A program made the position numbers and the translations under genes. Of a DNA stretch of 64,000 nt, positions 1 through 64,000 are shown in pieces (within the stretch, counting starts at the first letter, position 1; the number at the start of each line of letters is the position of its first letter). Where the stretch lies: the NCBI GenBank assembly GCA_963712115.1, contig CAVQGX010000003.1, forward strand, positions 65,443-129,442, in the 5' to 3' direction. The notes beneath the pieces are model-generated. The model saw nothing but the letters and a program-made list of their open reading frames with translations. It was not told the DNA's origin and did not search any database. This DNA is from an uncultured delta proteobacterium. GTDB taxonomy: Bacteria; Desulfobacterota; Syntrophobacteria; BM002.

Positions 1-1800
1 CTTTCCTGGCCTATATTTGTCATGGCCAGCGTTGTTCTCTTTTACGGTGGCAGCAACATCTATCGCCGGGCCTGGGCTGGCATTAGCACCGCCGCCTTTA
101 GTATGGAAACGCTTATAACCGTGGGTTCATTCAGTGCCTATTTCTACAGCATCTTTGGGTTGATAAGGGGCAGTATACACCTCTACTTTGACACAGCCTC
201 CATGCTCGTCACCCTTGTGCTCTTAGGGAAATTGCTTGAGAGAAAAGCCAAAGACGAAGTCCAAGAGGACCTGGCGAATTTTTTCTCCCTTCGCCCCACC
301 AAGGTTAAAATCTGCTCGGAACATTATCCACAAGGCCGCTATGTAGACGCAAAGCACTTGCACAGAGGCGATACCTTTAAAGTGGAAGAAAACGAGATAC
401 TCCCTGCCGACGGCCTCATACTTGGGGGCGAAGGCTCCGTGGACGAGTCTTCTCTTACCGGTGAACCTCTGCCTATTACAAGAAAAAGTGGAGACCGAAT
501 AAAGAGCGGCAGCAGGGTCATCCAGGGGATTTTTACCATTAAAGCTGAAGGGGTGGGTGAGGACTCCATCGTTGGTCAGATGATTACCATTATGGAGCAG
601 GCCCTGAGCAAAAAGACACCCTTTGAGGGAAAGGCTGAGCGTGCTTTGCAGTGGTTTGTGCCTGTCATCCTCGCCCTGGCTGCAGGAACCGGCCTGGTCT
701 GCCTGTTTTTAGGACTTACTCTCGAGGAGGCGCTGATCCGGGCGGTCACGGTCACAGTCATTTCCTGCCCTTGCACCCTGGGTATTGCTATTCCAATGGC
801 CCGGGTGGCGGGCATATCTCTGTCAGGCAGGGCTGGGATTTTAGTCAGAGACTTCACCTCCTTCGAACAGGCAGGCAGAGTGGACTCTTTCGTCCTAGAT
901 AAGACCGGAACAGTTACCAAAGGTCAGTGGTCACTTTTGAGAATTGTTCCAGTTGGACCTCTTTCTGAGAAAGAATTACTGGGATTGGCTGCATCGTTGG
1001 AAAAGGAGTCTGATCATCTGGTTGCGAAGGAGATCATCAGAGAAGCAGCAAAACACCGAGCCGAACTGGTTACCCTTCAAGGAGTGGAAGTATTTGAAAA
1101 TGGAATATCAGCGCTCTTGAACGGAGACAGGGTTAAAATAGGATCTAGAGGATTTCTCGCCGATGAAATTAAGGGCAGTTCTCATCTAACCCTACTCGAA
1201 AACAAACCTGAACACTCCCAGGTCTTTCTAAGCTTTGCCCATAAGGTCTGCGGTGTTTTCATATTTGGCGACGAGATAAAGTCCACCTCCACCCAGACAG
1301 TTAAGACTCTACGGGAAGCCGGATACCAGGTTGCCCTGATTTCCGGCGACGACGACCTGACAACCAAAACAATTGCTGCTGAAATGGGAATCGAGGAGGC
1401 ACGGGGAGGGAGACTGCCCCAAGAGAAGGCAACCTATATTTCTGCATTGCAGCAACAAGGTCGCCAGGTCGCCATGGTTGGAGACGGCATAAATGATGCC
1501 CCTGCCCTTGTACAGGCTGATTTGGCCATAGCGGTTCATTCCGGCAGCCATCTGGGCAAAGAGGCGGCGGATCTCACTCTCATGCGAGGAGATCCCCTGC
1601 AAATATGTGATTTTATCGACTTGGCCAAAAAGGTTAAAAGCAAGGTCCATCAAAACCTTGGCTGCTCCTTCATCTACAATCTGGTCAGCATCCCTATTGC
1701 CATGAGCGGCTTGCTCACCCCCCTCATTGCAGTCTCTGCCATGCTACTGAGCAGCCTGAGCGTTATTGGCAATACGCTCCTGCTTCTTAAAAAGGACTAA
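1..1800 (+). CDS. Heavy-metal translocating P1B-type ATPase (Cu-type), 5' end outside window
   Basis: TGE, CPC, DKTGT, GDGINDAP motifs; YN and MxxSS in C-terminal helices. Confidence 0.92.
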   Translation, partial: LSWPIFVMASVVLFYGGSNIYRRAWAGISTAAFSMETLITVGSFSAYFYSIFGLIRGSIHLYFDTASMLVTLVLLGKLLERKAKDEVQEDLANFFSLRPTKVKICSEHYPQGRYVDAKHLHRGDTFKVEENEILPADGLILGGEGSVDESSLTGEPLPITRKSGDRIKSGSRVIQGIFTIKAEGVGEDSIVGQMITIMEQALSKKTPFEGKAERALQWFVPVILALAAGTGLVCLFLGLTLEEALIRAVTVTVISCPCTLGIAIPMARVAGISLSGRAGILVRDFTSFEQAGRVDSFVLDKTGTVTKGQWSLLRIVPVGPLSEKELLGLAASLEKESDHLVAKEIIREAAKHRAELVTLQGVEVFENGISALLNGDRVKIGSRGFLADEIKGSSHLTLLENKPEHSQVFLSFAHKVCGVFIFGDEIKSTSTQTVKTLREAGYQVALISGDDDLTTKTIAAEMGIEEARGGRLPQEKATYISALQQQGRQVAMVGDGINDAPALVQADLAIAVHSGSHLGKEAADLTLMRGDPLQICDFIDLAKKVKSKVHQNLGCSFIYNLVSIPIAMSGLLTPLIAVSAMLLSSLSVIGNTLLLLKKD

Positions 1801-2260
1801 TCCACTTTGTCAGTTGTCCGTGGTCCGTTGTTAAAGACGCAAAGCGCATAGCGTATGCGGCGAGACGGGCGAGACGGGAGGTCGGGCGAGACGAGGATTT
1901 AAACGCGGAAGTCGGAACGGGGAACGTGGAATTCTTTTCTGTGCTTGTGGCCAACGGGCTAAACCGGTATAGGGCATAGATTGAAGGACTTTAAATTTGC
2001 CCTATGCTCCATGCCCTATGCCCCATGCTCAGTTCTACTGACTACTGACTACTGGCTACTGGCTACTTAATTCTTTGATTTCGGACTGCGGATTGGGGAT
2101 TGCGAAACTTGGAGATATGGGATGTGAGATTTCGGATTTCGGACTGCGGATTGGCGGATGTTCAGCGATTTAAAAGATCAATAACCTATAACCCATTACC
2201 TTAACTTTAGACATTTTAGACATTTTAGCTCACTTTAGGCATTTTAGGCATTTCCTACCC
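1800..2260. repeat. Intergenic patchwork of 7-9 nt periodic repeats
   Basis: (ctactga/ctactgg)n, ggcgagacg x3, ccatgct/ctatgcc runs, (cattttaga/gg)n. Confidence 0.75.
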
Positions 2261-2380
2261 TACCCCTTCCTTTTTTGACAGGCTATAATTTAATGTTTAG
2301 TATTTTCGAGATAAGAACGACCATATTATAGGAAATGCTGGTCAATGGGAGGTTTGGGCTAGCGGGGTGACAAGGAGGAG

Positions 2381-3565
2381 ATGATCATGGAAACAGGAAT
2401 GGACATCAAGAACATCGGGCTTCGGGGCGTCGTTGTTGCCAGTACTAATATTGGTGATGTAGATGGCTCTGTTGGGCGACTGGTTTACAGAGGTTATTTG
2501 ATTAAGGACTTGGCCGGCAAAGCCTCCTTTGAAGAGGTTGTTCATCTCCTGCTCAATACCATTCTACCTACCAGAGACCAACTCCGACTTTTCTCGGCCC
2601 AGCTCGCGGCGGAACGAGCAGTGCCTGCTGAACTAATTGCCGCACTCAAAACAAGGCCTAAAAACGCCTTGCCCATGGACATCTTGCAGGCCGGTGTCTC
2701 CATGCTCGCCCATCATGACCCCGAGGCTGATGATCCTTCCAGAGAAGCCAATCATCGGAAAGCGATCAGATTGGTTGCCAAATTGGCCACTGTTGTCGCC
2801 GCCTGGGAGCGCATCCGTACTGGCCAGGAACCCATTGAACCTGATCCCAGTCTAAGCCATGCCGCAAACTTCCTCTACATGATGAAAGGTGACGTACCTG
2901 ACGAGGATATAGCCGGTTTTTTTGACGCTGCCCTGGTAATGCACGCGGAGCATGGTTTCAATGCCTCAACTTTTGCCGCTCGAGAAATTGCCTCCACCCG
3001 AGCGCACATTTACGCTGCGGTAGCGGGTGCTGTTGGTTCCCTTTCCGGTGAATTGCACGGTGGTGCCAACACCCGGGTGATGGAAATGCTCATCGAGATC
3101 GGCTCACCCGACCGGGTGGAAAGTTATGTCAAAGAACAGTTTGATCAGGGCGAGAGGATCATGGGGTTAGGGCATGCTGTCTACAAGGTAGACGATCCCA
3201 GGGCGTTGATTCTGGCTCCCATGTCGAAGATCGTGGGTGAAAGGTTTGGGGATACTAAATGGTACGAGATGTCGGCACTCCTTGAAAAGGTAGCCAAAGA
3301 AGAGTTCAAGAAGCGCAAAGGCAGGGACATTTTTACCAACGTGGATTTCTACAGCGCCTCACTTTATTACATGATGGGCATTCCCATGGATCAATATACT
3401 CCTATTTTCGCCATCGCCAGGGTCGCCGGCTGGACAGCCCACATAATAGAAGAGCAATTTGCTGAAGCGGCGCCAAAGCCAATGCTCTACCGCCCCGAAT
3501 CCGACTATGTGGGAGAATATTGCGGTCCCGAGGTCTGCGAGTTTGTCTCCATCGACGATCGCTAG
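2381..3565 (+). CDS. Citrate synthase / 2-methylcitrate synthase
   Basis: GLRGV, HAEHGFNAST, GELHGGAN, MGLGHAVYK, NVDFYS motifs; AGGAGG RBS. Confidence 0.93.
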   Translation: MIMETGMDIKNIGLRGVVVASTNIGDVDGSVGRLVYRGYLIKDLAGKASFEEVVHLLLNTILPTRDQLRLFSAQLAAERAVPAELIAALKTRPKNALPMDILQAGVSMLAHHDPEADDPSREANHRKAIRLVAKLATVVAAWERIRTGQEPIEPDPSLSHAANFLYMMKGDVPDEDIAGFFDAALVMHAEHGFNASTFAAREIASTRAHIYAAVAGAVGSLSGELHGGANTRVMEMLIEIGSPDRVESYVKEQFDQGERIMGLGHAVYKVDDPRALILAPMSKIVGERFGDTKWYEMSALLEKVAKEEFKKRKGRDIFTNVDFYSASLYYMMGIPMDQYTPIFAIARVAGWTAHIIEEQFAEAAPKPMLYRPESDYVGEYCGPEVCEFVSIDDR

Positions 3566-3879
3566 AAGAGGCAGATCTCTCGCCCGAGCCCTGCGGACTC
3601 TCGAGTCCTCAGAGAGCACAGAGAGAAATTGGGAGCAGACTCGGGGATCGCTTGAATACCCCGCAAGGCGGGGGATCCCGATAAATCGGGACTAATGGGG
3701 GGTCGTTGATGACCAGAATAAGCAAGCTTAAGCTGGTCATCAACATCTCCCCATTTATCCTTCAAGCGATCCCTTCACCAATTTTGCCATAATCCTTATA
3801 TTAATAAAGCTCTCTGAGGTCTCTGTGAACTCTGTGAGAGATAAAATTCTAACATTACGGTGAAACACGAGAAATAGTG

Positions 3880-4785
3880 ATGCGAGATAAAGCGGAAGCT
3901 ATGGTTCTGGCTTCTTTTGCTGCTGACTCCCTGGCCTTGGGGGTGCACTGGATTTATGATGCCCAGCAAATTTCCAACAAATATGGCCGGGTAGAGAAGT
4001 TCCTCGAGCCAAGAGAAGGTTCCTACCATCCCACCAAGGACAAGGGAGAATTCACCCACTACGGCGATCAGCAACTGGTTTTGCTGGAATCTGTGGCCGC
4101 CAAAAAAAAATTTGATCTCAACGATTTCTCCGAGCGCTGGCAACAACTTTTTCAAGACTACAATGGCTATTTTGATGGAGCTACCAAGGGAAGCCTGACT
4201 AATTTTTCAAAAGGCAAGGGTCCCCAGGATTCCGGTTCCCCTTCCAACGATCTGGCCGGTGCTTCCAGGATCGCCCCCTTGGTCTTCTGCTATAGAAACA
4301 ACCTGGACGAACTGGTTGTGGCCGCACGAGCGCAGACCAGGATGACCCATGGGGACCCTCTCACCGTCCACACTGCTGAGTTTTTCGCCAGGGTTGCCTG
4401 GAAGACTCTCAGAGGCGCTTCACCTTCAGAGGCAATTACTGAGGTCACCCGGAAGAACTACCCTGAGACTATTTTTGCTGAGTGGGTCCAGGAGGGATTC
4501 GAGTCAAAGGACATGGAAAGCGTATCTGCCATAGGCAGCTTCGGACAATCATGTCACACCCCGGTTGCCTTTCCCGGTGTCATCCACCTTATTGTCAAGT
4601 ACGAAAAAGACCTGAAAGAGGCTTTGGTCCAAGCCGTCATGGCAGGCGGTGACAACGCCGCCAGGGGCTTGGCAGTCGGCATGATCCTCGGGGCGCATTT
4701 GGGTGAACAACACCTTCCTGAGGAATGGGTAACAGACCTAAGAAAAGGTGGGGAAATTAAGAAACTTCTCCACCAGATCGGCTAA
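3880..4785 (+). CDS. ADP-ribosylglycohydrolase family protein
   Basis: ADSLAL, THYGDQ, MTHG, GGDNAAR motifs. Confidence 0.85.
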   Translation: MRDKAEAMVLASFAADSLALGVHWIYDAQQISNKYGRVEKFLEPREGSYHPTKDKGEFTHYGDQQLVLLESVAAKKKFDLNDFSERWQQLFQDYNGYFDGATKGSLTNFSKGKGPQDSGSPSNDLAGASRIAPLVFCYRNNLDELVVAARAQTRMTHGDPLTVHTAEFFARVAWKTLRGASPSEAITEVTRKNYPETIFAEWVQEGFESKDMESVSAIGSFGQSCHTPVAFPGVIHLIVKYEKDLKEALVQAVMAGGDNAARGLAVGMILGAHLGEQHLPEEWVTDLRKGGEIKKLLHQIG

Positions 4786-4798
4786 TCGAGGTCTGCTT

Positions 4799-5668
4799 AT
4801 GAAGCTCTTCCGACTGCCTATCATCTTCTCTTTGCTTATCCTTTTTTCTCTACCCATGGTTCTTTGCAGCCATGCTCCCGTAAATGATCGAATCCTTCGG
4901 GTAGCTGACGGCCAGATATTATCCCTGGCGGATATAGTCAAAGATCTCACCGAATCCCCTCTGGTTTTCGTGGGTGAGTTGCATACCGCTCAAAGCCACC
5001 ACCGTGCTCAATTGGAGACAATTCGCGCTCTGAAAAAGGCCAATGCTCCCGTGGCCATTGGCCTGGAGATGTTTAGGCGGGACAGCCAGTCAGATCTCGA
5101 CCTCTGGGTCAATGGGGAGTTGGCCGACAAAGAATTTGAGGAGATCTACTACAAAAACTGGAATTATCCCTACCCCTTGTACAAAGACATATTCCTTTAT
5201 GCCAGAGAGCATAAGATCCCCATGGTTGGGCTCAACGTATCACCCGAGGTAACCAAACAGGTTGCCCGTGAGGGCTTCGATTCTCTCACCCCGAAACAAC
5301 GTGGCGACCTGCCCATGGTGACCTGCCGGGTGGACCCCGAATATTTGGCCTTCATCCGGCGGTCCCTTGCCATGCATGGCCACGGCGGTATGGATTTTAC
5401 TAGATTTTGTGAGGCTCAGTTGGTCTGGGATACGGCCATGGCCTGGAGTCTTCTGCAGTATTTGGAAACTAACCCGAAATCCACCGTGGTAGTCGTAGCC
5501 GGCAGCGGCCATTCGTGGAAAAAAGGGATTCCGGCACAAATTCGCAGCAGATCTGAACTGCCATTTCGAGTAATCCTTCCTGAGGTAACCGGCAGAGTAG
5601 ACAAAGAAAATATTGCACTGAATGAAGCCGACTATGTGTGGTTGGAGCTGAAAAATAGGAGCCAGTAA
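4799..5668 (+). CDS. ChaN/EreA-like iron-regulated periplasmic protein
   Basis: Signal peptide; FVGELH, GLEMF, AQLVWDTAMA, GSGH motifs. Confidence 0.8.
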   Translation: MKLFRLPIIFSLLILFSLPMVLCSHAPVNDRILRVADGQILSLADIVKDLTESPLVFVGELHTAQSHHRAQLETIRALKKANAPVAIGLEMFRRDSQSDLDLWVNGELADKEFEEIYYKNWNYPYPLYKDIFLYAREHKIPMVGLNVSPEVTKQVAREGFDSLTPKQRGDLPMVTCRVDPEYLAFIRRSLAMHGHGGMDFTRFCEAQLVWDTAMAWSLLQYLETNPKSTVVVVAGSGHSWKKGIPAQIRSRSELPFRVILPEVTGRVDKENIALNEADYVWLELKNRSQ

Positions 5669-5896
5669 GGCATGGAGTAAAGCGAGAAGTGATGTCGGGC
5701 GAGACGAGCGAGACGGGATCAGAGGTCAGGGAATCCTATGCACTACACGCTGAAGAGTGAAGGGTCGGACTCGAAAAGGAATAATCCAAGAGGCAAGAAT
5801 ACAAAGAGTGATCTTCTCTTCTGGCTACTGTCTCCTGGCTCCTAACTCCTTGTTTTTTGCACTATGCCTGCCGCATTCTAAAATCTGGAATCAGTA

Positions 5897-6586
5897 ATGC
5901 CCAAATTCGTTTTGTTCGACATCGATGGTACCCTCGTTAGCTTGGACGGTGCTGGTAGTCGGTCTTTGAACCGGGCCATGGAAGATCTGCTCGGTATCCC
6001 GAATGGATTCCGCGAAATAAACTTTGCGGGAAAAACCGATTTACAGATTATTCGTGAAGGTTTGCAAAAATTTGATCTGCTGGATCGGGATGACTTACTC
6101 CATTCCCTCCTCGACCGCTATTTAGGTTATCTGCATACTGAGGTGGCTACCGGCAGGGGGCACGTAAAAGATGGGGTAAAAGAACTCCTCTTCAATCTCC
6201 AAGACTTAAGGGGTGTCTACCTTGGACTACTTACGGGAAACGTTGAGGCTGGGGCTAGGCTAAAGTTGAATACTTTCGGCCTTAACCGGTTCTTCCCTGT
6301 GGGTGCCTTCGGAGACGACAGCGAAGATAGAAATCTTCTTTTGCCCTTTGCAGTTAAAAGACTCCTGGAGGCGGAATCAATCGAGGTCAACTATGAGCAT
6401 TGTGTGGTCATCGGGGATACCCCGAGTGATGTTGAGTGTGCCCAGGTCCACAGAGCCTCTTCTATTGCGGTGGCCACCGGCACTTACTCCCTGGAGCAAC
6501 TAAAGAAGACCACCGCTGACCTTGTTCTCTCCGACCTTTCCAACACAGAGCAGATTTTAGAATGGATCTGCCGCAGAGAACGCTAA
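5897..6586 (+). CDS. HAD-superfamily hydrolase
   Basis: FDIDGTL motif I, LTGN, IGDTPSD motif IV. Confidence 0.9.
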   Translation: MPKFVLFDIDGTLVSLDGAGSRSLNRAMEDLLGIPNGFREINFAGKTDLQIIREGLQKFDLLDRDDLLHSLLDRYLGYLHTEVATGRGHVKDGVKELLFNLQDLRGVYLGLLTGNVEAGARLKLNTFGLNRFFPVGAFGDDSEDRNLLLPFAVKRLLEAESIEVNYEHCVVIGDTPSDVECAQVHRASSIAVATGTYSLEQLKKTTADLVLSDLSNTEQILEWICRRER

Positions 6587-6608
6587 CACAGGAATGGGCT
6601 AGGTCTTT

Positions 6609-7028
6609 TCAAAGCTCATATCTTCCTTCCAATTCGAGAATGAACTCGCCTCGTCTCTTTGCTGGTGTGATCTTGAAAGTGCCCTCTCCTTTGATGTTAG
6701 CTAGGATGCCAATACCGTTGTAGGTTTCCCATGTTCCTGCGCTAATTTTGGTAGTGCCGTCTCGGTGGCCTTCAAAGCAGCTCTGTACTGCACCGTGCTT
6801 GAAAGTGGCCTGGACGTAACCTTGCATGGGACCAGAGCCCTTAATCCGGTCATGAAATGTGACACTGCGGCGGGAGACAAACTCACCAGCCACCCCCGGG
6901 GTGAGTTCTATGGGTTCCCCCTCCATTTCGGTCAGGGTCAGAGTGTGGCCGGGCTTGTCGTGAACCTGGAGCGATGCTATTTTAGTAACCCGTAGCAGGT
7001 ATTTGTCCTTGCGTGTCTTCTCTTCCAT
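6609..7028 (-). CDS. Hypothetical beta-rich protein, paralog of 8117-8530
   Basis: Shares LQVHDxPGHTLTLTEMEGEPIE and RRSVTFHDR with the paralog; likely start MEEKTRK. Confidence 0.7.
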   Translation of the reverse strand: MEEKTRKDKYLLRVTKIASLQVHDKPGHTLTLTEMEGEPIELTPGVAGEFVSRRSVTFHDRIKGSGPMQGYVQATFKHGAVQSCFEGHRDGTTKISAGTWETYNGIGILANIKGEGTFKITPAKRRGEFILELEGRYEL

Positions 7029-7108
7029 ACCCTTCTCCTTCCCTTGCGTCATCCTTGAGCTTGTCGCAGTTGAACTGAAAGCTAAGAATTCCCTTTTTAA
7101 AGGCTGGC

Positions 7109-8044
7109 TTAGTTCACTAGTACTATCGTACAATCGCGAGCACTACGGAGGATCTTCGAGGCGCGGCTTCCCAGATCAACTTGGCTGCTGCCAGAGCCAC
7201 GCCTTCCGAGGGCCACTATGTTGTAGCCACCCCGCTCTGCTTCGGCGAGGATGTCCCGGGCGGTGCCGCTCCTGCGAGTTTGCATCTTTGTGCTGATTCG
7301 CTCTTCGGCAACGCCTGCTTTGGTAAGAGCTCCCCTCGCCTTGGCAAAGATACCTCCCATCATTTCTTCGTAGCCCCACTGCCATTTTTTCACCACCCCC
7401 CGCCGCTCCCCTCGCTCTGCCTTGTCCAAAATGTGGCCATCGTCCCAATAAGCAGGCGGTTTTGCCGGTATTACATTAAAGAAGGTAACCCGCACTTGGG
7501 GAAGCGGTCCAAGAGTCTGGGCCAGGTGGGCAGCGATCCGGTCAGCGTAGGCAGATTCATCCACTGCCGCCAGGATGTGGGGCGGTTGGAGTGGGAGGTT
7601 GCCGATTGCCCACAGAGGCTTCACCTCCGCGTATTTATAGATATTGTGAGTAGTAGCATCCGGAAGCAAGCGCTTAAGACCCGCAGGCTGCTTTCGGGCA
7701 AAAACGATGGCCATGATCTCTTCACTCTTGCCGGCATTAAGGATTTCCTGGACTTCATTCATACTTTCCAGCCTTGTCTCAGTGCTGATCCGTGCCCGTT
7801 TGTAACCCATCTGCAGCAGCGCACTGACCGCTTTGTCCAAGATCTGTTGGGTCTGTCTCTTCTGCACCTCTAGCCAGTCGCCGGTCTCGGTTGAGGTTGG
7901 AGGACGGGCCGGGAGGTGACTCTCAGTCACGGCTTGAAACAGATGGAAATGGGCCTCAGTTTTAAGGAAAAGACCACCCAGTTTTTCCAGGGCTTCAAAG
8001 GTGTCCTGTGAAGCGTCAACCCCGAGGAGGAATCTTTTGGCCAT
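7109..8044 (-). CDS. Tandem universal stress protein (USP)
   Basis: LLGVDAS, ILAAVDES, GRRG...LGSRASKIL motifs. Confidence 0.85.
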   Translation of the reverse strand: MAKRFLLGVDASQDTFEALEKLGGLFLKTEAHFHLFQAVTESHLPARPPTSTETGDWLEVQKRQTQQILDKAVSALLQMGYKRARISTETRLESMNEVQEILNAGKSEEIMAIVFARKQPAGLKRLLPDATTHNIYKYAEVKPLWAIGNLPLQPPHILAAVDESAYADRIAAHLAQTLGPLPQVRVTFFNVIPAKPPAYWDDGHILDKAERGERRGVVKKWQWGYEEMMGGIFAKARGALTKAGVAEERISTKMQTRRSGTARDILAEAERGGYNIVALGRRGSGSSQVDLGSRASKILRSARDCTIVLVN

Positions 8045-8116
8045 AACAAAGCCTCCTTACTAGTCATATCCCGACTTCTTCAGGTAGATGGGCAACAGAA
8101 CGCAGTCTTATCTGCT

Positions 8117-8530
8117 TTACGCTGCCTCATAGTCGCCCTCTAATTCGAGGATGTACTCGTTCCAGCGCTCCCCTGCAGTCACCCTGAATGTGCCCTCGCC
8201 TTTGAGGCCACCCAGTTTCCCGGTGGAGTGATAAGTCTTCCATGTGCCTGCGCTAACTTTTGTCTTGTGGTCACGCTCCCCTACGAAGCGGCTGTATGCT
8301 GATCCTTCTTGGAAATAGGCCATAACATAGCCCTGCATTGGCCCTGCCCCCTTGGTCCGGTCGTGAAAGGTCACACTTCGGCGGGTGACAAACTCGCCGG
8401 CCAAACCCGGTTCGTACTCAATGGGCTCCCCTTCCATCTCGGTTAGAGTAAGGGTGTGACCAGGAGTGTCATGAACCTGGAGCTCTTCTACCTTGGTGAG
8501 TCGAAGTAGATACCTGTCCTTTCTTTTCAT
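8117..8530 (-). CDS. Hypothetical protein, paralog of 6609-7028
   Basis: High similarity to the paralog; AAGGAG RBS. Confidence 0.72.
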   Translation of the reverse strand: MKRKDRYLLRLTKVEELQVHDTPGHTLTLTEMEGEPIEYEPGLAGEFVTRRSVTFHDRTKGAGPMQGYVMAYFQEGSAYSRFVGERDHKTKVSAGTWKTYHSTGKLGGLKGEGTFRVTAGERWNEYILELEGDYEAA

Positions 8531-9271
8531 AAGCAACTCCTTTCATCCATCCAATGGTGTTGGGCAGTGTCTAATGACTTCTCATCAACCCGTTGGTAGG
8601 TGATGCTGCAGAGCAGAACAGGAGGACTAGATGTGATTCAGAAGGTTTGAGAAAATCGCTTCAAAGGGAAGTGCTGGCCGGGATGGTTGACGGGCGGTCT
8701 CTTTCACTGGTGGTTCTGATCCAGATCTCGTGGTCGGCGAAATATACTGAGCTGGGCTGCACATTACGGCGCCATCACCCTGAATTCATTCGCTCCCAAA
8801 TAGAACGGGGTATGTTCTATTGGGAGCTTACAAAACCCGTTTTAAATTTCATATACCCCCCCTCAATTTCACTCTCTCTATTCTAGCCAGAAAGGCAAAT
8901 TTACTCAAACCATGCTACGACCAACGGCAGCCCATTGTCAAAGAGAAAAGCAGTATGATTTGATTTCTTTTGCTCCGCAGGATAACTAGACGGCCCCTTT
9001 CCCCTCAAGAGACTGTGTGGCAATTCGTCACTTTAACTGGATTCCGCATCTCGCCCGGCGAAGTCCGCCGGCGGCGGACTCGTCCGGAATGACTGTGACT
9101 TAGCCCGACTTGCCTTTTTCTTCCCCCGTGGTTATCAAAGTACATTGAAGATTGCAGATTTAAGATTGTAGATTTTAGATCTCTAAGTCCTATGACTCTC
9201 CCATGCTCCTTGATCAATCTGCAATCTACAATCTAGAATCATAAATCAAGGGTGGGTATTTCGCACCGAAT

Positions 9272-10384
9272 GTGAGTATTGATTCAATGGATCGGCGTAT
9301 GTTTTTAAGAAAATTTTTAGATCTGGGTAAGAAAGCAGCCTTTCTTCACGTCCTGGCTGGCTGCACTAATCTTAAGACTAGCGCTGCCCAAGGTAAAGAG
9401 GAAATAGCACCTTCACCCTTCAAAGACTACGGTTTGCGGGAACTGGCCCAAAAGAAACTCCATCACGGCAAGGAACGATTCATCAACCCTTTTAGTACCA
9501 AGGAACACGGTAACATGTTGCGCGTTCTCCACTGGAAAATGTTCAGTGAGAACAAGTTCAAGTCTCACTATGATGAGGAGAGAGTCATTCCGGTTTCCAT
9601 CGATTGGGAACCCATAAGAGATCACCGAAGTTTATCTGTCACCTTTGTTAAACATGCCAGCGTCATGATTAAAGACCAGGACCAGTACATCCTGGTAGAT
9701 CCGATCTTCTCCGAAATCTTTCGATTCATCAAGGATTTTACCCCACTGGACTTCGATCTAGAGGAAATACCACGGCCGGATCACGTCTTGATAAGTCATG
9801 GTCACTATGATCATTTGGACACCCGTTCACTTTCTTCCCTGAGCGGGGACACCCATGTTGTCAGTCCCCTTGGCTATGAAGACGTTTTCGCTGATGTCAA
9901 AATGACCAATCGCACCCAGCTGGACTGGTTTTCGACTTTTGAGGACGGTAGAAGGGAAATTACCCTCCTTCCATGCGACCACTGGACCATGCGCAACCCC
10001 ATCGAGGGACCAAACACCTCTCTATGGGGGTCCTATTTATTGAAGACCGCCTCAGGGCCTACTATCTATGTGTCTGCAGATACAGCCTACTTTGACCGCT
10101 TCCGAGAAATCGGTGAGGAGTACTCCATCGACCTGGCGATAATTAATCTCGGTGCCTACGAGCCCCGCTGGTTCATGGCAGGCAGTCACATAAATCCCAT
10201 GGAGACGGTTCAGGCTTTCAAAGAACTCGGGGCCACCCGCCTGATGATCGTACATTGGGGTACTTTCCGCTTGGGTGATGAACCGGTCCACTTCCCACCG
10301 CTTGATATCAAGAGAGAGATGGAAAAGGAAGGTCTCTTGGATCGCCTGGTTTATTTAGAACATGGTGAGACGCTATTTCTTTAG
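9272..10384 (+). CDS. MBL-fold metallo-hydrolase (NAPE-PLD-like) with Tat-like signal
   Basis: SHGHYDHLD, GAYEPRWFM, VHWGTF; N-terminal DRRMFL. Confidence 0.88.
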   Translation: MSIDSMDRRMFLRKFLDLGKKAAFLHVLAGCTNLKTSAAQGKEEIAPSPFKDYGLRELAQKKLHHGKERFINPFSTKEHGNMLRVLHWKMFSENKFKSHYDEERVIPVSIDWEPIRDHRSLSVTFVKHASVMIKDQDQYILVDPIFSEIFRFIKDFTPLDFDLEEIPRPDHVLISHGHYDHLDTRSLSSLSGDTHVVSPLGYEDVFADVKMTNRTQLDWFSTFEDGRREITLLPCDHWTMRNPIEGPNTSLWGSYLLKTASGPTIYVSADTAYFDRFREIGEEYSIDLAIINLGAYEPRWFMAGSHINPMETVQAFKELGATRLMIVHWGTFRLGDEPVHFPPLDIKREMEKEGLLDRLVYLEHGETLFL

Positions 10385-10641
10385 CCTGTAAATAGCGATG
10401 ATGAAAAGTACGGCTGAAAAAACAATTAATATATTCTGCAAGTCGCCTGTTCTAAAAAGGGTCGAAAGCCCGTAAAAGACCGCAGCAGCAGTCATTAAGC
10501 CCCAGAATTCCTTAGATTTTTTGCTAGCAAATAGCGCCATAGTCGGCTTCCATCTCCTTGCAGATTATATTTTTTTGCATTTGGAGGAGGTCTTATATCC
10601 TTTTCAGCATGCCAATAAACCTCCTAGTTAGCGGTATGGCT

Positions 10642-11262
10642 TTAGGGTAGCAGTTTGTTCTTCTTGAGGTCTTTTACCAGGGAGTCTATCACCGAGTCCA
10701 TAAGGGCGGTGTCCGACTTCGGGTTCAGCGTTCTGGATCGGGCGGACCACACTTTTTGCTCCGTTTTGGCATCGTAGAGATTTGTTTCCAACCGAACCTT
10801 TACCCGGGTGGTGTAATATTGCGGACCGGACCTGTACTCGTAGGCGGAGGAGAGATCAGGTATAGTTCCGCCGTGATAGTCGTCTGCTCGCGAGTATGTA
10901 GGCCCAGGGCTGGCCACCTCTTTTTCCTTTACAGCCAACAGATATGTCAAGAGGACACCATCGACTCCTGTTTTTTCAACTACAGCCAGGATGGTTTCTT
11001 TATCCATTTTTTGATCCTTTGACATTACCGAAGAACTCTCCACTGCCTTAATCCCACCTGCCTCAAGCCTTTCTACAAATTTCTCTTCAAAGGAGCGTCT
11101 TATGTCCTCTTGTTCTGCCACCCCGATGACCAAGAGATGGGAGTATTGCGAACCCCGGTATTTCGGATCTGTCCAGGTGCTGGTCAGCTTGGTGCTCGAA
11201 CAAGAAATTAGGAATAGACAAGTGAATGCGGCAATGGCTAAACGGTTCAGATACAGTTGCAT
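10642..11262 (-). CDS. Putative lipoprotein
   Basis: Lipobox LISC after a hydrophobic stretch; GGAGG RBS before MQLYL. Confidence 0.7.
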   Translation of the reverse strand: MQLYLNRLAIAAFTCLFLISCSSTKLTSTWTDPKYRGSQYSHLLVIGVAEQEDIRRSFEEKFVERLEAGGIKAVESSSVMSKDQKMDKETILAVVEKTGVDGVLLTYLLAVKEKEVASPGPTYSRADDYHGGTIPDLSSAYEYRSGPQYYTTRVKVRLETNLYDAKTEQKVWSARSRTLNPKSDTALMDSVIDSLVKDLKKNKLLP

Positions 11263-11285
11263 GAGTGAACCTCCTTTTTTCTCCA

Positions 11286-11594
11286 CTAGTTCCTTTTCTG
11301 CTCTGCCCTGCACAGAATGCCCGGACCAGGGTATCCCTGGCAGACCCAGGGTCTCACGGGGTAAATTTTGCAAATAGCTTTTTCTTTGTCATATTTGAGG
11401 AAGGGACAGGGTGTGACCCCTAAGTCCATAGGTTCGATTTCCCCAGAATATTCATTGCCCTGGAAACCGTACAAACCAAGGAAGTCATCTAAGTCCATAT
11501 TCAAGTGAGCAGCAACAAGATGAACGTCTAATTCCGACCAGGGAATCCCTATCTCCTTGCAGCATTTCCCACATCTCTGACAGTTGAAATCCAT
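11286..11594 (-). CDS. YkgJ-family cysteine-cluster protein
   Basis: CQRCGKCC...CPFL...CKIYPVRPWVC. Confidence 0.85.
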   Translation of the reverse strand: MDFNCQRCGKCCKEIGIPWSELDVHLVAAHLNMDLDDFLGLYGFQGNEYSGEIEPMDLGVTPCPFLKYDKEKAICKIYPVRPWVCQGYPGPGILCRAEQKRN

Positions 11595-11603
11595 TGAACA
11601 CCA

Positions 11604-12614
11604 CTATGTCACCAGGGAAGCACGGAGTTCCTCCACCTCGGGTCTTTTCCACTCCCGCTGGCGCAGGTAGGTGGGGGGGGGCTCAAAGGGGCGAATGCAA
11701 TCTTCTAGCCTCTCACCCATAATGCGAATTCCAGCCAACGAACCCTGACCCAAGCCGCCCGTTATGGCGTGGTGAAGATAGCCCACTTCCATGGGATCGA
11801 AACCCATAATTCGTGTTGCAATGCTATCAGCAGCAACGAAATCGGTGGAAGCCACGGCAAGACGGAGATCCACTGGCTTTCCCTGCGTGGGCCCCGGCCC
11901 TTCCATGGCGGTAAAACCGTCCAGAATTGCCAGGTGAACGGGGTAGGTTCTGGCGATGAGGAAGAGATTGTAATTCAAGGTGGGATAGGTTTGATGCATG
12001 GTCACCTTGTCGCTCCGAAGGATATGTTTCACTACCCAACCCATGCCGCGGGGATAGAGGGCATCCCGCGGCCGGACCCAGTGGCTCAGCCTGTGCGATA
12101 GCTTATCGAGATTTACTACACCCTGGCTTATTAGACTTCCCATAACCATGTTTTTCAACGACAAGGTGACGATTACCGCATCGTGGGTCTTCATCGGCGT
12201 CAGGGAGATGCGACAATCGCTTTCCGCCACGGTTCGGGCAAAGCGCAGAGTCATTGGCTGCAAGTCCCTATCAACCACCTTGACCTCCACCCACTGGTCG
12301 CGGTTGAGGTCCACCAACCGCGCCCCGTAACCTTTGGCCACCTCGGCCAGCCCATATATCTCAAACCCTTTCATTGAATCGGCATAGGCAGAGCCTTCAG
12401 CCACCACAATCTCCCTGTCTGTGCGCTGGCGGATAAATTCCAACACCGCATCGAGGGCTTCGGCATGGGTCCCAGACAGAGGTTTTGTTACCGACACCAT
12501 GTTGGGTTTGACCACAATGCGTTCCCCGAAACTGATCTGATCTTCTATCAGCTCAAGAGCTTTGAGGATATTCTGCCGCCGCTCATCACCCTTTACCAAG
12601 GAAACATCCGACAC
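11604..12614 (-). CDS. DUF362 family protein
   Basis: VKPN, KTH, LSLKN, DGFTAMEGPGP, VAAD motifs. Confidence 0.85.
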   Translation of the reverse strand: MSDVSLVKGDERRQNILKALELIEDQISFGERIVVKPNMVSVTKPLSGTHAEALDAVLEFIRQRTDREIVVAEGSAYADSMKGFEIYGLAEVAKGYGARLVDLNRDQWVEVKVVDRDLQPMTLRFARTVAESDCRISLTPMKTHDAVIVTLSLKNMVMGSLISQGVVNLDKLSHRLSHWVRPRDALYPRGMGWVVKHILRSDKVTMHQTYPTLNYNLFLIARTYPVHLAILDGFTAMEGPGPTQGKPVDLRLAVASTDFVAADSIATRIMGFDPMEVGYLHHAITGGLGQGSLAGIRIMGERLEDCIRPFEPPPTYLRQREWKRPEVEELRASLVT

Positions 12615-12709
12615 GATGCTATCTCCTTATCGATAGCGGATTACATGAAATTATGGGTTTATTTTATCCCTTCCCATCCTCCTTGGCCAGCTCATTAGAA
12701 AGAACATCT

Positions 12710-12845
12710 GAAATTTCAAATTCCAAGCACCAAATTACAAACAAATTCCAAATCCCAATACTAAATGACCAAAACAGGTTTGGAATTTTGAAGCGTTGGT
12801 CATTGTGATTTGTTTGGAATTTGCGATTTGTTATTTGGATTTTTC
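12710..12845. repeat. ~130 bp palindromic periodic repeat element, copy 1
   Basis: caaat-rich left arm and atttg-rich right arm; similar to 20112-20232. Confidence 0.75.
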
Positions 12846-13442
12846 AGTCCCTTCAGTTGCCTTGGTCACTTCTTCCTCAGTGACCACCATCTGCCGCAGT
12901 TTGCTGTAAAGCTCATAAGCCGCCATCCCCCGGGGATGCCCCCGTGAGGCGATCGAGTCTACCCTTAGAAGCTCGAGGAGGAAGGGAAATCGGGGGTCGG
13001 TAACAAACTTTTTTTGCCGCCGGGAAGCCTGCTCTGGGGCTGTCAAATTCCAGGAAAGATGGAAAGTGTGATGACGGATCGCCCATACAATCAGCGCCTT
13101 TCGCTCTGGATTCATTTGGAGTCTTTGTAATATCCTTGTCGCTATCTCGGCTCCCACGGCATGGTGACCGTGAGCCGTTATTCTCTCACCGTCGTCTTTT
13201 GTTGTTAGAGGTTTGCCCACGTCATGAAGAAGGGAGGCCCAGAGGAGATCGGGCTCGCAGTCTGGGGGACAAGCTTCTACTGCTAATCTGGTGTGATTGG
13301 CCACATCGCCCTCAGCGTGGTATTGAACCGGTTGCGGAGTGCAACTGAGCTCGGCAAGCTCAGGGATAGCCTGAACCACCCTGTCCCACCAACCAGGATT
13401 TCTCTGTCGCAGCTCTTTCTCTATTGGTTCAAATGGTTTCAT
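12831..13442 (-). CDS. HD-domain protein
   Basis: HAEGDVANH, LLHDVGK, GHH, HH and D motifs. Confidence 0.85.
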   Translation of the reverse strand: MKPFEPIEKELRQRNPGWWDRVVQAIPELAELSCTPQPVQYHAEGDVANHTRLAVEACPPDCEPDLLWASLLHDVGKPLTTKDDGERITAHGHHAVGAEIATRILQRLQMNPERKALIVWAIRHHTFHLSWNLTAPEQASRRQKKFVTDPRFPFLLELLRVDSIASRGHPRGMAAYELYSKLRQMVVTEEEVTKATEGTEKSK

Positions 13443-13562
13443 TCGGGCAAAGAAGGAACCTTCACGGTTTTCTCGCCAACCCGCAAGGATTCACACATCT
13501 ATGCAGTTTACCTATATGTGTAAGGAGAGTCAATTTAGTTAGGGAAGAAGTAAGGCCCAGGG

Positions 13563-15014
13563 CTAGGAATCCATCCTGCCGTGGCTGGACCGCTTGAGGG
13601 AGAGGACAAAATCATAGAACGTCCCAGTTGTAAGATAGATGACTGTTGTCTGCGGGCCAAAGGAGATTTCGTCACCATCTGACAAGTTGTATGTCACGTG
13701 TGGTGCTATGTTTGTGTCGTTGAGAAAGGTGCAGTTGGTGGACTTCAAATCCACCACATAGGCACCCCTGTCAGAAAGTGGGAAATAGAGGAAGGCGTGT
13801 GATTTGGAAATAGTTTTGTTGTAGAGGACGATATCATTACTCGCTGCTCGACCAATGGTTACCACCCCTTCATCGCTGTCAATTTTTTTCTTATTGATCT
13901 CGATAACCCTAGCTTCCAGAAAATCTTTTATCATAAGGGCATCGGGAAGCTGATTTCGGACCCTTGGAACATCTATTTCATTTGTACTGAACTGGAAGAT
14001 GACATTGTGGTCAAAATCCAGTCGAAATCTTTCCACGAAGAAACCTTTTGGATAAATCTCCGAAAACTCAGCTAATGACATCTTCTCCAGAAGGCTTAGG
14101 TAGTGGGCAAGTTTCTTGTATCTTATTTTGCCGGCAACCTCTGTTTCTCCTACCCTTTTGAACTGCTTGAAACTTCTGATGAACTGTATGCCAACACCTT
14201 CATTTTCTTCATCGACCCTGGTTATTATCCCCGGTCCCACCATTTCGACGGCGGCATACTGCTCAGAGAAGACTGAGGGGAGAGATATTGCTACTGATAC
14301 CTGGTCGTCAGGTTTGAAATTTCCCCATTCTTTGGTCTTGATGAAGGTTCCAACCTGGCTGATATTTTCTGTAACCCCCTCTATGAAAGAACCTTTTTGT
14401 CCTTTGGACAGTCTGGCAGGAAAGTGACCTGTACACCTCATGTACTCTCTGTTGTGCCTTATTTCATTGATTTCTCTACTTTTTGCGTTCTCAACAGAAA
14501 GATTGTCGTTGTGTAATCCGGGATTACCTTGTATCCTCAATGACTTAATAAAGAACTCCGCCTCATCATAGTTGCCTTGAGATTTGTGTAAGTCCGCCAA
14601 GTTGCCCAAGATCTGAGATAGTTGAGTATTCTCCTGCCCAAGGCCGTATTTTTTGATAGCCAAGGCCCGTTCAAAAAAGGACTCTGCCTGGGAGTACTTC
14701 CGCTTGGCGAGATTGAGTAGCACCAGTTTGTTTAAATATTGGGCAGTATCAGGGGATTCCGGCCAAAGCACAACGCCTTGGCGCTGAGACAATGTGTGCT
14801 CGAAAATGGCAGCTTCAGCCTCCTTGGCCTGGGAGTAGCAGATCAATGCCAAATTGTTCAAAGACTCTGCAACATTAGAGTGATCGGGGCCAAATGCTTT
14901 CTCGGCAAACTCCAGAGTTTCCTCTGCCACTTTTTCCGCTATGGCATACCAACCCTGTTGATAGAAGGCTACCACTCTAGCGGTAAGAGTATTCCATTTT
15001 TTAAGTAGTCTCAT
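13563..15014 (-). CDS. TPR-PilZ-FHA multidomain protein
   Basis: Kinesin-light-chain-type TPRs; NREYMR and NISQVG PilZ motifs; FHA motifs IGR, SKSHA, STN. Confidence 0.8.
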   Translation of the reverse strand: MRLLKKWNTLTARVVAFYQQGWYAIAEKVAEETLEFAEKAFGPDHSNVAESLNNLALICYSQAKEAEAAIFEHTLSQRQGVVLWPESPDTAQYLNKLVLLNLAKRKYSQAESFFERALAIKKYGLGQENTQLSQILGNLADLHKSQGNYDEAEFFIKSLRIQGNPGLHNDNLSVENAKSREINEIRHNREYMRCTGHFPARLSKGQKGSFIEGVTENISQVGTFIKTKEWGNFKPDDQVSVAISLPSVFSEQYAAVEMVGPGIITRVDEENEGVGIQFIRSFKQFKRVGETEVAGKIRYKKLAHYLSLLEKMSLAEFSEIYPKGFFVERFRLDFDHNVIFQFSTNEIDVPRVRNQLPDALMIKDFLEARVIEINKKKIDSDEGVVTIGRAASNDIVLYNKTISKSHAFLYFPLSDRGAYVVDLKSTNCTFLNDTNIAPHVTYNLSDGDEISFGPQTTVIYLTTGTFYDFVLSLKRSSHGRMDS

Positions 15015-15054
15015 CTAACTAACCTTGCGTGTTTACTATCCCTCGCTACCCAAC

Positions 15055-15071
15055 AGCAAAAAGAGTGCCAA
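15055..15071 (-). promoter_or_regulatory. sigma54 (-24/-12) promoter of the TPR-PilZ-FHA gene
   Basis: Minus strand reads TTGGCACTCTTTTTGCT (GG-N10-GC), ~40 bp upstream of the start. Confidence 0.65.
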
Positions 15072-15373
15072 TGCACGGGTTTTTGGTGCAGAGCGATAGG
15101 TATCTATGATTATTGAGTGAATATTAAGATTAGGGTTGAAATGCGCTGTCGCACAACAGTTTTAAATTAGGGGAGGGGCCTCATTAAAAGCAGATTTTCT
15201 TACTACCACAATCGAATCTCGTATTATCAATAACACCCAATAGGTATACAAAGAAACACGTTGAAATTAATTGACCGGAACTATGTGCACTAAAGCTGAC
15301 AGCAATCAGAGTTTAACAGTTCCTCACCAAAGAGAGCAAAGTGGGAATGGAGTATTGGAGTGATGGTGCCACC

Positions 15374-15811
15374 TTAATCGGAAAATAAAGTCTTAAAGTA
15401 TGGTTGGTTAGAGCCTTGTTGAAATGTTTTGTGGCTGAGGATTCCCTCAGAGTTAAAAAAAAGTGCGAGAGAGTCATAGCGCACCAGGGTACCGTAGGCA
15501 GAAGCGTCGAAACTTGTTCTAAGCAAACTACTCAAAGGAATAGGAAATCCCACCTTTATCCGGTTTCTGTAAAGCAAGGCCCTTTCATAAATGAGCAGGT
15601 TCTCCATCCCTACTTTGTCCACATTGTCCGGAGCACCAATTAAAGATAGCACTTCACCCAAGGTCGTTTTGCCGACCTCTAACCGATCATTGGGAAGGAC
15701 AACTTCATCTCCCTCCACGTACCGAGAAATCTGATAGGTTATGCAACCGCTCAAGAAAAAGCCTGCAACAAGTAGGAAAAATGCAGTAAAAATCTTAACG
15801 CGGGAGTCCAT
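15374..15811 (-). CDS. SmpA/BamE-like lipoprotein
   Basis: Lipobox LSGC; GKTT..EV...IGAPD. Confidence 0.65.
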   Translation of the reverse strand: MDSRVKIFTAFFLLVAGFFLSGCITYQISRYVEGDEVVLPNDRLEVGKTTLGEVLSLIGAPDNVDKVGMENLLIYERALLYRNRIKVGFPIPLSSLLRTSFDASAYGTLVRYDSLALFFNSEGILSHKTFQQGSNQPYFKTLFSD

Positions 15812-16175
15812 ATTTCGCCTTGTCGGCGTCGAGGCTGAGGCCGTAGTGAGTCAGAGTGTCATTGAGATCAAAGAAAAAAACCAGTTGGTCGTGCTGCTTT
15901 TCAGCATTTCCAAGGGTGATTAGAACCAACCAGCACACCGTGCCCTTGGTGACAGTTCGTTTGTAGACATAAGCATTGCCATTAGCCAGCTCCACCACCT
16001 CGCTTGGGGCGCCAAATATCTCAGTCACTTCTGAAGCTTTTGTCTGTCCCGGGGACAGTTTGTCAAGCTCCTTGGAGTCGAAGGGCTGGAATTGCTTATT
16101 CTTTCCTATGACGATGCAGCCCGAGAGTAAGCTGGTGATTAGAAGAACAGCCAAAATCTTAACTGTTGATCTCAT
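15795..16175 (-). CDS. SmpA/BamE-like lipoprotein
   Basis: Lipobox LSGC; GQTKASEVTEIFGAP. Confidence 0.7.
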   Translation of the reverse strand: MRSTVKILAVLLITSLLSGCIVIGKNKQFQPFDSKELDKLSPGQTKASEVTEIFGAPSEVVELANGNAYVYKRTVTKGTVCWLVLITLGNAEKQHDQLVFFFDLNDTLTHYGLSLDADKAKYGLPR

Positions 16176-16546
16176 CCGATTTTCTCCAGCATTGATTGAC
16201 CGGCTTTATTTTCTTTTTTTTGCGCCGCAACAAAGCCCCGGATAAATTGGCGAACAGTACTGGAGACCCGGGTGAAACGGATACCCATGCCACATGGAGG
16301 CAAATCTTTATCTGAGCAGACTACCTGCAGCCATGCCACTTCAGCACTGGCACTCAAAGGGCTGTGGTTGGGCGCTACAATGAGAAGCTTGAACCTTTCC
16401 TTTGGCCTAAGTGGCTTGTCGCAGCGGATGAAGGCTCCATTGGTGCCGATATTTTCCATTTCTGCCACCATGCCCCCGTAGGTATGCTGCACTACAGCCG
16501 GCCAATCAACGTTCACTCTGGCGTGGCGCCGTCTTTCTTTTGCCAT
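16172..16546 (-). CDS. PilZ-domain protein
   Basis: ERRRHAR, NIGTNG, GMGIRF. Confidence 0.85.
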   Translation of the reverse strand: MAKERRRHARVNVDWPAVVQHTYGGMVAEMENIGTNGAFIRCDKPLRPKERFKLLIVAPNHSPLSASAEVAWLQVVCSDKDLPPCGMGIRFTRVSSTVRQFIRGFVAAQKKENKAGQSMLEKIG

Positions 16547-16854
16547 AAGCCACCTCCTTGCTTATGGAGGAGTTTTTTTGCACGACTCTTGCTCTAGGGA
16601 CAATGGGATTGCCTTCTACCAGAGTGGCTGAGGCTTGTCAAGGTTGTCGAATCCATGACTCCTCTCATCCTTTTAAACCCTAAGACCCCATTGATAACCC
16701 TTCTTATCAGATGAGATTCAATTTATCTGTTCTATTCCACCTCGGTGGTTGAGAAATGCGAGGAATTTTACTATATTCCTTTCTTTGCATGGTTTTATTT
16801 GCCAAAGCCAACCATTTTAGCTAATTCTAGACAATTGCCTTGGGGGATTAAGAA

Positions 16855-17334
16855 GTGACGCTTACCAACTGCAATAAGTTGCTGCCACTTGCAGCAATAT
16901 GGCTGGTTTTGACCTTGGGCTACGGGTGTTCTGCCTGCATTGGCTCTTCTCTGTTTGGCCCGTCAGTGACGGTTGGCTCGAGCGCGGGCCAGGCTGGAGT
17001 CTCACGTTTCGAAGGTGGCAAGCTAAAAAGCTTTGAGGTCGCCCGGTACGAGGACGTAGTTGCAGCGGCTCGCCGCGCTGGAGAGGCAATCTCACTAGAA
17101 CTTCGAAGAGAAGCCACGGATGTAGATAAAACCACACTCCATTACATAGCCGGCAAGAACGAGGAAGTGAAAGTGCTTATCGAACGCCGAACCGATACTC
17201 TCACTTACATTCAGATCGACGTAGGTTTTTTTGGCTCTAAGGGGTTGGCTATCGTCATGATCAACCAGATCAGTCACGAGATAGCAAGTGAGGGAAAGTA
17301 TTTACAGGAATGGTCGCACCAACAGGTCATCTAG
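16855..17334 (+). CDS. DUF3568-like lipoprotein
   Basis: Signal peptide with Cys; C-terminal IQIDVGFFG. Confidence 0.55.
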   Translation: MTLTNCNKLLPLAAIWLVLTLGYGCSACIGSSLFGPSVTVGSSAGQAGVSRFEGGKLKSFEVARYEDVVAAARRAGEAISLELRREATDVDKTTLHYIAGKNEEVKVLIERRTDTLTYIQIDVGFFGSKGLAIVMINQISHEIASEGKYLQEWSHQQVI

Positions 17335-17348
17335 CCCTCCCATGAGGT

Positions 17349-17666
17349 TCACTGGCACCGTGCGGGACCACTGCCGTAGTCTGCCAGTTCAATTCGGTGA
17401 ACAACCCCCCCCTTTAAGGTAATAATCCGCATAAATCTCAACGAGCCGCAGTTGTAAGTCCACTTTTCTACAATCAACCCATCTGTATTCAGGACTTCTC
17501 TGAGATCCGGTTCTCCACACCTTTGGAGCAACTCTATGGTGGGATCACCAACCCGGACTAATTGGTTGCCACACCGAATTGATCTAGCCCAGCTTGGTGC
17601 GGCCAGAAGTAAGACTATACTTGTCAGAGCCGTCAGGCTTATCAACTTTACTGTTTTTCGTTTCAT
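17349..17666 (-). CDS. DUF2845-like secreted protein
   Basis: IRCGNQLVRVGD...CGEPD...EKWTYN. Confidence 0.75.
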   Translation of the reverse strand: MKRKTVKLISLTALTSIVLLLAAPSWARSIRCGNQLVRVGDPTIELLQRCGEPDLREVLNTDGLIVEKWTYNCGSLRFMRIITLKGGVVHRIELADYGSGPARCQ

Positions 17667-17840
17667 ACCTTTTACTTCCTTAGGGTATCGGCTTTCCACT
17701 AGGGATAAGTTCTAAGGCGCGAGATGTCAAGAATTGCCAAGATGTTGACTAACATAGTATGGACGGTTAAGCTCAAATGCGTTTCAGCCTCTACTTTCCA
17801 TCAGAGGGATAATTGGGGTCCATGAAAGGAAACATTATTG

Positions 17841-19073
17841 ATGTTTAGAAAAAAACCTATGAGAAAAAAGCCATTTCTCTCGGCTCTGCTCTTTTTAAGT
17901 CTTCTTTTAGTCCTCGCCAGTTTTACTGCGAAAAAGGAATACCAAATCAAGAGTGGGCCCCCCTCAACAGCCAAAAACATCATCTTGATGGTTCCCGACG
18001 GCATGGGCCTTGCCAATGTCACTGCAGCTCGCATTTTTAAACACGGCTCGGAGGGAGGAAACCTCTATCTAGAGACACTGTCAACTATCGGCTACCAGAG
18101 AACCCATTCCGCCGATAGTTCGGTGACCGATTCTGCCGCTGCCGCCTCCGCCTGGGCGAGTGGCGATAAGTTCCGAAACGGAGAAATTTCCTGTCATGAC
18201 GATGATCAAGACGGCAAATGCAAGCCCACACCTGGCCCTACAATCCTGGAAACTGCCAAAGATAAGGGTAAGTCAACCGGTTTAGTGGTCACCTCCACTG
18301 TTACCCATGCCACTCCCGCCGCCTTTGGCGCCCACGTTTCATCGAGGGATTGCGAGAAAGAGATCGCCCGGCAGTATGTTCAGGTCACAGGAGTGGATGT
18401 AATCCTGGGAGGTGGACTGAAGCATTTCAATTCCACTGACAACCAGGCCGACAAGTGTGGCACTTTCGGCAACTTCATTGCAGACGCTGAGAATAACGGC
18501 TATGACGTCGTTTACACTGGGAAAGAACTGGATAGTGCAGTTGCAAAGGGCTCAAAAAAGATTCTTGGGCTTTTCACCCTAAAAGGAAAAACTCCTGAAC
18601 TGTTCCGGGTTAATCCGGCAGAATACTATAGGAAAGAGGAGCCAACCCTGCCACAAATGACAGCAGCAGCGCTCAAGGTGTTAGAAAAAGATGAAGATGG
18701 TTTCTTTCTCCTGGTGGAAGGCTCTCAGATCGATTGGGCAAACCACCGGAACGATGTTGCTTATCAGGTCGGTGAAACCCTCGCCTTTGACCATGCCGTC
18801 CAGAGAGTACTTGATTGGATCAATGATGAGCCAAGTCGAAGGCAGCACACCCTCTTAATTATCGTACCCGATCACGAAACTGGTGGCTTCGCCATCAATG
18901 ATACCAGTGGGGGCAAGTACCAACCCGGCGATTTGGTGCATGGGGCCTGGGCCACAAAAGACCACACGGCTGGAGACGTATTGATCTGGAGCCAGGGTCC
19001 GGGAAGCGAATATTTAGGAAGGGCTGTGGATAACACCGATCTGTACAAAGCAATGCGGGAGGTTCTGAGATGA
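17841..19073 (+). CDS. phoA: Alkaline phosphatase
   Basis: DGMG, TDSAAAA active Ser, THATPA, EGSQIDWANH, DHETGG, HT motifs. Confidence 0.9.
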   Translation: MFRKKPMRKKPFLSALLFLSLLLVLASFTAKKEYQIKSGPPSTAKNIILMVPDGMGLANVTAARIFKHGSEGGNLYLETLSTIGYQRTHSADSSVTDSAAAASAWASGDKFRNGEISCHDDDQDGKCKPTPGPTILETAKDKGKSTGLVVTSTVTHATPAAFGAHVSSRDCEKEIARQYVQVTGVDVILGGGLKHFNSTDNQADKCGTFGNFIADAENNGYDVVYTGKELDSAVAKGSKKILGLFTLKGKTPELFRVNPAEYYRKEEPTLPQMTAAALKVLEKDEDGFFLLVEGSQIDWANHRNDVAYQVGETLAFDHAVQRVLDWINDEPSRRQHTLLIIVPDHETGGFAINDTSGGKYQPGDLVHGAWATKDHTAGDVLIWSQGPGSEYLGRAVDNTDLYKAMREVLR

Positions 19074-19430
19074 AATCCGCAATCCCCAGTTCTAAATGCC
19101 TAAAATGTCTAAAGTGTCTAAAATGCCTAAATTAAGGTAATGGGTTTAGAAGGTGAGTGACAGCGACCCATTGCCCATTACCAATCACCTATCTATAACC
19201 TGCTTGACGCTGCGAGCTAGAAACGTCCATTGACTTCTGATCTCTGACCTCCGACCTCTGTCATCTGTCTCTGTCCTCTGACCTCTGATCTCCGACTTCT
19301 GCCATCTTTCTTCTGACTCCTGACTCCTGACTCCTTACTCTATGCCCCATGCTCCATGCCCTATGCCCTTTGCCTTGAGCCTTAAGCCCTGAGCCTTGCG
19401 CCTCTCTGCAATCTCCAATCTAAAATCTAT
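19073..19430. repeat. Intergenic periodic-repeat patchwork
   Basis: (ctaaaatgc/t)n 9-mers; ctgacct/ctgactc and ccatgct/ctatgcc 7-mers. Confidence 0.75.
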
Positions 19431-20089
19431 AGGTGTCCGTATTTATCTAAAGCCTCGAGTAGCGGCGTACCCATGCGAATATCCTTTCTTGCTCTGGAAT
19501 CTTTTTCTGCCCATTCCAAGACTTGAGCCTCTATCTTATTGACCAATTCGGCAGGAAGGATGATAACTCCGTCGTCATCGGCGACAACTATGTCACCCGG
19601 CCTTACCTCCACCCAATCTTTTAAGGCTCCACGGACACGAATCACCACCTGACTGTCTGTGACACGCCAGCGGCCGATTGCCTGGGCAGGAGTGTGGTAG
19701 CGAACCATCATAGGCAGGTCCAAGGACTTAAGGTAGGCCAGATCTCTTACCCCACCGTCTACCACCACCCCGGCACAGCCCCTTGCTCTCATAGCCTCTG
19801 AGAGCAAATCGCCAAAACAACAGACGCCCCGAATATCATTACCTGCCCATACCGGGACAACCCCCGGAACCATTGCATCGATGGCAGCCAGCTTTGCTCT
19901 GTCACCCTTTCCCGACCACCGATGTGACTCTCCAGTGATGGTGTAGGCTGGACCAGCGAATCTTATTCCCGGACCGGGTATGGGAACAAGGGAGTTGTCC
20001 AAAACGGGCGGCAAATGCCCCAGCTTATCGAAGACATCAGAGATAACGGCTGTTCCTGCTTCCATTAGAGATTGAATCGAGCTTGCCAT
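19427..20089 (-). CDS. RraA / HMG-aldolase family protein
   Basis: FGDLL, VVDGGVRD, PGDIVVADDDGV. Confidence 0.88.
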   Translation of the reverse strand: MASSIQSLMEAGTAVISDVFDKLGHLPPVLDNSLVPIPGPGIRFAGPAYTITGESHRWSGKGDRAKLAAIDAMVPGVVPVWAGNDIRGVCCFGDLLSEAMRARGCAGVVVDGGVRDLAYLKSLDLPMMVRYHTPAQAIGRWRVTDSQVVIRVRGALKDWVEVRPGDIVVADDDGVIILPAELVNKIEAQVLEWAEKDSRARKDIRMGTPLLEALDKYGHL

Positions 20090-20111
20090 TTACTGACCTC
20101 CAGAGTCATAT

Positions 20112-20232
20112 GAAATCCCAAAATCCAAACACCAAATCACAAATAAATCTCAAATTCCAATACCAAATGACCGAAACAGGTTTGGAATTTGTGATTTGTT
20201 TGGAATTTGTGATTTGTTATTTGGGATTTTCA
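20112..20232. repeat. Palindromic periodic repeat element, copy 2
   Basis: Shares aaatgacc-aaacaggtttggaattt-gtgatttgtttggaatttg with 12710-12845. Confidence 0.75.
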
Positions 20233-20308
20233 GTCACTCAAATATTCCAGTACTCCAAAACAGCTCACAATCTATTGACCTGACCCAAAGAGCAAGGTTT
20301 CCGGGATC

Positions 20309-20767
20309 TTAATAAAGCACCTTAAGCTTTGCATCAATTAGTTGTTTGTGGCTGAGACGTAACAATTTGGCTAATTTATGAACCAAATAATCTTCATGTT
20401 TATCTAATATTCCATCTGTGTATATAACCTGCCAGACTGTCTCAATAACTTCGATTTTCTCCTCAGTTGAATAGTTCTCATTTATAAGTTTTGCGAACTG
20501 CCACAAGTCTATACTTTTTTCCAGTTCATCTTCGGCCGCTTTCATGAGCGCAGCAGCATGTTCAGCTGATAATTGATAATTATTTGTTAATACCTCAACA
20601 ATTCTCTCTTTCTCTAATTCGCTGAATTCACCATCTATGTTTGCCATCTCGAGAAGTAGAGCACAAGTTGCTATTCTAACATCAGGAGAAGTTGGCACAC
20701 TCTTACCAGCAGAAGCATCATTGGTGGTTTTTGTGAAAAACTTTTTCAGTAGATCTATCATTTTCAA
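20309..20767 (-). CDS. TerB-family protein
   Basis: ALLLEMANIDG..E; LW..DG..DKHED...LA.LL. Confidence 0.85.
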   Translation of the reverse strand: MKMIDLLKKFFTKTTNDASAGKSVPTSPDVRIATCALLLEMANIDGEFSELEKERIVEVLTNNYQLSAEHAAALMKAAEDELEKSIDLWQFAKLINENYSTEEKIEVIETVWQVIYTDGILDKHEDYLVHKLAKLLRLSHKQLIDAKLKVLY

Positions 20768-21039
20768 TCCTTAAATTCAGTAGTCAGTAGCCAGTAGTCA
20801 TCCGCAGTCGGCAATCCGAAATCATCTACCCCTTGACCTCTTTCTTCTGACTTCTGGCTCACACACTCTGACTCTTTCTTCTGACTCCTGATCCTACTGA
20901 GTAGTCAGCGGTAAACGGTAAACAGTAAACGGTAAACAGGGAGAACGCTTTTAACGAATTAACTAATCCACTAACCAACAAAACTCTATGCTCTATGCCT
21001 CCCTAAATCCGAAATCCGATATCCCAAATCCGAAATCCC

Positions 21040-21732
21040 TCAGTACCTTATGGCCTGCACAACGAAATATATCCCCAAGATGACCATAAAAAACGAAGAT
21101 ATCTTATAAATTATATCTCTTCTCTTCAGCCAGCCTAGGTCGGCAAGTTTCGCTACGACCAGCAGTGAAGGAATAGTCCCCAGCCCGAATGACAGCATTA
21201 GTCCTGCACCGATTAATGAGCCCTTGAATGTGCTCTGGACTTCCATTCCAGCCCGGGCTGCAGCTATAAGAGCTGTATAAACCGGCCCGCATGGGAGCAA
21301 CCCCAGAAGCATTCCTAGGGGGTAGTAGGTAACCGTTGATCTTGTCTCAGAGAGTCGGCGAAAAGTTCGAGATAGTAGACCCCCGGGATTGTAATAGTCC
21401 CTGAAGATTGAACCCAAAGGTATCCATCCGGCCATAGCAAGTCCCATCACGATAATTAAAATGCCGGTGAAGATCATCACACCTTTCTGCAGGTTGGCAA
21501 TACGGGCGGTAACTGAGGTAAAGGAGCCGGTCGCCCCCATGAAGCCACCGAGCAAACCGTAGGTGGTGATACGGCCAGTGTTGTATAGAAGATGAGGTAT
21601 GATAACGCCCCGTCCCTTCAAGCTGAGTGAAAGAGAAGCGACAATGGGTCCACACATTCCAATACAATGACCGAAACCAACAGTGAAACCGGAGCTAAAA
21701 AGGATAAGATAGATAGTTTCAGTAGACGACAT
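21040..21732 (-). CDS. DsbD_2/TauE-like membrane protein
   Basis: HCIGMCGP, YNTGR..TY, LLPCGPVY, FGLGT. Confidence 0.85.
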   Translation of the reverse strand: MSSTETIYLILFSSGFTVGFGHCIGMCGPIVASLSLSLKGRGVIIPHLLYNTGRITTYGLLGGFMGATGSFTSVTARIANLQKGVMIFTGILIIVMGLAMAGWIPLGSIFRDYYNPGGLLSRTFRRLSETRSTVTYYPLGMLLGLLPCGPVYTALIAAARAGMEVQSTFKGSLIGAGLMLSFGLGTIPSLLVVAKLADLGWLKRRDIIYKISSFFMVILGIYFVVQAIRY

Positions 21733-22156
21733 CGAAGACGAACTCCACAGAACCAACATTGGGAGCAGTTACCGTAGCCTTCCAGGTACGGCGACCACTG
21801 GGTCAGCGGACAATGACTCCTCTGCCCTGGTACAGAGATTCTCCTGTTAGCTTTAGAACAACCCGGTTTCTGCCCATGTTCATGCCGGGCATTCCTAGGT
21901 CTATGTAAGGATCGGCCACAAATTTGTCTCCAGCAAAGCGAACAGTAAAAGTGAGATCCTCCATTGCCTTGACCGGTTTGGGCTTGATGTCTAGGGTGAC
22001 CTGGATGTCTTTTAGGCTGGCACTGCATGGTCCGGCGTGGACGTCGCAGTCGACCCGCTCTGGCTTTCTCTCAGCGCTGGAGGCCATAGAGCAAATGGCA
22101 AATGTCATGAGAAAAAGGATCGCCGCAAACAGCTTAGCTTTCACAACCAGTTTCAT
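21719..22156 (-). CDS. Exported FixH/YtkA-like protein, probable selenoprotein (in-frame UGA at 21805-21803)
   Basis: Frame stays open past TGA as VIVR-U-PSGRRTWKATVTAPNVGSVEFVFDVVY* and overlaps the next start codon; SECIS-like hairpin; MPGMNMG motif. Confidence 0.7.
21771..21792 (-). promoter_or_regulatory. Candidate bacterial SECIS element
   Basis: GCCGUA-CCU-GGA-AGG-C-UACGGU hairpin starting ~11 nt 3' of UGA, G-containing loop. Confidence 0.6.
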
Positions 22157-22173
22157 AGGGGACTCCCAAATTC

Positions 22174-22415
22174 TAAATGCCTAAAGTGAACTAAAATGAT
22201 CTAAAATGCCTAAAATTGAACTGACCGCACCAACTAAGTAAATGAATATAGAAAAATTATTTCTACTTCACAATCAGAAATAATGGCTTATGTAAGTCCC
22301 CGCATTAGCCCTGTGGTCTCAGATGAAAATTCCCGCATACCATCTAACTTTAGGCACTTTAGATCATTTTAGTCACTTTAGGCATTTGTCTCACCCTAGA
22401 CATTTTAGGCATTTG
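22174..22415. repeat. MITE-like element with inverted 9-mer-periodic arms
   Basis: aaatgcctaaagtgaactaaaatgatctaaaatgcctaaa ... tttaggcactttagatcattttagtcactttaggcattt. Confidence 0.7.
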
Positions 22416-22518
22416 CGATTGCATCTACTGGATTCGTGCCTATATTTGAAGCAACGCCTTGCGGGCAAATGAAGTTTTAGTGATAACTTAATGTTTTAGA
22501 CAACAAAGGAGGTCTAAG

Positions 22519-23148
22519 ATGGCTCGTCTATTATATATAGAAGCTTCCCCGCGCAAAGAAAGATCTGCTTCAATCAGAATTGCCAGAACCTTTATTGAAG
22601 AGTATGAGCGTACTCACCCGGGCGATGTGGTTGAAACCATGGATCTCTGGCATACCAGTATGCCCGAGTTTGATGGCCATGTGATCGATTCCAAGTACGT
22701 CATACTCCAAGGTCTTGAGCACACAGATGAACAGAAACGTGCCTGGCGTGCTGTGGAAGATGTCATCTCACAATTTACCGGGGCTGACAAGTATCTCCTC
22801 TCCTTGCCCATGTGGAATTTCGGTATCCCCTACAAGTTGAAGCATTACATTGATGTGATAGTCCAACCGGGATACACCTTCAGTTTCTCTCCTGCGGAGG
22901 GTTATAAAGGTCTGGTAACTGGAAAGCCCGTCGCAGTAATCTACGCTCGGGGTGGTGCTTACGGCCCTGGTACCGGAGCTGAGAGTTACGACCTGCAAAA
23001 AGCTTATTTGGAGCACATTTTGGCTTTCATGGGCTTTAGCGACTTTCAAACCATTCTTGTAGAGCCAACTCTCGCTTCCCCTGAAGAAACAGACAAATCT
23101 GTGAAGGCAGCCACTGAGCTTGCCAAGACTATAGCGGCCAACTTCTAA
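22519..23148 (+). CDS. azoR: FMN-dependent NADH-azoreductase
   Basis: ASPR, PMWNFGIP..LK.YID, ARGG.Y motifs. Confidence 0.9.
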   Translation: MARLLYIEASPRKERSASIRIARTFIEEYERTHPGDVVETMDLWHTSMPEFDGHVIDSKYVILQGLEHTDEQKRAWRAVEDVISQFTGADKYLLSLPMWNFGIPYKLKHYIDVIVQPGYTFSFSPAEGYKGLVTGKPVAVIYARGGAYGPGTGAESYDLQKAYLEHILAFMGFSDFQTILVEPTLASPEETDKSVKAATELAKTIAANF

Positions 23149-23547
23149 TCGATGGCCCCCATGGCAACTAGGCACCCACAAGTCATTACACTTCGCGCTT
23201 GTGCGCTTCGTTGTCACTTGGGCTGCGCCTGTCATTAGGCCTTACGACCGTCATTAAGTTGTTTTAACACCACAATGACAGTTAACAATGAATGACAGCG
23301 AAGTGTATTGACCTAATGGCTATGAATGACGCTGAAGGCATATTGACAGCGTAGCGTAGTGACGGCCACCTTCAGTGGCCAAATGACTACAAATGACCGC
23401 GAAGCCATATGACTTAATGACAAATGAGCGAAGCTTTGTGCCATGCGCATCTAGACAATTGCGGGGGAGTGGAGTATTATGCCGGGGTTGCAGACCTGGA
23501 ACCTTTTGAAATAATCACACATGAGGATTACAAACGAGGAGGGCTTG

Positions 23548-24168
23548 ATGGCAGTTATAACCATTAGCAGGGAATGTGGGGTGGAGAGCGAAAAGGTGGC
23601 GTCCCTCTTGGCCGAAAAACTGGGTTGGGAATATATTGGCAAGCAGCTAGTGGCTAGAATTGCTAAAGAACTCCGCATCTCAGAAAGTGAAGTAGAGGCC
23701 TTTCGCCAGGATTCACAATCGCGCCTTCTTCGGTTCGTGGACAAATATACCTGTACGCTCGTACAAAAGGTGGTTGATCGCGAGCGCGGTTGTTTGGACG
23801 ACAATGCCTATTTTGAGACCACGAAGAAGCTGGTGGAGAACATCTATGGGGAAGGCAATGCCATTATTCTCGGTTGGGCAGCACAGTGTATCTTAGGAAG
23901 GAAGCCGGATACCCTCCACGTGAGATTGATCAGAGATGAGGAGGGGAAAATTAAAACCATCATGAAGCGTTTCAACATAGATCGGGATGCAGCCAGAGAT
24001 CACATTCGCCGGGAGGAAAAGGACTCAAAAAGTCTGATCAAGCATTACTTCAACGTGGATTGGAACGACGCCAAACTTTACGACCTGATCATAGATATGG
24101 GTAAAACCTCTGTTGAGGAGGCTTTAAACACCATCATCGATAATCTAAAACGGAAGACCAAGTTATAA
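23548..24168 (+). CDS. Cytidylate kinase-like family protein
   Basis: ITISRECG, LA.KLG, HYF..DW....YDLII. Confidence 0.82.
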   Translation: MAVITISRECGVESEKVASLLAEKLGWEYIGKQLVARIAKELRISESEVEAFRQDSQSRLLRFVDKYTCTLVQKVVDRERGCLDDNAYFETTKKLVENIYGEGNAIILGWAAQCILGRKPDTLHVRLIRDEEGKIKTIMKRFNIDRDAARDHIRREEKDSKSLIKHYFNVDWNDAKLYDLIIDMGKTSVEEALNTIIDNLKRKTKL

Positions 24169-24285
24169 ATAGACCAAGCTGAACCATTTAGCAGGTGGAG
24201 AAGTTTGGATCCAAACTTTCCGCTCTCCTAATACTACCAGAAAGTCTTCCAAAGACTCTGGGAATCATCGTCTCATTAAATTGAA

Positions 24286-25656
24286 ATGCTAAAGAGTTAC
24301 AAGTCATTACCATCCACACTCGTGGCGGACTATATTGTTCGACCGGCAGAGTCTTTCTTCAAGAAAGAGGCATCAAGCAGTGTGTTACTGCTCCTGGCCA
24401 GCTTTGTGGCAGTTGCTTGGGCCAATTCCGCTCTCGCTCCTTTTTATCATGATCTATTGCACACCCACCTCACTCTCGAGTTAGGCGAATATCAGATAAC
24501 CAAGTCCCTGCTTCATTGGATCAACGATGGTCTAATGACCTATTTTATTTTTATTGTGGGGTTGGAGATAAAGCGCGAAATTTTAGTAGGCGAGCTTTCA
24601 AACCCCAAGAGTGCCCTTCTCCCCGTTGTCGCTGCCCTCGGAGGCATGCTTGTTCCCGGAGCCATTTATTTTGCCATAAATCGCGGTACTCCGACTGCCA
24701 GTGGCTGGGGCATACCCATGGCAACAGATATCGCCTTTGCCCTGGGGGCCATTGCTGTATTCGGCCGAAAACTACCTGTGGGCTTGAGAGTTTTCCTTTC
24801 TGCCTTTGCTATTGCCGATGACCTTGGTGCCGTGGTGATTATCGCGGTCTTTTACACCAAGGAAATCGTCTGGGGTTATCTGATAATCTGCCTATTCTTC
24901 GTTGCTGGACTCGTCGTTGCCAATCTCCTCTGGATCAGGTGGGCTCTGCTCTATGCCCTGCTGGGTCTCGGCATCTGGGTTGCTGTTTTGGGTTCCGGGG
25001 TTCATCCAACGGTGGCAGGGTTCGTGGTTGCCATGTTCATCCCGGCGCGGGGTAAATATGACACCGATAGATTCGTCAAGAAGATTAAAGAAATCATGGA
25101 TGAGTTTCAATGTGAGGAACAGAGCTGCGGCTACTCTATACTACTTGACCGCGGTCACCTCAATGCGGTGCACGCTTTGGAAATGGCCTGCCACGAGGTG
25201 GAAACCCCTTTGCAGAGGCTTGAACACTCCCTGCACCCATGGATCGCCTTTGTTTTGCTTCCCCTTTTCGCTTTTGCCAATGCAGGTCTGTCCCTCAAGG
25301 GAATCGACTTGACAAGTATTATGCATCAGCCTCTGACCTTGGGGATCACCCTGGGTCTTTTCCTCGGAAAACCTATAGGCATCGCCCTTTTTTCCTTGCT
25401 GGCCGTCAAGACAAATATAGCGGTGCTCCCCGCTGAAGTTAGGTGGTCACACATCATCGGTGCTGGCCTATTGGGCGGCATAGGCTTCACCATGTCCTTA
25501 TTCGTCTCCGGACTCTCCTTTACCGCACCGGAGCTACTCAATTACGCCAAGTTGGGAATTTTGTTGGGATCGATCCTCTCAGCATCAGCGGGACTTGTGT
25601 TCCTGGCGTGGTATTGTGCTTTCCAGGGTAAGAGAAAAGAAAACACACCCGCCTAA
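24286..25656 (+). CDS. nhaA: Na+/H+ antiporter NhaA
   Basis: WINDGLM, GLEIKRE, PMATDIAF, AIADDLG, GIGFTMSLF. Confidence 0.95.
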   Translation: MLKSYKSLPSTLVADYIVRPAESFFKKEASSSVLLLLASFVAVAWANSALAPFYHDLLHTHLTLELGEYQITKSLLHWINDGLMTYFIFIVGLEIKREILVGELSNPKSALLPVVAALGGMLVPGAIYFAINRGTPTASGWGIPMATDIAFALGAIAVFGRKLPVGLRVFLSAFAIADDLGAVVIIAVFYTKEIVWGYLIICLFFVAGLVVANLLWIRWALLYALLGLGIWVAVLGSGVHPTVAGFVVAMFIPARGKYDTDRFVKKIKEIMDEFQCEEQSCGYSILLDRGHLNAVHALEMACHEVETPLQRLEHSLHPWIAFVLLPLFAFANAGLSLKGIDLTSIMHQPLTLGITLGLFLGKPIGIALFSLLAVKTNIAVLPAEVRWSHIIGAGLLGGIGFTMSLFVSGLSFTAPELLNYAKLGILLGSILSASAGLVFLAWYCAFQGKRKENTPA

Positions 25657-25786
25657 GGTAACTAAGCACTTTGTCGGTTGCCCTGCTTGCCCTAATCAGT
25701 TATAGTCTACTACCTCCGTATGAGATCTTCACCAGCCTTGCACAACAAAAGAATGAAGACTGACAAGAATAGCATGGGAAAGCGGT

Positions 25787-26686
25787 ATGAACTCTTCATT
25801 GACACCTGATCGTGAGTTACGCAAAGTCATCGAAACAGCTGCCCGGGCCGACAGCAATCTTTGCTGGGCTTGCGGCACTTGTGACAACGAATGCCCTATT
25901 AACGCCGCCAGCAACCGGCTTAGCCCGCGAAAAATTGTGAGGTTGGCCAATTATGGATTATTGGATGAGTTGCTCGGCGAGCCGGAAATCTGGTACTGCC
26001 TGACTTGTTATCGTTGCTTCGATGGTTGTCCCAACGGAGTGAGACCGGCGGAGGTAATCCAGTTTATTCGGGAAGAAGCTTTGCGCCGTCAAATAGTGAA
26101 ATGGGAAGCGGTACAAAGCTGCAAGAGACTTTTCGGCCGTTTCCAGCGAGTCCGCTGGCACGCTACCGTGCGATGCATGGATGGGGAACTGAACGGTGTT
26201 TCTGAACAACAGTGGTACGAATGGCTGGAAACCCCCGTGGAAATGTCGCGGACCAATATAGAGCCCAAGGGTGTTGCCAACCGGACGGTGTATTTCCGTC
26301 AGGCGGCCGATTCAAATATAACCCTCTGCCTGACTTGCAGCGAATGCACCAACTGCTGTCCGGTATTCCATGAGCGATCTATTTTTGACCCCCAAGCAAT
26401 CATCCGCATGGTAAACATGGGCCTTACTGAAGAGCTCCTGGGTTCTCCGTCCATCTGGCTTTGCATCGGTTGTGGTCGCTGCAGCCAAGCCTGTACCCAG
26501 ACGGTCAAGGGAAGGGAGATTATCGCCCGTCTGCGGAAAATGGCCATTGACGGCGGCTACGTAAGCCCGCAACTGCCCAGGAGACTGAAAAAAGCCGAAA
26601 AACTAATCTATCCAAGATTGCTGGACGAAATCGATGCATGCTTTGATTTCTCCAGAGCAAGAATACCCATCTCTGCTACCGCTTAG
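25787..26686 (+). CDS. Tandem HdrC-like 4Fe-4S dicluster protein
   Basis: Four CxxCxxCxxxC motifs in two HdrC-like halves. Confidence 0.8.
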   Translation: MNSSLTPDRELRKVIETAARADSNLCWACGTCDNECPINAASNRLSPRKIVRLANYGLLDELLGEPEIWYCLTCYRCFDGCPNGVRPAEVIQFIREEALRRQIVKWEAVQSCKRLFGRFQRVRWHATVRCMDGELNGVSEQQWYEWLETPVEMSRTNIEPKGVANRTVYFRQAADSNITLCLTCSECTNCCPVFHERSIFDPQAIIRMVNMGLTEELLGSPSIWLCIGCGRCSQACTQTVKGREIIARLRKMAIDGGYVSPQLPRRLKKAEKLIYPRLLDEIDACFDFSRARIPISATA

Positions 26687-26889
26687 CCATCCCAGTCTAC
26701 CCCAGCGTTTCGAGTTGGCGATTCTTTTTTGACGCCCCAGATAAAATCGACAAGCTGATTGACAAATAGGATCAACTACGATATAAGCTAACATCCTATT
26801 TTATGATTTTTAAATGGAAGTGAAGATCAGCAGACTTTCTCTGCTGGCGAGTGCGTTATTTATCTCTGAACTATTTGGCCACTGCCCAT

Positions 26890-27336
26890 ATGAATGCCGG
26901 AAGCAATAAAACAGAAGAGAGACTCCGTTCTTTCGAAAGCATTTGCCGCGAGCATGGTTTGAGCATAACTCCTCAAAGAGTTGCCATTTATAAAGAGTTA
27001 GTTTTCTCTGCAGAACATCCATCAGCTGTTACAATCTTTAACAAGGTAAGGGAATACTTTTCGAATATTTCATTAGATACGGTAAACCGTACCCTGTTGA
27101 CTTTTTACGAGATCGGCTTGGCCAAGGTAGTTGAAAGCTCTGGGGACCCGAAGCGTTTTGACCCTAACCTAGAGCCGCACCATCATTTCAGATGCATCAG
27201 CTGTGGAGAGATTATAGATTTTCGTGATGAGTTCTACGATGCTCTGGAGATTCCTGCCGAAATCAAAGAAAAGTTTGTTGTCTTGGAGAAAAAGGTACAC
27301 TTGGAAGGATTTTGTGATCAATGCAGAGCAACCTGA
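26890..27336 (+). CDS. perR: Fur-family regulator, PerR-like
   Basis: [21 protein letters not shown]; directly upstream of katG. Confidence 0.8.
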
Positions 27337-27364
27337 AAGATTATCAACGAAAGGAGGAAACATT

Positions 27365-29562
<2,198 letters not shown>

Positions 29563-29774
29563 TCGTAGCATAAACGTCTTCGAGGGCTTCTGAAGCGTAT
29601 TCTGAACTGCAAATCGGATGATCAGGAAGCGATAACCGCCACGAATTGACGGATGTTTTGAACGCTCACGGAGGCTATTAGCAACATATGAGCGCGGCGT
29701 TTCAATACAATCTGAAACGCCGCCCTTTCTTTAGGCCCTTACAGTCTGCTGGTCACAGAATCGGAGCCAAAAAC

Positions 29775-29842
29775 ACATAACAAGCGCCTCAAGGGTGACA
29801 CCTTCCGCGTTGCTCCAGGCGCACCTTAGGCGAGCGTTCAAG
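29775..29842 (+). other. Solo integron attC-like site
   Basis: CATAAC-AAGCG-CCTCAAG...CTTAGG-CGAGC-GTT; L boxes pair with one extrahelical base. Confidence 0.5.
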
Positions 29843-30448
29843 GATAATTATCCTATACACGATTTTCAGTCGCTCCTAAGAATCAACCATACATTTCGTA
29901 AGCATGATCATCCACAGCATCCTGTGGTCAATGGGTTAAGACAAACCCGGAGACAAATGCTATAGATGTGAAGTCCTGGATGTCTTCGAAACCTTGCCAT
30001 ACGCATATCATATGTGAACTTTCTTAAAAGTTAACATCTTGGCAAGAAACGCACCAGAGTACCAGAAAAAGATCAACTCTTTTTTTGCCCTTCTTTCGAG
30101 ACAACACTTCCCCTGTGCCGGTTTAGCCCGGTTTTTTTGAGCTTTTGTGAAACCGAGGTGAAAGCTCACAGTCATGGATATCTGCAGTTCGGCGTAGCCG
30201 GTGGTTACCCCCCGCCCATGGTGTCCGACTTTGGCAAACTGGTATGACAAGATCTTCTGTTCTGTCCAGGATCAGAGTACCTTGGAGCCATAAGGGTTCG
30301 GACGGACAGGGTGAGGCATTCTTGCCATAGCCGTCGATGATCTCGCTCGCATTGTCGAGCACCGCGGCAGTTATGTTGAAAGCCATCCTGTCCGCCGAAA
30401 CTACAAAGTTCTCTCGCTGTTGCTGCCATCTGCGTTTTCAGGCTGGGG

Positions 30449-31897
30449 TTATAGCTTGAGTTTTATCCCATAGATCTCCTGTACAATATGTCGCCATTGA
30501 CCTAAGGGGTTGTGCTTTGCAAAGGCTACTTTGAGTGCATCGGCTTTATTCCATTTTTCGCGCAACTGAGGCCACACAGCCAGGTAGTAGCCAGCCCGCT
30601 CTTGTGCTCTGACTTGATCATTTCGAAGATGAGGTGGCAGATAGATTTGTGAGGTTCGCATCAGAGACATGGCCATGCGCAAGAATCGACGGCCCATGCC
30701 GAAGTCGGCGTGCTGTCCGGCTCCCTTACGACGCTTGTAATCTACTACCAGCTCCTTTGGGCCAAAGCGGCCGATGTGGAAAGCCGACTGGACCACAGAG
30801 TCTTTGAGAAGATGGTTGCTCCTTTTGCTGACTCGACCCGTATGGGCTGCTCCATTGGGTCCCCCAGATTGTTTAACCCTGGGGATAATACCGGAGTATG
30901 AAGTCAGATTGTTCAGCGGCTTTTGTTCAAAGGGACTGCCGATTTCAGCCGTAATCCCGGCCGCCAAAACAATGCCGATGCCTTTAATGCTGGTTAGAAA
31001 TGCACCCTGGCTTTGAGCAAGCGGCAAGGCGATTTCTTTCTCAAGTTGCTCAGTATTCTCTAACAAGCAGCGGTAGAGTTTGATGTGATGGGCTAGGGAG
31101 ATCTGTAAGGTAGCTGCGTATTGGTTCTGGATGGTAAGCACCTGAGCAGCATAGGTTTGCACTTTGGCGGCTGTAGCTTCTGGATCAGCTGTTCCGTAAC
31201 GTTTGAGTATGTTGCAAAGCGTAGAGCGCTTGCGCCTGCGGATTTGCTGGGCACTGAAGCTATTTTCCATCAAGTACAGTGAACTGTTTGAAAAAGGGGT
31301 GATCCCGCTTTTTTTCTCGTTCAGAAACCCTGGAAAAAGCCGATCGACCACAGCGTGGACTCGGTTACGAACTTCAGTTTTCATGACAACTAGCTTTTTT
31401 CTGTGCCGCACAAGAGTCCGAAGGTTACGATAAATCCCAGTTTGGGCAGGAGAGCAATTTGCTCGCCGGTTGAGCAGCATGGTGGCAATGCCCATCAAGT
31501 CCAGACGATCTGTGCTGGCTTGAAGATTCTGTCGTTGCTTTTTTGCATCGTGGGCATTTACATGGGCCACCAGCCATCCCTTAGAGCGCAGAGTGTTGGC
31601 AAAATTCTCTGCATATGAATTGGCATCTTCACCGCCAAAGAAGACATGCTCTTTTCTTATTCGGCGGTGACGGCAAGAGCGGGTTACCTGATCGACAAGA
31701 TACTCGAGACCCTCCGGAGAGTTCTTCACCGAAAACGGCTTTCTGACAATATCACCATAGCCGTTACAGAACATGACCACATGGTCCTTCTTCGCATAAT
31801 CGATGGGTACGCACATCACTTTGGCACTGTTTGCTGCTTGCTCAAAGAGACGAAGAAGCCCTTGACTTTGATTCGTATAAATGGTTCGCTTTTTCAT
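30449..31897 (-). mobile_element. IS110-family transposase
   Basis: DEDD RuvC residues (IDYAK, GED, TDRLD); C-terminal SIKGIG..AEIG..YSGIIP..QSG. Confidence 0.88.
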
Positions 31898-32566
31898 GGT
31901 GAAGCTCCTTTGAGTTGTGCAGCTGCTTCATTGCAGACTGCCCCTAAATCATGTCACCGGCTAAACCGGATGGCTACTAACCAAGGGAGCTTCACTTTTT
32001 TTTCGAGATGCTTAACTGAGAATCTGGCTGAGAACAACATATGCAGTTACGCCCCGAGTTATAGAGTTGAGGAGCCTCGGCGAGCTCGCCAAAGGCTCCC
32101 TCGCCTCCCCAAAATCTATACCTCAGAAACGTACCAGATATGTTCACTGTCTCATCATAGAGATCTACCCCAGCATCTTGAGTTATAGTGCTCCCCCTGA
32201 TCCATCCACAATATTGTACTGACCTAGATGACCAGTGGGCCCTGATGCGAGGATGTAATCTACGCTCTGACTCTGTTTTCCTGGAAACCGGATTAGTCAT
32301 CACTATATGCACTCAGAAGACATGAAATATCCTTTCGAGTGTCTTGAGTACTATCGACTAAGGTCACCCGACGTTAGGCATTTTTGACTTGTCATGCTTG
32401 CCGGCTTTTTGTAGCCTGTGATTAGCCCATCTCTTGATCCTTAGCATGCATTTCATCTTCAGTCTCCTACTGCTCTGCTAGATCTGAGATTCTCCATCCA
32501 CATCCTGATGGGCAATCGCTCTAAACAGCCAAGCATGGTCGCGTTTCGTCTTACAAGGAACAAAGA

Positions 32567-34408
32567 ATGAAAGAAGAAGATAAACCAAAAGAGCAGTTCA
32601 CAAAAGAAGAAGAGGAACTGCGCCACGAGTTTACTAGATCGGAAGCATCAGAAACGGAACACATATCGTTTGAAGAGGCCTTGAGGAGAAGCGAAGAGCG
32701 TTACCGTAATGTTTATGATACTGCGCCTCTTGCTTTTGTCATTTGGGATCGTGATTGTCGCATTACTGGTTGGAACAAGTCTGCAGAGAGGATGTTTGGA
32801 TGGTCCCGAGAAGAGGTCATAGGGCGTAACTTCTTTGAGTTCCTCATCCCGAAGGGAGCACGACCACAAGTCGAGGAGATTGTTGACAATTTGCTTCAGG
32901 GAAAGCTTCCAAGCTACAGTATTAATGAGAATCTGACAAAAGGCGGGGAGATAATCCTGTGTGAGTGGAATAACTCAATTCTCTACGACAGCGAAGGCCG
33001 CTTTGACGGCGCAATATCCCTAGCACTCGATGTTACTGGTCGCAGGCGGTCGGAGGAGGCTTTGTGGAAGGTCAACCGAGCTCTAAAGATGCTAAGCGAG
33101 TGCAACCATGCTCTGGTGCGTGCTGCGAACGAAGAGGACTTGCTTCATGATATATGCCAGATCATCGTGGACAAGTGGGGATATCGATTAGCGTGGGTTG
33201 GAATTGCCATCACGGATGAAAAAAAGACGGTTGTACCAGTGGCTCAGGCCGGATATGAGGAAGGTTATCTTGAGAGTCTGAACATTACATGGGACGATAC
33301 TGAAAAGGGACGAGGGCCAACGGGTGTGGCCATAAGAACTAGGAAGCCCAGCATTGCCAAAGACATCCTGAACGATCCTAATTTTGCCCCTTGGAGAGCT
33401 GAAGCGACCAAACGTGGCTACGGGTCATCAATCGCGCTACCCTTGATTACCAACGGTCGTGCCTTGGGAACGTTGAATATATATGCAGAGGAGACAGATG
33501 CCTTCAACGAGGAGGAAGTTGAGTTGCTGGCACAATTAGCCGATGATCTCTCCTTTGGAATGAATTCACTAAGGACTCGTGAAGAGCGAAATAGAGCAGT
33601 GGAGGCCTTGCAAAAGACCCATGACGAGTTGGAAAGGAGGGTGGAAGAGCGCACAGCTGAATTGGTGAAAGCAAATGAGCAACTCAAAAGCGAAATGGAA
33701 AATCGCAAGCGTCTGGAGAAGGCTTTGGTGCAGAGGGAAAAGCTTGAAACGCTGGGTGCCATAGCTGCCGAGGTAGCCCACGAGATCAGGAATCCGCTTG
33801 TCTCCATAGGCGGTTTTGCCCGACGCCTCCAAGAAAGATTTCCAAACTTACCAGAGTGCAACATCATCCTTAACGAATCCCAACGCTTGGAAAAGATATT
33901 AACCAGGATAAAAAATTACCTCAAACCAGTGGAAATAAGTCCTCAGGAGTGTTCGGTCAACAAAATCATCGCTGATTGTGTGGACCTGCTATCTCCCGAG
34001 ATGGATCGCAGGCAGGCAATGTGCCAATTGGATTTAGATCCAAAACTCTCAGTAGTTTTGGCAGATCCTTCTATATTGGCTCAGATTTTCATTAATCTAA
34101 TCCGTAATGCCTCGGCGGTTATGATTGAAGGGGGGATCCTGAACATCAGGACTTTTGAGAGAGAACAAGATCTCCAGATTGAGTTCAAAAATAGAGCCGC
34201 TGGTGCAAAGATCAAACAGCCTGAACTGCTATTCATGCCTTTTGCTGAAGGTGGTCGAAGTCTAGGGTTGCCGCTCTCCTATAAACTACTCGAGGATATG
34301 GGTGGTTTTCTGTCTGCTACCCAAGAGCAAGATTTTATGATCTTTACGGTTTCTTTGCCAAAAACAGCTCAGCCGAATCCAGGAGAAGAGGAGTCTAAGA
34401 CAGGGTAA
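32567..34408 (+). CDS. PAS-GAF sensor histidine kinase
   Basis: PAS (WNKSAERMFGW), GAF, H-box AHEIRNP, N-box QIFINLIRNA; degenerate G boxes. Confidence 0.88.
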   Translation: MKEEDKPKEQFTKEEEELRHEFTRSEASETEHISFEEALRRSEERYRNVYDTAPLAFVIWDRDCRITGWNKSAERMFGWSREEVIGRNFFEFLIPKGARPQVEEIVDNLLQGKLPSYSINENLTKGGEIILCEWNNSILYDSEGRFDGAISLALDVTGRRRSEEALWKVNRALKMLSECNHALVRAANEEDLLHDICQIIVDKWGYRLAWVGIAITDEKKTVVPVAQAGYEEGYLESLNITWDDTEKGRGPTGVAIRTRKPSIAKDILNDPNFAPWRAEATKRGYGSSIALPLITNGRALGTLNIYAEETDAFNEEEVELLAQLADDLSFGMNSLRTREERNRAVEALQKTHDELERRVEERTAELVKANEQLKSEMENRKRLEKALVQREKLETLGAIAAEVAHEIRNPLVSIGGFARRLQERFPNLPECNIILNESQRLEKILTRIKNYLKPVEISPQECSVNKIIADCVDLLSPEMDRRQAMCQLDLDPKLSVVLADPSILAQIFINLIRNASAVMIEGGILNIRTFEREQDLQIEFKNRAAGAKIKQPELLFMPFAEGGRSLGLPLSYKLLEDMGGFLSATQEQDFMIFTVSLPKTAQPNPGEEESKTG

Positions 34409-34754
34409 TAGCCAACCTTTTTCTCATTCTTGGAAGACAATGACTTGATAACCCAAAATTCTAAGGTATCCATAATATATCTTGAACAAGGCTAGCTGCA
34501 TTCAAATTAGCGAGTTTGGCAAGCGATCCCGCACTAATCTTGGAGCAGAAAATCTCTTGGAAAGACACTGACGAGCAAGAAATTGAAGGCCCAAGATCTT
34601 TAGATCTCATATCTTAAATGGCCATTTTTCCCCAAGAAACTACTATCATGGCAAGATGTGGACTGCTGAACTGTGGGACTCGACCGCAACATGCTGTAAA
34701 TAGGAAATCGTTCAGCAGTTTGTTCAACAGCTTCCCATCAAGGGGGCCGTTAAG

Positions 34755-36191
34755 ATGAGTAAAGTTGGTCGCAATATTCCGCAAATAAGGGGTATGGCTG
34801 ATAAAGGGCAAAAGTTGGCAAAGGGCGGCAAGATGCTTTATGTACCGACCTCGAATATTAATTTCGATCGAGTCGTGAGTACTTTCGGTATTGCTCTGCA
34901 TATGCATCAGCCCACTATTCTCGCCGAAAACGATGACCTACGTACGTCGCGGTTGATTTGCAACTTGCAATACATGATGGAGCATCAACATATCGGGGAC
35001 AACCACAACGCCCCGGTTTTTATGGATTGCTATGCCCGCATGTCCGATATTGTGTCCGAACTCGTTGCGCAGGGAAAGAATCCGCGGGTTATGCTGGATT
35101 ATTCGGGAAATCTGTTGTGGGGCCTGGAGCAGATGGACAACGGGAGGGTCATTGAAAACTTAAAACGAATAACCTGCGATCAAAAATATTATTCTTATGT
35201 GGAATGGCTGGGGACAATGTGGTCTCATGCGGTGGTTAGTTCCACTCCAGTTCCAGATATTCGGCTGCACATATCGGCCTGGCGTGCCCATTTTGCGTCG
35301 ATTTTCGGCCGAGAGGCAGAGCAAAGGGTTAAAGGGTTCTCTGCGCCCGAGATGCATCTGCCGATTCATCCGGACGTCTGTTATGAATATGTTAAAGGAT
35401 TGAGAGAACGCGGATACGAGTGGCTGATGGTACAGGAGCATACCATTGAGCAATTAGATGGCAGCGGGATCACCCGGCCGCATTTCCCGCATAAACTGGT
35501 CGCCAAAAATTCCCTCGGAGAAATCGTCGAGATAAGCGTTTTAATTAAAACGCAAGGCTCAGATACAAAACTGGTCGCTCAAATGCAACCTTATTACGAA
35601 GCCAAAACTCTTCAGCGACAAGATTACTGCGGCAAAAGCATGCCTCCGTTTGTCTGTCAAATCGGAGACGGAGAAAACGGCGGAGTCATGATGAATGAAT
35701 TTCCGCCGGCCTATTATCAGGCTTTTGCGGAAATTGGCAGGGAAGGGGTCGTGGCGATGAACGGTTCGGAGTATCTTGAATTTATAAAACAAAAGGGTTT
35801 AAAGGAAAAAAACTTTACTCCGGTTCAGCCTGTGAGTCAGCATCTTATCTGGGAAAAGGTCGTCGATTTTGGGCCTTTTGCCTGCGACGAAGCCCTAAAA
35901 AAGCTTGCCGAATCCGGCCAGCCTCTAAATCTTGACCGGGCATCCTGGACGAATGATCGGACTTGGGTCAAAGGATATGAAAACGTGCTCGATCCCATTG
36001 ATAAACTCAGTGCAGCATTTCATGAGAAATATCCATCCGAAAAAGTCGATTCTAAAAGCAAATCCTACCAGGAAGCCTTGTTATATCTCCTGCTGTCACA
36101 AACCAGTTGTTTCCGTTATTGGGGCGAGGGAATCTGGACCGAATATGCCAAAGAAATCTGCCGCCGGGGAATGGAGGCGTTGTCCAGATAA
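34755..36191 (+). CDS. Glycoside hydrolase family 57-like protein
   Basis: HMHQP, APEM, DGENGG, QTSCFRYWG; start uncertain. Confidence 0.75.
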   Translation: MSKVGRNIPQIRGMADKGQKLAKGGKMLYVPTSNINFDRVVSTFGIALHMHQPTILAENDDLRTSRLICNLQYMMEHQHIGDNHNAPVFMDCYARMSDIVSELVAQGKNPRVMLDYSGNLLWGLEQMDNGRVIENLKRITCDQKYYSYVEWLGTMWSHAVVSSTPVPDIRLHISAWRAHFASIFGREAEQRVKGFSAPEMHLPIHPDVCYEYVKGLRERGYEWLMVQEHTIEQLDGSGITRPHFPHKLVAKNSLGEIVEISVLIKTQGSDTKLVAQMQPYYEAKTLQRQDYCGKSMPPFVCQIGDGENGGVMMNEFPPAYYQAFAEIGREGVVAMNGSEYLEFIKQKGLKEKNFTPVQPVSQHLIWEKVVDFGPFACDEALKKLAESGQPLNLDRASWTNDRTWVKGYENVLDPIDKLSAAFHEKYPSEKVDSKSKSYQEALLYLLLSQTSCFRYWGEGIWTEYAKEICRRGMEALSR

Positions 36192-36968
36192 CAACATCAT
36201 TACTTTCTCCCTAGTTGCCGCGCGGCTGGGTCGTGGACGCTGGTCAGTATTCCAGAAATCTACAATTTCCTTAAACATTTCCAATCAACGAGTGAAAAGG
36301 TCTGCCCTGTTTGTGGAAATCCGCTTCCGAAATCACAGAACCGCTGAAAGCAATCTATATCTTTGGCCAATATGGTTTTAAACTAGTGAAGCCGTAGGAA
36401 CATTAAATGCATTTTCCCACCTATTGGGTAGGAGTGCATTTAACTCGATCTGAGTTTCAATCCATTCCTTTAAGGCCACTTATTAACCCTCGTCGAACTT
36501 CGTCCAGCTTACTATATGCTTATCTTATTGAAACCTTTGGAAACCTCAAGATGTTGGCAAGAAACCAAAAGTTTTTAAAATAAATAAACTTCCACAAGAT
36601 TTCGTGTCTGCTTCGATCTTCATAAAAAAAGGACTATGCCTTAGAAACCACTTGCAAGCTCATTATTATTCGTAAGCATTGTGGCAGGTAAAGTGGACTT
36701 CTGGATTGACCCAATAATAGCAGAATACCATTAGTATGCTTGAGAATGTCAAGGTTTCAGAATAATCCAAGCAACTTTAGCCCTCAAACATTGCCAATAT
36801 TGAAGAATACCTTTAGAATTCTAAAAAGCTGGAAGGCGAGGACTATGGCAAGCAGTCATAAGCTTATGGCAGATTCAAGCAATCATACCCTATTGGGGTG
36901 CGTATGGAAAGCAGGAGATTGAAGTTTGGGGTCACAAACCTTCAGTTTCCTACCGATTCAAGAAATAT

Positions 36969-37603
36969 TTGGTCATTGCCGCAAGCTATAGAGGAGTTGC
37001 TTTGGGCTCCATACAAACGGCAATCATCGTCCTTGCTTTTTTCTGTGTCATCGTGACCTTGTTTATAATGGGTCTGCTCATCCAGCGAGTGAGGCACAGC
37101 CGGGCGCAAGAGGATTTGCGCAAGAGTGAGGAGCGAAATTTCCTCGCGCTCGAGAGCTCTACCGACGGCCTCTGGGACTGGAACATCCTGGCGGACACCG
37201 TGTTTTACTCGGATCGTTTCCGGGAAATCTTGGGGGTTTCACTCGAGGAGTTTCCCGGTACAATGGAGTCTTTTCGTAGCCGACTTCACCCTGAGGACGC
37301 CGACGCCGACGGTCAGTACCTAAAGGCCAAAATCGAAGCTGATGTGTACCAGGAACAACAGCTTTTTGCCAAGGCTATCCAGGCCGAAGGCATCGCGGAA
37401 GCCAAGGGCATCCAGGAAATGAACAACGCTCTGGCGCCAGATCGGCCGGCGAGGCAATTGTGAAACTAAAAATCGCCAAGGCGTTTCAGGGAAAGCGTAT
37501 CATGCTGCTGCCGGTGTCCGAAGGTGGGATGAATCTCAAGACCACCGACATCAACCGGCTGATCGAAACATTAGGCGTTAAATCGCTTTCCGGCGGGCAA
37601 TGA
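36969..37603 (+). pseudogene. Chimera of a PAS sensor fragment and an SPFH-like C-terminal fragment
   Basis: DGLWDWN...LHPED joined at a gacgcc repeat to AIQAEGIAEAKGIQEMNNAL; continues out of frame. Confidence 0.55.
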
Positions 37604-37650
37604 CGGCGGTAGTGAGGTGAACAACCGAAGGGTCAGGGAAAGGAAACATT

Positions 37651-37929
37651 ATGCCAAAGAACTTAGAATCCAAGAGTATCGAGCAACTACTGGTTGAGGC
37701 CGATGAACTCATCCAACAGATTTATTCCGATGCCATCGAAGACATGAAAGAAGAGCATCGCCTGCAGTTTGAAAAACACGCTCAAAACTTCAAAAAGATT
37801 AAATCCGAGGTTCAGGGCAAGATCGAGAAGAAAGGAACATCGGAAATAAGCTCCCGCCCTGAGGGCATGCACGAGGCGATCCTAGATATTGTGAAGGCGA
37901 TGCACGACTTGAAAGACAATTTTTTCTGA
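37651..37929 (+). CDS. Hypothetical helical protein
   Basis: AGGA RBS, 92 aa ORF. Confidence 0.6.
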   Translation: MPKNLESKSIEQLLVEADELIQQIYSDAIEDMKEEHRLQFEKHAQNFKKIKSEVQGKIEKKGTSEISSRPEGMHEAILDIVKAMHDLKDNFF

Positions 37930-38048
37930 TTGTCATCAAAAGCCTTTGAATAACCGGCGGAATGGCGGGGTATGCCCCGGGGAAAGAGTCCATATCAACA
38001 TCCGAAATCGCGACTTCACCACCTGGGAGAATATAAAATATGGAAAAA

Positions 38049-38153
38049 ATGAATCCCGTGAAACCTCTGTTTCCCCATTTGCCCGAACGTCTTGCAGGCT
38101 TGGAGGAGCTGGTGGAAAATCTTTGGTGGAACTGGAATCCGGGCGAAGCTTGA
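38049..38153 (+). pseudogene. N-terminal fragment of alpha-glucan phosphorylase
   Basis: MNPVKPLFPHLPERLAGLEELVENLWWNWNP then stop. Confidence 0.65.
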
Positions 38154-38476
38154 CACCAACTGGTTGGGTATCCTAACGGAAGGCTATGGTTTTTCAAACG
38201 ACGCAAAAGCCATGCTCGGCCCGCCTTCGTTTCCTGCAACCAAGCTTCCCCTACGACGGGCAAGACATGGAGCTGACGATCAGCTTGCATTATTGAGCGC
38301 CCGTTTTACAAATACTAAAGATTTCTACTACTCCTACCATCATTGCACGTTATCATGGGGATTGGTTTTCACAGATGAGTAACAGGACCTCCTCGAGAAA
38401 CGTTCTTCCATTTCTGCAACATGGGCAGATTCTGAAAGTGTGGTGTCTTTATCTGAGTTAAGAAGGAGGAGACGAT

Positions 38477-38722
38477 ATGGAATTTCTTTGGTTTATCTTG
38501 ATTGGTCTGGCTGCAGGATGGCTGGCGGGGCAGTTGATGAAAGGCGGCGGGTTTGGCGTCGTGGGAGACATCGTGGTCGGCGTGATTGGCGCGTTGCTTG
38601 GCGGTTTTCTCTTCCGCACTCTAGGCGTGTCCGCCGGAGGTGGGCTGCTCGGCAGTTTGATCGTCGCGGTGATTGGTGCCGTCGTCCTTTTATTTCTGTT
38701 GCGCCTGATCAAGAAAGCTTAG
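38477..38722 (+). CDS. GlsB/YeaQ/YmgE transglycosylase-associated membrane protein
   Basis: IGLAAGWLAG..M.GGG.G...DIVVGVIGA.LGG. Confidence 0.9.
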   Translation: MEFLWFILIGLAAGWLAGQLMKGGGFGVVGDIVVGVIGALLGGFLFRTLGVSAGGGLLGSLIVAVIGAVVLLFLLRLIKKA

Positions 38723-38951
38723 TTCAGGTAAATCATTTATAGTCTCCAGTTTCTAGTCAATTGTGGACTGACTAATAAGTCTGCGGAATGCGCCGTCAGC
38801 GATGGGATCGAGACCAAGGCAAATCAGTTTCTCAAGACATGAAAAATCAAATTGAAACAGAGAGAACATCTTGACCATCCCGTGATCAAATCGCAAGGAG
38901 TTGGTGGAATGATCGCTTGCGTTCGGGGCGCAAAGGAGAGAGGATTCGTTT

Positions 38952-39370
38952 GTGGCTAAACAGGCAACCGAACTGAGCTACGCTGTCCGGTTTCGTGTGG
39001 TCTTCAAGTATTTCGGTCAACTGTGCCTCGTGCTCGCCGCGCTGACGCTGGTGCCAATGAACCAAATTTTACCTTAGCTGAAAGAGAGAGACTTAAGGCT
39101 ATCTTAGAGGAACACCAATTATCAGAAGTCGGTCTTTTCTCTGACGAGACAAGAGTAAAAGCAGGCGAATTATTAGGTGTAAATTATTTAGTGGACATCG
39201 CACTCGTCCGATATTGTGTAGTGCCATTTATGAACGATATAACAACAGTAAAATTGATTGACGTTCAAACAGGCAGAATACTTGCTTCTGATAGATACGA
39301 AATGGTTAGAGATTTCCAAACAGCAAACATACTAAAAGTAAAGTTAAACTACGAAGACGTAAACAATTGA
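38952..39370 (+). pseudogene. TrkH-like N-terminal fragment joined to a CsgG-like fragment
   Basis: SYAVRFRVVFKYFGQLCLVLAALTLVP, then ERERLKAILEEHQL..G..LG.N...KLIDVQTGRI in another frame. Confidence 0.45.
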
Positions 39371-39474
39371 TGCTCACAACAAGCCCAGCTGCCGTAGAAG
39401 AGCAGGTTGGCATAGGTTATCTGTTCGGGTGGAGCTTGTGGTGCCTCAGATGTCATTTTTTCACCACACACTTT

Positions 39475-40429
39475 TCAAATGCCAAGGCCTTTCATAAAGG
39501 CTTTAACCCCTGCGAACAGGAGCACACCAATGACAATGAAGCGGATGACCTTTGGTTTCGCCACCACCAGAATCCTCACTCCCACAAAAGATCCCAACAT
39601 AAGTCCTACGATGGAAGGCACCGCCATAAGGGGAATCACGCAGCCCTTATTGAGATAAGATCCAGGCCGCCGAGGTGTCTGTAATGGAGAGCAAAAACTT
39701 GCTGGTTCCCACCGAGAGCTTCAAGGGCGCTCCCATGAGCAAATTGAGCACGGGAACATTGGCCCACCCTGCACCCAAGCCAAACATGCCGGCCATGACG
39801 CCGACTACGATAAAAAGAAGCAAGCCTGGCAGGGTGCGGTGGGTTTTCCACTCAATGTGTTCTCCGGTGGATGGCTCCAGATAAGCACCGGCCATTTTCA
39901 AAGCTCCCCCTATTCCGTCCTGCTTTTCCACCACCGGCCGTTCCACGTTCTTGGACAAAGTGATCAAGGCCGCGATGAAAATGATGGTCGCCCCCAAGGC
40001 AATCTGGATGATGTTAGTGGGAAGAGCAAGACCCAGGAGAGCACCGACAATGGCGCAACTGGAGGCAATGAGGGCAACCGGCAGAGCGAGGCGGAGATTG
40101 GCAAAGTTTCTCTTGAGCAAGCCCGGACCTGCTGCGAGAGCCCCTGCCATGGCCACCAGCAACCCTGTCCGCCTGACAAAGTCAAGGTGAAATGGAAAGA
40201 AACCGCTCACCAGCGGCACATAAAGCACGCCGCCGCCAACACCAGCCAACACCGCGAGGATCCCTAGGACAAAGCAGAAGAAAAAGAGTATCAAAGGCCA
40301 GAACCACCAGGGACGTTGCGGACCCTCTATAGCCGCCCCTTCTGCTGTTGCCCATGCGGGGGATGATACAAGCCATAACAAGAAAAAAATAACCTTGACC
40401 GACAGAAATCTGCAGCAGTTTCTCAGCAT
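39475..40429 (-). pseudogene. TauE/SafE sulfite exporter with a frameshift near 39658
   Basis: GVGGGV and GLGAGW motifs; removing 1 nt restores ...AWIYLNKGCVIPL...KGLGI*. Confidence 0.75.
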
Positions 40430-40581
40430 AGACTACCCTTCAATAAATTGGAACAAGTGAAGAATTGCTACTTGAAGAAAAATGTATATGCACTAGATGT
40501 AATCATACATTTTCTTATAGAGAAAAGTGAATTAAATATACACAAGCAGAAATAGATATAATTCCCTGCCGGTCTTCTAAA

Positions 40582-40692
40582 AGTTTCGATCACATACTTT
40601 AATGCACACTCACGCCCCGTTTTGACCTTCCCCTCCATCTTGTGCCAAGGTTTTCGAAGGTGAAGTGTGAATTAAGGGAATGCAAACTTTTG
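40582..40692. repeat. Complete bipartite site (inverted core, box, forward core)
   Basis: catactttaatgcacact...catcttgtgcc...agtgtgaattaaggga. Confidence 0.8.
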
Positions 40693-41314
40693 CTGTGATC
40701 GAGATTGGTTTACATTCCTCACAATTATATGTAATCGATCTTGTCCCTATAAGCTGCCCTTAAGGCGTTGCGAAGTATTTTCATCAGTCCATAGCTTAGT
40801 CTGTACTCCCCAACCTAAGATAATCTGCTTGCACCACTGCAAGGGATCAGTCCCGTCACCAAGATTTCACCCATATTGCAAAGCGTATAATATACAAATG
40901 CAATTTTGTACGAAATCTAGAGAAAACAGCAGAAAAACCAAGGTACCGGTTGAACCGTTAGATTGCAGATAACATGGTTATCATAAGGATATTTCTCCAT
41001 TTCTTATGCATCATGAAAAACAGAAATATTTTCATGTGTTACAGGGGTGTCAACAAAATTTCCCTTATTTCCTGAAGGTTTACTCTTTGTGCATAACCCC
41101 TATAGGGGGAATCAATTTTTCAGGGCTCACCGCATTTGAGTGATGCAAGAGTCAATTATAAAATAGTCTATAGGCTCAAAACTGTTCTCGCTTTCTCATT
41201 TTCAAAAAACCCTGCTTTTGCTGGCCAAGACCCGGGCCTCCACACCTAGAGACTGATTAATCTCGATTGGAGCCTAAAAAACCTGTACTACGTTATTAGG
41301 AAGGAAGTGGAACC

Positions 41315-41692
41315 ATGGCTAGAATCCTTCTGGTGGATGATGAGGAGTACATCCGCCGACTCTACACCGAGGAGCTTTCCGAGGAGGGTCACAAGGTCTT
41401 CACTGTGGCTTCGGGACATAATCTTCTGAAGAGGATTGACTCTCTCCAACCCGAAGCGGTTGTTCTGGACATCAGACTCGCGGACTACAACGGCTTAGAA
41501 CTTCTGCAGGAGATCCGCAATCTCTACCACGACCTGCCGGTCATCTTATGTACTGCTTACGATACATACAAATATGATCAGAAGTCCATTGCCGCTGACT
41601 ACTACGTAGTCAAATCATTTGACTTGTCGGAGCTAAAAATGGCAATAGAAAAGGCTACAGAGGGGCACACCTCTATGCGGTTGATCGTGTAG
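41315..41692 (+). CDS. Single-domain response regulator
   Basis: LLVDDE, LDI, CTA, VKS receiver motifs. Confidence 0.9.
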   Translation: MARILLVDDEEYIRRLYTEELSEEGHKVFTVASGHNLLKRIDSLQPEAVVLDIRLADYNGLELLQEIRNLYHDLPVILCTAYDTYKYDQKSIAADYYVVKSFDLSELKMAIEKATEGHTSMRLIV

Positions 41693-42258
41693 AGACTACT
41701 GTCTGAGCTGACAGCTGCCTTTCCAAAGGTGGTTTCCGACTCGATCAAGAGTTAGCGTTAAGATGTAAAGCTCTCCAACCATTTCCCTCGATCTTCTCAT
41801 AAATGACTTCAAGCTAAACTCAGTCTACTTCAGAGTACGTACCACATTCTGTGCTAGGGTCTTTAGAGCCAATAGTGTGAATTAAGGGATGTAATCTGAA
41901 GTTTCCCAGGGATTGGGCACGAGTTTAGACGATTCATCATTAAATGAACTTGCCTCAAGAGCCGAAAAGGCGACCTCCCATAATGTCCCACCAATATTCC
42001 GCATTCGGTATAAATGTTTTGTAAGCTAGTTAGGATTGATTCGTGGGGAATCTGTGTTATGCTAATAGCTAATTTTCCCTCGCTAAATTTATAGCCTGAT
42101 TTCAAGATTTGTGCGGACCCTGCCCCGATTATGTCCTCTTAGCCAGAATTTCGCAGCCCGCTTCCCACTGGTAGCGTACAGAGGAGGAAAAATTCTGTAA
42201 GCAATAACTGTAGCCACTTAACTCATACGAAATTTATAGAAAAAAATAGGATTGAGAC

Positions 42259-42588
42259 GTGTTTCCCATAAAACAAGAAAGACGACATCACCTAAGAGCC
42301 GAGTGCAATTTGACCGCCAGGATTCGGAGGGCTTCACGTTCTTTCGATGGATTAATTAGAAATGTAAGTGACAATGGAGTATTTCTCTGCTCTTCTCAGA
42401 AATTACTTCCTGGTGAGTGCGTTCGTATTGCTGTCGAACCACCGGGCTGTGTTCCTCTGGAAATTGACGCTGAAGTAGTCTGGTCTCGCATATTCAGGCA
42501 CGATGAGCCTGGTGGTTTATATGGAACGGGTTGTCGTTTTATGGATATGCGTCTGATGCAAACCGCAACCTCACCGACTCAGCTGTAA
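42259..42588 (+). CDS. PilZ-domain protein
   Basis: ERRHHLR, NVSDNG, VVW, GCRF. Confidence 0.82.
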   Translation: MFPIKQERRHHLRAECNLTARIRRASRSFDGLIRNVSDNGVFLCSSQKLLPGECVRIAVEPPGCVPLEIDAEVVWSRIFRHDEPGGLYGTGCRFMDMRLMQTATSPTQL

Positions 42589-42959
42589 CCACTTTGCACC
42601 CTTCTGACCCACCCCAAGATGGGGTAGTGTGCCTCCCAGTGCAGAAAGTGTAAATTAAGGGATGAGATCTCCACTTTGCCCTGGTTCCTCATAAGAGCCT
42701 TTTGTTTTCACTCGCGATAAAAAGTTTGATATTTAGAAAAAATGGTGGTTTTTCGTATTTACTTGAAACGGCTTGCCAGCCTATCCTGAAATTAACGAAA
42801 ATTCCTTCTCTAATTCATCCTCAAGAGACCATCTTTTAGTTCCCTGCTGCTCTGGCTGACCCGAAAACGATCCAAAGGAACCACAGGTTTGATTCTCCCA
42901 GGGAAAGTTATGGTTAGGCTTGGGTGTTTCACCCTTGCCAACAACATAGGGGGTGTATA

Positions 42960-43139
42960 ATGAAAAAACTTGCCTCATCAGGGGGTATTCAATCCCTATT
43001 AAGGAAATACAAAGCCATATTCAGTGTTTCTGAAGATCTTAAGCAATACCCAAAAAAGGATCTCAAGAGTGAGGAAAGAAAGTTTTTGAAATATGTTTTA
43101 GAACAACGCAGAATTGAAATTGAGGACGAACTTTTCTGA
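42960..43139 (+). CDS. Small hypothetical protein
   Basis: G-rich RBS, 59 aa ORF, followed by a terminator. Confidence 0.55.
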   Translation: MKKLASSGGIQSLLRKYKAIFSVSEDLKQYPKKDLKSEERKFLKYVLEQRRIEIEDELF

Positions 43140-43170
43140 ACTCAGCTCTAGATTCTTTTTCCAAAGAAAG

Positions 43171-43198
43171 AGCGGAGCTTCGGCTCCGCTTTTTTTTG
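43171..43198 (+). terminator. Shared GCGGAGC-TTCG-GCTCCGC terminator (first of ~8 copies)
   Basis: UUCG tetraloop plus U-tract; copies or variants near 48314, 49401, 51174, 53218, 54631, 55766, 58295, 58888. Confidence 0.8.
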
Positions 43199-43603
43199 TG
43201 CTTCTACCGAGTCTGAGAGTTCATTGGATTTTCGCAGTAACGACTTGACAACCAAACAAACTCCGAGTTAAATACCGCTGCCGAGGATTCATACCCGCCA
43301 TTGAATCCTTTTTTTCATCCCCCCATTGACCTTATGTGTGGTTGAGTCAGTGGGGGTTTTCTTTTCCAACACTCCATGCTTTCCGCGTGATAGTCTAAAT
43401 GGGGACTCTCATCCCGATTGACAAAGATAGCTTTATATGAAATAAAGCAAGTGCGCTGTTTATGAATCCTTTCCTTGAGCATTTCAATTAGCTCAATATT
43501 ACCCCAACTGATCTCCCTGTCTTCATCCCCAAAATCAACTAGAATTTAAGCGTCATTGCACCAGGTCGCTCCCAGCCTTTCATGCTGGGGAGGAAGCTAA
43601 TTT

Positions 43604-43924
43604 ATGCAAAAAGAAAGTCGCAAACACCCCAGAGCAAAGGTAGTATGGCCAGTAATCATGGAAAACAGCCGAAATATCATTAGTGGAGAAACGCAAGATA
43701 TAAGTGCTGGCGGAGCATATATGCTTTGTCGTAACCCGCTAAAGCCCGTTAAGGTTTCCATGTATTTCAGTGTCTCCCTTTTAAGCCCTCGTATAAGAGC
43801 CATGGCAGAAGTTGTCAGGTCAGATATTCTTGGCTCAGCTAATGGGGTTGAGTACTGCGGTATAGGAGTTAGGTTCGTAGCAATTTCTGATGAAGGCCGG
43901 GAGCTCATTTCACTTGAGTTGTAG
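43604..43924 (+). CDS. PilZ-domain protein
   Basis: SRKHPR, DISAGG, GIGVRF. Confidence 0.85.
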   Translation: MQKESRKHPRAKVVWPVIMENSRNIISGETQDISAGGAYMLCRNPLKPVKVSMYFSVSLLSPRIRAMAEVVRSDILGSANGVEYCGIGVRFVAISDEGRELISLEL

Positions 43925-44273
43925 AACACAAAATTGTCACCCCCTACAACAACGGTGGTATCCCCGACTCATCAGCCACGCCCTTAACGTCAATGGCTAT
44001 CAGGGCAATACTACCTGCTTCTACTCTCCCTGCCTTGACCACTCTCAACATTTTGTGCCAGAGCAAATCCTAGGGAAGTGTAAATTAAGGAATGTAATAC
44101 AAAGTCCGCATCGACCTCTACATGCTGCGCATCCAACTGTTGCAGTAATCTCTTTCTATGTGGTAAGTTGCCCCGTGGGTAGGGCATCCGTGGGCTGGAC
44201 ATGCCCTACCTGCTCTCTCTACTTGTTTGCCCCCATTGGCCTCAACTTGCTCGGTCAGTGGGGGCTTTTTATG

Positions 44274-44380
44274 GGCATCGGGTTTGCATACAAGGACGAT
44301 TGACCTCCCTGGTCACAAAAATTCTTGACTACCCCCATTGGTCTTATCTGGTGCCCCAGGCTGATGGGGGTAACTTTTTC
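44274..44380 (+). ncRNA. Candidate sigma54 promoter plus ~80-nt small RNA
   Basis: GG-N10-GC at 44274-44287; no convincing ORF; CCCCCATTGG...CTGATGGGGG terminator. Confidence 0.45.
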
Positions 44381-44460
44381 CAGCCTTCCTTGCTGTACAC
44401 CGTTCCGGTAAGTGGGCATAGACTTTGCACTCCCAACCAGGAAAAAACTGGAGGTTCACT

Positions 44461-44562
44461 ATGTTCCTTTCGGGCTATTTAGTTGCCTTCGTTATCGGTG
44501 TGGTAGTTGGCTTTCTCTTCGCGGCAAACATGATTCTCAACGGCCTGGACCAATCAAGCTGA
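44461..44562 (+). CDS. 33-aa hydrophobic small protein
   Basis: MFLSGYLVAFVIGVVVGFLFAANMILNGLDQSS; GGAGG RBS; GG-N10-GC at 44415-44428. Confidence 0.5.
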   Translation: MFLSGYLVAFVIGVVVGFLFAANMILNGLDQSS

Positions 44563-44690
44563 GCAGATGAGCAGGAGTAGGCTGTAACATTCTGACCTTG
44601 TGGTAATGTTTCCGCAACCCAAATGCCCCTAGTCCCTCTCCGCATAGGCCTTATACTGGACTGGTCAGTGGGGGGCTTTTTTTCTTGCTT

Positions 44691-44800
44691 GGCATCTGGT
44701 TTGCATCACAAATTTACTGGAGTGAACATAGGGTTCACTCGTTCGATCGTAGGATCCCCCATCGGTTTACGTGCGCCGTGCCGATGGGGGTTTTCTTTTT
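44691..44800 (+). ncRNA. Candidate sigma54 promoter plus small RNA, copy A
   Basis: TTGGCATCTGGTTTGCA; GAGTGAAC...GTTCACTC hairpin; terminator; near-identical copy at 59534-59650. Confidence 0.55.
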
Positions 44801-45111
44801 CAACCGCATTGACTTGACCACCCACAATATTCTGTGCCAGAGTAAATTTTAGCGGAGTGTGGATTAAGGGATGTAATGTTTTGTAGTGATCAAGATAAGT
44901 CTATATACCTTATCGATTTGTGCGTGTTAATCTGATAACATGTTAGATCGGCTCTGGAATGGCTCTATAAAATATAGACTTGACACTCTCAGACCTCCTG
45001 TGCCTGTTTGCCAAGCCTTATTTCATTTCTAATAAATCACAGGATATGGCTAAAAAAGAAAGCTTGCTGTTGTCAGGTGGGGTAATAGTTTTTTGGAGGT
45101 ATGGTTACTAA

Positions 45112-46071
45112 ATGGCGCATGTCCGGTATCATTTAGCTCAAGGCTGCGTAATTTTCTTGATACTCTTAATATGTATGCTATACGCTATGGACCACGCTAC
45201 TCCCAATACCTCTCCAACCCTTTCCTCAGGAGGAACTGAGGATGAAACTACCACTGATCCCTACATACTTAGAACCATCGAGGTCATCAATCAGGATGAC
45301 CGATGGCACGTTGTGCTCACCGGTTCTGAATCCATGACCTATGAGGCAAGTAAAACGGTTAATCCTCTAGGACTAAAAGTAGATTTGCCAAATACAGTTG
45401 TCAGGCCCGAGGTCCTGCCAAGACATAAAGAAAACGAAATCGTTGGCAGAATCAGTGCGTCAGTGCTTATCAGTGGTCCTCAGCCTCTAACGCAAATCGG
45501 GATAAATTTAAACAAGGATGTCTCATACGTAATTAGCAGAGCGCAGGGGAAGATTTGGGTGAGTTTCGACACATCATCTCTTCAGACAGGAGCTAAGCCT
45601 ATCCAGATAGAACCCGTTACAAAATCGAGGGCTGAAGACTTCGGTGGTAGACTTGAAGCCGCTACGGCTGCCCCCACTTTAGAAGAAGGGATACTTTCTT
45701 CTGTACAACCCACTAAAAGGGAGCCAGTGATGCCTGCGCATGAAATAACGGCCATCAAATCAATTAAATCAGATGAAGAATTGCGTGTCTACATCCTCGC
45801 TGATGGAAGTCTTTCTCAATATAATACTTTCTTCTTGAATAGCCCACCGAGATTGGTGATGGATTTCATGGCAGTTAGGTCTACTAAGGTGAAAGGTGTC
45901 CAGAGCCTGAAAGGATTGCTAGTCAAAAAGATACGGGTGGGCCTACATAGTGAGAAGTTGCGAGTGGTATTTGACTTGGTATCCGAGAAGGAGCCTTCTT
46001 ATCAGATCATTTTGGGAGATGATCGACTAGTTATTTCTTTCAAACTAAGCGGAGGATTTTCACCACACTAA
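45112..46071 (+). CDS. Protein with two AMIN domains
   Basis: N-terminal anchor; NPLGLKVDL and SPPRLVMDF...KIRVG...LRVVFDL. Confidence 0.75.
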   Translation: MAHVRYHLAQGCVIFLILLICMLYAMDHATPNTSPTLSSGGTEDETTTDPYILRTIEVINQDDRWHVVLTGSESMTYEASKTVNPLGLKVDLPNTVVRPEVLPRHKENEIVGRISASVLISGPQPLTQIGINLNKDVSYVISRAQGKIWVSFDTSSLQTGAKPIQIEPVTKSRAEDFGGRLEAATAAPTLEEGILSSVQPTKREPVMPAHEITAIKSIKSDEELRVYILADGSLSQYNTFFLNSPPRLVMDFMAVRSTKVKGVQSLKGLLVKKIRVGLHSEKLRVVFDLVSEKEPSYQIILGDDRLVISFKLSGGFSPH

Positions 46072-46198
46072 GCGATAATTTAATCTGGGTTTACACCGAC
46101 CCGTTGCTGAGCCTCTTAACTCATTGAAATTGAATAGGTTAAGTTTAATCCCAAGCTGAAAGGCAGAGTCAGAACCGGCTCTGTCTATTTCTTTGGAA

Positions 46199-46309
46199 AC
46201 TGAATATCTCATACTTTAATCCCCACTTTTGCCCTTTCTGACCCTTCACCAGATATAGCGGTGTTTTTCTCAGAACTAAAAGTGTGAATTAAGGGATGTA
46301 ATGTGCACT
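46199..46309. repeat. Complete bipartite site
   Basis: catactttaatccccacttttgccctttctga...tcagaactaaaagtgtgaattaagggatgtaatgtgcact. Confidence 0.85.
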
Positions 46310-46568
46310 TTCGCTGTAACCAGGTCCGAGCTCAAATTTCTCACCCTAATCCGCATTTTACTTTAGCAAGCAAGCGAGAAACCCTTGGTATAAGAAACTA
46401 CGCTCTCTTGAGCCATTTCAGACATCATAAACAATGCATTTTTGGCTCTTCCTTTTCAGTATAGCCTTCAGGAAAATTTACTGATTGACATAACAATACA
46501 TGTGCTACAATACTCGCCATCTTTACTACTGAAACGACCACACAAACACTTTTGAGGGGGGGAAGAAG

Positions 46569-48041
46569 ATGTTAAAGGTCAAACCTGTCGGGATCGCAGC
46601 TATACTCGTTGCCACCATGTGGTTTTTGAGTGCCAGTGCAGGCAGCCAGGCAAAGACGGGAGAAGTATTCGAAATGGCGAATCCAGCAGATGAAGTAAAC
46701 CGTTTCGACAGCGAAATAAGCAACGCACAAAAAAACCAAGTCAATGTCTTGGCACCGATCTCTTTCGCCAAGGCTGAGAAGTACCTCAATGATGCCAAGG
46801 AAGCATTGGTGGGTGGAAATGAAATTTCAGAAATTCTTGAAGAGATCACTTCTGGGCGTCTACAACTCCAACGTGCTGAGGAGATGGCGCAAGTGGCGAG
46901 GACAACATTACCCAACGTTATAAAAGCTCGTGAACTGGCCCGTGCTGCAGGCGCTATCAGTTTAGGTGAGGATTATGTTAAGGCAGAGAAACAGTTTCTC
47001 AAACTCACCAAAGCGATAGAGAAAGACGACCTTAGGTATGCCCAAAATAACAGGGATAAGGTTGCCGCTGGCTTTGATCAACTTGAGCTGCGAGCCATTA
47101 AAGAGCAGAAACTAGGCGAAGCTCGCAAGTTAATCAATCAGGCAGAGGAGGAAGGCGCAAAGAAACTGGCACCGCAGACTTTGGAAATTGCTGAGCAGAG
47201 TTTGAAAGATGCAGATGTATTTATTTCAGAGCATCGCTATGAAAGAGAAAAGATACAGCAGAAATCCAGTGAGGCATTTTTCCAAGCCGAGCGTCTTCTT
47301 GAAGTGACAAGGCAAAGTAAAAAGATGAAAGAAATGGAGCCTGAGGAGATCAGCCTTTGGATGGAGGGAATCTTGAGCAAGACAGCGAGCACGCTTTCTG
47401 CTCCTGACATGCGGAACGAATCGTTTGATACGCAACGTGAAAATATTCTCGGCTCAGTCAGCGCACTCCAGGAGGATAAGCAATTCATTGCAAGCCAGGA
47501 CAAAGGCCACGTAGAGGAAATTGAGTCCTTGAAACAGCAAATTGCCCAGTTGGAGGGAAAGACTAAGGAGGAACAGGCAGCTTTAGAACGCTTGGAGAAA
47601 GAAAAGAGGTTCAATGAACTTTTCAATGAGGTCACAGGGTACTTCAGTACAGGCGAAGCGGAAGTATACAAACAAGGCAATAGATTGATAATTCGGTTAA
47701 GAGCAATCCAATTTCCGGTGGGAAAGGCCGTTATCATGCCTGATAATTACGGACTATTAAGCAAGGTTCAGCGAGCGATTAGAACCTTCGGTGAGCCAGA
47801 TGTTGTAATAGAGGGGCACACGGACACGACAGAATCAGAAGAGGTCAGTGAACACCTGTCGCAGCAAAGGGCTGAATCGGTTCGTAAGTACTTAGTGGCG
47901 AATCAAACCCTACCAGAGGAAAAGATTGTTGCTGTCGGTTACGGTTCTAAACGACCTTTGGCATCCAATGAGACTGAAGAGGGACGTGCTATCAATAGAA
48001 GAATCGATGTAGTTATTTCCCCTATGCCACAGGCCGGCTAA
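46569..48041 (+). CDS. OmpA/MotB-family protein with a coiled-coil N-terminus
   Basis: IEGHTD, LSQQRAESV, GYG..RP, GRAINRRID. Confidence 0.88.
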   Translation: MLKVKPVGIAAILVATMWFLSASAGSQAKTGEVFEMANPADEVNRFDSEISNAQKNQVNVLAPISFAKAEKYLNDAKEALVGGNEISEILEEITSGRLQLQRAEEMAQVARTTLPNVIKARELARAAGAISLGEDYVKAEKQFLKLTKAIEKDDLRYAQNNRDKVAAGFDQLELRAIKEQKLGEARKLINQAEEEGAKKLAPQTLEIAEQSLKDADVFISEHRYEREKIQQKSSEAFFQAERLLEVTRQSKKMKEMEPEEISLWMEGILSKTASTLSAPDMRNESFDTQRENILGSVSALQEDKQFIASQDKGHVEEIESLKQQIAQLEGKTKEEQAALERLEKEKRFNELFNEVTGYFSTGEAEVYKQGNRLIIRLRAIQFPVGKAVIMPDNYGLLSKVQRAIRTFGEPDVVIEGHTDTTESEEVSEHLSQQRAESVRKYLVANQTLPEEKIVAVGYGSKRPLASNETEEGRAINRRIDVVISPMPQAG

Positions 48042-48769
48042 TCGACCTGTCAGAACAAGGTAAAGGGACACTTTTATTGCGCTGAGAATAGTAAAGCAAG
48101 GCTCTTCAGCCCGGGAGAGCCTTGCTTTTCCCTTTTAATTACAGACTATCTCCTTGATTTTATATTTCTTAAGCAATTAATGGTTAGCATAATGAGATAA
48201 TGGATAAACCGTTACTGTCTGAATAGCGCTGCCATGCCTGGAGTTCAGATTACATACTCCACACTTTCTCTTTTGAGAACCGGCCACAATATCTTGGTTT
48301 AAACTAAAAAAATGCGGAGTCATTGGCTTCGCTTTTTTACTTCTCAACATCTTGTGATGAGGTTTCTAGGGGGGAAGTGTGAATTAAGGGATGTAATCGC
48401 CACTCTGCTCTCGTCGTTTTTACCACCCGACTAAATAGCCACAGGAGTGCGCTTTTGCTTGACAACAAGCGCTTCCCTCGCTTAATTTGAAGTCAGTTCT
48501 ATTTCCTTTTCCAACTCATCTTCGAGAGACCATTCGCTCAGTCATACACTCATCTGAACGGAATTATCACCTCACTCATTTTAGGCACTGTCTTCCACCT
48601 TTAGAGGCAAGTCATGAAGTGGATTTTCCAGAAAATGCCTACATGTGGCCCCCAAAGGCAGTAGATGTCCTTTGGGGGTCTTCTATGTGTTAACTCTCTG
48701 CAAGTAGATAGGTATTGCATATGAAGCCGCATGAAAATCACAATGACTTGTGATGAGGGAGGAAAAACC

Positions 48770-49329
48770 ATGATTAAAAAATTAAGCCTCGTTTTTGTCG
48801 TTGTATCTTTACTGACTGCTCCGGCTGTGTTAGCAGGCAATGGGGCCTTCCAAGGCAACTATGGAGAACTTTTTGCATATGCATCTAACTCAGATGCCAG
48901 CCTTTATATGGAAGTGTCCACGTATGCGAGTATCTATGGCGATCTTCGGTGCTCGATTTACTTCTATGACGAAGATGGCAACATGGGTTTTTGCTTTGGA
49001 GAGAACGATGCTTTTTCAGTTAATGTCTCTACCAGCCTTAAATACGGTACCTTTGAAGCCAACACCGAAGACCTAGCTTGCTTATATGAGGGACAAGATC
49101 CGCCACCCTCCTGGTGCGAGACATGATGATCTCGGTAAAATGCACTCCCAATGGCACGTATTCTGGGCAAAGTACTATAAATTCCCAAAACAGGTTTGGG
49201 GGCGGCAGTAAATCTGTTTATCATTCCATCTATAGGTCGGAAGAGGCCGATTGTGCAATCACCACCGACGGTATACTCTTTGGTGAGGGCAATGGTTTTA
49301 TTACCTATAACCAGGGGGTCGAGAAGTAA
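48770..49329 (+). pseudogene. Secreted Cys-containing protein, apparently split by a frameshift near 49120
   Basis: Signal peptide with GGAGG RBS; two overlapping ORFs of similar composition. Confidence 0.5.
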
Positions 49330-49463
49330 GTAAGAGTGGCTGTGGGAGGATCTCTAAAAACGGTTAATTAACTCCCACTTTATTTAGATGTTCAAGAACG
49401 AGCGGAGCTTCGGCTCCGCTTGTTTAAGCTCTCAATATCTTGTGCCAATATACATTCCAGTCG

Positions 49464-49492
49464 AGTGTGAATTAAGGGATGTAATTCACACT
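49464..49492. repeat. Perfectly palindromic core site
   Basis: AGTGTGAATTA-AGGGATG-TAATTCACACT. Confidence 0.9.
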
Positions 49493-49716
49493 CTCGCTAG
49501 GGTTGCTTCCAATAATTCATATTATTTGACACGGTCCACCTCGGTCTCATATTCTGAAAATAGTTAAGGCACGTTTCTTGCTCTAAATATCCTCAGAACC
49601 GCTCAGACCTACCAAATAAAGCAAAACAATTCCAATTAGTTGCATAAGTTTGTCCTTTGTTGGGAGTTAATTACCCAGCCCTACTTTTTAGGTAGGTTTT
49701 AGTTCAGGGGAGATGT

Positions 49717-49896
49717 ATGTCTTTCTCCGAGTGTAAAATTAGGCAAAGTAGTGTACCCGTGGAAGAAAAAAGAATAACTGAACTCTTGGATGAGGTTGAG
49801 TGCAATGCGGCATTCATAGATACCAAGGTGGTCAATGCGATAAAGGAGACAGAAAACCTTCTGCAACAAATATTAGCAGTTCTAGGGAAGCAGTAG
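49717..49896 (+). CDS. 59-aa hypothetical protein
   Basis: GGGAG RBS; GG-N10-GC at 49568-49581. Confidence 0.4.
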   Translation: MSFSECKIRQSSVPVEEKRITELLDEVECNAAFIDTKVVNAIKETENLLQQILAVLGKQ

Positions 49897-49947
49897 CGCA
49901 TTCCTGCTTTCAGGGACAGAACCTGAAAAAATAACTAGGGAAAAGCA

Positions 49948-50151
49948 ATGGCAAAGAAAGTTCCTTTCCCCCCAGACTCACCCAAACAGTGTCCATGCGC
50001 TCACAAGCATATCTCTTGGTCTATGGGCGACGACTATGTTTTTTATTGGGACTGCAACCGGAGATACCCACTAATTGCCTGTTTTAGGGCACCAGAGTCC
50101 AACCTCACTGAACCCAGAATCCAACTCAAAGAAAAAGAGTTGGAGAAATAA
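49948..50151 (+). CDS. Small Cys/His-containing hypothetical protein
   Basis: CPCAHKH...DC; 67 aa. Confidence 0.45.
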   Translation: MAKKVPFPPDSPKQCPCAHKHISWSMGDDYVFYWDCNRRYPLIACFRAPESNLTEPRIQLKEKELEK

Positions 50152-50166
50152 TCACCTCAGACTTTT

Positions 50167-50517
50167 ATGAGCATACAAAGACGACAGCATTCCAGAATTC
50201 TCGTCAGTTGGCCTGTGCTAGTGAATATCTTACAAGGTTCATTAGAGGGAAAGGTAAAAGATATCAGTGTTGGAGGCGTTGGCATCTTCTGCACAGAGGA
50301 GCCAGGTGCTGAGGAGAACATTTCTATCGTTCTAAATCCCTCCGAGCAGCGATCCATTGCTTTAATTGGCGAAAAAGTCTGGTCGGATGCGTATGAAACT
50401 GGTTGTGGAACACTATTTAGTATGGGTATCAGATTCATTTACATATCACCAGCAGATCATCAATACATTGCTGAATTAGTAAAAAATGAGCAGCATGACT
50501 TGCCCTTTAGAACCTAA
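50167..50517 (+). CDS. PilZ-domain protein
   Basis: RRQHSR, DISVGG, MGIRF. Confidence 0.85.
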   Translation: MSIQRRQHSRILVSWPVLVNILQGSLEGKVKDISVGGVGIFCTEEPGAEENISIVLNPSEQRSIALIGEKVWSDAYETGCGTLFSMGIRFIYISPADHQYIAELVKNEQHDLPFRT

Positions 50518-50818
50518 GCTCACCAAACGAATAAAAGTCGAGCCTGTCAAATGCCCCAGGTGTAAATTCACTATAATGGTTAATCTAAGAGAGAAAGTGT
50601 GTCCTGTTTGTGGGAGTGCGTTGCCAATCACTGAGAAGCGTTAAATGACTATCAATATCTTGTGCCAGATTGAAATCCAGAAAAGTGTGAATTAAGGGAT
50701 GTAATATAAAGTCCGCCCCGCACCCCCTCCATGCTGCCCACTTGTTAAAAAAGTCGGGCATAGACCTTGCAAACTCCACTGTAGCGAAAAAAATGGGGAG
50801 GCCACTAGGAGAAAGTGT

Positions 50819-51145
50819 ATGGCAAAGACAGACCGAAATCATTCTAGGGTTGCAGTCTCCTGGCCTGCTGCAATACTTAGTGAGCAGGGGGCAATTGCCG
50901 CTGAGGTAAAGAATGTTAGCTTGTCCGGAGTACTTATCTGGATTAATGAGGTGCCTGGCTCGAACGGAAATTATCATTTGGCTATCCTGATACCGGAGCA
51001 CAATTACACTATATTGACAAAAGTGGAGCCAATTAGACTTGAAATCCATGAGAATGAACCCAAACTCATTTATAGTTTGGGGGTTCGATTTGTAGATATT
51101 TCAGTAGAAGACCTCCGATTTCTTCTAGAGAGGGTCTTGCGTTAG
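50819..51145 (+). CDS. PilZ-domain protein
   Basis: DRNHSR, NVSLSG, LGVRF; GG-N10-GC at 50757-50770. Confidence 0.82.
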   Translation: MAKTDRNHSRVAVSWPAAILSEQGAIAAEVKNVSLSGVLIWINEVPGSNGNYHLAILIPEHNYTILTKVEPIRLEIHENEPKLIYSLGVRFVDISVEDLRFLLERVLR

Positions 51146-51198
51146 AGAAGGAATTGATTTTTCAAAAAACATGCGGAACTTCTGCTCTGCTTTTTTTT

Positions 51199-51310
51199 GG
51201 CATTGGGTTTGCGTCACTGAACCCGTGAGGTGAGTAAGTTGCTCGCTTCATGATCGCTACTCCTTCAGTCGCTACCCCCATTGGCATAGGGTCGATGGGG
51301 GTAATTTTTT
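51199..51310 (+). ncRNA. Candidate sigma54 promoter plus small RNA
   Basis: TTGGCATTGGGTTTGC; ends in ACCCCCATTGG...TCGATGGGGGT plus U-tract. Confidence 0.45.
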
Positions 51311-51852
51311 GAACCGCTTTAACTTGACCATCCACCACATTTGGTGCCAGATTTTCTGGGGGTAAAATGTGAATTAAGGGATGTAATCCACATTCCGCTC
51401 CCACCCTCTATGCATTCCACCTCAAATTCCCCCTAGTATTAATTGTGTTACAAGGGTAGCAAAGAAAAAATCATGCATTCTTCGTATTCACTTAATATAT
51501 TGCACTATTTACACTATGGTGATCCCAATGAGGGCTCATCGAGATCGAATAGGAGACGATTTATGGATTCGTTTACAGTTGAACTGACCCTTTTTTGCGC
51601 TGTTGCTATTGCATTAGTTGCCACACACAGAAAATGAGTCCACTCTGGACTCACTCTACCCCTTTCGGATATAATTACGGACATCGTTTAAGTCTGTACG
51701 CCTAGAAGCTAGATCCCAGATTACTCTGTGGGTTTAGAAACTCTCTCAAGATCGCATTCTCTTATCCCTTCGCAATAGGCAGCAGTATAGAGAATCAGCT
51801 GATTCTCAACTGGTGAGGATTTTTTGACCAGTTAATCAAACCAACTGAGTAG

Positions 51853-53178
51853 ATGATGACAAAAAGACTCTTTCTAACAACCATCCTTTTTCTTATTTTC
51901 TTTCAGACTCTTTCAGTCCCTCAGGCTTTTGCGAAGGCTAACGCCGGACCGGATCAAAGGGTGAATGAAGGAGACGAGGTATTCCTGGATGGTTCGAAGT
52001 CCAAGCCTAAGGGTGGCGATACGATCCAAAGTTTCTTATGGAAACAGGTTGAAGTTGAAGGAAATCCCGTGTCAATAACAGATGCAGACGAACCTACAGC
52101 GAGTTTTTTCGCCCCACAGGTTTTAAAAGACACGAAACTTACCTTTAAGCTGACAGTCAGATTTGCTTCTGGCAAAGAAGATACTGATGATACGAAAGTC
52201 TACGTATTAGATCGAGATGATGATAAAGATGATGATAGAGATGCTAATGATCCACCCAGGGCAGATGCAGGACCTAATCAGACGGTGCCTGAGAAAACTA
52301 TGGTCACCTTGGACGGGTCAAATTCATCTGATCCTGATGATGGTATTAAGTCCCATCTGTGGAAACAGATAAATGGACCATCAGTTAGTTTATCCAATCC
52401 TAGGGCGATTCAACCCACCTTTACGAGCCCCAGTGTTGCAGGCAACAAATCAACATCGCTTAAATTTGAGTTAACGGTTACTGATTTTGGTGGTTTGAAA
52501 GATACCGATACCACTGTTGTCAATGTGACCGGGGAAAATGATCCACCCTGGGCAGATGCAGGACCTAACCATAATGTGGACGAGGAAACTATAGTCACCC
52601 TGGACGGGTCAAACTCTTTTGATCCTGATGACGGCATTGCATCATATCAGTGGAAACAAATAGCAGGGCCGTCAGTTAGCCTATCTAATCCTCAGGCAGT
52701 ACAAACCACCTTCTTGGCACCGAATGTAGGAACGGATGGTGTTTCGTTTATCTTTGAGTTAACAGTGACCGATTTCAGCAGTTTGCAATCAACGGATACC
52801 GCAATTGTAAATGTGATCTGGCTGAACGATCCTCCCACAGCAAATGCTGGAGTTGATCAGGCAGTGCTTGAGAAAAGTACAGTCACTCTGGACGGTTCCA
52901 ATTCATCTGATCCAGATGATGGTATTGAGTCCTATCTCTGGAAACAGGTAGCAGGACAGTCAGTCTTCCTTTCCGATCCCACAGATGATCAACCGATTTT
53001 TGAGGCTCCAAGTTTTGATGATAGTGGTGACAAACAGCTCATCTTCGAGTTGATAGTTACAGATGAAGGCGGTTTGCAATCTAGTGATTCAACAACTGTT
53101 TCTGTCTCAAATTTTGAGAAAGACAACCCAGGCGCATCAGGAGGAGGTTGTTTTATTTCAGCTGCGGCAGATGGCTAG
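51853..53178 (+). CDS. Secreted protein with four PKD/K319L-like repeats and a C-terminal GGGCFI motif
   Basis: Four ANAGPDQ/ADAGPN...VTLDGSNS.DPDD...W.Q repeats; GGGCFISAAA. Confidence 0.85.
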   Translation: MMTKRLFLTTILFLIFFQTLSVPQAFAKANAGPDQRVNEGDEVFLDGSKSKPKGGDTIQSFLWKQVEVEGNPVSITDADEPTASFFAPQVLKDTKLTFKLTVRFASGKEDTDDTKVYVLDRDDDKDDDRDANDPPRADAGPNQTVPEKTMVTLDGSNSSDPDDGIKSHLWKQINGPSVSLSNPRAIQPTFTSPSVAGNKSTSLKFELTVTDFGGLKDTDTTVVNVTGENDPPWADAGPNHNVDEETIVTLDGSNSFDPDDGIASYQWKQIAGPSVSLSNPQAVQTTFLAPNVGTDGVSFIFELTVTDFSSLQSTDTAIVNVIWLNDPPTANAGVDQAVLEKSTVTLDGSNSSDPDDGIESYLWKQVAGQSVFLSDPTDDQPIFEAPSFDDSGDKQLIFELIVTDEGGLQSSDSTTVSVSNFEKDNPGASGGGCFISAAADG

Positions 53179-53380
53179 ATTACTTTCAGAATACTCTATC
53201 CATCTCCCAAAGATACTGCGGAGCTTCGACTCCGTTTTTTTATTCTCAACATCTTGTGCCTGAGCAAATCTCAGAGCAGTGTGAATTAAGGGATGATATT
53301 TTTAGTTTTTCAGATGCACTTTTCTTGTAGGAATTCGTGAGGGCATTCTAGGGTGGGATGAGAGTGCAAAGGTAAAGACA

Positions 53381-53872
53381 ATGGACTATTCAATGTCTCC
53401 AATTTCAGAGGATGATCGTAGAGCAATAATCGATATATTTAACTATTACGTAGAAAATTCTTTCGCAGCATATCCTGAGACGAAATTCCCTTATGAAGCA
53501 TTCGATATGTTTCTGCAAATGTCTCAGGGCTATCCCACAGCAAAAGTAAAAGATAAAAATGGCAGGGTAATTGGTTTTGGACTGCTGCGTTCACATAATC
53601 CCATGCCCACCTTTGCTGAGACGGCAGAAATAACCTACTTCATTCACCCGGATCACACGGGAAAAGGTATTGGAACAAAGCTTTTAAGCTTGCTCGAAGA
53701 AGAAGGAATAAAAAAAGGCATAACGAATATTTTAGCCAATATATCTTCCCTCAATCCCAGAAGCATAGATTTTCATAAAAAGAACGGCTTTATCGAGTGC
53801 GGGCGTTTCAAAAACGTGGGCAGAAAAAAGGGACAGGTATTCGATACAGTTTGGATGCAAAAAACACTCTAG
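53381..53872 (+). CDS. GNAT N-acetyltransferase (Pat/YncA-like)
   Basis: IFNYYV, GKGIG, N..SI.FHKKNGF, G.K.G..FD.VWMQ. Confidence 0.88.
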   Translation: MDYSMSPISEDDRRAIIDIFNYYVENSFAAYPETKFPYEAFDMFLQMSQGYPTAKVKDKNGRVIGFGLLRSHNPMPTFAETAEITYFIHPDHTGKGIGTKLLSLLEEEGIKKGITNILANISSLNPRSIDFHKKNGFIECGRFKNVGRKKGQVFDTVWMQKTL

Positions 53873-54052
53873 CTTATCGCTCTACACCTTCACGTAGTGT
53901 TTTGCTCTCTAGTATTGGAATTGGCAATTAAGGGATGTAATCTAATTTTTTTACTTCAATGGAAAAGCTTTATGACGATTGTGTGATAACTTTGTGATAT
54001 TGAAAACATGAAATCAGAGCAAAAAAAGTCTTGTGATTTCTCACAGGACATT

Positions 54053-54268
54053 TTAGCCTCCAGACTGTATTACTTTATTGCATCTTACACAAGTATACTT
54101 CGCGGTTGCCGCTTCTTCATCCGATAACCTATCGGCAAATCCTCTAATCGCATTTATTGTTTCCTCGTGCGACATACACAAACGGCAAATAGTTCCTTCT
54201 GTTTCTATAATACCGGAAAAACTTGAGAAATCTCCGCCTGGTTCTCCAATGTGACTCTCGCTACTCAT
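54053..54268 (-). CDS. Small hypothetical protein with two CxxC pairs
   Basis: CRLC and CVRC; AGGAGG RBS. Confidence 0.55.
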   Translation of the reverse strand: MSSESHIGEPGGDFSSFSGIIETEGTICRLCMSHEETINAIRGFADRLSDEEAATAKYTCVRCNKVIQSGG

Positions 54269-54808
54269 TGCGTTTCCTCCTTACTATCATCTGTGCATTC
54301 TATTATCGTGTCCTAGAAAGAACTCAATAGCAAAAAAAGGTTCATTATACTCAATATAAAATGACACACTTCCTTCATTATTCGCTGGCCCCATCAACAA
54401 ATATGGGTTTGAATATATCATCTTTGGGTTGACCCATCAAGCACTTCACTACGATGAATCTCTCTGGGTCATCATGAGTTATTTCCTTTCCTTCCTTTGG
54501 GTTGTAGACCACAACATTGTGCCTATCGCTCAATTCCCACAGTTGCTGGGAGATTCGACCCAGCATTGACTATTGGTAAATAATCCCAGAAACAAAACAG
54601 GGAAGAACTAAAGATTCTTCAAACACCCCAGCGGAGCTTCGGCTCCGTTTTTTTCAGTGCTAGTTAGCCGAGGCTCAGATTACATACTTTAATCTTAACT
54701 AGCCTTCCTTTTGACCAGCCAGTCTATCTTGTGGTAGGTTCCTGTAGTCCACTTAAAATGGCTTAGCTCCACTCAATCTGAACTGTGTCCTGTGGGGAGG
54801 GAATTTTC

Positions 54809-55591
54809 ATGTGCGAACTACTTGGTCTATGTTTTAACAAAGAGGTTACCGTTCAATTGGCCTTCTCTGGGCTAAAAGCTGGCGCAACGGATAACCCTGA
54901 TGGGTGGGGAGTGGCCTGGTATAATGAATACGGGACCCAAGTTATTAAAGAAGCAAGGCCAGTAGATCGGAGTCGTCTTGCCAGGAGCTTTCTGGAAGAC
55001 TTGGGTGCCCGATCAAGGATCTTTGTCTCACATATCCGCCTTGCTACAGCAGGTGAGGCAGGTTACGTCAACACGCACCCCTTTTATAGAAGGTTTGATG
55101 ATAAGACCTGGGTTTTTGCCCACAATGGCACGATAGATCCTGGTCAACTGAGTTTCTCTCCTAGAGAGTTCATCCCAATTGGCACAACTGATTCTGAACT
55201 CATCTTCTGTAGTCTTTTGTCATGGCTCAAGCATCATAAGTTGAGCTTGGCCGATAGAAATGACTTTATTCTCTTGCATGAGAAATTAGGAGAAATAAAC
55301 CGCTTAGGCGAGCTAAACCTGCTTTTTAGTAATGGCACCCACTTGTTCGCTTATCACGACAGGTCCGGTTACGTGGGGCTTCATTTCTTGCTCCGTCGCG
55401 CTCCCTACAAGGTTGTCAGACTTCGCGGACACTATCTGACTGCCGACTTAGCAGAGATCATAGATCCGGATGAACGAGGATATCTCGTGGCCAGCGAGCC
55501 CCTGAGCGATGAGAATTGGATAAGTTTTAAGCCAGGCCAGTTGTTGGTTTTTTTTGAAGGTAATCCCATTTTCATGAGTGAAAATGAATGA
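54809..55591 (+). CDS. Class II glutamine amidotransferase (YafJ-like)
   Basis: MCELLG, NPDGWG, HIR.AT, NTHPF, FAHNG, GTTDSE. Confidence 0.9.
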   Translation: MCELLGLCFNKEVTVQLAFSGLKAGATDNPDGWGVAWYNEYGTQVIKEARPVDRSRLARSFLEDLGARSRIFVSHIRLATAGEAGYVNTHPFYRRFDDKTWVFAHNGTIDPGQLSFSPREFIPIGTTDSELIFCSLLSWLKHHKLSLADRNDFILLHEKLGEINRLGELNLLFSNGTHLFAYHDRSGYVGLHFLLRRAPYKVVRLRGHYLTADLAEIIDPDERGYLVASEPLSDENWISFKPGQLLVFFEGNPIFMSENE

Positions 55592-56248
55592 ATCCGTGAG
55601 GATAACCTTCACCGTCGGATCCGCCACACCGCTTTAGCCAAAATGGAGATATCATACTTTAATCCACACTTTTGCCATTCTGAGTCAGCCACAATATCTG
55701 GGGTGAAACGAACCTAAAGCGTTAACCTTGCCCCAATGGGGCTATTCATTTTTCAAAGATCACTGCGGAGTTTCGGCTCCGCTTTTTTTGTTGTGGTATC
55801 CACTTGAGTCATGCTAAGTTACTTCTTGGACAGGGAGCCTTCTCTGTCCGGTGCCCCGACCCCCAGCACCTAAGTGCCCCGGTTGCTGGGGGTTTTTTGT
55901 TGTGATGCAGCCTCGCTTGGCACCTTTCCATATCTTGTGCCAGAGTGAAAACCAGCAGAGTGTGAATTAAGGGATGTAATATAAAGTTTGCTCTCACCTG
56001 TCCGTACTAACCACCTTGGTTTCTCCCTGGTATTAGAGGGTACTAAAACCAAAATCATGCATCCTGCCGATTTACAGAGTTAGTCAGATTGTTCTAAGAT
56101 GCTTACGTTTTTACGTATATACGGCACGAAAATAGACAGCATTACCTGTAATTAGCTTTTCCATAGCTATCGGCACGTCACTTGCCTATTCGTTCTCTCA
56201 GCATAGTCAATTCCAGAAGGAGAATTTCTGCATTAAAAGAGAAAGACT

Positions 56249-56536
56249 GTGGCTCACGAAATCGACAACCGGCAACACCCTAGAATGCCAATCACATTAC
56301 TTGCCAGGATGGTCACTCCAACAAGCGTTACGGAAGGCGTAACGGAGAATATTAGCCTGCATGGCGCCTTTATCCGTTGCCAAAAACCGCTTGAGCCCGG
56401 AGAGAGGATCATTGTCATTGCGAAACTTCCTTCCAACCCATCGTTTAACTCCCATGCTGAGATTGTCTGGTCACGTGTGCCTCGCCCTAATGACGAGGTA
56501 ATTAGCCGTGGCATGGGAGTTAAGTTCATAGACTGA
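56249..56536 (+). CDS. PilZ-domain protein
   Basis: NRQHPR, NISLHG, GMGVKF; sigma54 motif CGGCACGTCACTTGC at 56171. Confidence 0.87.
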   Translation: MAHEIDNRQHPRMPITLLARMVTPTSVTEGVTENISLHGAFIRCQKPLEPGERIIVIAKLPSNPSFNSHAEIVWSRVPRPNDEVISRGMGVKFID

Positions 56537-56969
56537 CCCCGGATTAGCTTGATCTTGGAGGCCCAGTCTACAGAAGCAGGGTTGTAGCTTCCACCTCCAT
56601 TTTTATGCATTGCCATACCCTAGGGCGTTACCCCTGTTGGCCTTGGATCGCTCGACTCATCAGTGGGGTTTTTTTCGATAACCCCGCTTTGACCACTCAC
56701 AGCAATTTGTGCCAGTCTGTAACCTAGGCGATTGTGAATTAAGGGATGTAATACAACTTTTGCTTTGGTCGAAGCGAGGTTGAATTACTCATCAATAACA
56801 CAATGTGGTAGTTTTTTCCCAACCTTATAACCTTGGTTTCCCATCTTGTTCCTTCTAATTTCTGATGTATATCGACTAATCCTTTGAAATATTTCCAAAT
56901 AAATTTAGTTACTTAATTTGGCATGATTATTGTTTGCTGGAGCTTTAGCATGAATGTCGATAGATTCTG

Positions 56970-57209
56970 TTGCACACAACAAGGCAGAGTATTTTGGTGA
57001 GAAACCGAAAGGCTCCTATGGTAGAAGAGCGAAGTCCCTGTCTTAAATGCGAACGTCTGGAAAAAAACAAGTTGGAGTGCGCAGCTTCGTGTGAAGAACT
57101 AGAGAAATTCAAAGAAGGACTGCATCATTGCCTATTAACCCAGGAAGACTCAACTGACTATAGAATCCCGGGTTTGCAGCGGACACGGTGTTACACCATT
57201 GATGATTGA
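56970..57209 (+). CDS. Small Cys-rich hypothetical protein
   Basis: SPCLKC...C...C; protein identical in the duplicate. Confidence 0.5.
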   Translation: MHTTRQSILVRNRKAPMVEERSPCLKCERLEKNKLECAASCEELEKFKEGLHHCLLTQEDSTDYRIPGLQRTRCYTIDD

Positions 57210-57245
57210 ACGAAACTGCTGGCATAACAATCAAAATACACCGAA

Positions 57246-57458
57246 ATGGCAGTGACTATGAGAGTATGGTTGCAGCATAACTTAAATCCGTTGCATTTGT
57301 GGTGCCGACTCGGCGGTCGTTTTAAATGGTGGTTCAGATTATACGAGGATTACTTATGGCAGCCTCTCCTGAGAGGTTGGCTCAACGGCAAAGTCAAGTG
57401 GGAGGAACCTGACCTTTCAGGTGAGAAGACAGAGTTCTTGCCGCAGTCTCCCATGTGA
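57246..57458 (+). CDS. Small hypothetical protein
   Basis: LQHNLNPLHLWCRL; duplicated. Confidence 0.55.
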   Translation: MAVTMRVWLQHNLNPLHLWCRLGGRFKWWFRLYEDYLWQPLLRGWLNGKVKWEEPDLSGEKTEFLPQSPM

Positions 57459-57479
57459 ATCTGTTAGGATAAGAGACAA

Positions 57480-58142
57480 GTGAACTCAGTATCCTGGACG
57501 ATATATGTAATCGGACCGTGTAGGGTGAATAATGAGCTTCTGGCGTCCTTTTTGGAGGCCGAGATAGGTGCGAATTGTGTAGTCAAAGAGACTATCGACG
57601 ATGTGGTTGAATTGGATGATCAAGAGAGTGTTAAACCCAAGCTAGTACTCCTCGACTGCTTTGCCAAAGACCACGAAAGACTCTTCCTTGAGGTTGAAGC
57701 TTGCTATTGTAATTTGGGCACCTCGGACTTAATGGCGGTCTTCAACTTGATCCGAGGGCTGAGAATTGAGGAAGAGCTCGTGATAAGAGGAGTAAGGGGC
57801 ATCTTTTATGCCAATGATCACCCGGGCAACCTTGATAAAGGAATTCGTGCACTCTTGAAAGGGGAGATTTGGATCTCCCGTGAGATTCTGTCTAAATTCA
57901 TTCCCGAAATTGAGAACGCAAAAGTATTATCTGGGAATGAAACATCTGTGCTTTCGGGAAGAGAGATCGAGATAGTGAATTTGGTTGCACGGGGAGCAAT
58001 GAACACGGAAATAGGTGAAAAACTTTATATTAGCCGTCATACAGTCAAGACCCATCTTTACAACATATACAAAAAGATCAAGGTCACCAATCGCCTGGAG
58101 GCAGCCCTTTGGGCCAAGGAAAACCTCCACACTCAGACCTAA
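57480..58142 (+). CDS. LuxR-family regulator with a degenerate receiver (CsgD/VpsT-like)
   Basis: GVRGIFY, GEIWISR, LSGRE...N.EI..KLYIS.HTVKTHLYNI. Confidence 0.85.
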   Translation: MNSVSWTIYVIGPCRVNNELLASFLEAEIGANCVVKETIDDVVELDDQESVKPKLVLLDCFAKDHERLFLEVEACYCNLGTSDLMAVFNLIRGLRIEEELVIRGVRGIFYANDHPGNLDKGIRALLKGEIWISREILSKFIPEIENAKVLSGNETSVLSGREIEIVNLVARGAMNTEIGEKLYISRHTVKTHLYNIYKKIKVTNRLEAALWAKENLHTQT

Positions 58143-58491
58143 GCTCCGTTGACCTTCTGGACTGGCTGAAGATTACATACTTTAATCCACACTTTTGCCA
58201 TTCTGAAACATCCACCACATCTAGTGTTGAATAAGTGTGGGGTAATTGGACACGCCTGCCCACGGTGAGGCTATTCACTTCCTAAAGAACACTTGCGGAG
58301 CCTTGGCTCCGCTTTTTCTTTTGCCAACTCTCCATTCGAATTAGAGTCTCTTAGCAATTTTCAACCTAGACCAATCAATTCTAGCCCGGATGTTTCACCC
58401 CTCCGTGCTGCCTCAGCTGAGTAAATTTCTTGATGCACCTGTAACCTTTTTCGCCCTCCATTCGATTAATAAGTATGAAAGGAGAATAAAA

Positions 58492-58785
58492 ATGAAAAAC
58501 ATCAGTAAGATTATAATAGCCGCTCTTTTGGCAATGCTTCTGGTCGTTTGGGCGTCTCCATCGGAGGCAGGGAATGGCCAGTATCGCTCTGGTCACAGAA
58601 ACTACTACAAAAATGGTCCCAGGATCCAGAGGTTTGACGGATACCAGCATAATTATACGAGCCAGCGTTATTACCATTACGGATATGACTATAGACAAAA
58701 CCATTTCCGTAATAGTCACTACTCTAATTTTGGGCTTTACCTCTCTCCCAACAGAACAAGAATCCAGATTAGATTCGGCTTTTGA
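58492..58785 (+). CDS. Secreted Tyr/His/Arg-rich small protein
   Basis: AGGAG RBS, signal peptide. Confidence 0.6.
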   Translation: MKNISKIIIAALLAMLLVVWASPSEAGNGQYRSGHRNYYKNGPRIQRFDGYQHNYTSQRYYHYGYDYRQNHFRNSHYSNFGLYLSPNRTRIQIRFGF

Positions 58786-59108
58786 TGCTGCCCAAGCGGT
58801 GAGGATAATGCCTGCTCCAGATTTTTCATTTTGCAGGCAGGAGGTTAAACATGACTCTCTGAGGTTATGATTCTTGCAAGAACACTATGGAGCTTCGGCT
58901 CCGCTTTTTTGTTGGCACCAAAAAATCGGGTGACTAGATCCCTACCTGGGTTGAGACTTCAAAAAAACACCAATATTTGGCTCGAAACTTGCTCCTTAAC
59001 TAGTCTAAATTCTGGCCTTTTCTAGCACACGGTTTGATTTATAGGATTACTTAGGGATTTGATCCGACAAAAATGTAAAAACTAGAAATCAGGCAAATAG
59101 AACCGAAA

Positions 59109-59477
59109 ATGAACCAAGAACAAAAGGACACATATCCAACAGGTGGACTCGGATGGCCTGTTACCATTGTAAGTCCTGAGGGCGACCTAGAGGCTGCGAT
59201 TGAAAGTGTGAGTTCAAAGGGTGCTCTCATTTCTTGCAATGACATACCACCTTTAACTAAAACATTACAGTTGATAATCAGGCCCCCAAATTACAAGACA
59301 GTTCTTACTAGCGGAAAAATAATTTGGTCTACCATCCTTAAACCTGACGAAGGTGATTCACGTCTTGGTATAGCCATTCAATTCATAACCATGACCGCAA
59401 GTGACCGCCGGTTCCTCTCCTCTGCCGTTGCAAAGCTTGGCTCTAAGAACACCAAGCTGGCAACCGACAAAGAATAG
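59109..59477 (+). CDS. Degenerate PilZ-domain protein
   Basis: WPVTI, SVSSKGA, IIW, LGIAIQF; RxxxR lost. Confidence 0.7.
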   Translation: MNQEQKDTYPTGGLGWPVTIVSPEGDLEAAIESVSSKGALISCNDIPPLTKTLQLIIRPPNYKTVLTSGKIIWSTILKPDEGDSRLGIAIQFITMTASDRRFLSSAVAKLGSKNTKLATDKE

Positions 59478-59533
59478 AAAAACTTTGTCAATATGGTTAC
59501 AGGGTATTCAGAATCTGGCTCCGCCTTTTTATT

Positions 59534-59650
59534 GGCATTTGGTTTGCATCAAAAATTCAAACTGAGTGAACATAGGGTTCACTCGTTCGATCGTAGGGTC
59601 CCCCATCGGTTTATATCGGTGTGCGCCGTGCCGATGGGGGTTTTCTTTTC
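59534..59650 (+). ncRNA. Candidate sigma54 promoter plus small RNA, copy B
   Basis: Near-identical to 44691-44800. Confidence 0.55.
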
Positions 59651-59930
59651 CAAGATGGAACTTTTTTGAAGCTACCTTGACTATTATCAACAATAGAACA
59701 TAACCTCTTTGTCAACTCTCTCCTTTCTTGTCTCCCCACTGGCATAGGATCGGTGGGGTTTTCTTTTCCACCCCTCCCTGATAACTATCCGAGGACTAAA
59801 ATATCTAATTCTCGCACGATATTTGCTTTCTTTAGTAGATGTTGTTTTCAGAGCTTGACCCCAGAGGAGCATGGCAGGGGATCTATAGCTTTATCAGCAC
59901 AAGTGATCTGAGGACTAAATAGGGGATGCT

Positions 59931-60800
59931 ATGAAAGTCAGAAAGCGACAGGAGAATTTAGGATTCAGGCACAAATCTAAGGTTGAACTCTTCAAAGAAG
60001 GGATGGATTTCTCGATTAAAGGGATGACTGAGAAAATCGGCCAAAATAGTGCCTTTATCAAGACCAAAGACTGGCAATCTTTCCAAGTTGGAGACTCAAC
60101 TATTCTAAGGTTTATTCTCCCTACTGACTACGCTGGGTTTCAAGGTGAAGCCATTGTTCAGGACATAGATCAGGAGAATGAAGGGGTGATGGTAGAGTTT
60201 GTACGAAGCTTCAAACAGCTTGAGCCGGTCAGCACACCCGATGTTTCGGGGAAAGCCAGATACAAAAACCTGGCATTTTACCTTTCCAGTCTTGTAGATG
60301 CACCTTTAGGTGAATTGACCTCTGTACATCCAAACGGCTTTTTGGTTGAAAAATCTAAGAGGTTCTTTGACGATAATGTGATGTTTCAGTTTAGTACCGA
60401 TGTGGTGGAAGATCAGGATGTTCTGGAACAATTAAGCCAAGGAGTGAATCGTAGAGAGGTCTTGGGGGCTAGGGTGGTAGAAATCAAAAAAAGGAAAAAT
60501 ATCACCAACCCCGATATGATCACCATAGGTCGTTCTCCCGAAAATGATATTGTTTTGTATAACAGGTTGGTATCTAAGAGTCATGCTTACCTGGATGTAG
60601 GTTCTTCAGATGAAGCTGTTTATCTGGTTGATACTGGGTCAACGAATGGTACATTTGTCAACAATGTCCCATTAGCGCCTCGTGGAAACTATGAGCTGGC
60701 TGATGGCGATGAGATTTCATTTGGGCCTGAAACAAAGGTCGTTTACTTTTCACCGAAGGCTTTCCAGGGCTTGCTTTCAGGATTGAAATCTTTCGATTGA
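59931..60800 (+). CDS. PilZ-like plus FHA domain protein
   Basis: FHA motifs IGR, SKSHA, STNGTF; colinear with the C-terminal part of 13563-15014. Confidence 0.8.
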   Translation: MKVRKRQENLGFRHKSKVELFKEGMDFSIKGMTEKIGQNSAFIKTKDWQSFQVGDSTILRFILPTDYAGFQGEAIVQDIDQENEGVMVEFVRSFKQLEPVSTPDVSGKARYKNLAFYLSSLVDAPLGELTSVHPNGFLVEKSKRFFDDNVMFQFSTDVVEDQDVLEQLSQGVNRREVLGARVVEIKKRKNITNPDMITIGRSPENDIVLYNRLVSKSHAYLDVGSSDEAVYLVDTGSTNGTFVNNVPLAPRGNYELADGDEISFGPETKVVYFSPKAFQGLLSGLKSFD

Positions 60801-60980
60801 CTAAAGTTGATTCAAGGCTTAGAGCCAGAAGAAATGGATATGTAGCTATTTAATTCCTAGTAATTTGGCATGAATTTTGCTTTTAAATTATCAAAAAATT
60901 TAACATAGTTTGAAACAGCCTTAGCTCTAAACACAGTTTTTCGCAGATCTCAAAGTCGAGGTCTCCCTAAAGGGGCAACA

Positions 60981-61307
60981 ATGGACGATGAAAAGCGGAT
61001 ATATCCAAGAACTGAAATTAAATGGCCTGTTTCTGCCATAACGGCTAAGGGCATGATTCTTGGCGAAACCAAAAATATCAGTCTCAATGGTGCATTTATC
61101 TATTGTGAAAAGACGCTATGCCCTGACGAAGTAATGTTGTTGACCGTCAAAGGGCCTTCTGGCCACATGCAAGTCGTTGCTCAAGTGCTCTGGTCAAATT
61201 GCTGCGCTTGCGATGAGAAGAAAAGCCCAAGCGGAATTGGCGTAAAGTTTATGTGGTCGCTACCCAAAACAGAGTCAGAGTGCATGATGTGGAGTAAAGC
61301 AAGCTGA
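60981..61307 (+). CDS. PilZ-domain protein
   Basis: KRIYPR, NISLNG, GIGVKF; sigma54 motif at 60867-60880. Confidence 0.87.
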   Translation: MDDEKRIYPRTEIKWPVSAITAKGMILGETKNISLNGAFIYCEKTLCPDEVMLLTVKGPSGHMQVVAQVLWSNCCACDEKKSPSGIGVKFMWSLPKTESECMMWSKAS

Positions 61308-61368
61308 GGCCACATCTTAATGCCAAATTCGTTACCCAAGCAAACCAAGTATTTTTATCCAAAACCCG

Positions 61369-61689
61369 GTGCCTATGCAGAGTCGGCAGAACAGAAGAAA
61401 ATACCCTCGTGTGCAAGCGTCCTTCCTTGTAAATTGCCAACAGGCTGATCTCACCAGAGTGGGGGACAAAGCCCTTAATCGGAGTGCAGGGGGAATAGCT
61501 ATCAAGACCAATTGCCCGGTCTGCGTAGGAGAGAAACTAACAGTGAAGTTCGTGGAGCCGAAAACTCTCCATTCTCATAGTATGAAAGGACTGGTGGTCT
61601 GGCGCCAATTTCATGGAGATGGCTCTGAGCAAGCAGAGACTTTGTTTACCGCAGGAATCAAGTTTCTGAATCTTAATGACTCCTTCTAA
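61369..61689 (+). CDS. PilZ-domain protein
   Basis: RRKYPR, NRSAGG, VVW, AGIKF. Confidence 0.82.
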   Translation: MPMQSRQNRRKYPRVQASFLVNCQQADLTRVGDKALNRSAGGIAIKTNCPVCVGEKLTVKFVEPKTLHSHSMKGLVVWRQFHGDGSEQAETLFTAGIKFLNLNDSF

Positions 61690-61703
61690 ACTGACCTACC
61701 CGG

Positions 61704-61814
61704 ACTGTGAATGACATACTTTAATGCACACTTTTGCCCTTTCTGGTCCGAACCCACATATAGTAGTATCGTTCTTAGAACTAAAACTGTGAATTAAGGG
61801 ATGTAATACAAAGT
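61704..61814. repeat. Complete bipartite site at the duplication junction
   Basis: catactttaatgcacacttttgccctttctg...ttagaactaaaactgtgaattaagggatgtaat. Confidence 0.85.
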
Positions 61815-62075
61815 TCGCTCTCACCTGTCCGTACTAACCACCTCGGTTTCTCCCTAGTATTAGAGGGTACTAAAACCAAAATCATGCATCCTGCCGATTT
61901 ACAGAGTCAGTCAGATTGTTCTAAGATGCTTACGTTTTTACGTATATACGGCACGAAAATAGACAGCATTACCTGTAATTAGCTTTTCCATAGCTATCGG
62001 CACGTCACTTGCCTATTCGTTCTCTCAGCATAGTCAATTCCAGAAGGAGAATTTCTGCATTAAAAGAGAAAGACT

Positions 62076-62363
62076 GTGGCTCACGAAATCGACAACCGGC
62101 AACACCCTAGAATGCCAATCACATTACTTGCCAGGATGGTCACTACAACAAGCGTTATGGAAGGCGTAACGGAGAATATTAGCCTGCATGGCGCCTTTAT
62201 CCGTTGCCAAAAACCGCTTGAGCCCGGAGAGAGGATCATTGTCATTGCGAAACTTCCTTCCAACCCATCGTTTAACTCCCATGCTGAGATTGTCTGGTCA
62301 CGTGTGCCTCGCCCTAATGACGAGGTAATTAGCCGTGGCATGGGAGTTAAGTTCATAGACTGA
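62076..62363 (+). CDS. PilZ-domain protein (duplicate)
   Basis: Two amino acid differences from 56249-56536. Confidence 0.87.
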   Translation: MAHEIDNRQHPRMPITLLARMVTTTSVMEGVTENISLHGAFIRCQKPLEPGERIIVIAKLPSNPSFNSHAEIVWSRVPRPNDEVISRGMGVKFID

Positions 62364-62796
62364 CCCCGGATTAGCTTGATCTTGGAGGCCCAGTCTACAG
62401 AAGCAGGGTTGTAGCTTCCACCTCCATTTTTATGCATTGCCATACCGTAGGGCGTTACCCCTGTTGGCCTTGGATCGCTCGACTCATCAGTGGGGTTTTT
62501 TTCGATAACCCCGCTTTGACCACTCACAGCAATTTGTGCCAGTCTGTAACCTAGGCGATTGTGAATTAAGGGATGTAATACAACTTTTGCTTTGATCGAA
62601 GCGAGGTTGAATTACTCATCAATAACACAATGTGGTAGTTTTTTCCCAACCTTATAACCTTGGTTTCCCATCTTGTTCTTTCTAATTTCTGATGTATATC
62701 GACTAATCCTTTGAAATATTTCCAAATAAATTTAGTTACTTAATTTGGCATGATTATTGTTTGCTGGAGCTTTAGCATGAATGCCGATAGATTCTG

Positions 62797-63036
62797 TTGC
62801 ACACAACAAGGCAGAGTATTTTGGTGAGAAACCGAAAGGCTCCTATGGTAGAAGAGCGAAGTCCCTGTCTTAAATGCGAACGTCTGGAAAAGAACAAGTT
62901 GGAGTGCGCAGCTTCGTGTGAAGAACTAGAGAAATTCAAAGAAGGACTGCATCATTGCCTATTAACCCAGGAAGACTCAACTGACTATAGAATCCCGGGT
63001 TTGCAGCGGACACGGTGTTACACCATTGATGATTGA
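62797..63036 (+). CDS. Small Cys-rich hypothetical protein (duplicate)
   Basis: Same protein as 56970-57209. Confidence 0.5.
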   Translation: MHTTRQSILVRNRKAPMVEERSPCLKCERLEKNKLECAASCEELEKFKEGLHHCLLTQEDSTDYRIPGLQRTRCYTIDD

Positions 63037-63072
63037 ACGAAACTGCTGGCATAACAATCAAAATACACCGAA

Positions 63073-63285
63073 ATGGCAGTGACTATGAGAGTATGGTTGC
63101 AGCATAACTTAAATCCGTTGCATTTGTGGTGTCGACTCGGCGGTCGTTTTAAATGGTGTCTCAGATTATACGAGGATTACTTATGGCAGCCTCTCCTGAG
63201 AGGTTGGCTCAACGGCAAAGTCAAGTGGGAGGAACCTGACCTTCCAGGTGAGGAGACAGAGTTCTTGCCGCAGTCTCCCATGTGA
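63073..63285 (+). CDS. Small hypothetical protein (duplicate)
   Basis: Four amino acid differences from 57246-57458. Confidence 0.55.
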   Translation: MAVTMRVWLQHNLNPLHLWCRLGGRFKWCLRLYEDYLWQPLLRGWLNGKVKWEEPDLPGEETEFLPQSPM

Positions 63286-63306
63286 ATCTGTTAGGATAAG
63301 AGACAA

Positions 63307-63969
63307 GTGAACTCAGTATCCTGGACGATATATGTAATCGGACCGTGTAGGGTGAATAATGAGCTTCTGGCGTCCTTTTTGGAGGCCGAGATAGGTGCGA
63401 ATTGTGTAGTCAAGGAGACTATCGACGATGTGGTTGAATTGGATGATCAAGAGAGTGTTAAACCCAAGCTAGTACTCCTCGACTGCTTTGCCAAAGACCA
63501 CGAAAGACTCTTCCTTGAGGTTGAAGCTTGCTATTGTAATTTAGGCACCTCGGACTTAATGGCGGTCTTCAACTTGATCCGAGGGCTGAGAATTGAGGAA
63601 GAGCTCGTGATAAGAGGAGTAAGGGGCATCTTTTATGCCAATGATCACCCGGGCAACCTTGATAAAGGAATTCGTGCACTCTTGAAAGGGGAGATTTGGA
63701 TCTCCCGTGAGATTCTGTCTAAATTCATTCCCGAAATTGAGAACGCAAAAGTATTATCTGGGAATGAAACATCTGTGCTTTCGGGAAGAGAGATCGAGAT
63801 AGTGAATTTGGTTGCACGGGGAGCAATGAACACGGAAATAGGTGAAAAACTTTATATTAGCCGTCACACAGTCAAGACCCATCTTTACAACATATACAAA
63901 AAGATCAAGGTCACCAATCGCCTGGAGGCAGCCCTTTGGGCCAAGGAAAACCTCCACACTCAGACCTAA
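63307..63969 (+). CDS. CsgD/VpsT-like LuxR regulator (duplicate)
   Basis: Protein identical to 57480-58142; only synonymous SNPs. Confidence 0.85.
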   Translation: MNSVSWTIYVIGPCRVNNELLASFLEAEIGANCVVKETIDDVVELDDQESVKPKLVLLDCFAKDHERLFLEVEACYCNLGTSDLMAVFNLIRGLRIEEELVIRGVRGIFYANDHPGNLDKGIRALLKGEIWISREILSKFIPEIENAKVLSGNETSVLSGREIEIVNLVARGAMNTEIGEKLYISRHTVKTHLYNIYKKIKVTNRLEAALWAKENLHTQT

Positions 63970-64000
63970 GCTCCGTTGACCTTCTGGACTGGCTGAAGAT

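Follow-up and report, generated by a model that had tools for sequence, protein, structure and literature searches.

The 22-base repeat that recurs between genes in the downstream part of the window (the whole 64,000-nt stretch of DNA analyzed here, from a sediment bacterium) appears, from the sequences around its copies, to mark points of past gene-module swapping. We consider it probable, at roughly 60%, that this repeat (T1) and a second type of site (T2) serve as the core sites of a module-exchange system run by a tyrosine recombinase, probably a Xer-like enzyme of 278 amino acids (aa). The system is most likely an undescribed form of cassette exchange, related in design to integrons and to the dif modules of Acinetobacter.

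A 22-mer search of the window for AGTGTGAATTAAGGGATGTAAT, allowing up to 3 mismatches, returned 16 matches, whereas 100 shuffles gave none (mean and maximum both 0). Fifteen lie on the + strand, spanning 41874 to 62579, and together with a degenerate + strand copy (5 mismatches) at 40664 they bear out a first-pass annotation that had counted at least 16 copies in one orientation and had noticed none in the first 40 kb; the search found no copy before 40589. The lone − strand match, at 58172, is a T2 site rather than a stray T1 copy and is one of six T2 sites in the window. The contig ends at 64000, still inside the array, whose features are as follows.

40589..40610, +, T2 site, inverted type, reads ATCACATACTTTAATGCACACT; array start
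40664..40685, +, degenerate T1, 5 mismatches, 75 nt after T2
41315..41692, +, module gene: response-regulator receiver
41874..41895, +, T1 site, exact
42259..42588, +, module gene: PilZ
42647..42668, +, T1 site, 3 mismatches
43604..43924, +, module gene: PilZ
44077..44098, +, T1 site, 2 mismatches
44856..44877, +, T1 site, 1 mismatch
45112..46071, +, module gene: AMIN-domain protein
46206..46227, +, T2 site, 75 nt before next T1; a 97% module duplicate on contig C34 ends here
46281..46302, +, T1 site, exact; OmpA-module homology with G005 and G006 copies begins here
46569..48041, +, module gene: OmpA-family protein
48376..48397, +, T1 site, exact; terminator hairpin 5′ of it at 48314-48332
49464..49492, +, T1 site, perfect 11-7-11 palindrome
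50167..50517, +, module gene: PilZ
50684..50705, +, T1 site, exact
50819..51145, +, module gene: PilZ
51366..51387, +, T1 site, 1 mismatch
51853..53178, +, module gene: PKD-repeat protein
53278..53299, +, T1 site, 2 mismatches
53381..53872, +, module gene: GNAT acetyltransferase
53920..53941, +, T1 site, 3 mismatches
54679..54700, +, T2-like site
54785..55591, +, module gene: class-II glutamine amidotransferase; in 9 genomes (own plus 8 relatives), differing contexts
55649..55670, +, T2 site
55959..55980, +, T1 site, exact
56249..56536, +, module gene: PilZ
56731..56752, +, T1 site, 1 mismatch
57480..58142, +, module gene: VpsT-like receiver plus LuxR/GerE regulator
58172..58193, +, T2 site (the − strand copy of the first-pass annotation)
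59109..59477, +, module gene: PilZ
59931..60800, +, module gene: FHA-domain protein
60981..61307, +, module gene: PilZ
61369..61689, +, module gene: PilZ
61711..61732, +, T2 site, 75 nt before next T1
61786..61807, +, T1 site, 1 mismatch; start of the 99% duplicate of 55961-57900
62558..62579, +, T1 site, 1 mismatch

Each T1 site consists of a conserved arm, AGTGTGAATTA, an invariant and asymmetric 7-bp spacer, AGGGATG, and a weak, inverted arm, TAATnnnnAnT. Across 98 genomic copies, positions 1 to 22 form a conserved block, while the right arm retains only TAAT, A27, and T29, with positions 23 to 26 variable. The 11-7-11 palindrome thus has one strong and one weak arm. It is perfect in the copy at 49464, as the annotation had it, but as a general description of the site the term holds only loosely for the right arm. 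Within a site, the two arms represent variants of one half-site. Inverted arms around an invariant asymmetric spacer fit the core site of a tyrosine recombinase. The window's genome carries about 100 T1 copies (98 to 107) spread over many co-oriented clusters, which contradicts the earlier picture of a single array locus. T1 was also found in all 17 other genomes of the same uncultured Desulfobacterota genus and in the one genome of a sister genus (1/1) but in none of the 22 further genomes of the class that were searched. Matches per genome were most numerous in the window's genome, G000 (79), and in G005 (65), while the closed genomes G002 and G013 had 16 and 4 motif matches, respectively.

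The integron-like picture had missed that there are two site types, mutually inverted. T2 has T1-like arms around a different spacer, AAGTATG, is always inverted relative to T1, and occurs about 60 times in the genome, downstream of genes. It often precedes T1 by 75 or 131 nt, and the spacing is quantized (74 to 75 nt in 14 cases, 130 to 132 nt in 7). Alternation of the two types is incomplete: we counted 41 T1-to-T1 steps (to the next co-oriented site within 8 kb) and 12 T2-to-T2 steps versus 61 alternating ones.

The cargo of the array is thematically biased toward PilZ and signaling genes. Nine open reading frames (ORFs) in the window's array encode PilZ-domain proteins, and 55961-57900 is duplicated at 61788-63727 with 99% identity, both at odds with the earlier statement that the modules are unrelated to one another. 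PilZ is also the largest cluster among T1-module ORFs (28 of 231), accompanied by receiver, LuxR, FHA, OmpA, AMIN, and PKD proteins. The modules had further been described as each having a promoter region and a terminator; terminator-like hairpins are indeed enriched (41 versus 18.5 ± 4.0 expected), but sigma-70-like promoters are not (27 versus 31.9 expected). A regulatory role for T1, as the operator or promoter of genes in a c-di-GMP and surface regulon, with selection holding it upstream of each gene, would account for the biased cargo and for the constant co-orientation of T1 with downstream genes, at a median of 268 nt 5′ of the first ORF. We regard this explanation as very improbable, however, given that the distance ranges from 7 to 2630 nt, that identity at 22 of 22 bases across species is unusually strict for an operator, that T2 is inverted and downstream of genes, and that most of the 136 PilZ matches in the genome lie outside the T1 modules counted. 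It would also leave unexplained the breakpoints at both sites and the linkage to a recombinase, which are described below.

Comparison of 94 T1 sites having 400-nt flanks identified 11 pairs sharing the left flank and 8 sharing the right but only 3 sharing both, so that the partner changes at T1 in 13 of 16 distinct pairs; these pairs are partly nonindependent, three left-sharing pairs having an IS110 element in common and three right-sharing pairs being one module present in three places. At T2, all seven flank-sharing pairs switch at the site. T1 variants at position 2 go with the left flank and those at position 20 with the right, placing the exchange between positions 3 and 19. Since an identical 22-bp core also favors homologous or illegitimate exchange, breakpoints alone are no proof of site-specific recombination, and in one comparison (G013 with G008) an indel boundary misses T1, falling about 40 nt past it. 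Between species, copies of window modules with 75 to 97% identity occur in 17 of 17 other genomes of the genus, one module at a time and in unrelated contexts, and their homology begins or stops at T1 or T2. The amidotransferase module is found in 9 genomes, just two of which have common flanks. The public runs containing the region consist of short assembled contigs only, and no circle, deletion joint, inversion, excision, or integration was observed directly. Two predictions of the first-pass annotation are borne out here: homology ends inside the sites for duplicated flanks, and species differ, one module at a time, in which modules they carry and in what order. Its reading of the region as a gene capture and shuffling array stands with respect to non-attC cores, breakpoints, module scatter, and a linked recombinase but not with respect to a single locus.

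Judged by gene position and protein sequence, the enzyme acting on T1 and T2 is most likely the small Xer-like tyrosine recombinase of 278 aa, the gene for which adjoins the sites in two sister species and two metagenome contigs. In G006, where both flanks are assembled, T2 and T1 enclose it exactly, and it runs antisense to the array. On two contigs of G005 and on metagenome contigs L115 and L116, it lies beside one of the two sites, with T1 about 135 to 185 nt 5′ of the start or T2 about 66 to 84 nt 3′ of the stop. The annotation had anticipated a tyrosine recombinase beyond the 64 kb, and the window's own contig does encode a homologue, roughly 104 kb upstream of the array; the sites flanking this copy in the window's own genome are decayed. 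The catalytic columns R, H-x-x-R, H, and Y are invariant, and the protein is a simple Xer-like tyrosine recombinase, scoring 39.5 bits against an integron-integrase model with a cutoff of 265. In most species the reading frame is broken at a run of A, an interruption that may hold expression low. Both genomes with the most T1 matches carry the gene. However, the family was detected in just 6 of 17 other genomes of the genus, and neither of the closed, site-bearing genomes G002 and G013 has a small recombinase at E ≤ 1e−15, so we infer the enzyme's identity rather than take it as given.

The latter two genomes, which have T1 and T2, favor an alternative in which the sites and the exchange are the same but host XerC/XerD, or another housekeeping recombinase, does the work and the small gene is cargo or serves only its own unit. 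The window's genome has both XerC-like and XerD-like genes (G000:C30 and C62). There is also a resemblance between the weak arm (TAATnTAAAnT) and the right-hand arm of the ColE1 sequence examined, and the dif modules of Acinetobacter work in this way, according to the accessible text of PMC13141974. Nevertheless, we consider this alternative unlikely. Two arms that are variants of a single half-site suit one protein better than they suit XerC/XerD, and the alternative leaves unexplained why the recombinase gene is placed between T2 and T1. Nor could the strongly conserved arm and the 7-bp spacer be shown to match the host dif, a search for which gave one candidate that is not conserved in the genus.

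Under our preferred reading, exchange by the small recombinase, gene modules run from T1 to T2 with weak arms inward, each comprising roughly 270 nt of leader, a single co-oriented gene or a few of them, and in many cases a terminator. Junction modules run from T2 to the next T1 with conserved arms inward, measuring 75 or 131 nt from start to start, or about 1.1 kb when, as in the sister species, they are occupied by the recombinase gene. The recombinase would bind and cut both sites, with strand exchange presumably within the 7-bp overlap, and T1 × T1 or T2 × T2 recombination in direct orientation would excise, insert, or swap modules, while the differing overlaps (AGGGATG and AAGTATG) would bar T1 from reacting with T2. 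Repeated exchange could then build co-oriented arrays and move modules between loci and genomes, and the system may be active today.

The same arrangement, with T2 and T1 as inverted termini of 22 to 26 nt around a short core, could instead be that of a miniature inverted-repeat element whose parent carried a recombinase and which spread into intergenic DNA by transposition, the flank switching being due to homologous recombination between copies. One long, recombinase-bearing form alongside many short forms fixed at 75 or 131 nt would suit such an element, and the A-tract frameshift recalls insertion sequences. We think this rather improbable. The ends of the T2-to-T1 unit are inverted and differ in their overlaps, so that excision of the unit by a tyrosine recombinase joining these ends is not possible; furthermore, the 41 T1-to-T1 steps lack an intervening T2, copies form clusters that share the orientation of the genes instead of being dispersed, and whole gene modules change context, not just the short unit. 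Target duplications or empty sites were not found in the one comparison made, which landed in a nonsyntenic region.

Some of these properties recall repetitive elements of other kinds. Like REP/REPIN sequences, the sites are short imperfect palindromes, found alone or in inverted doublets of about 100 nt, located behind genes and terminators. Unlike REP/REPIN with RAYT, the linked gene encodes a tyrosine recombinase of phage-integrase fold, not a Y1 HUH enzyme, and the copies are clustered rather than dispersed; none of four Y1_Tnp matches in the genome was seen flanked by T1 or T2. With ColE1 cer and other Xer sites, T1 and T2 share two arms, a center within 6 to 8 bp, and an associated Xer-like protein. 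The 11-mer AATTAAGGGAT of T1 occurs once in ColE1, within GGTGCGTACAATTAAGGGATTATGGTAAAT, which we take to be the cer core. The letters given in the first-pass annotation as matching the cer central region were therefore right, but the match is shifted in register by 3 relative to the arms and may be a coincidence.

Integrons and the present system have in common long arrays in which small units, mostly of one gene, share an orientation and each end in a recombination site. In both, identical genes turn up in different arrays and species, and the recombinase gene is antisense to the array. IS110-family elements that target attC sites are known; here, four different T1 sites carry an IS110-family element in the T1 arm. 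The classical attC is described as two inverted simple sites with a variable center, and the T2-to-T1 unit, being built likewise, might be viewed as an unusual attC class worked by the integron integrase IntI, which the same genome encodes in a classical integron, separate from the T1/T2 arrays. A classical attC does lie inside a T1 array on contig C54, and in G013, G008, and G010 the amidotransferase module is preceded by the end of a classical attC. We find this view hardly credible. As first claimed, the cores are not attC: T1 and T2 lack RYYYAAC/GTTRRRY boxes, unlike the IntI-adjacent cassettes, whose attC sites are quite different. Complementarity between outer arms (1.58 and 1.51 of 4 variable positions matching versus 1.45 in random pairs) is at random level and gives no support for a folded-strand site, and no IntI was found in T1-bearing G002, G011, G013, G018, and G005, five genomes searched without a positive control. 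The exchange system also differs from integrons in having many arrays per genome, modules with leaders of about 270 nt, and arrays enriched in terminator-like hairpins, and no attI or common promoter was seen for the T1/T2 arrays.

The presence of T1 and T2 in inverted orientation brings the design closer to the Acinetobacter dif modules than to the integron. As described in the accessible part of PMC13141974, these modules of Rep_3 plasmids are bounded by pdif sites of two 11-bp arms and a short spacer, acted on by XerC/XerD; crossovers fall inside the sites and require matching spacers, neighboring sites are oppositely oriented, giving two alternating module classes, and modules are shuffled between replicons. 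Insertion sequences targeting pdif sites are recorded for Acinetobacter in the corresponding part of PMC10132070. Within what these texts cover, the two systems share modules bounded by core sites, inverted neighboring sites, crossovers within sites, shuffled modules, and targeting by insertion sequences. The system described here differs in its 7-bp rather than 6-bp spacer, in two fixed site versions instead of many, in about 100 sites per genome on large, chromosomal-looking contigs, in gene modules that are all co-oriented with only partial alternation, in cargo of signaling and surface genes rather than resistance genes, and in a dedicated small Xer-like recombinase gene within a junction module.

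The repeat T1 (7-bp spacer AGGGATG, co-oriented with the genes) was searched as the 22-mer AGTGTGAATTAAGGGATGTAAT, allowing at most 3 mismatches, which returned 16 matches in the window versus 0 in 100 shuffles, and an additional degenerate copy was recovered outside this threshold. Both the same-orientation copies and the perfect palindrome described in the first-pass annotation were borne out. No T1 was found in the first 40.5 kb, in agreement with that annotation, and the repeat extends beyond this locus, T1 copies in the window's own genome (G000) forming co-oriented clusters on many contigs. Features of the window are as follows.

39023-39370, within 38886-39370: short ORF just before the array
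40664, + strand: degenerate T1 copy
41315-61689, + strand: 16 ORFs with Pfam matches
41874 to 62579, + strand: 15 T1 matches
49464: T1 copy forming a perfect 11-7-11 palindrome
54785-55591: amidotransferase module
55961-57900 and 61788-63727: two copies of a two-module block
58172, − strand: the remaining match, a member of a second site type, T2
58194-58330: conserved stretch after T2, then a terminator
62076: ninth PilZ, in the duplicate block

Across the G000 assembly (4.9 Mb in 70 contigs, 94% complete, 6% contamination), a 19-mer of T1 with up to 2 mismatches matched 79 times and the full site 98 to 107 times, depending on threshold. Several clusters lie on contigs of ~20 kb or at contig ends, and these repeats are therefore the probable cause of breaks in the assembly; the window is G000:C3:65443-129442, and contig C3 itself terminates at its end, inside the array. 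In a logo of 98 copies, positions 1 to 22 were near-invariant, conservation in the right arm was limited to TAAT, A27, and T29, and a 30-nt stretch to the left of the site was moderately conserved. Every one of the 17 other genus genomes carries T1, as does the single sister-genus genome; 22 more genomes gave no T1, of which 3 represent other genera of the same family and 19 come from other families of the class. Public records matching T1 exactly are, by title, metagenome-assembled genomes of uncultured Desulfobacterota, Syntrophobacterales, or Desulfobacteraceae, along with a few short contigs binned under unrelated taxa; two or three exact matches without the usual flanks are likely due to chance.

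The right flanks of T1 genome-wide fall into a few families of leader sequence, one containing TCCATGCTGCC, another ending in a TTGACA box, and another forming a hairpin with the weak arm. The loop of the palindrome at 49464 has what we take to be a likeness to a CsrA-type binding hairpin, a reading that was dropped because most T1 copies are unable to form the stem. Promoters of the sigma-54 and sigma-28 types, sought by eye in the flanks, were rejected on misfits in spacing and key bases, and a search of the window with Rfam (gathering scores) and a tRNA scan found nothing.

T2 has arms as in T1, a spacer of AAGTATG, and an orientation always opposite to that of T1; in array orientation it reads ATTACATACTTTAATCCACACT. 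Approximately 60 copies occur in G000 (63 in one count and 59 with full flanks), positioned shortly 3′ of genes. The distance from T2 to the next T1 is quantized, at 74 to 75 nt (n = 14), 130 to 132 nt (n = 7), or larger (n = 7), and the 130- to 132-nt junctions enclose a terminator hairpin. Steps between neighboring co-oriented sites were T1 to T2 (33), T2 to T1 (28), T1 to T1 (41), and T2 to T2 (12), so alternation is common (61 steps versus 41 plus 12) without being strict. T2 and T1 form the inverted termini of the unit between them, which we call the junction module. After some T2 sites, T1 is replaced by a ~90-nt conserved stretch (GGTAATTGGACACGCCTGCCCACGGTGAGGCTATTCACTT) and then a terminator, as at 58194-58330 and on C13, C33, C34, C36, and C46.

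An invertible-promoter switch would require both orientations of the segment between the inverted repeats; among the T2 sites listed, all centers of the T2-to-T1 unit had a single orientation, and the switch was rejected. The absence of inverted junctions among those sites is what a lack of reaction between T1 and T2 would predict. A MITE or insertion sequence would add to terminal inverted repeats a target-site duplication and empty sites in relatives; neither was found for the unit at the single locus tried, which is nonsyntenic in relatives: an isolated copy at G000:C37:95000-105000 had only fragments in common with relatives, without synteny.

We compared 94 T1 sites with their 400-nt flanks, counting flanks as shared at ≥85% identity over ≥250 nt reaching the site. 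Left flanks were shared in 11 pairs, right flanks in 8, and both in only 3, giving a switch of partner at T1 in 13 of 16 pairs, which are partly nonindependent in that three left-sharing pairs have an inserted IS110-family element in common and three right-sharing pairs represent one module in three contexts. Among the 13 switching pairs, left-side homology passes through T1 and decays from approximately position 19 to a few bases past the site, while right-side homology stops between positions −5 and 5, one pair being left unassigned. Variants at position 2 track the left flank, and variants at position 20 track the right flank. The IS110-family element (1.3 kb, DEDD_Tnp_IS110 and Transposase_20; G000:C42:17052-18343, with copies on C36, C41, and C48) interrupts four T1 sites, all in different surroundings, each time at one and the same place in the arm (AGTG / GTGTGAATTA). 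T2 behaved similarly, with left flanks shared in four pairs, right flanks in three, and both in none; all seven pairs switch at the site, and T2 variants put the switch around the spacer. Switches inside sites with matching spacers, a feature of dif modules, were thus found for both T1 and T2. The two-module block (PilZ, then a small ORF and a LuxR-type regulator) occurs three times at 98 to 99% identity, twice in the window and once at G000:C39:8582-10301, and its left neighbor at the first T1 differs each time.

In public read sets, 20 of 24 listed runs contain part of the stretch (approximately one-fifth to one-quarter of sampled words), all as short assembled contigs. Contigs covering 40400-60300 have many joints and loose ends at or near T1 and T2, which we did not count as evidence, as their short sides are only 19 to 37 letters and possibly derive from repeats or other organisms.

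A comparison of module order between strains had been proposed as a check on the cassette interpretation; between species, modules recurred singly, with homology breaking off at T1 or T2. Copies of window modules at 75 to 97% identity are found in all 17 other genus genomes, singly and in differing places. Homology of the OmpA module with two relatives (G005 and G006) begins at 46281-46288, which is T1, and a 97% duplicate of the AMIN module on C34 stops at 46229, the end of T2. One indel boundary between relatives G013 and G008 falls ~40 nt past T1 and not within it.

The amidotransferase module is present in nine genomes (its own and eight relatives), and its flanks are common to only G013 and G008. 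In G005, G002, and G009, T1 and a ~100-nt leader precede it, and at the loci in G013 (L197), G008 (L203), and G010 (L204) the gene follows a classical attC end, so one gene circulates in both kinds of array. Given that a decayed T2-to-T1 unit follows the gene in G013, the two cassette systems have cargo and loci in common.

Taken from sequence comparison, this evidence fits tyrosine-recombinase core sites. T1 and T2 each have a strong arm and a weak arm around 7 bp that would serve as the overlap; the two overlaps are in opposite orientation and, in the mechanism we propose, do not cross-react. Weak arms lie inside the gene modules, which run from T1 to T2, and strong arms inside the junction modules, such that direct exchange of T1 with T1 or of T2 with T2 would excise, insert, or swap modules.

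Twelve phage-integrase-family matches were found in G000, where XerC-like and XerD-like genes are present; dif modules are recombined by the host XerC/XerD. One match, a 278-aa recombinase encoded at G000:C3:1094-1930, shares its contig with the window; the gene is located ~104 kb upstream of the array, where another T1 cluster, of opposite orientation, ends. Six of the 17 genus genomes and the sister genus have homologues, and a search of three other genera of the family found none. In G006 (L108), the recombinase gene occupies an ordinary array position between T2 and T1, antisense to the array, with T2 ~84 nt past its stop codon and T1 ~185 nt ahead of where the matched region starts. The T1 and T2 sides of this unit are on separate contigs in G005, and likewise on metagenome contigs L115 and L116. 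Ordinary T1 copies have a left flank homologous to the 35 nt beside T1 in the recombinase unit, and the junctions of 75 and 131 nt therefore look like miniature recombinase units. Flanking sites of the copies in G000, G018, and G012 (79 to 84% mutual identity) are decayed or displaced.

The 278-aa protein matches Pfam Phage_integrase at 72 bits and has a SAM-like N-terminal domain; its best NCBIfam match is XerA_Arch at 119 bits, under the cutoff of 220, and its best solved-structure match is the archaeal XerC-like protein 4a8e. Residues R142, H224, R227, H251, and Y260 are invariant in an alignment of eight sequences. A classification of tyrosine recombinases is given in PMC8138268. Simple Xer-like tyrosine recombinases have core-binding and catalytic domains, no arm-binding domain, and the catalytic R, K, H-x-x-R, H/W, and Y, and the 278-aa protein belongs to this class. 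Near codon 20 of its gene is a run of A, which in G000 is A7 with the frame open. Among homologues (L106-L112), the run is A8 in G005, G018, G011, G004, and G010 and GGG followed by A7 in G006, with the frame shifted in all six, a pattern that suggests expression through slippage or phase variation.

The recombinase family has at least 537 relatives in metagenomes, with other clades having other flanks. Inverted 20-mers between upstream and downstream flanks were found at 7 of 42 loci of the wider family versus 1 of 42 in each of two controls, which is suggestive only. In a clade of 51 to 54% identity, the flank motif occurs only one to six times per genome and therefore forms no arrays. P4-like integrases beside arrays (G000:C39:10742-11977 and a C11 pseudogene with one TAA) were rejected as the enzyme of the system because only 3 of 17 genus genomes have relatives of them, as does a genus lacking the motif. 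A recombinase, possibly XerC/D-like and acting in trans, had been postulated for these sites; the Xer-like gene between T2 and T1, with its homologue on the window's contig, provides a candidate, and we infer its role as the enzyme of T1 and T2 from gene position and family only.

The 16 ORFs with Pfam matches encode PilZ (8), receiver, AMIN, OmpA, PKD, GNAT, amidotransferase, VpsT-like LuxR, and FHA families, all on the + strand in a scan that covered + strand ORFs only, longer − strand ORFs overlapping the family-matched + strand ORFs. Genome-wide, 103 modules contain 231 same-strand ORFs of at least 70 aa, of which the biggest cluster comprises 28 PilZ-like proteins. Across the whole genome, PilZ matches number 136, some of them in dense clusters distant from T1 sites (e.g., C37:13.8-44.2 kb); PilZ is therefore enriched in modules and not confined to them, and the repertoire of c-di-GMP receptors is unusually large. 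From T1 to the first ORF start, the median distance is 268 nt (range, 7 to 2,630 nt). The array has an excess of terminator-like hairpins but not of promoter-like sites. The short ORF just before the array has a partial CsgG match (profile positions 51 to 101 of 210) and looks like a gene fragment.

Altogether, the core of the original cassette interpretation was supported, with its details corrected. We give slightly less than even odds (roughly 0.45) to the reading that these arrays constitute a third prokaryotic gene-cassette platform, beside integrons and the dif modules of Acinetobacter: chromosomal, with two sites and its own small Xer-like recombinase, whose gene rides in a junction module under the control of a slippery A run, having assembled and still reshuffling ~100 promoter-carrying signaling and surface modules per genome, many of them PilZ c-di-GMP receptors, throughout a genus of uncultured sediment Desulfobacterota. 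If so, cassette exchange by simple Xer-like recombinases would be a more general route to accessory genomes, here on the chromosome, with sites of a different kind at ~100 per genome, conserved through a genus known only from metagenomes and probably with its own enzyme. It would also explain the poor assembly of these genomes, in which many contigs end in arrays. T1 would serve as a short and exact marker by which such arrays can be located, and the recombinase with its putative site would be a compact pair for trial as a tool. The bias of the cargo toward PilZ and signaling, in a genome where PilZ matches number 136, connects the platform with the diversification of c-di-GMP signaling.

Literature searches for the T1 motif letters returned only unrelated matches, with no comparable site or arrangement described, and the letters of cer likewise returned only unrelated matches. 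The 11-mer common to T1 and ColE1 is real but in a shifted register. A dif candidate at G000:C20:67873 was rejected, being conserved in 0 of 17 genus genomes. REP/REPIN repeats with RAYT differ in that they flank a Y1 (HUH) transposase, whereas T1 and T2 flank a gene of the phage-integrase fold; of four Y1_Tnp matches in G000, none was observed between a T2 and a T1.

Integrons, the textbook gene-capture and shuffling device, are characterized by attC boxes and an IntI beside the array, both of which are lacking for T1/T2 arrays. RYYYAAC and GTTRRRY boxes are absent from T1 and T2, which bears out the earlier view that the cores are not attC, and the attC sites of G000 belong to another sequence family. 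The genome does have a classical integron (G000:C27:1-3303), with IntI (317 aa) at 2350-3303, which appears to carry the IntI-specific insertion, and at least three ordinary attC cassettes running to the contig start, where the contig breaks within an attC. The cassettes adjoining IntI (G000:C27:1-2300) have ends of the form ATAAC ... GTTAT/GTTAG, different from T1 and T2. This IntI adjoins classical attC and not T1. Ends of attC are rare in the assembly (five matches, one within a T1 array on C54). In a search at E ≤ 1e-30 that had no positive control, five T1-bearing relatives, G013 among them and four with closed genomes, gave no IntI. Against the integron-integrase model, the T1-linked recombinase scored 39.5 bits, with a cutoff of 265. 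T2 and T1 have inner arms that are complementary to each other; the outer arms pair at 1.58 and 1.51 of 4 positions versus 1.45 at random, with no covariation beyond random, which weighs somewhat against the T2-to-T1 unit being a site folded from a single strand in the manner of attC.

To our knowledge, only one other kind of array with modules delimited by recombinase sites is well documented, the dif modules of Acinetobacter, which are confined to small plasmids. They differ from the arrays described here in having a dif-type 28-bp site with a 6-bp spacer between XerC and XerD arms, whereas the spacer of T1 and T2 is 7 bp. PMC13141974 describes C and D dif modules on Acinetobacter plasmids, whose logic is that proposed here for gene modules and junction modules. 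Neighboring dif sites are inverted and the classes alternate; here T2 is always inverted relative to T1 and alternation is partial. In its operation the T1/T2 system resembles dif modules and, to a lesser degree, integrons, and it departs from the defining sequence features of both.

Follow-up and report, generated by a model that had tools for sequence, protein, structure and literature searches.

The bacterial systems closest to the locus analyzed here are the dif modules of Acinetobacter plasmids and the integrons. A dif site consists of two 11-nt arms and a 6-nt spacer, and an attC site carries conserved inverse-core and core boxes with AAC...GTT triplets and acts as a folded single strand. 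As described for Acinetobacter plasmids, short asymmetric core sites (pdif sites, XerC/XerD) bound gene modules with inversely oriented flanking sites, which are of two alternating kinds (conserved arm inside or outside) and undergo inversions, deletions and replacement of single modules between sites with like spacers (PMC13141974). More papers deal with these modules (PMC6449649, PMC7399989, PMC12907356), whose sites are reported to be targeted by the IS1202 family (PMC10132070). Integrons, with their IntI integrase, attI site and attC cassette array, are covered in two reviews (PMC8618304, PMC8876359). The best reading of the present locus is a site-specific shuffling of gene modules with a logic near that of the Acinetobacter dif modules, and not an integron.

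The locus lies in a stretch of 64,000 nt (the window), positions 65443-129442 of contig C3, from a 70-contig MAG of a sediment bacterium (94% complete, 5.99% contamination). The contig is 129442 nt long, so that the window and the contig end together. Pairwise alignment of 55961-58173 (copy A) with 61788-64000 (copy B) is gapless along 2213 nt and shows 20 mismatches (99.1% identity), which bears out the first-pass annotation of a 2.2-kb duplication with scattered substitutions, some of them non-synonymous. Eleven of the 20 differences fall inside four ORFs: both differences in the PilZ gene are non-synonymous, five nucleotide differences in a 70-aa ORF change four amino acids, and the single difference in a 79-aa ORF and all three in a LuxR/VpsT-like gene are synonymous. 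This block, hereafter X, covers two modules, as had also been proposed, one with PilZ and the other with small ORFs plus LuxR, and the same ORFs occur in both copies. By alignment and ORFs, copy A spans 55977..58175 (+ strand), with PilZ at 56249-56536 as the first module and the ORFs 56970-57209 and 57246-57458, then the VpsT-like LuxR gene 57480-58142 (all + strand), as the second; between them there is an internal site of the G type, one of two site types, G and A (56685..56764, + strand; core 56734-56748). Copy B, cut by the contig end (61804..64000, + strand), carries PilZ at 62076-62363, the internal G site at 62512-62591, ORFs at 62797-63036 and 63073-63285 and LuxR at 63307-63969.

Block X has bounding sites of inverse orientation, a forward G site on the left and an inverted A site on the right. 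The G-type site to the left of copy A (55914..55993, + strand) has its core at 55962-55976 (GTGAATTAAGGGATG), with a putative crossover zone ATG at 55974-55976, and the A-type site at the right edge (58164..58234, − strand) has its core at 58176-58190 (minus strand GTGGATTAAAGTATG); a GC hairpin terminator comes after it (58295-58312). Between copies A and B lies a unique spacer segment Y (58191..61714, + strand), with an ORF at 58390-58785, PilZ genes at 59109-59477, 60981-61307 and 61369-61689 and an FHA gene at 59931-60800. Next comes an 88-nt composite junction (61699..61820, no strand assigned), with an inverted A-type core (61715-61729) and a forward G-type core (61789-61803) at whose tip copy B begins. 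The remainder of the array (40578..55711, + strand) shows 16 more site matches, G-type forward and A-type inverted, between + strand genes (response regulator, four PilZ, AMIN, OmpA, PKD, GNAT and GATase). In the whole window there are 21 core matches with at most three mismatches, against 2.1 expected, and none of 100 shuffles reached 21. The gene preceding the array is a TauE exporter, in a region that is a mosaic in its own right (contig C6 carries a 92% paralogue), so that a syntenic array start is not traceable.

The identity between copies A and B opens at the T of TGTGAATTAAGGG, and the preceding base and all the sequence 5′ of this T are unlike. The first-pass annotation had set the left edge in the left arm of the core; the edge does fall at the core, but the A/B pair alone could place it anywhere within ~20 nt, because the core is conserved in all sites. 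Similarly, the block had been said to reach the next inverted core, which is true for copy A and for a third copy of X on contig C39, whereas copy B ends 2 nt short of the expected core start because the assembly ends there, not because of a site. The C39 copy has the same left edge as copy A, at the forward core where the A/B identity also begins, and its right end lies inside the inverted core 58176-58190, the right boundary thus falling at a site element as well; copies A and C39 diverge on both sides at those two cores. The three copies of X have common edges at the same two cores and unlike neighbours. Likewise, window 58167-58916 recurs on contigs C13 and C46, and window 55811-55963 on C46 and C18, their edges again falling at these cores; on C13, the piece to the right of X starts at the inverted core 58176-58190. 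Among 158 cores compared genome-wide, 23 pairs share a flank at more than 85% identity, 19 of them on one side only, and six further one-sided pairs involve other MAGs. The C39 edges and the 19 one-sided pairs support the earlier view of block X as a footprint of recombination at the core. In relatives, X has distant partial matches only, and these in three of the 17 genomes from the genus.

How many chromosomal copies these data represent is a separate matter. C3 could be a chimera of two strains carrying X at different array positions, with the assembler crossing via the shared segment, a quite conceivable alternative to which we give the lesser weight. The number of contigs and the contamination of the MAG would agree with it, as would the run of copy B to the contig end, the break of at least eight other contig ends inside cores and the mosaic distribution of variants among the three X copies. 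A second copy of Y was not found in the genome, where only the first ~750 nt of Y recur; a tandem duplication of X plus Y, which in its simple form would predict one, was rejected as the origin, and this absence again favours a chimera. On the other hand, C3 is continuous through the junctions U-X, X-Y and Y-X′, and the C39 copy lies in another, internally assembled context, a tRNA-Pro island, and bears an IS insertion of its own, which puts X in more than one context within the bin. In the best public runs, no more than 26% of the sampled words were present, and these solely within short Logan contigs; the four runs compared, from four studies, gave pieces of 170-610 nt. The read 'joints' listed had sides of 20-37 nt located on repeats and represent cross-mapping, not junctions, and the bins with sites were far deeper than the gene bins in a depth that sums many organisms. 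Copies A and B may be strain variants rather than two copies of one chromosome. A chimera alters the copy number and leaves the reading of the edges unchanged: either way, they are recombination junctions at the core.

The draft genome contains ~175 sites. Each is an imperfect palindrome of the form 11-7-11 (11-nt arm, 7-nt spacer, inverted 11-nt arm; arms AGTGTGAATTA / TAATTCACACT-like). One half is constant, with 50-70 nt of conserved sequence ending in ...GTGAATTA-AGGGATG (G type) or ...GTGGATTA-AAGTATG (A type), and the spacers are accordingly bimodal (AGGGATG in 88 of 169 sites, AAGTATG in 47, GAGTATG in 8 and others in 26). The variable half is TAAT plus a weak inverted arm; compared with the inverted conserved arm, 7.0-7.3 of its 11 positions agree, whereas a shifted control gives 3. 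The switch between shared and unlike flanks was estimated within −14 to +18 of the core start in 13 of the 19 one-sided pairs; in the other six it fell beyond the core proper (−75 to +51). Two pairs with a common right flank (C13:14645 with C60:8691, and C28:12327 with window 51369) set an A-type half against a G-type half and are identical from position 12, and in a left-sharing pair (window 40593 with C4:8701) the first difference comes at position 16; taken together, they bound the crossover to positions 12-15, so the flank switch can be bounded to the ATG(T) with which the spacer ends on the right. With inverted arms, a spacer of 6-8 nt and a crossover at the spacer edge, the sites match the pattern of tyrosine-recombinase cores.

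The polarity of the sites follows that of the genes, the first ORF past the G tip being co-oriented in 60 of 86 cases, with G sites on the 5′ side at a median of 282 nt, and the first ORF past the A tip being convergent in 45 of 54. The former arrangement, the terminator hairpins in the junctions and the abundance of c-di-GMP and signalling genes in the cargo (PilZ in 8 of 25 tested window ORFs; GGDEF, cyclase and FHA elsewhere) could also suggest that the conserved halves are regulatory sequences, a terminator plus a promoter or 5′ leader, of a large regulon, and that the edges come from homologous or microhomology recombination in the longest identical stretch, which is the 21-23 identical bases of the core. 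We regard this as decidedly unlikely, for the A-type and G-type halves have just seven identical bases at the joint, and yet the two right-sharing pairs switch exactly there. Moreover, a promoter would not need the inverted arm kept on the variable side, and the A-type sites are inverted and 3′ of genes in the 45 cases given above. Rfam yielded no matching family, with nothing at E<=1 but a chance match to a fungal sRNA (E=0.4). A sigma-54 or sigma-70 promoter in the conserved half was rejected, its spacing being unfit and the sigma-70-like matches not above shuffles (11 against 13.7 expected), and a CsrA site, considered for the GGA-containing core, fails because a CsrA gene was not found in the 94%-complete genome.

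The 26 composite junctions measure either 83-88 nt (15) or 139-146 nt (11, containing a terminator hairpin), and have inverted ends of ~21-30 nt, reading ATTACAT...ATGTAAT, with the conserved halves inside. Two discrete sizes, intergenic positions, TA on both sides and the existence of an IS-like unit of ~1.15 kb with the same ends, which encodes an enzyme, are what would be expected if the palindromes were MITEs, non-autonomous transposons with TIRs inserted at TA/ATTAAT between passive genes, the block edges being hot-spot insertions. The TA seen on both sides of most composites also belongs to the symmetric ATTA/TAAT arms, and an empty site was not found. This explanation seems unlikely: the flanks retain an inverted copy of the arm, so they are not random target DNA; 123 of the 175 sites are solitary; and the ~1.15-kb unit encodes a tyrosine recombinase instead of a DDE transposase. 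Insertion would also have to have struck six times independently, since the junction elements differ among the three copies of X while their two positions stay the same. As for known elements of the genome, an IS630-type element on C39 was dismissed as the source of the cores, its ends being unrelated to them, and three IS110-type copies sit inside G cores, which makes the core their target and not an element end. With the ends of both types differing, an autonomous transposase-encoding relative with composite-like ends was not found. The junctions resemble MITEs and REP/REPIN palindromes in their high copy number, intergenic location, inverted ends and discrete lengths, and in that they break assemblies and serve as IS110-family targets, but here the linked enzyme is a tyrosine recombinase, the flanks keep a predicted second binding arm, and the gene segments between repeats recur. 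None of the four Y1_Tnp (IS200/RAYT-type) genes of the genome is flanked by sites; three are on site-free contigs, and the one at C48:16511-16954 lies 3.9 and 2.2 kb from the nearest sites.

The locus shares with integrons the one-directional arrays of small genes, the conserved imperfect palindromes between them, the sharp and fixed crossover point and a cargo that varies strongly among related genomes. The genome does encode an IntI (C27:2356-3300; TIGR02249, 487 bits with a cut-off of 265), the composites occupy an attC-like position 3′ of genes, and four A-type ends abut canonical attC halves. However, it is highly improbable that the array is a cassette array of this integrase with the composites as atypical attC sites. 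This IntI, the only one in the genome, is not adjacent to the array, and its integron has canonical attC sites of its own upstream of intI, with CCTAAC...GTTAGG ends unlike the cores, which have no AAC/GTT boxes. Exchange edges occur at inverted as well as forward cores, and most sites are solitary halves with single cores rather than folded doublets. Folding of two composites as single-stranded DNA gave rather weak structures, with −8.1 and −10.5 kcal/mol and, relative to shuffles, z of −0.6 and −2.0.

Tyrosine recombinases use a catalytic set R-K-H-R-H/W-Y. In P0001, a clade-restricted Xer-like tyrosine recombinase of 278 aa, the residues R138, K165, H224, R227, H251 and Y260 are invariant in an alignment of 18 family sequences; Pfam Phage_integrase and Xer models match the protein, which scores 119 bits against the XerA model, under its cut-off of 220. 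The recombinase and the sites are confined to the same clade. The core is borne by 16 of 17 genomes of the same genus, the one genome of a sister genus and none of 22 elsewhere, and P0001 homologues (E<=1e-30) by 8 of 41 genomes: this one (G000), 6 of the 17, the sister genus and none of the 22. At this threshold, homologues are present in 7 of 18 other genomes of the clade, and 10 of the 17 other core-bearing genomes gave none. Of 10 homologue loci, 5 have an A-type site 24-156 nt downstream of the gene. Two relatives (G005:C209 and G006:C123) show the gene in the ~1.15-kb unit, with a reversed G end on one side and an A end on the other; in G000 its ends are degenerate and it lies 104 kb from the array. 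A P0001-family recombinase is the candidate, and the most likely, enzyme of the module shuffling and presumably cuts these sites. The wider recombinase family comprises 466 loci across Desulfobacterota MAGs, with the core at one of the best 80 of the 466; inverted repeats of at least 15 nt with no common motif flank 15 of 71 such loci, in a crude search that missed the known ends of locus L138. XerC- and XerD-like genes are present on C30 and C62, with nothing to connect them with the sites, and the cores are unlike the single dif-like candidate of the genome (C43, − strand, 61108), located with a dif consensus. Other tyrosine recombinases, on C39, C46, C11, C50, C13 and C12, look like ordinary island integrases adjoining tRNA genes.

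Altogether, block X rather probably consists of two gene modules that site-specific recombination at dispersed core sites has moved or copied, the likely enzyme being a P0001-family recombinase. Strand exchange would take place at the ATG(T) on the right-hand side of the spacer, with the variable half (TAAT plus weak inverted arm) travelling with the adjoining DNA, so that any segment between two sites would be a swappable unit. Gene modules have a G site at the 5′ side and an inverted A site at the 3′ side, and junction modules of 83-88 or 139-146 nt stand between them, the recombinase gene itself sitting in one (reversed G end to A end) in the two relatives mentioned. Since the sites flanking X are mutually inverted, one recombination cannot excise it and at least two exchanges would be needed; the reactions behind copies A, B and C39 would be deletion, insertion, inversion or replacement. 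The likeness to Acinetobacter dif modules involves the short, asymmetric and inversely oriented module-bounding sites, the alternating module kinds and the targeting of sites by a dedicated IS (IS110-type here and the IS1202 family there). In contrast, the sites here are 11-7-11 instead of 11-6-11; in one half 50-70 nt are conserved, and the longer junctions include a terminator; ~175 sites are spread over large contigs and tRNA-linked islands instead of small Rep_3 plasmids; a small recombinase gene lies inside a junction module, in place of the host XerCD; and two spacer classes are tied to gene polarity.

A bolder and tentative extension, which we hold to be possible but rather doubtful, is a natural 'socket and plug' system, in which a dedicated Xer-like recombinase, gated by A-run slippage, would exchange modules in fixed orientation and diversify a genus-wide repertoire of c-di-GMP and cell-surface functions. 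Junction modules would provide the terminator and the two site classes (G and A spacers), and a module with G head and A tail would be replaced by another through two recombinations, like engineered recombinase-mediated cassette exchange. Slippage on the A-run would gate the expression of the recombinase, and the hosts would be a genus of relatives of sediment sulfate reducers.

A literature search found no description of such a module-exchange system. If the proposal is true, bacteria would have, besides integrons and the dif modules of Acinetobacter, a third system for exchanging gene modules, chromosomal and genus-wide, with well over 100 sites per genome, a small recombinase of its own and a built-in orientation rule. 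Its short pair of recombination sites and the 278-aa recombinase would be new material for genetic tools. For the genus itself, it would account for the poor assembly of its MAGs and for the large differences in signalling genes (PilZ, GGDEF, FHA and response regulators) among close relatives.

The 2.2-kb block X occurs twice in the window, at 55961-58173 (copy A) and 61788-64000 (copy B), and the two copies form a gapless alignment of 2213 nt with 20 mismatches, 11 of which lie within four ORFs. Both differences in the PilZ gene (56249-56536) are non-synonymous, the single one in a 79-aa ORF is synonymous, five nucleotide differences in a 70-aa ORF lead to four amino acid changes, and the three in the VpsT-like LuxR gene (57480-58142, with GerE and a VpsT-like receiver) are all synonymous. 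Identity starts at the T of TGTGAATTAAGGG, and the sequences upstream are entirely unrelated. The recurrence of X, its scattered and partly non-synonymous SNPs and the differing upstream sequences had all been described in the first-pass annotation, and each of these points holds. The core, the short repeated site found at the edge of X, matches the window 21 times with up to three mismatches versus 2.1 expected, and none of 100 shuffles reaches that number.

A third copy of X, in reverse orientation, is located on contig C39 of the same MAG (98.4% identity over 1720 nt and 98.9% over 550 nt), within an island adjoining an integrase and a tRNA-Pro gene. Its LuxR gene is broken by a 1.1-kb IS630-type element (DDE_3), whose ends are unrelated to the cores. 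At the left edge, this copy and copy A have only the generic site consensus in common, and specific identity begins at the forward core. At the right edge, the two agree fully as far as ...GATTACATACTTTAAT and cease to match within the inverted core (58176-58190). Moreover, the piece to the right of this inverted core (58167-58916) has copies on C13 (96-97%) and C46 (87-91%) that start at the same core, and the piece that precedes the forward core (55811-55963) has copies on C46 and C18 (95-96%) that end at the latter. Therefore, both boundaries of X fall at site elements, including the right one, which the first-pass annotation had singled out for comparison with the sites, and its reading of X as a footprint of recombination at the core is supported and can be extended, with both edges at sites and with pairs of cores that share one flank only. 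The same annotation had X reaching the next inverted core at the window edge, which is true for copy A (core 58176-58190), whereas copy B ends 2 nt short of where its inverted core would begin, because the assembly stops there: contig C3 is 129442 nt long, and the window spans C3:65443-129442. At least eight other contig ends in this 70-contig MAG (94.4% complete, 5.99% contamination) are also broken inside a core, and the public sequencing runs found contain at most 26% of the sampled words of the window, as short contigs only.

A profile built from these elements detects 175 sites in the genome, on 40 of its 70 contigs. Their conserved half spans 50-70 nt, with the arm AGTGTGAATTA at its end (position 0 being the G of GTGAATTAAGGGATG), and is followed by a 7-nt spacer, TAAT and a weaker inverted arm. 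Among 169 sites scored, the spacer is AGGGATG (G type) in 88, AAGTATG (A type) in 47, GAGTATG in 8 and some other sequence in 26. The variable half agrees with the inverted conserved arm at 7.0 of 11 positions in the G type and 7.3 in the A type, as compared to 3 in a control window shifted by 5 nt. Solitary sites number 123, and the remainder pair up into 26 composites of an inverted A-type half with a forward G-type half, which measure 83-88 nt (n=15) or 139-146 nt (n=11) from tip to tip, the long ones containing a GC hairpin and then a T run. Polarity is pronounced: when ORFs of at least 80 aa are counted, 60 of 86 G tips have a co-oriented first ORF beyond them (22 opposite, 4 without ORF), and the first one beyond the A tip is convergent in 45 of 54 (6 co-oriented, 3 without ORF). 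Gene modules are thus headed by a G site and closed by an inverted A site, and short junction modules separate them.

A hairpin-rich segment of ~150 nt at 55811-55961, which lies past the junction terminator and before the G site, ends in a CCCCCAGC...GCTGGGGGTTTTTT terminator and may represent a small RNA gene or a leader; in its copies on C46 and C18 (95-96%) the following core is shrunk to AGTGTG-TAAT. A 1.3-kb unit with a response-regulator gene, ~99-100% identical at 40593-41891 and C4:7417-8715, has ends that face outward, an inverted A core followed by a G core, and is a junction-type module with cargo. The region preceding the array (38400-40460) is a mosaic, with 38400-38897 copied on C28 (98%) and the TauE gene region having a 92% paralogue on C6, so the array may begin to the left of the first recognisable core. 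The cargo of 40000-64000 and of the arrays on C36, C42 and C54 is rich in second-messenger and surface functions, with PilZ in 8 of the 25 window ORFs tested, and cNMP-FHA-PilZ, GGDEF-PAS, cyclase-TPR, FHA, OmpA, AMIN, PKD, caspase-like peptidase and HtrA-like proteases elsewhere.

The position of the exchange was delimited by comparing 400 nt on either side of all 158 cores detected in the genome with up to two mismatches. A flank more than 85% identical is found in 23 core pairs, four sharing both flanks and 19 only one. Of these 19, 13 have their estimated switch at -14 to +18 and the other six at -75 to +51, where it falls either in the conserved half's variable stretch or at the adjacent core. 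Two pairs (C13:14645 / C60:8691 and C28:12327 / window 51369) show the same right flank on an A-type half versus a G-type half, with identity from position 12, and in a left-sharing pair (window 40593 / C4:8701) the first difference is at position 16, which together bound the crossover to positions 12-15, ATG(T), the right end of the spacer. At this joint, A-type and G-type halves have 7 identical bases in common and no more, far below the need of RecA-type recombination. The two right-flank pairs look like inversions of an 88-nt junction module. A stricter comparison including loci of other MAGs yielded 16 right-only and 6 left-only pairs, with 6 of the pairs involving other genomes. Among 12 informative right-flank-sharing pairs of the comparison of 158 cores, which include three mutually non-independent X pairs, the spacers joined to the shared flank are of the same class in 10 and of different classes in 2.

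Several known systems are unlikely to account for the sites. The integron of the genome, with IntI at C27:2356-3300, has canonical attC sites alongside, whereas the cores lack attC boxes, and the two composites folded form only weak structures as single strands. The sole dif-like candidate in the genome differs from the core, as do the ends of the IS630-type and IS110-type elements, and Y1 transposase genes are present without any link to the sites. No Rfam family matched the sites, nor was a CsrA gene found in the genome. An IS110-family element (DEDD_Tnp_IS110 and Transposase_20) has three copies, 90-98% alike (C42:~17060-18352, C36:~18370-19680 and C48:~12590-13890), each inserted in a G-type core between GTG and TGAATTAAGGGATG; this core is therefore its specific target, comparable to the attC or pdif sites targeted by other IS families. 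At C27:118259, C31:156394, C42:183891 and C54:12937, A-type ends abut halves of canonical attC sites, and the core system and the integron are interleaved in places.

Most tyrosine recombinases of the genome adjoin tRNA genes, like ordinary island integrases, but P0001, a 278-aa protein encoded at C3:1094-1927, differs from them. Its best model is the archaeal XerA (119 bits, cut-off 220), and its best solved relatives are the Xer proteins 4a8e, 1a0p and 5hxy. Homologues (E<=1e-30) occur in 8 of the 41 genomes searched, this one counted; the others are 6 of 17 in the genus, the single genome of the sister genus and none of 22 elsewhere. Of 10 homologue loci, 5 have an A-type site in the orientation of the gene, 24-156 nt past the stop codon. 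At two loci of other MAGs (G005:C209 and G006:C123), CATCCCTTAATTCACA (a reversed G end) is present ~190 nt upstream of the gene, and the downstream side has a hairpin together with an A end (CAGTGTGGATTAAAG... or CAGTGGGGATTAAAGTATG), which makes the unit a ~1.15-kb junction module with the gene inside; the ends are degenerate in the present genome (G000) and in two further MAGs, G012 and G018. The physical linkage of this Xer-like gene to the sites at part of its loci, and its restriction to the clade among the genomes searched, are correlations that make its family the candidate for the shuffling enzyme. The wider family comprises 4249 protein clusters (E<=1e-20), named just 'integrase' or 'XerD' in the source, and no fewer than 466 loci in MAGs of Desulfobacterota, the best 80 of which include a single one with the core, so other lineages would use different sites, if any.

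A conserved A-run is found at about codon 19 of these genes (L123, the copy in G000, and L126, L128, L129, L130, L133 and L134; L132 lacks it). It is A7 and in frame in G000, and carries one A too many in 6 of 8 loci checked, so that the full-length protein needs a +1/-2 slip; most of the best 80 wider-family loci match from residue 19 onward only. The run could put the recombinase under programmed slippage or phase variation. Many metagenome contigs encoding close relatives measure just ~1.03-1.2 kb, close to the length of the recombinase unit itself, which would fit a repeat-bounded or circular unit.

In the proposed mechanism, a recombinase of this family would bind the two arms and exchange strands where the spacer ends on the right. 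Excision and insertion would result from like sites in direct orientation, inversion from inverted sites, and replacement of a module from a pair of exchanges, one at each type of site (G and A). Since X lies between inverted sites, a single exchange cannot move it, and at least two separate copy A from the C39 copy, whose junctions differ on both sides. A tandem duplication of X together with the segment between copies A and B, through unequal G-by-G exchange, predicts a second copy of that segment, and none is assembled in this genome. The closest described logic is that of the Acinetobacter plasmid dif modules, as outlined in PMC13141974. No description of a module system based on these cores was found in the literature searched.

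The 22-nt core (up to two mismatches) is present in 73 copies in this genome. It is carried in 2 to 61 copies by 16 of 17 further congeneric genomes, occurs in the one genome of the sister genus, and is absent from the 22 genomes of other genera and families searched; a reversed control pattern gave no match in any genome. Public MAGs with labels such as Desulfobacteraceae, Syntrophobacterales and Syntrophobacteria contain exact matches too, in no fewer than 109 stretches. Block X itself has distant partial matches alone, in 3 of 17 genomes of the genus, which indicates that the cargo varies strongly between species. The core-site system is probably one of site-specific gene-module exchange.
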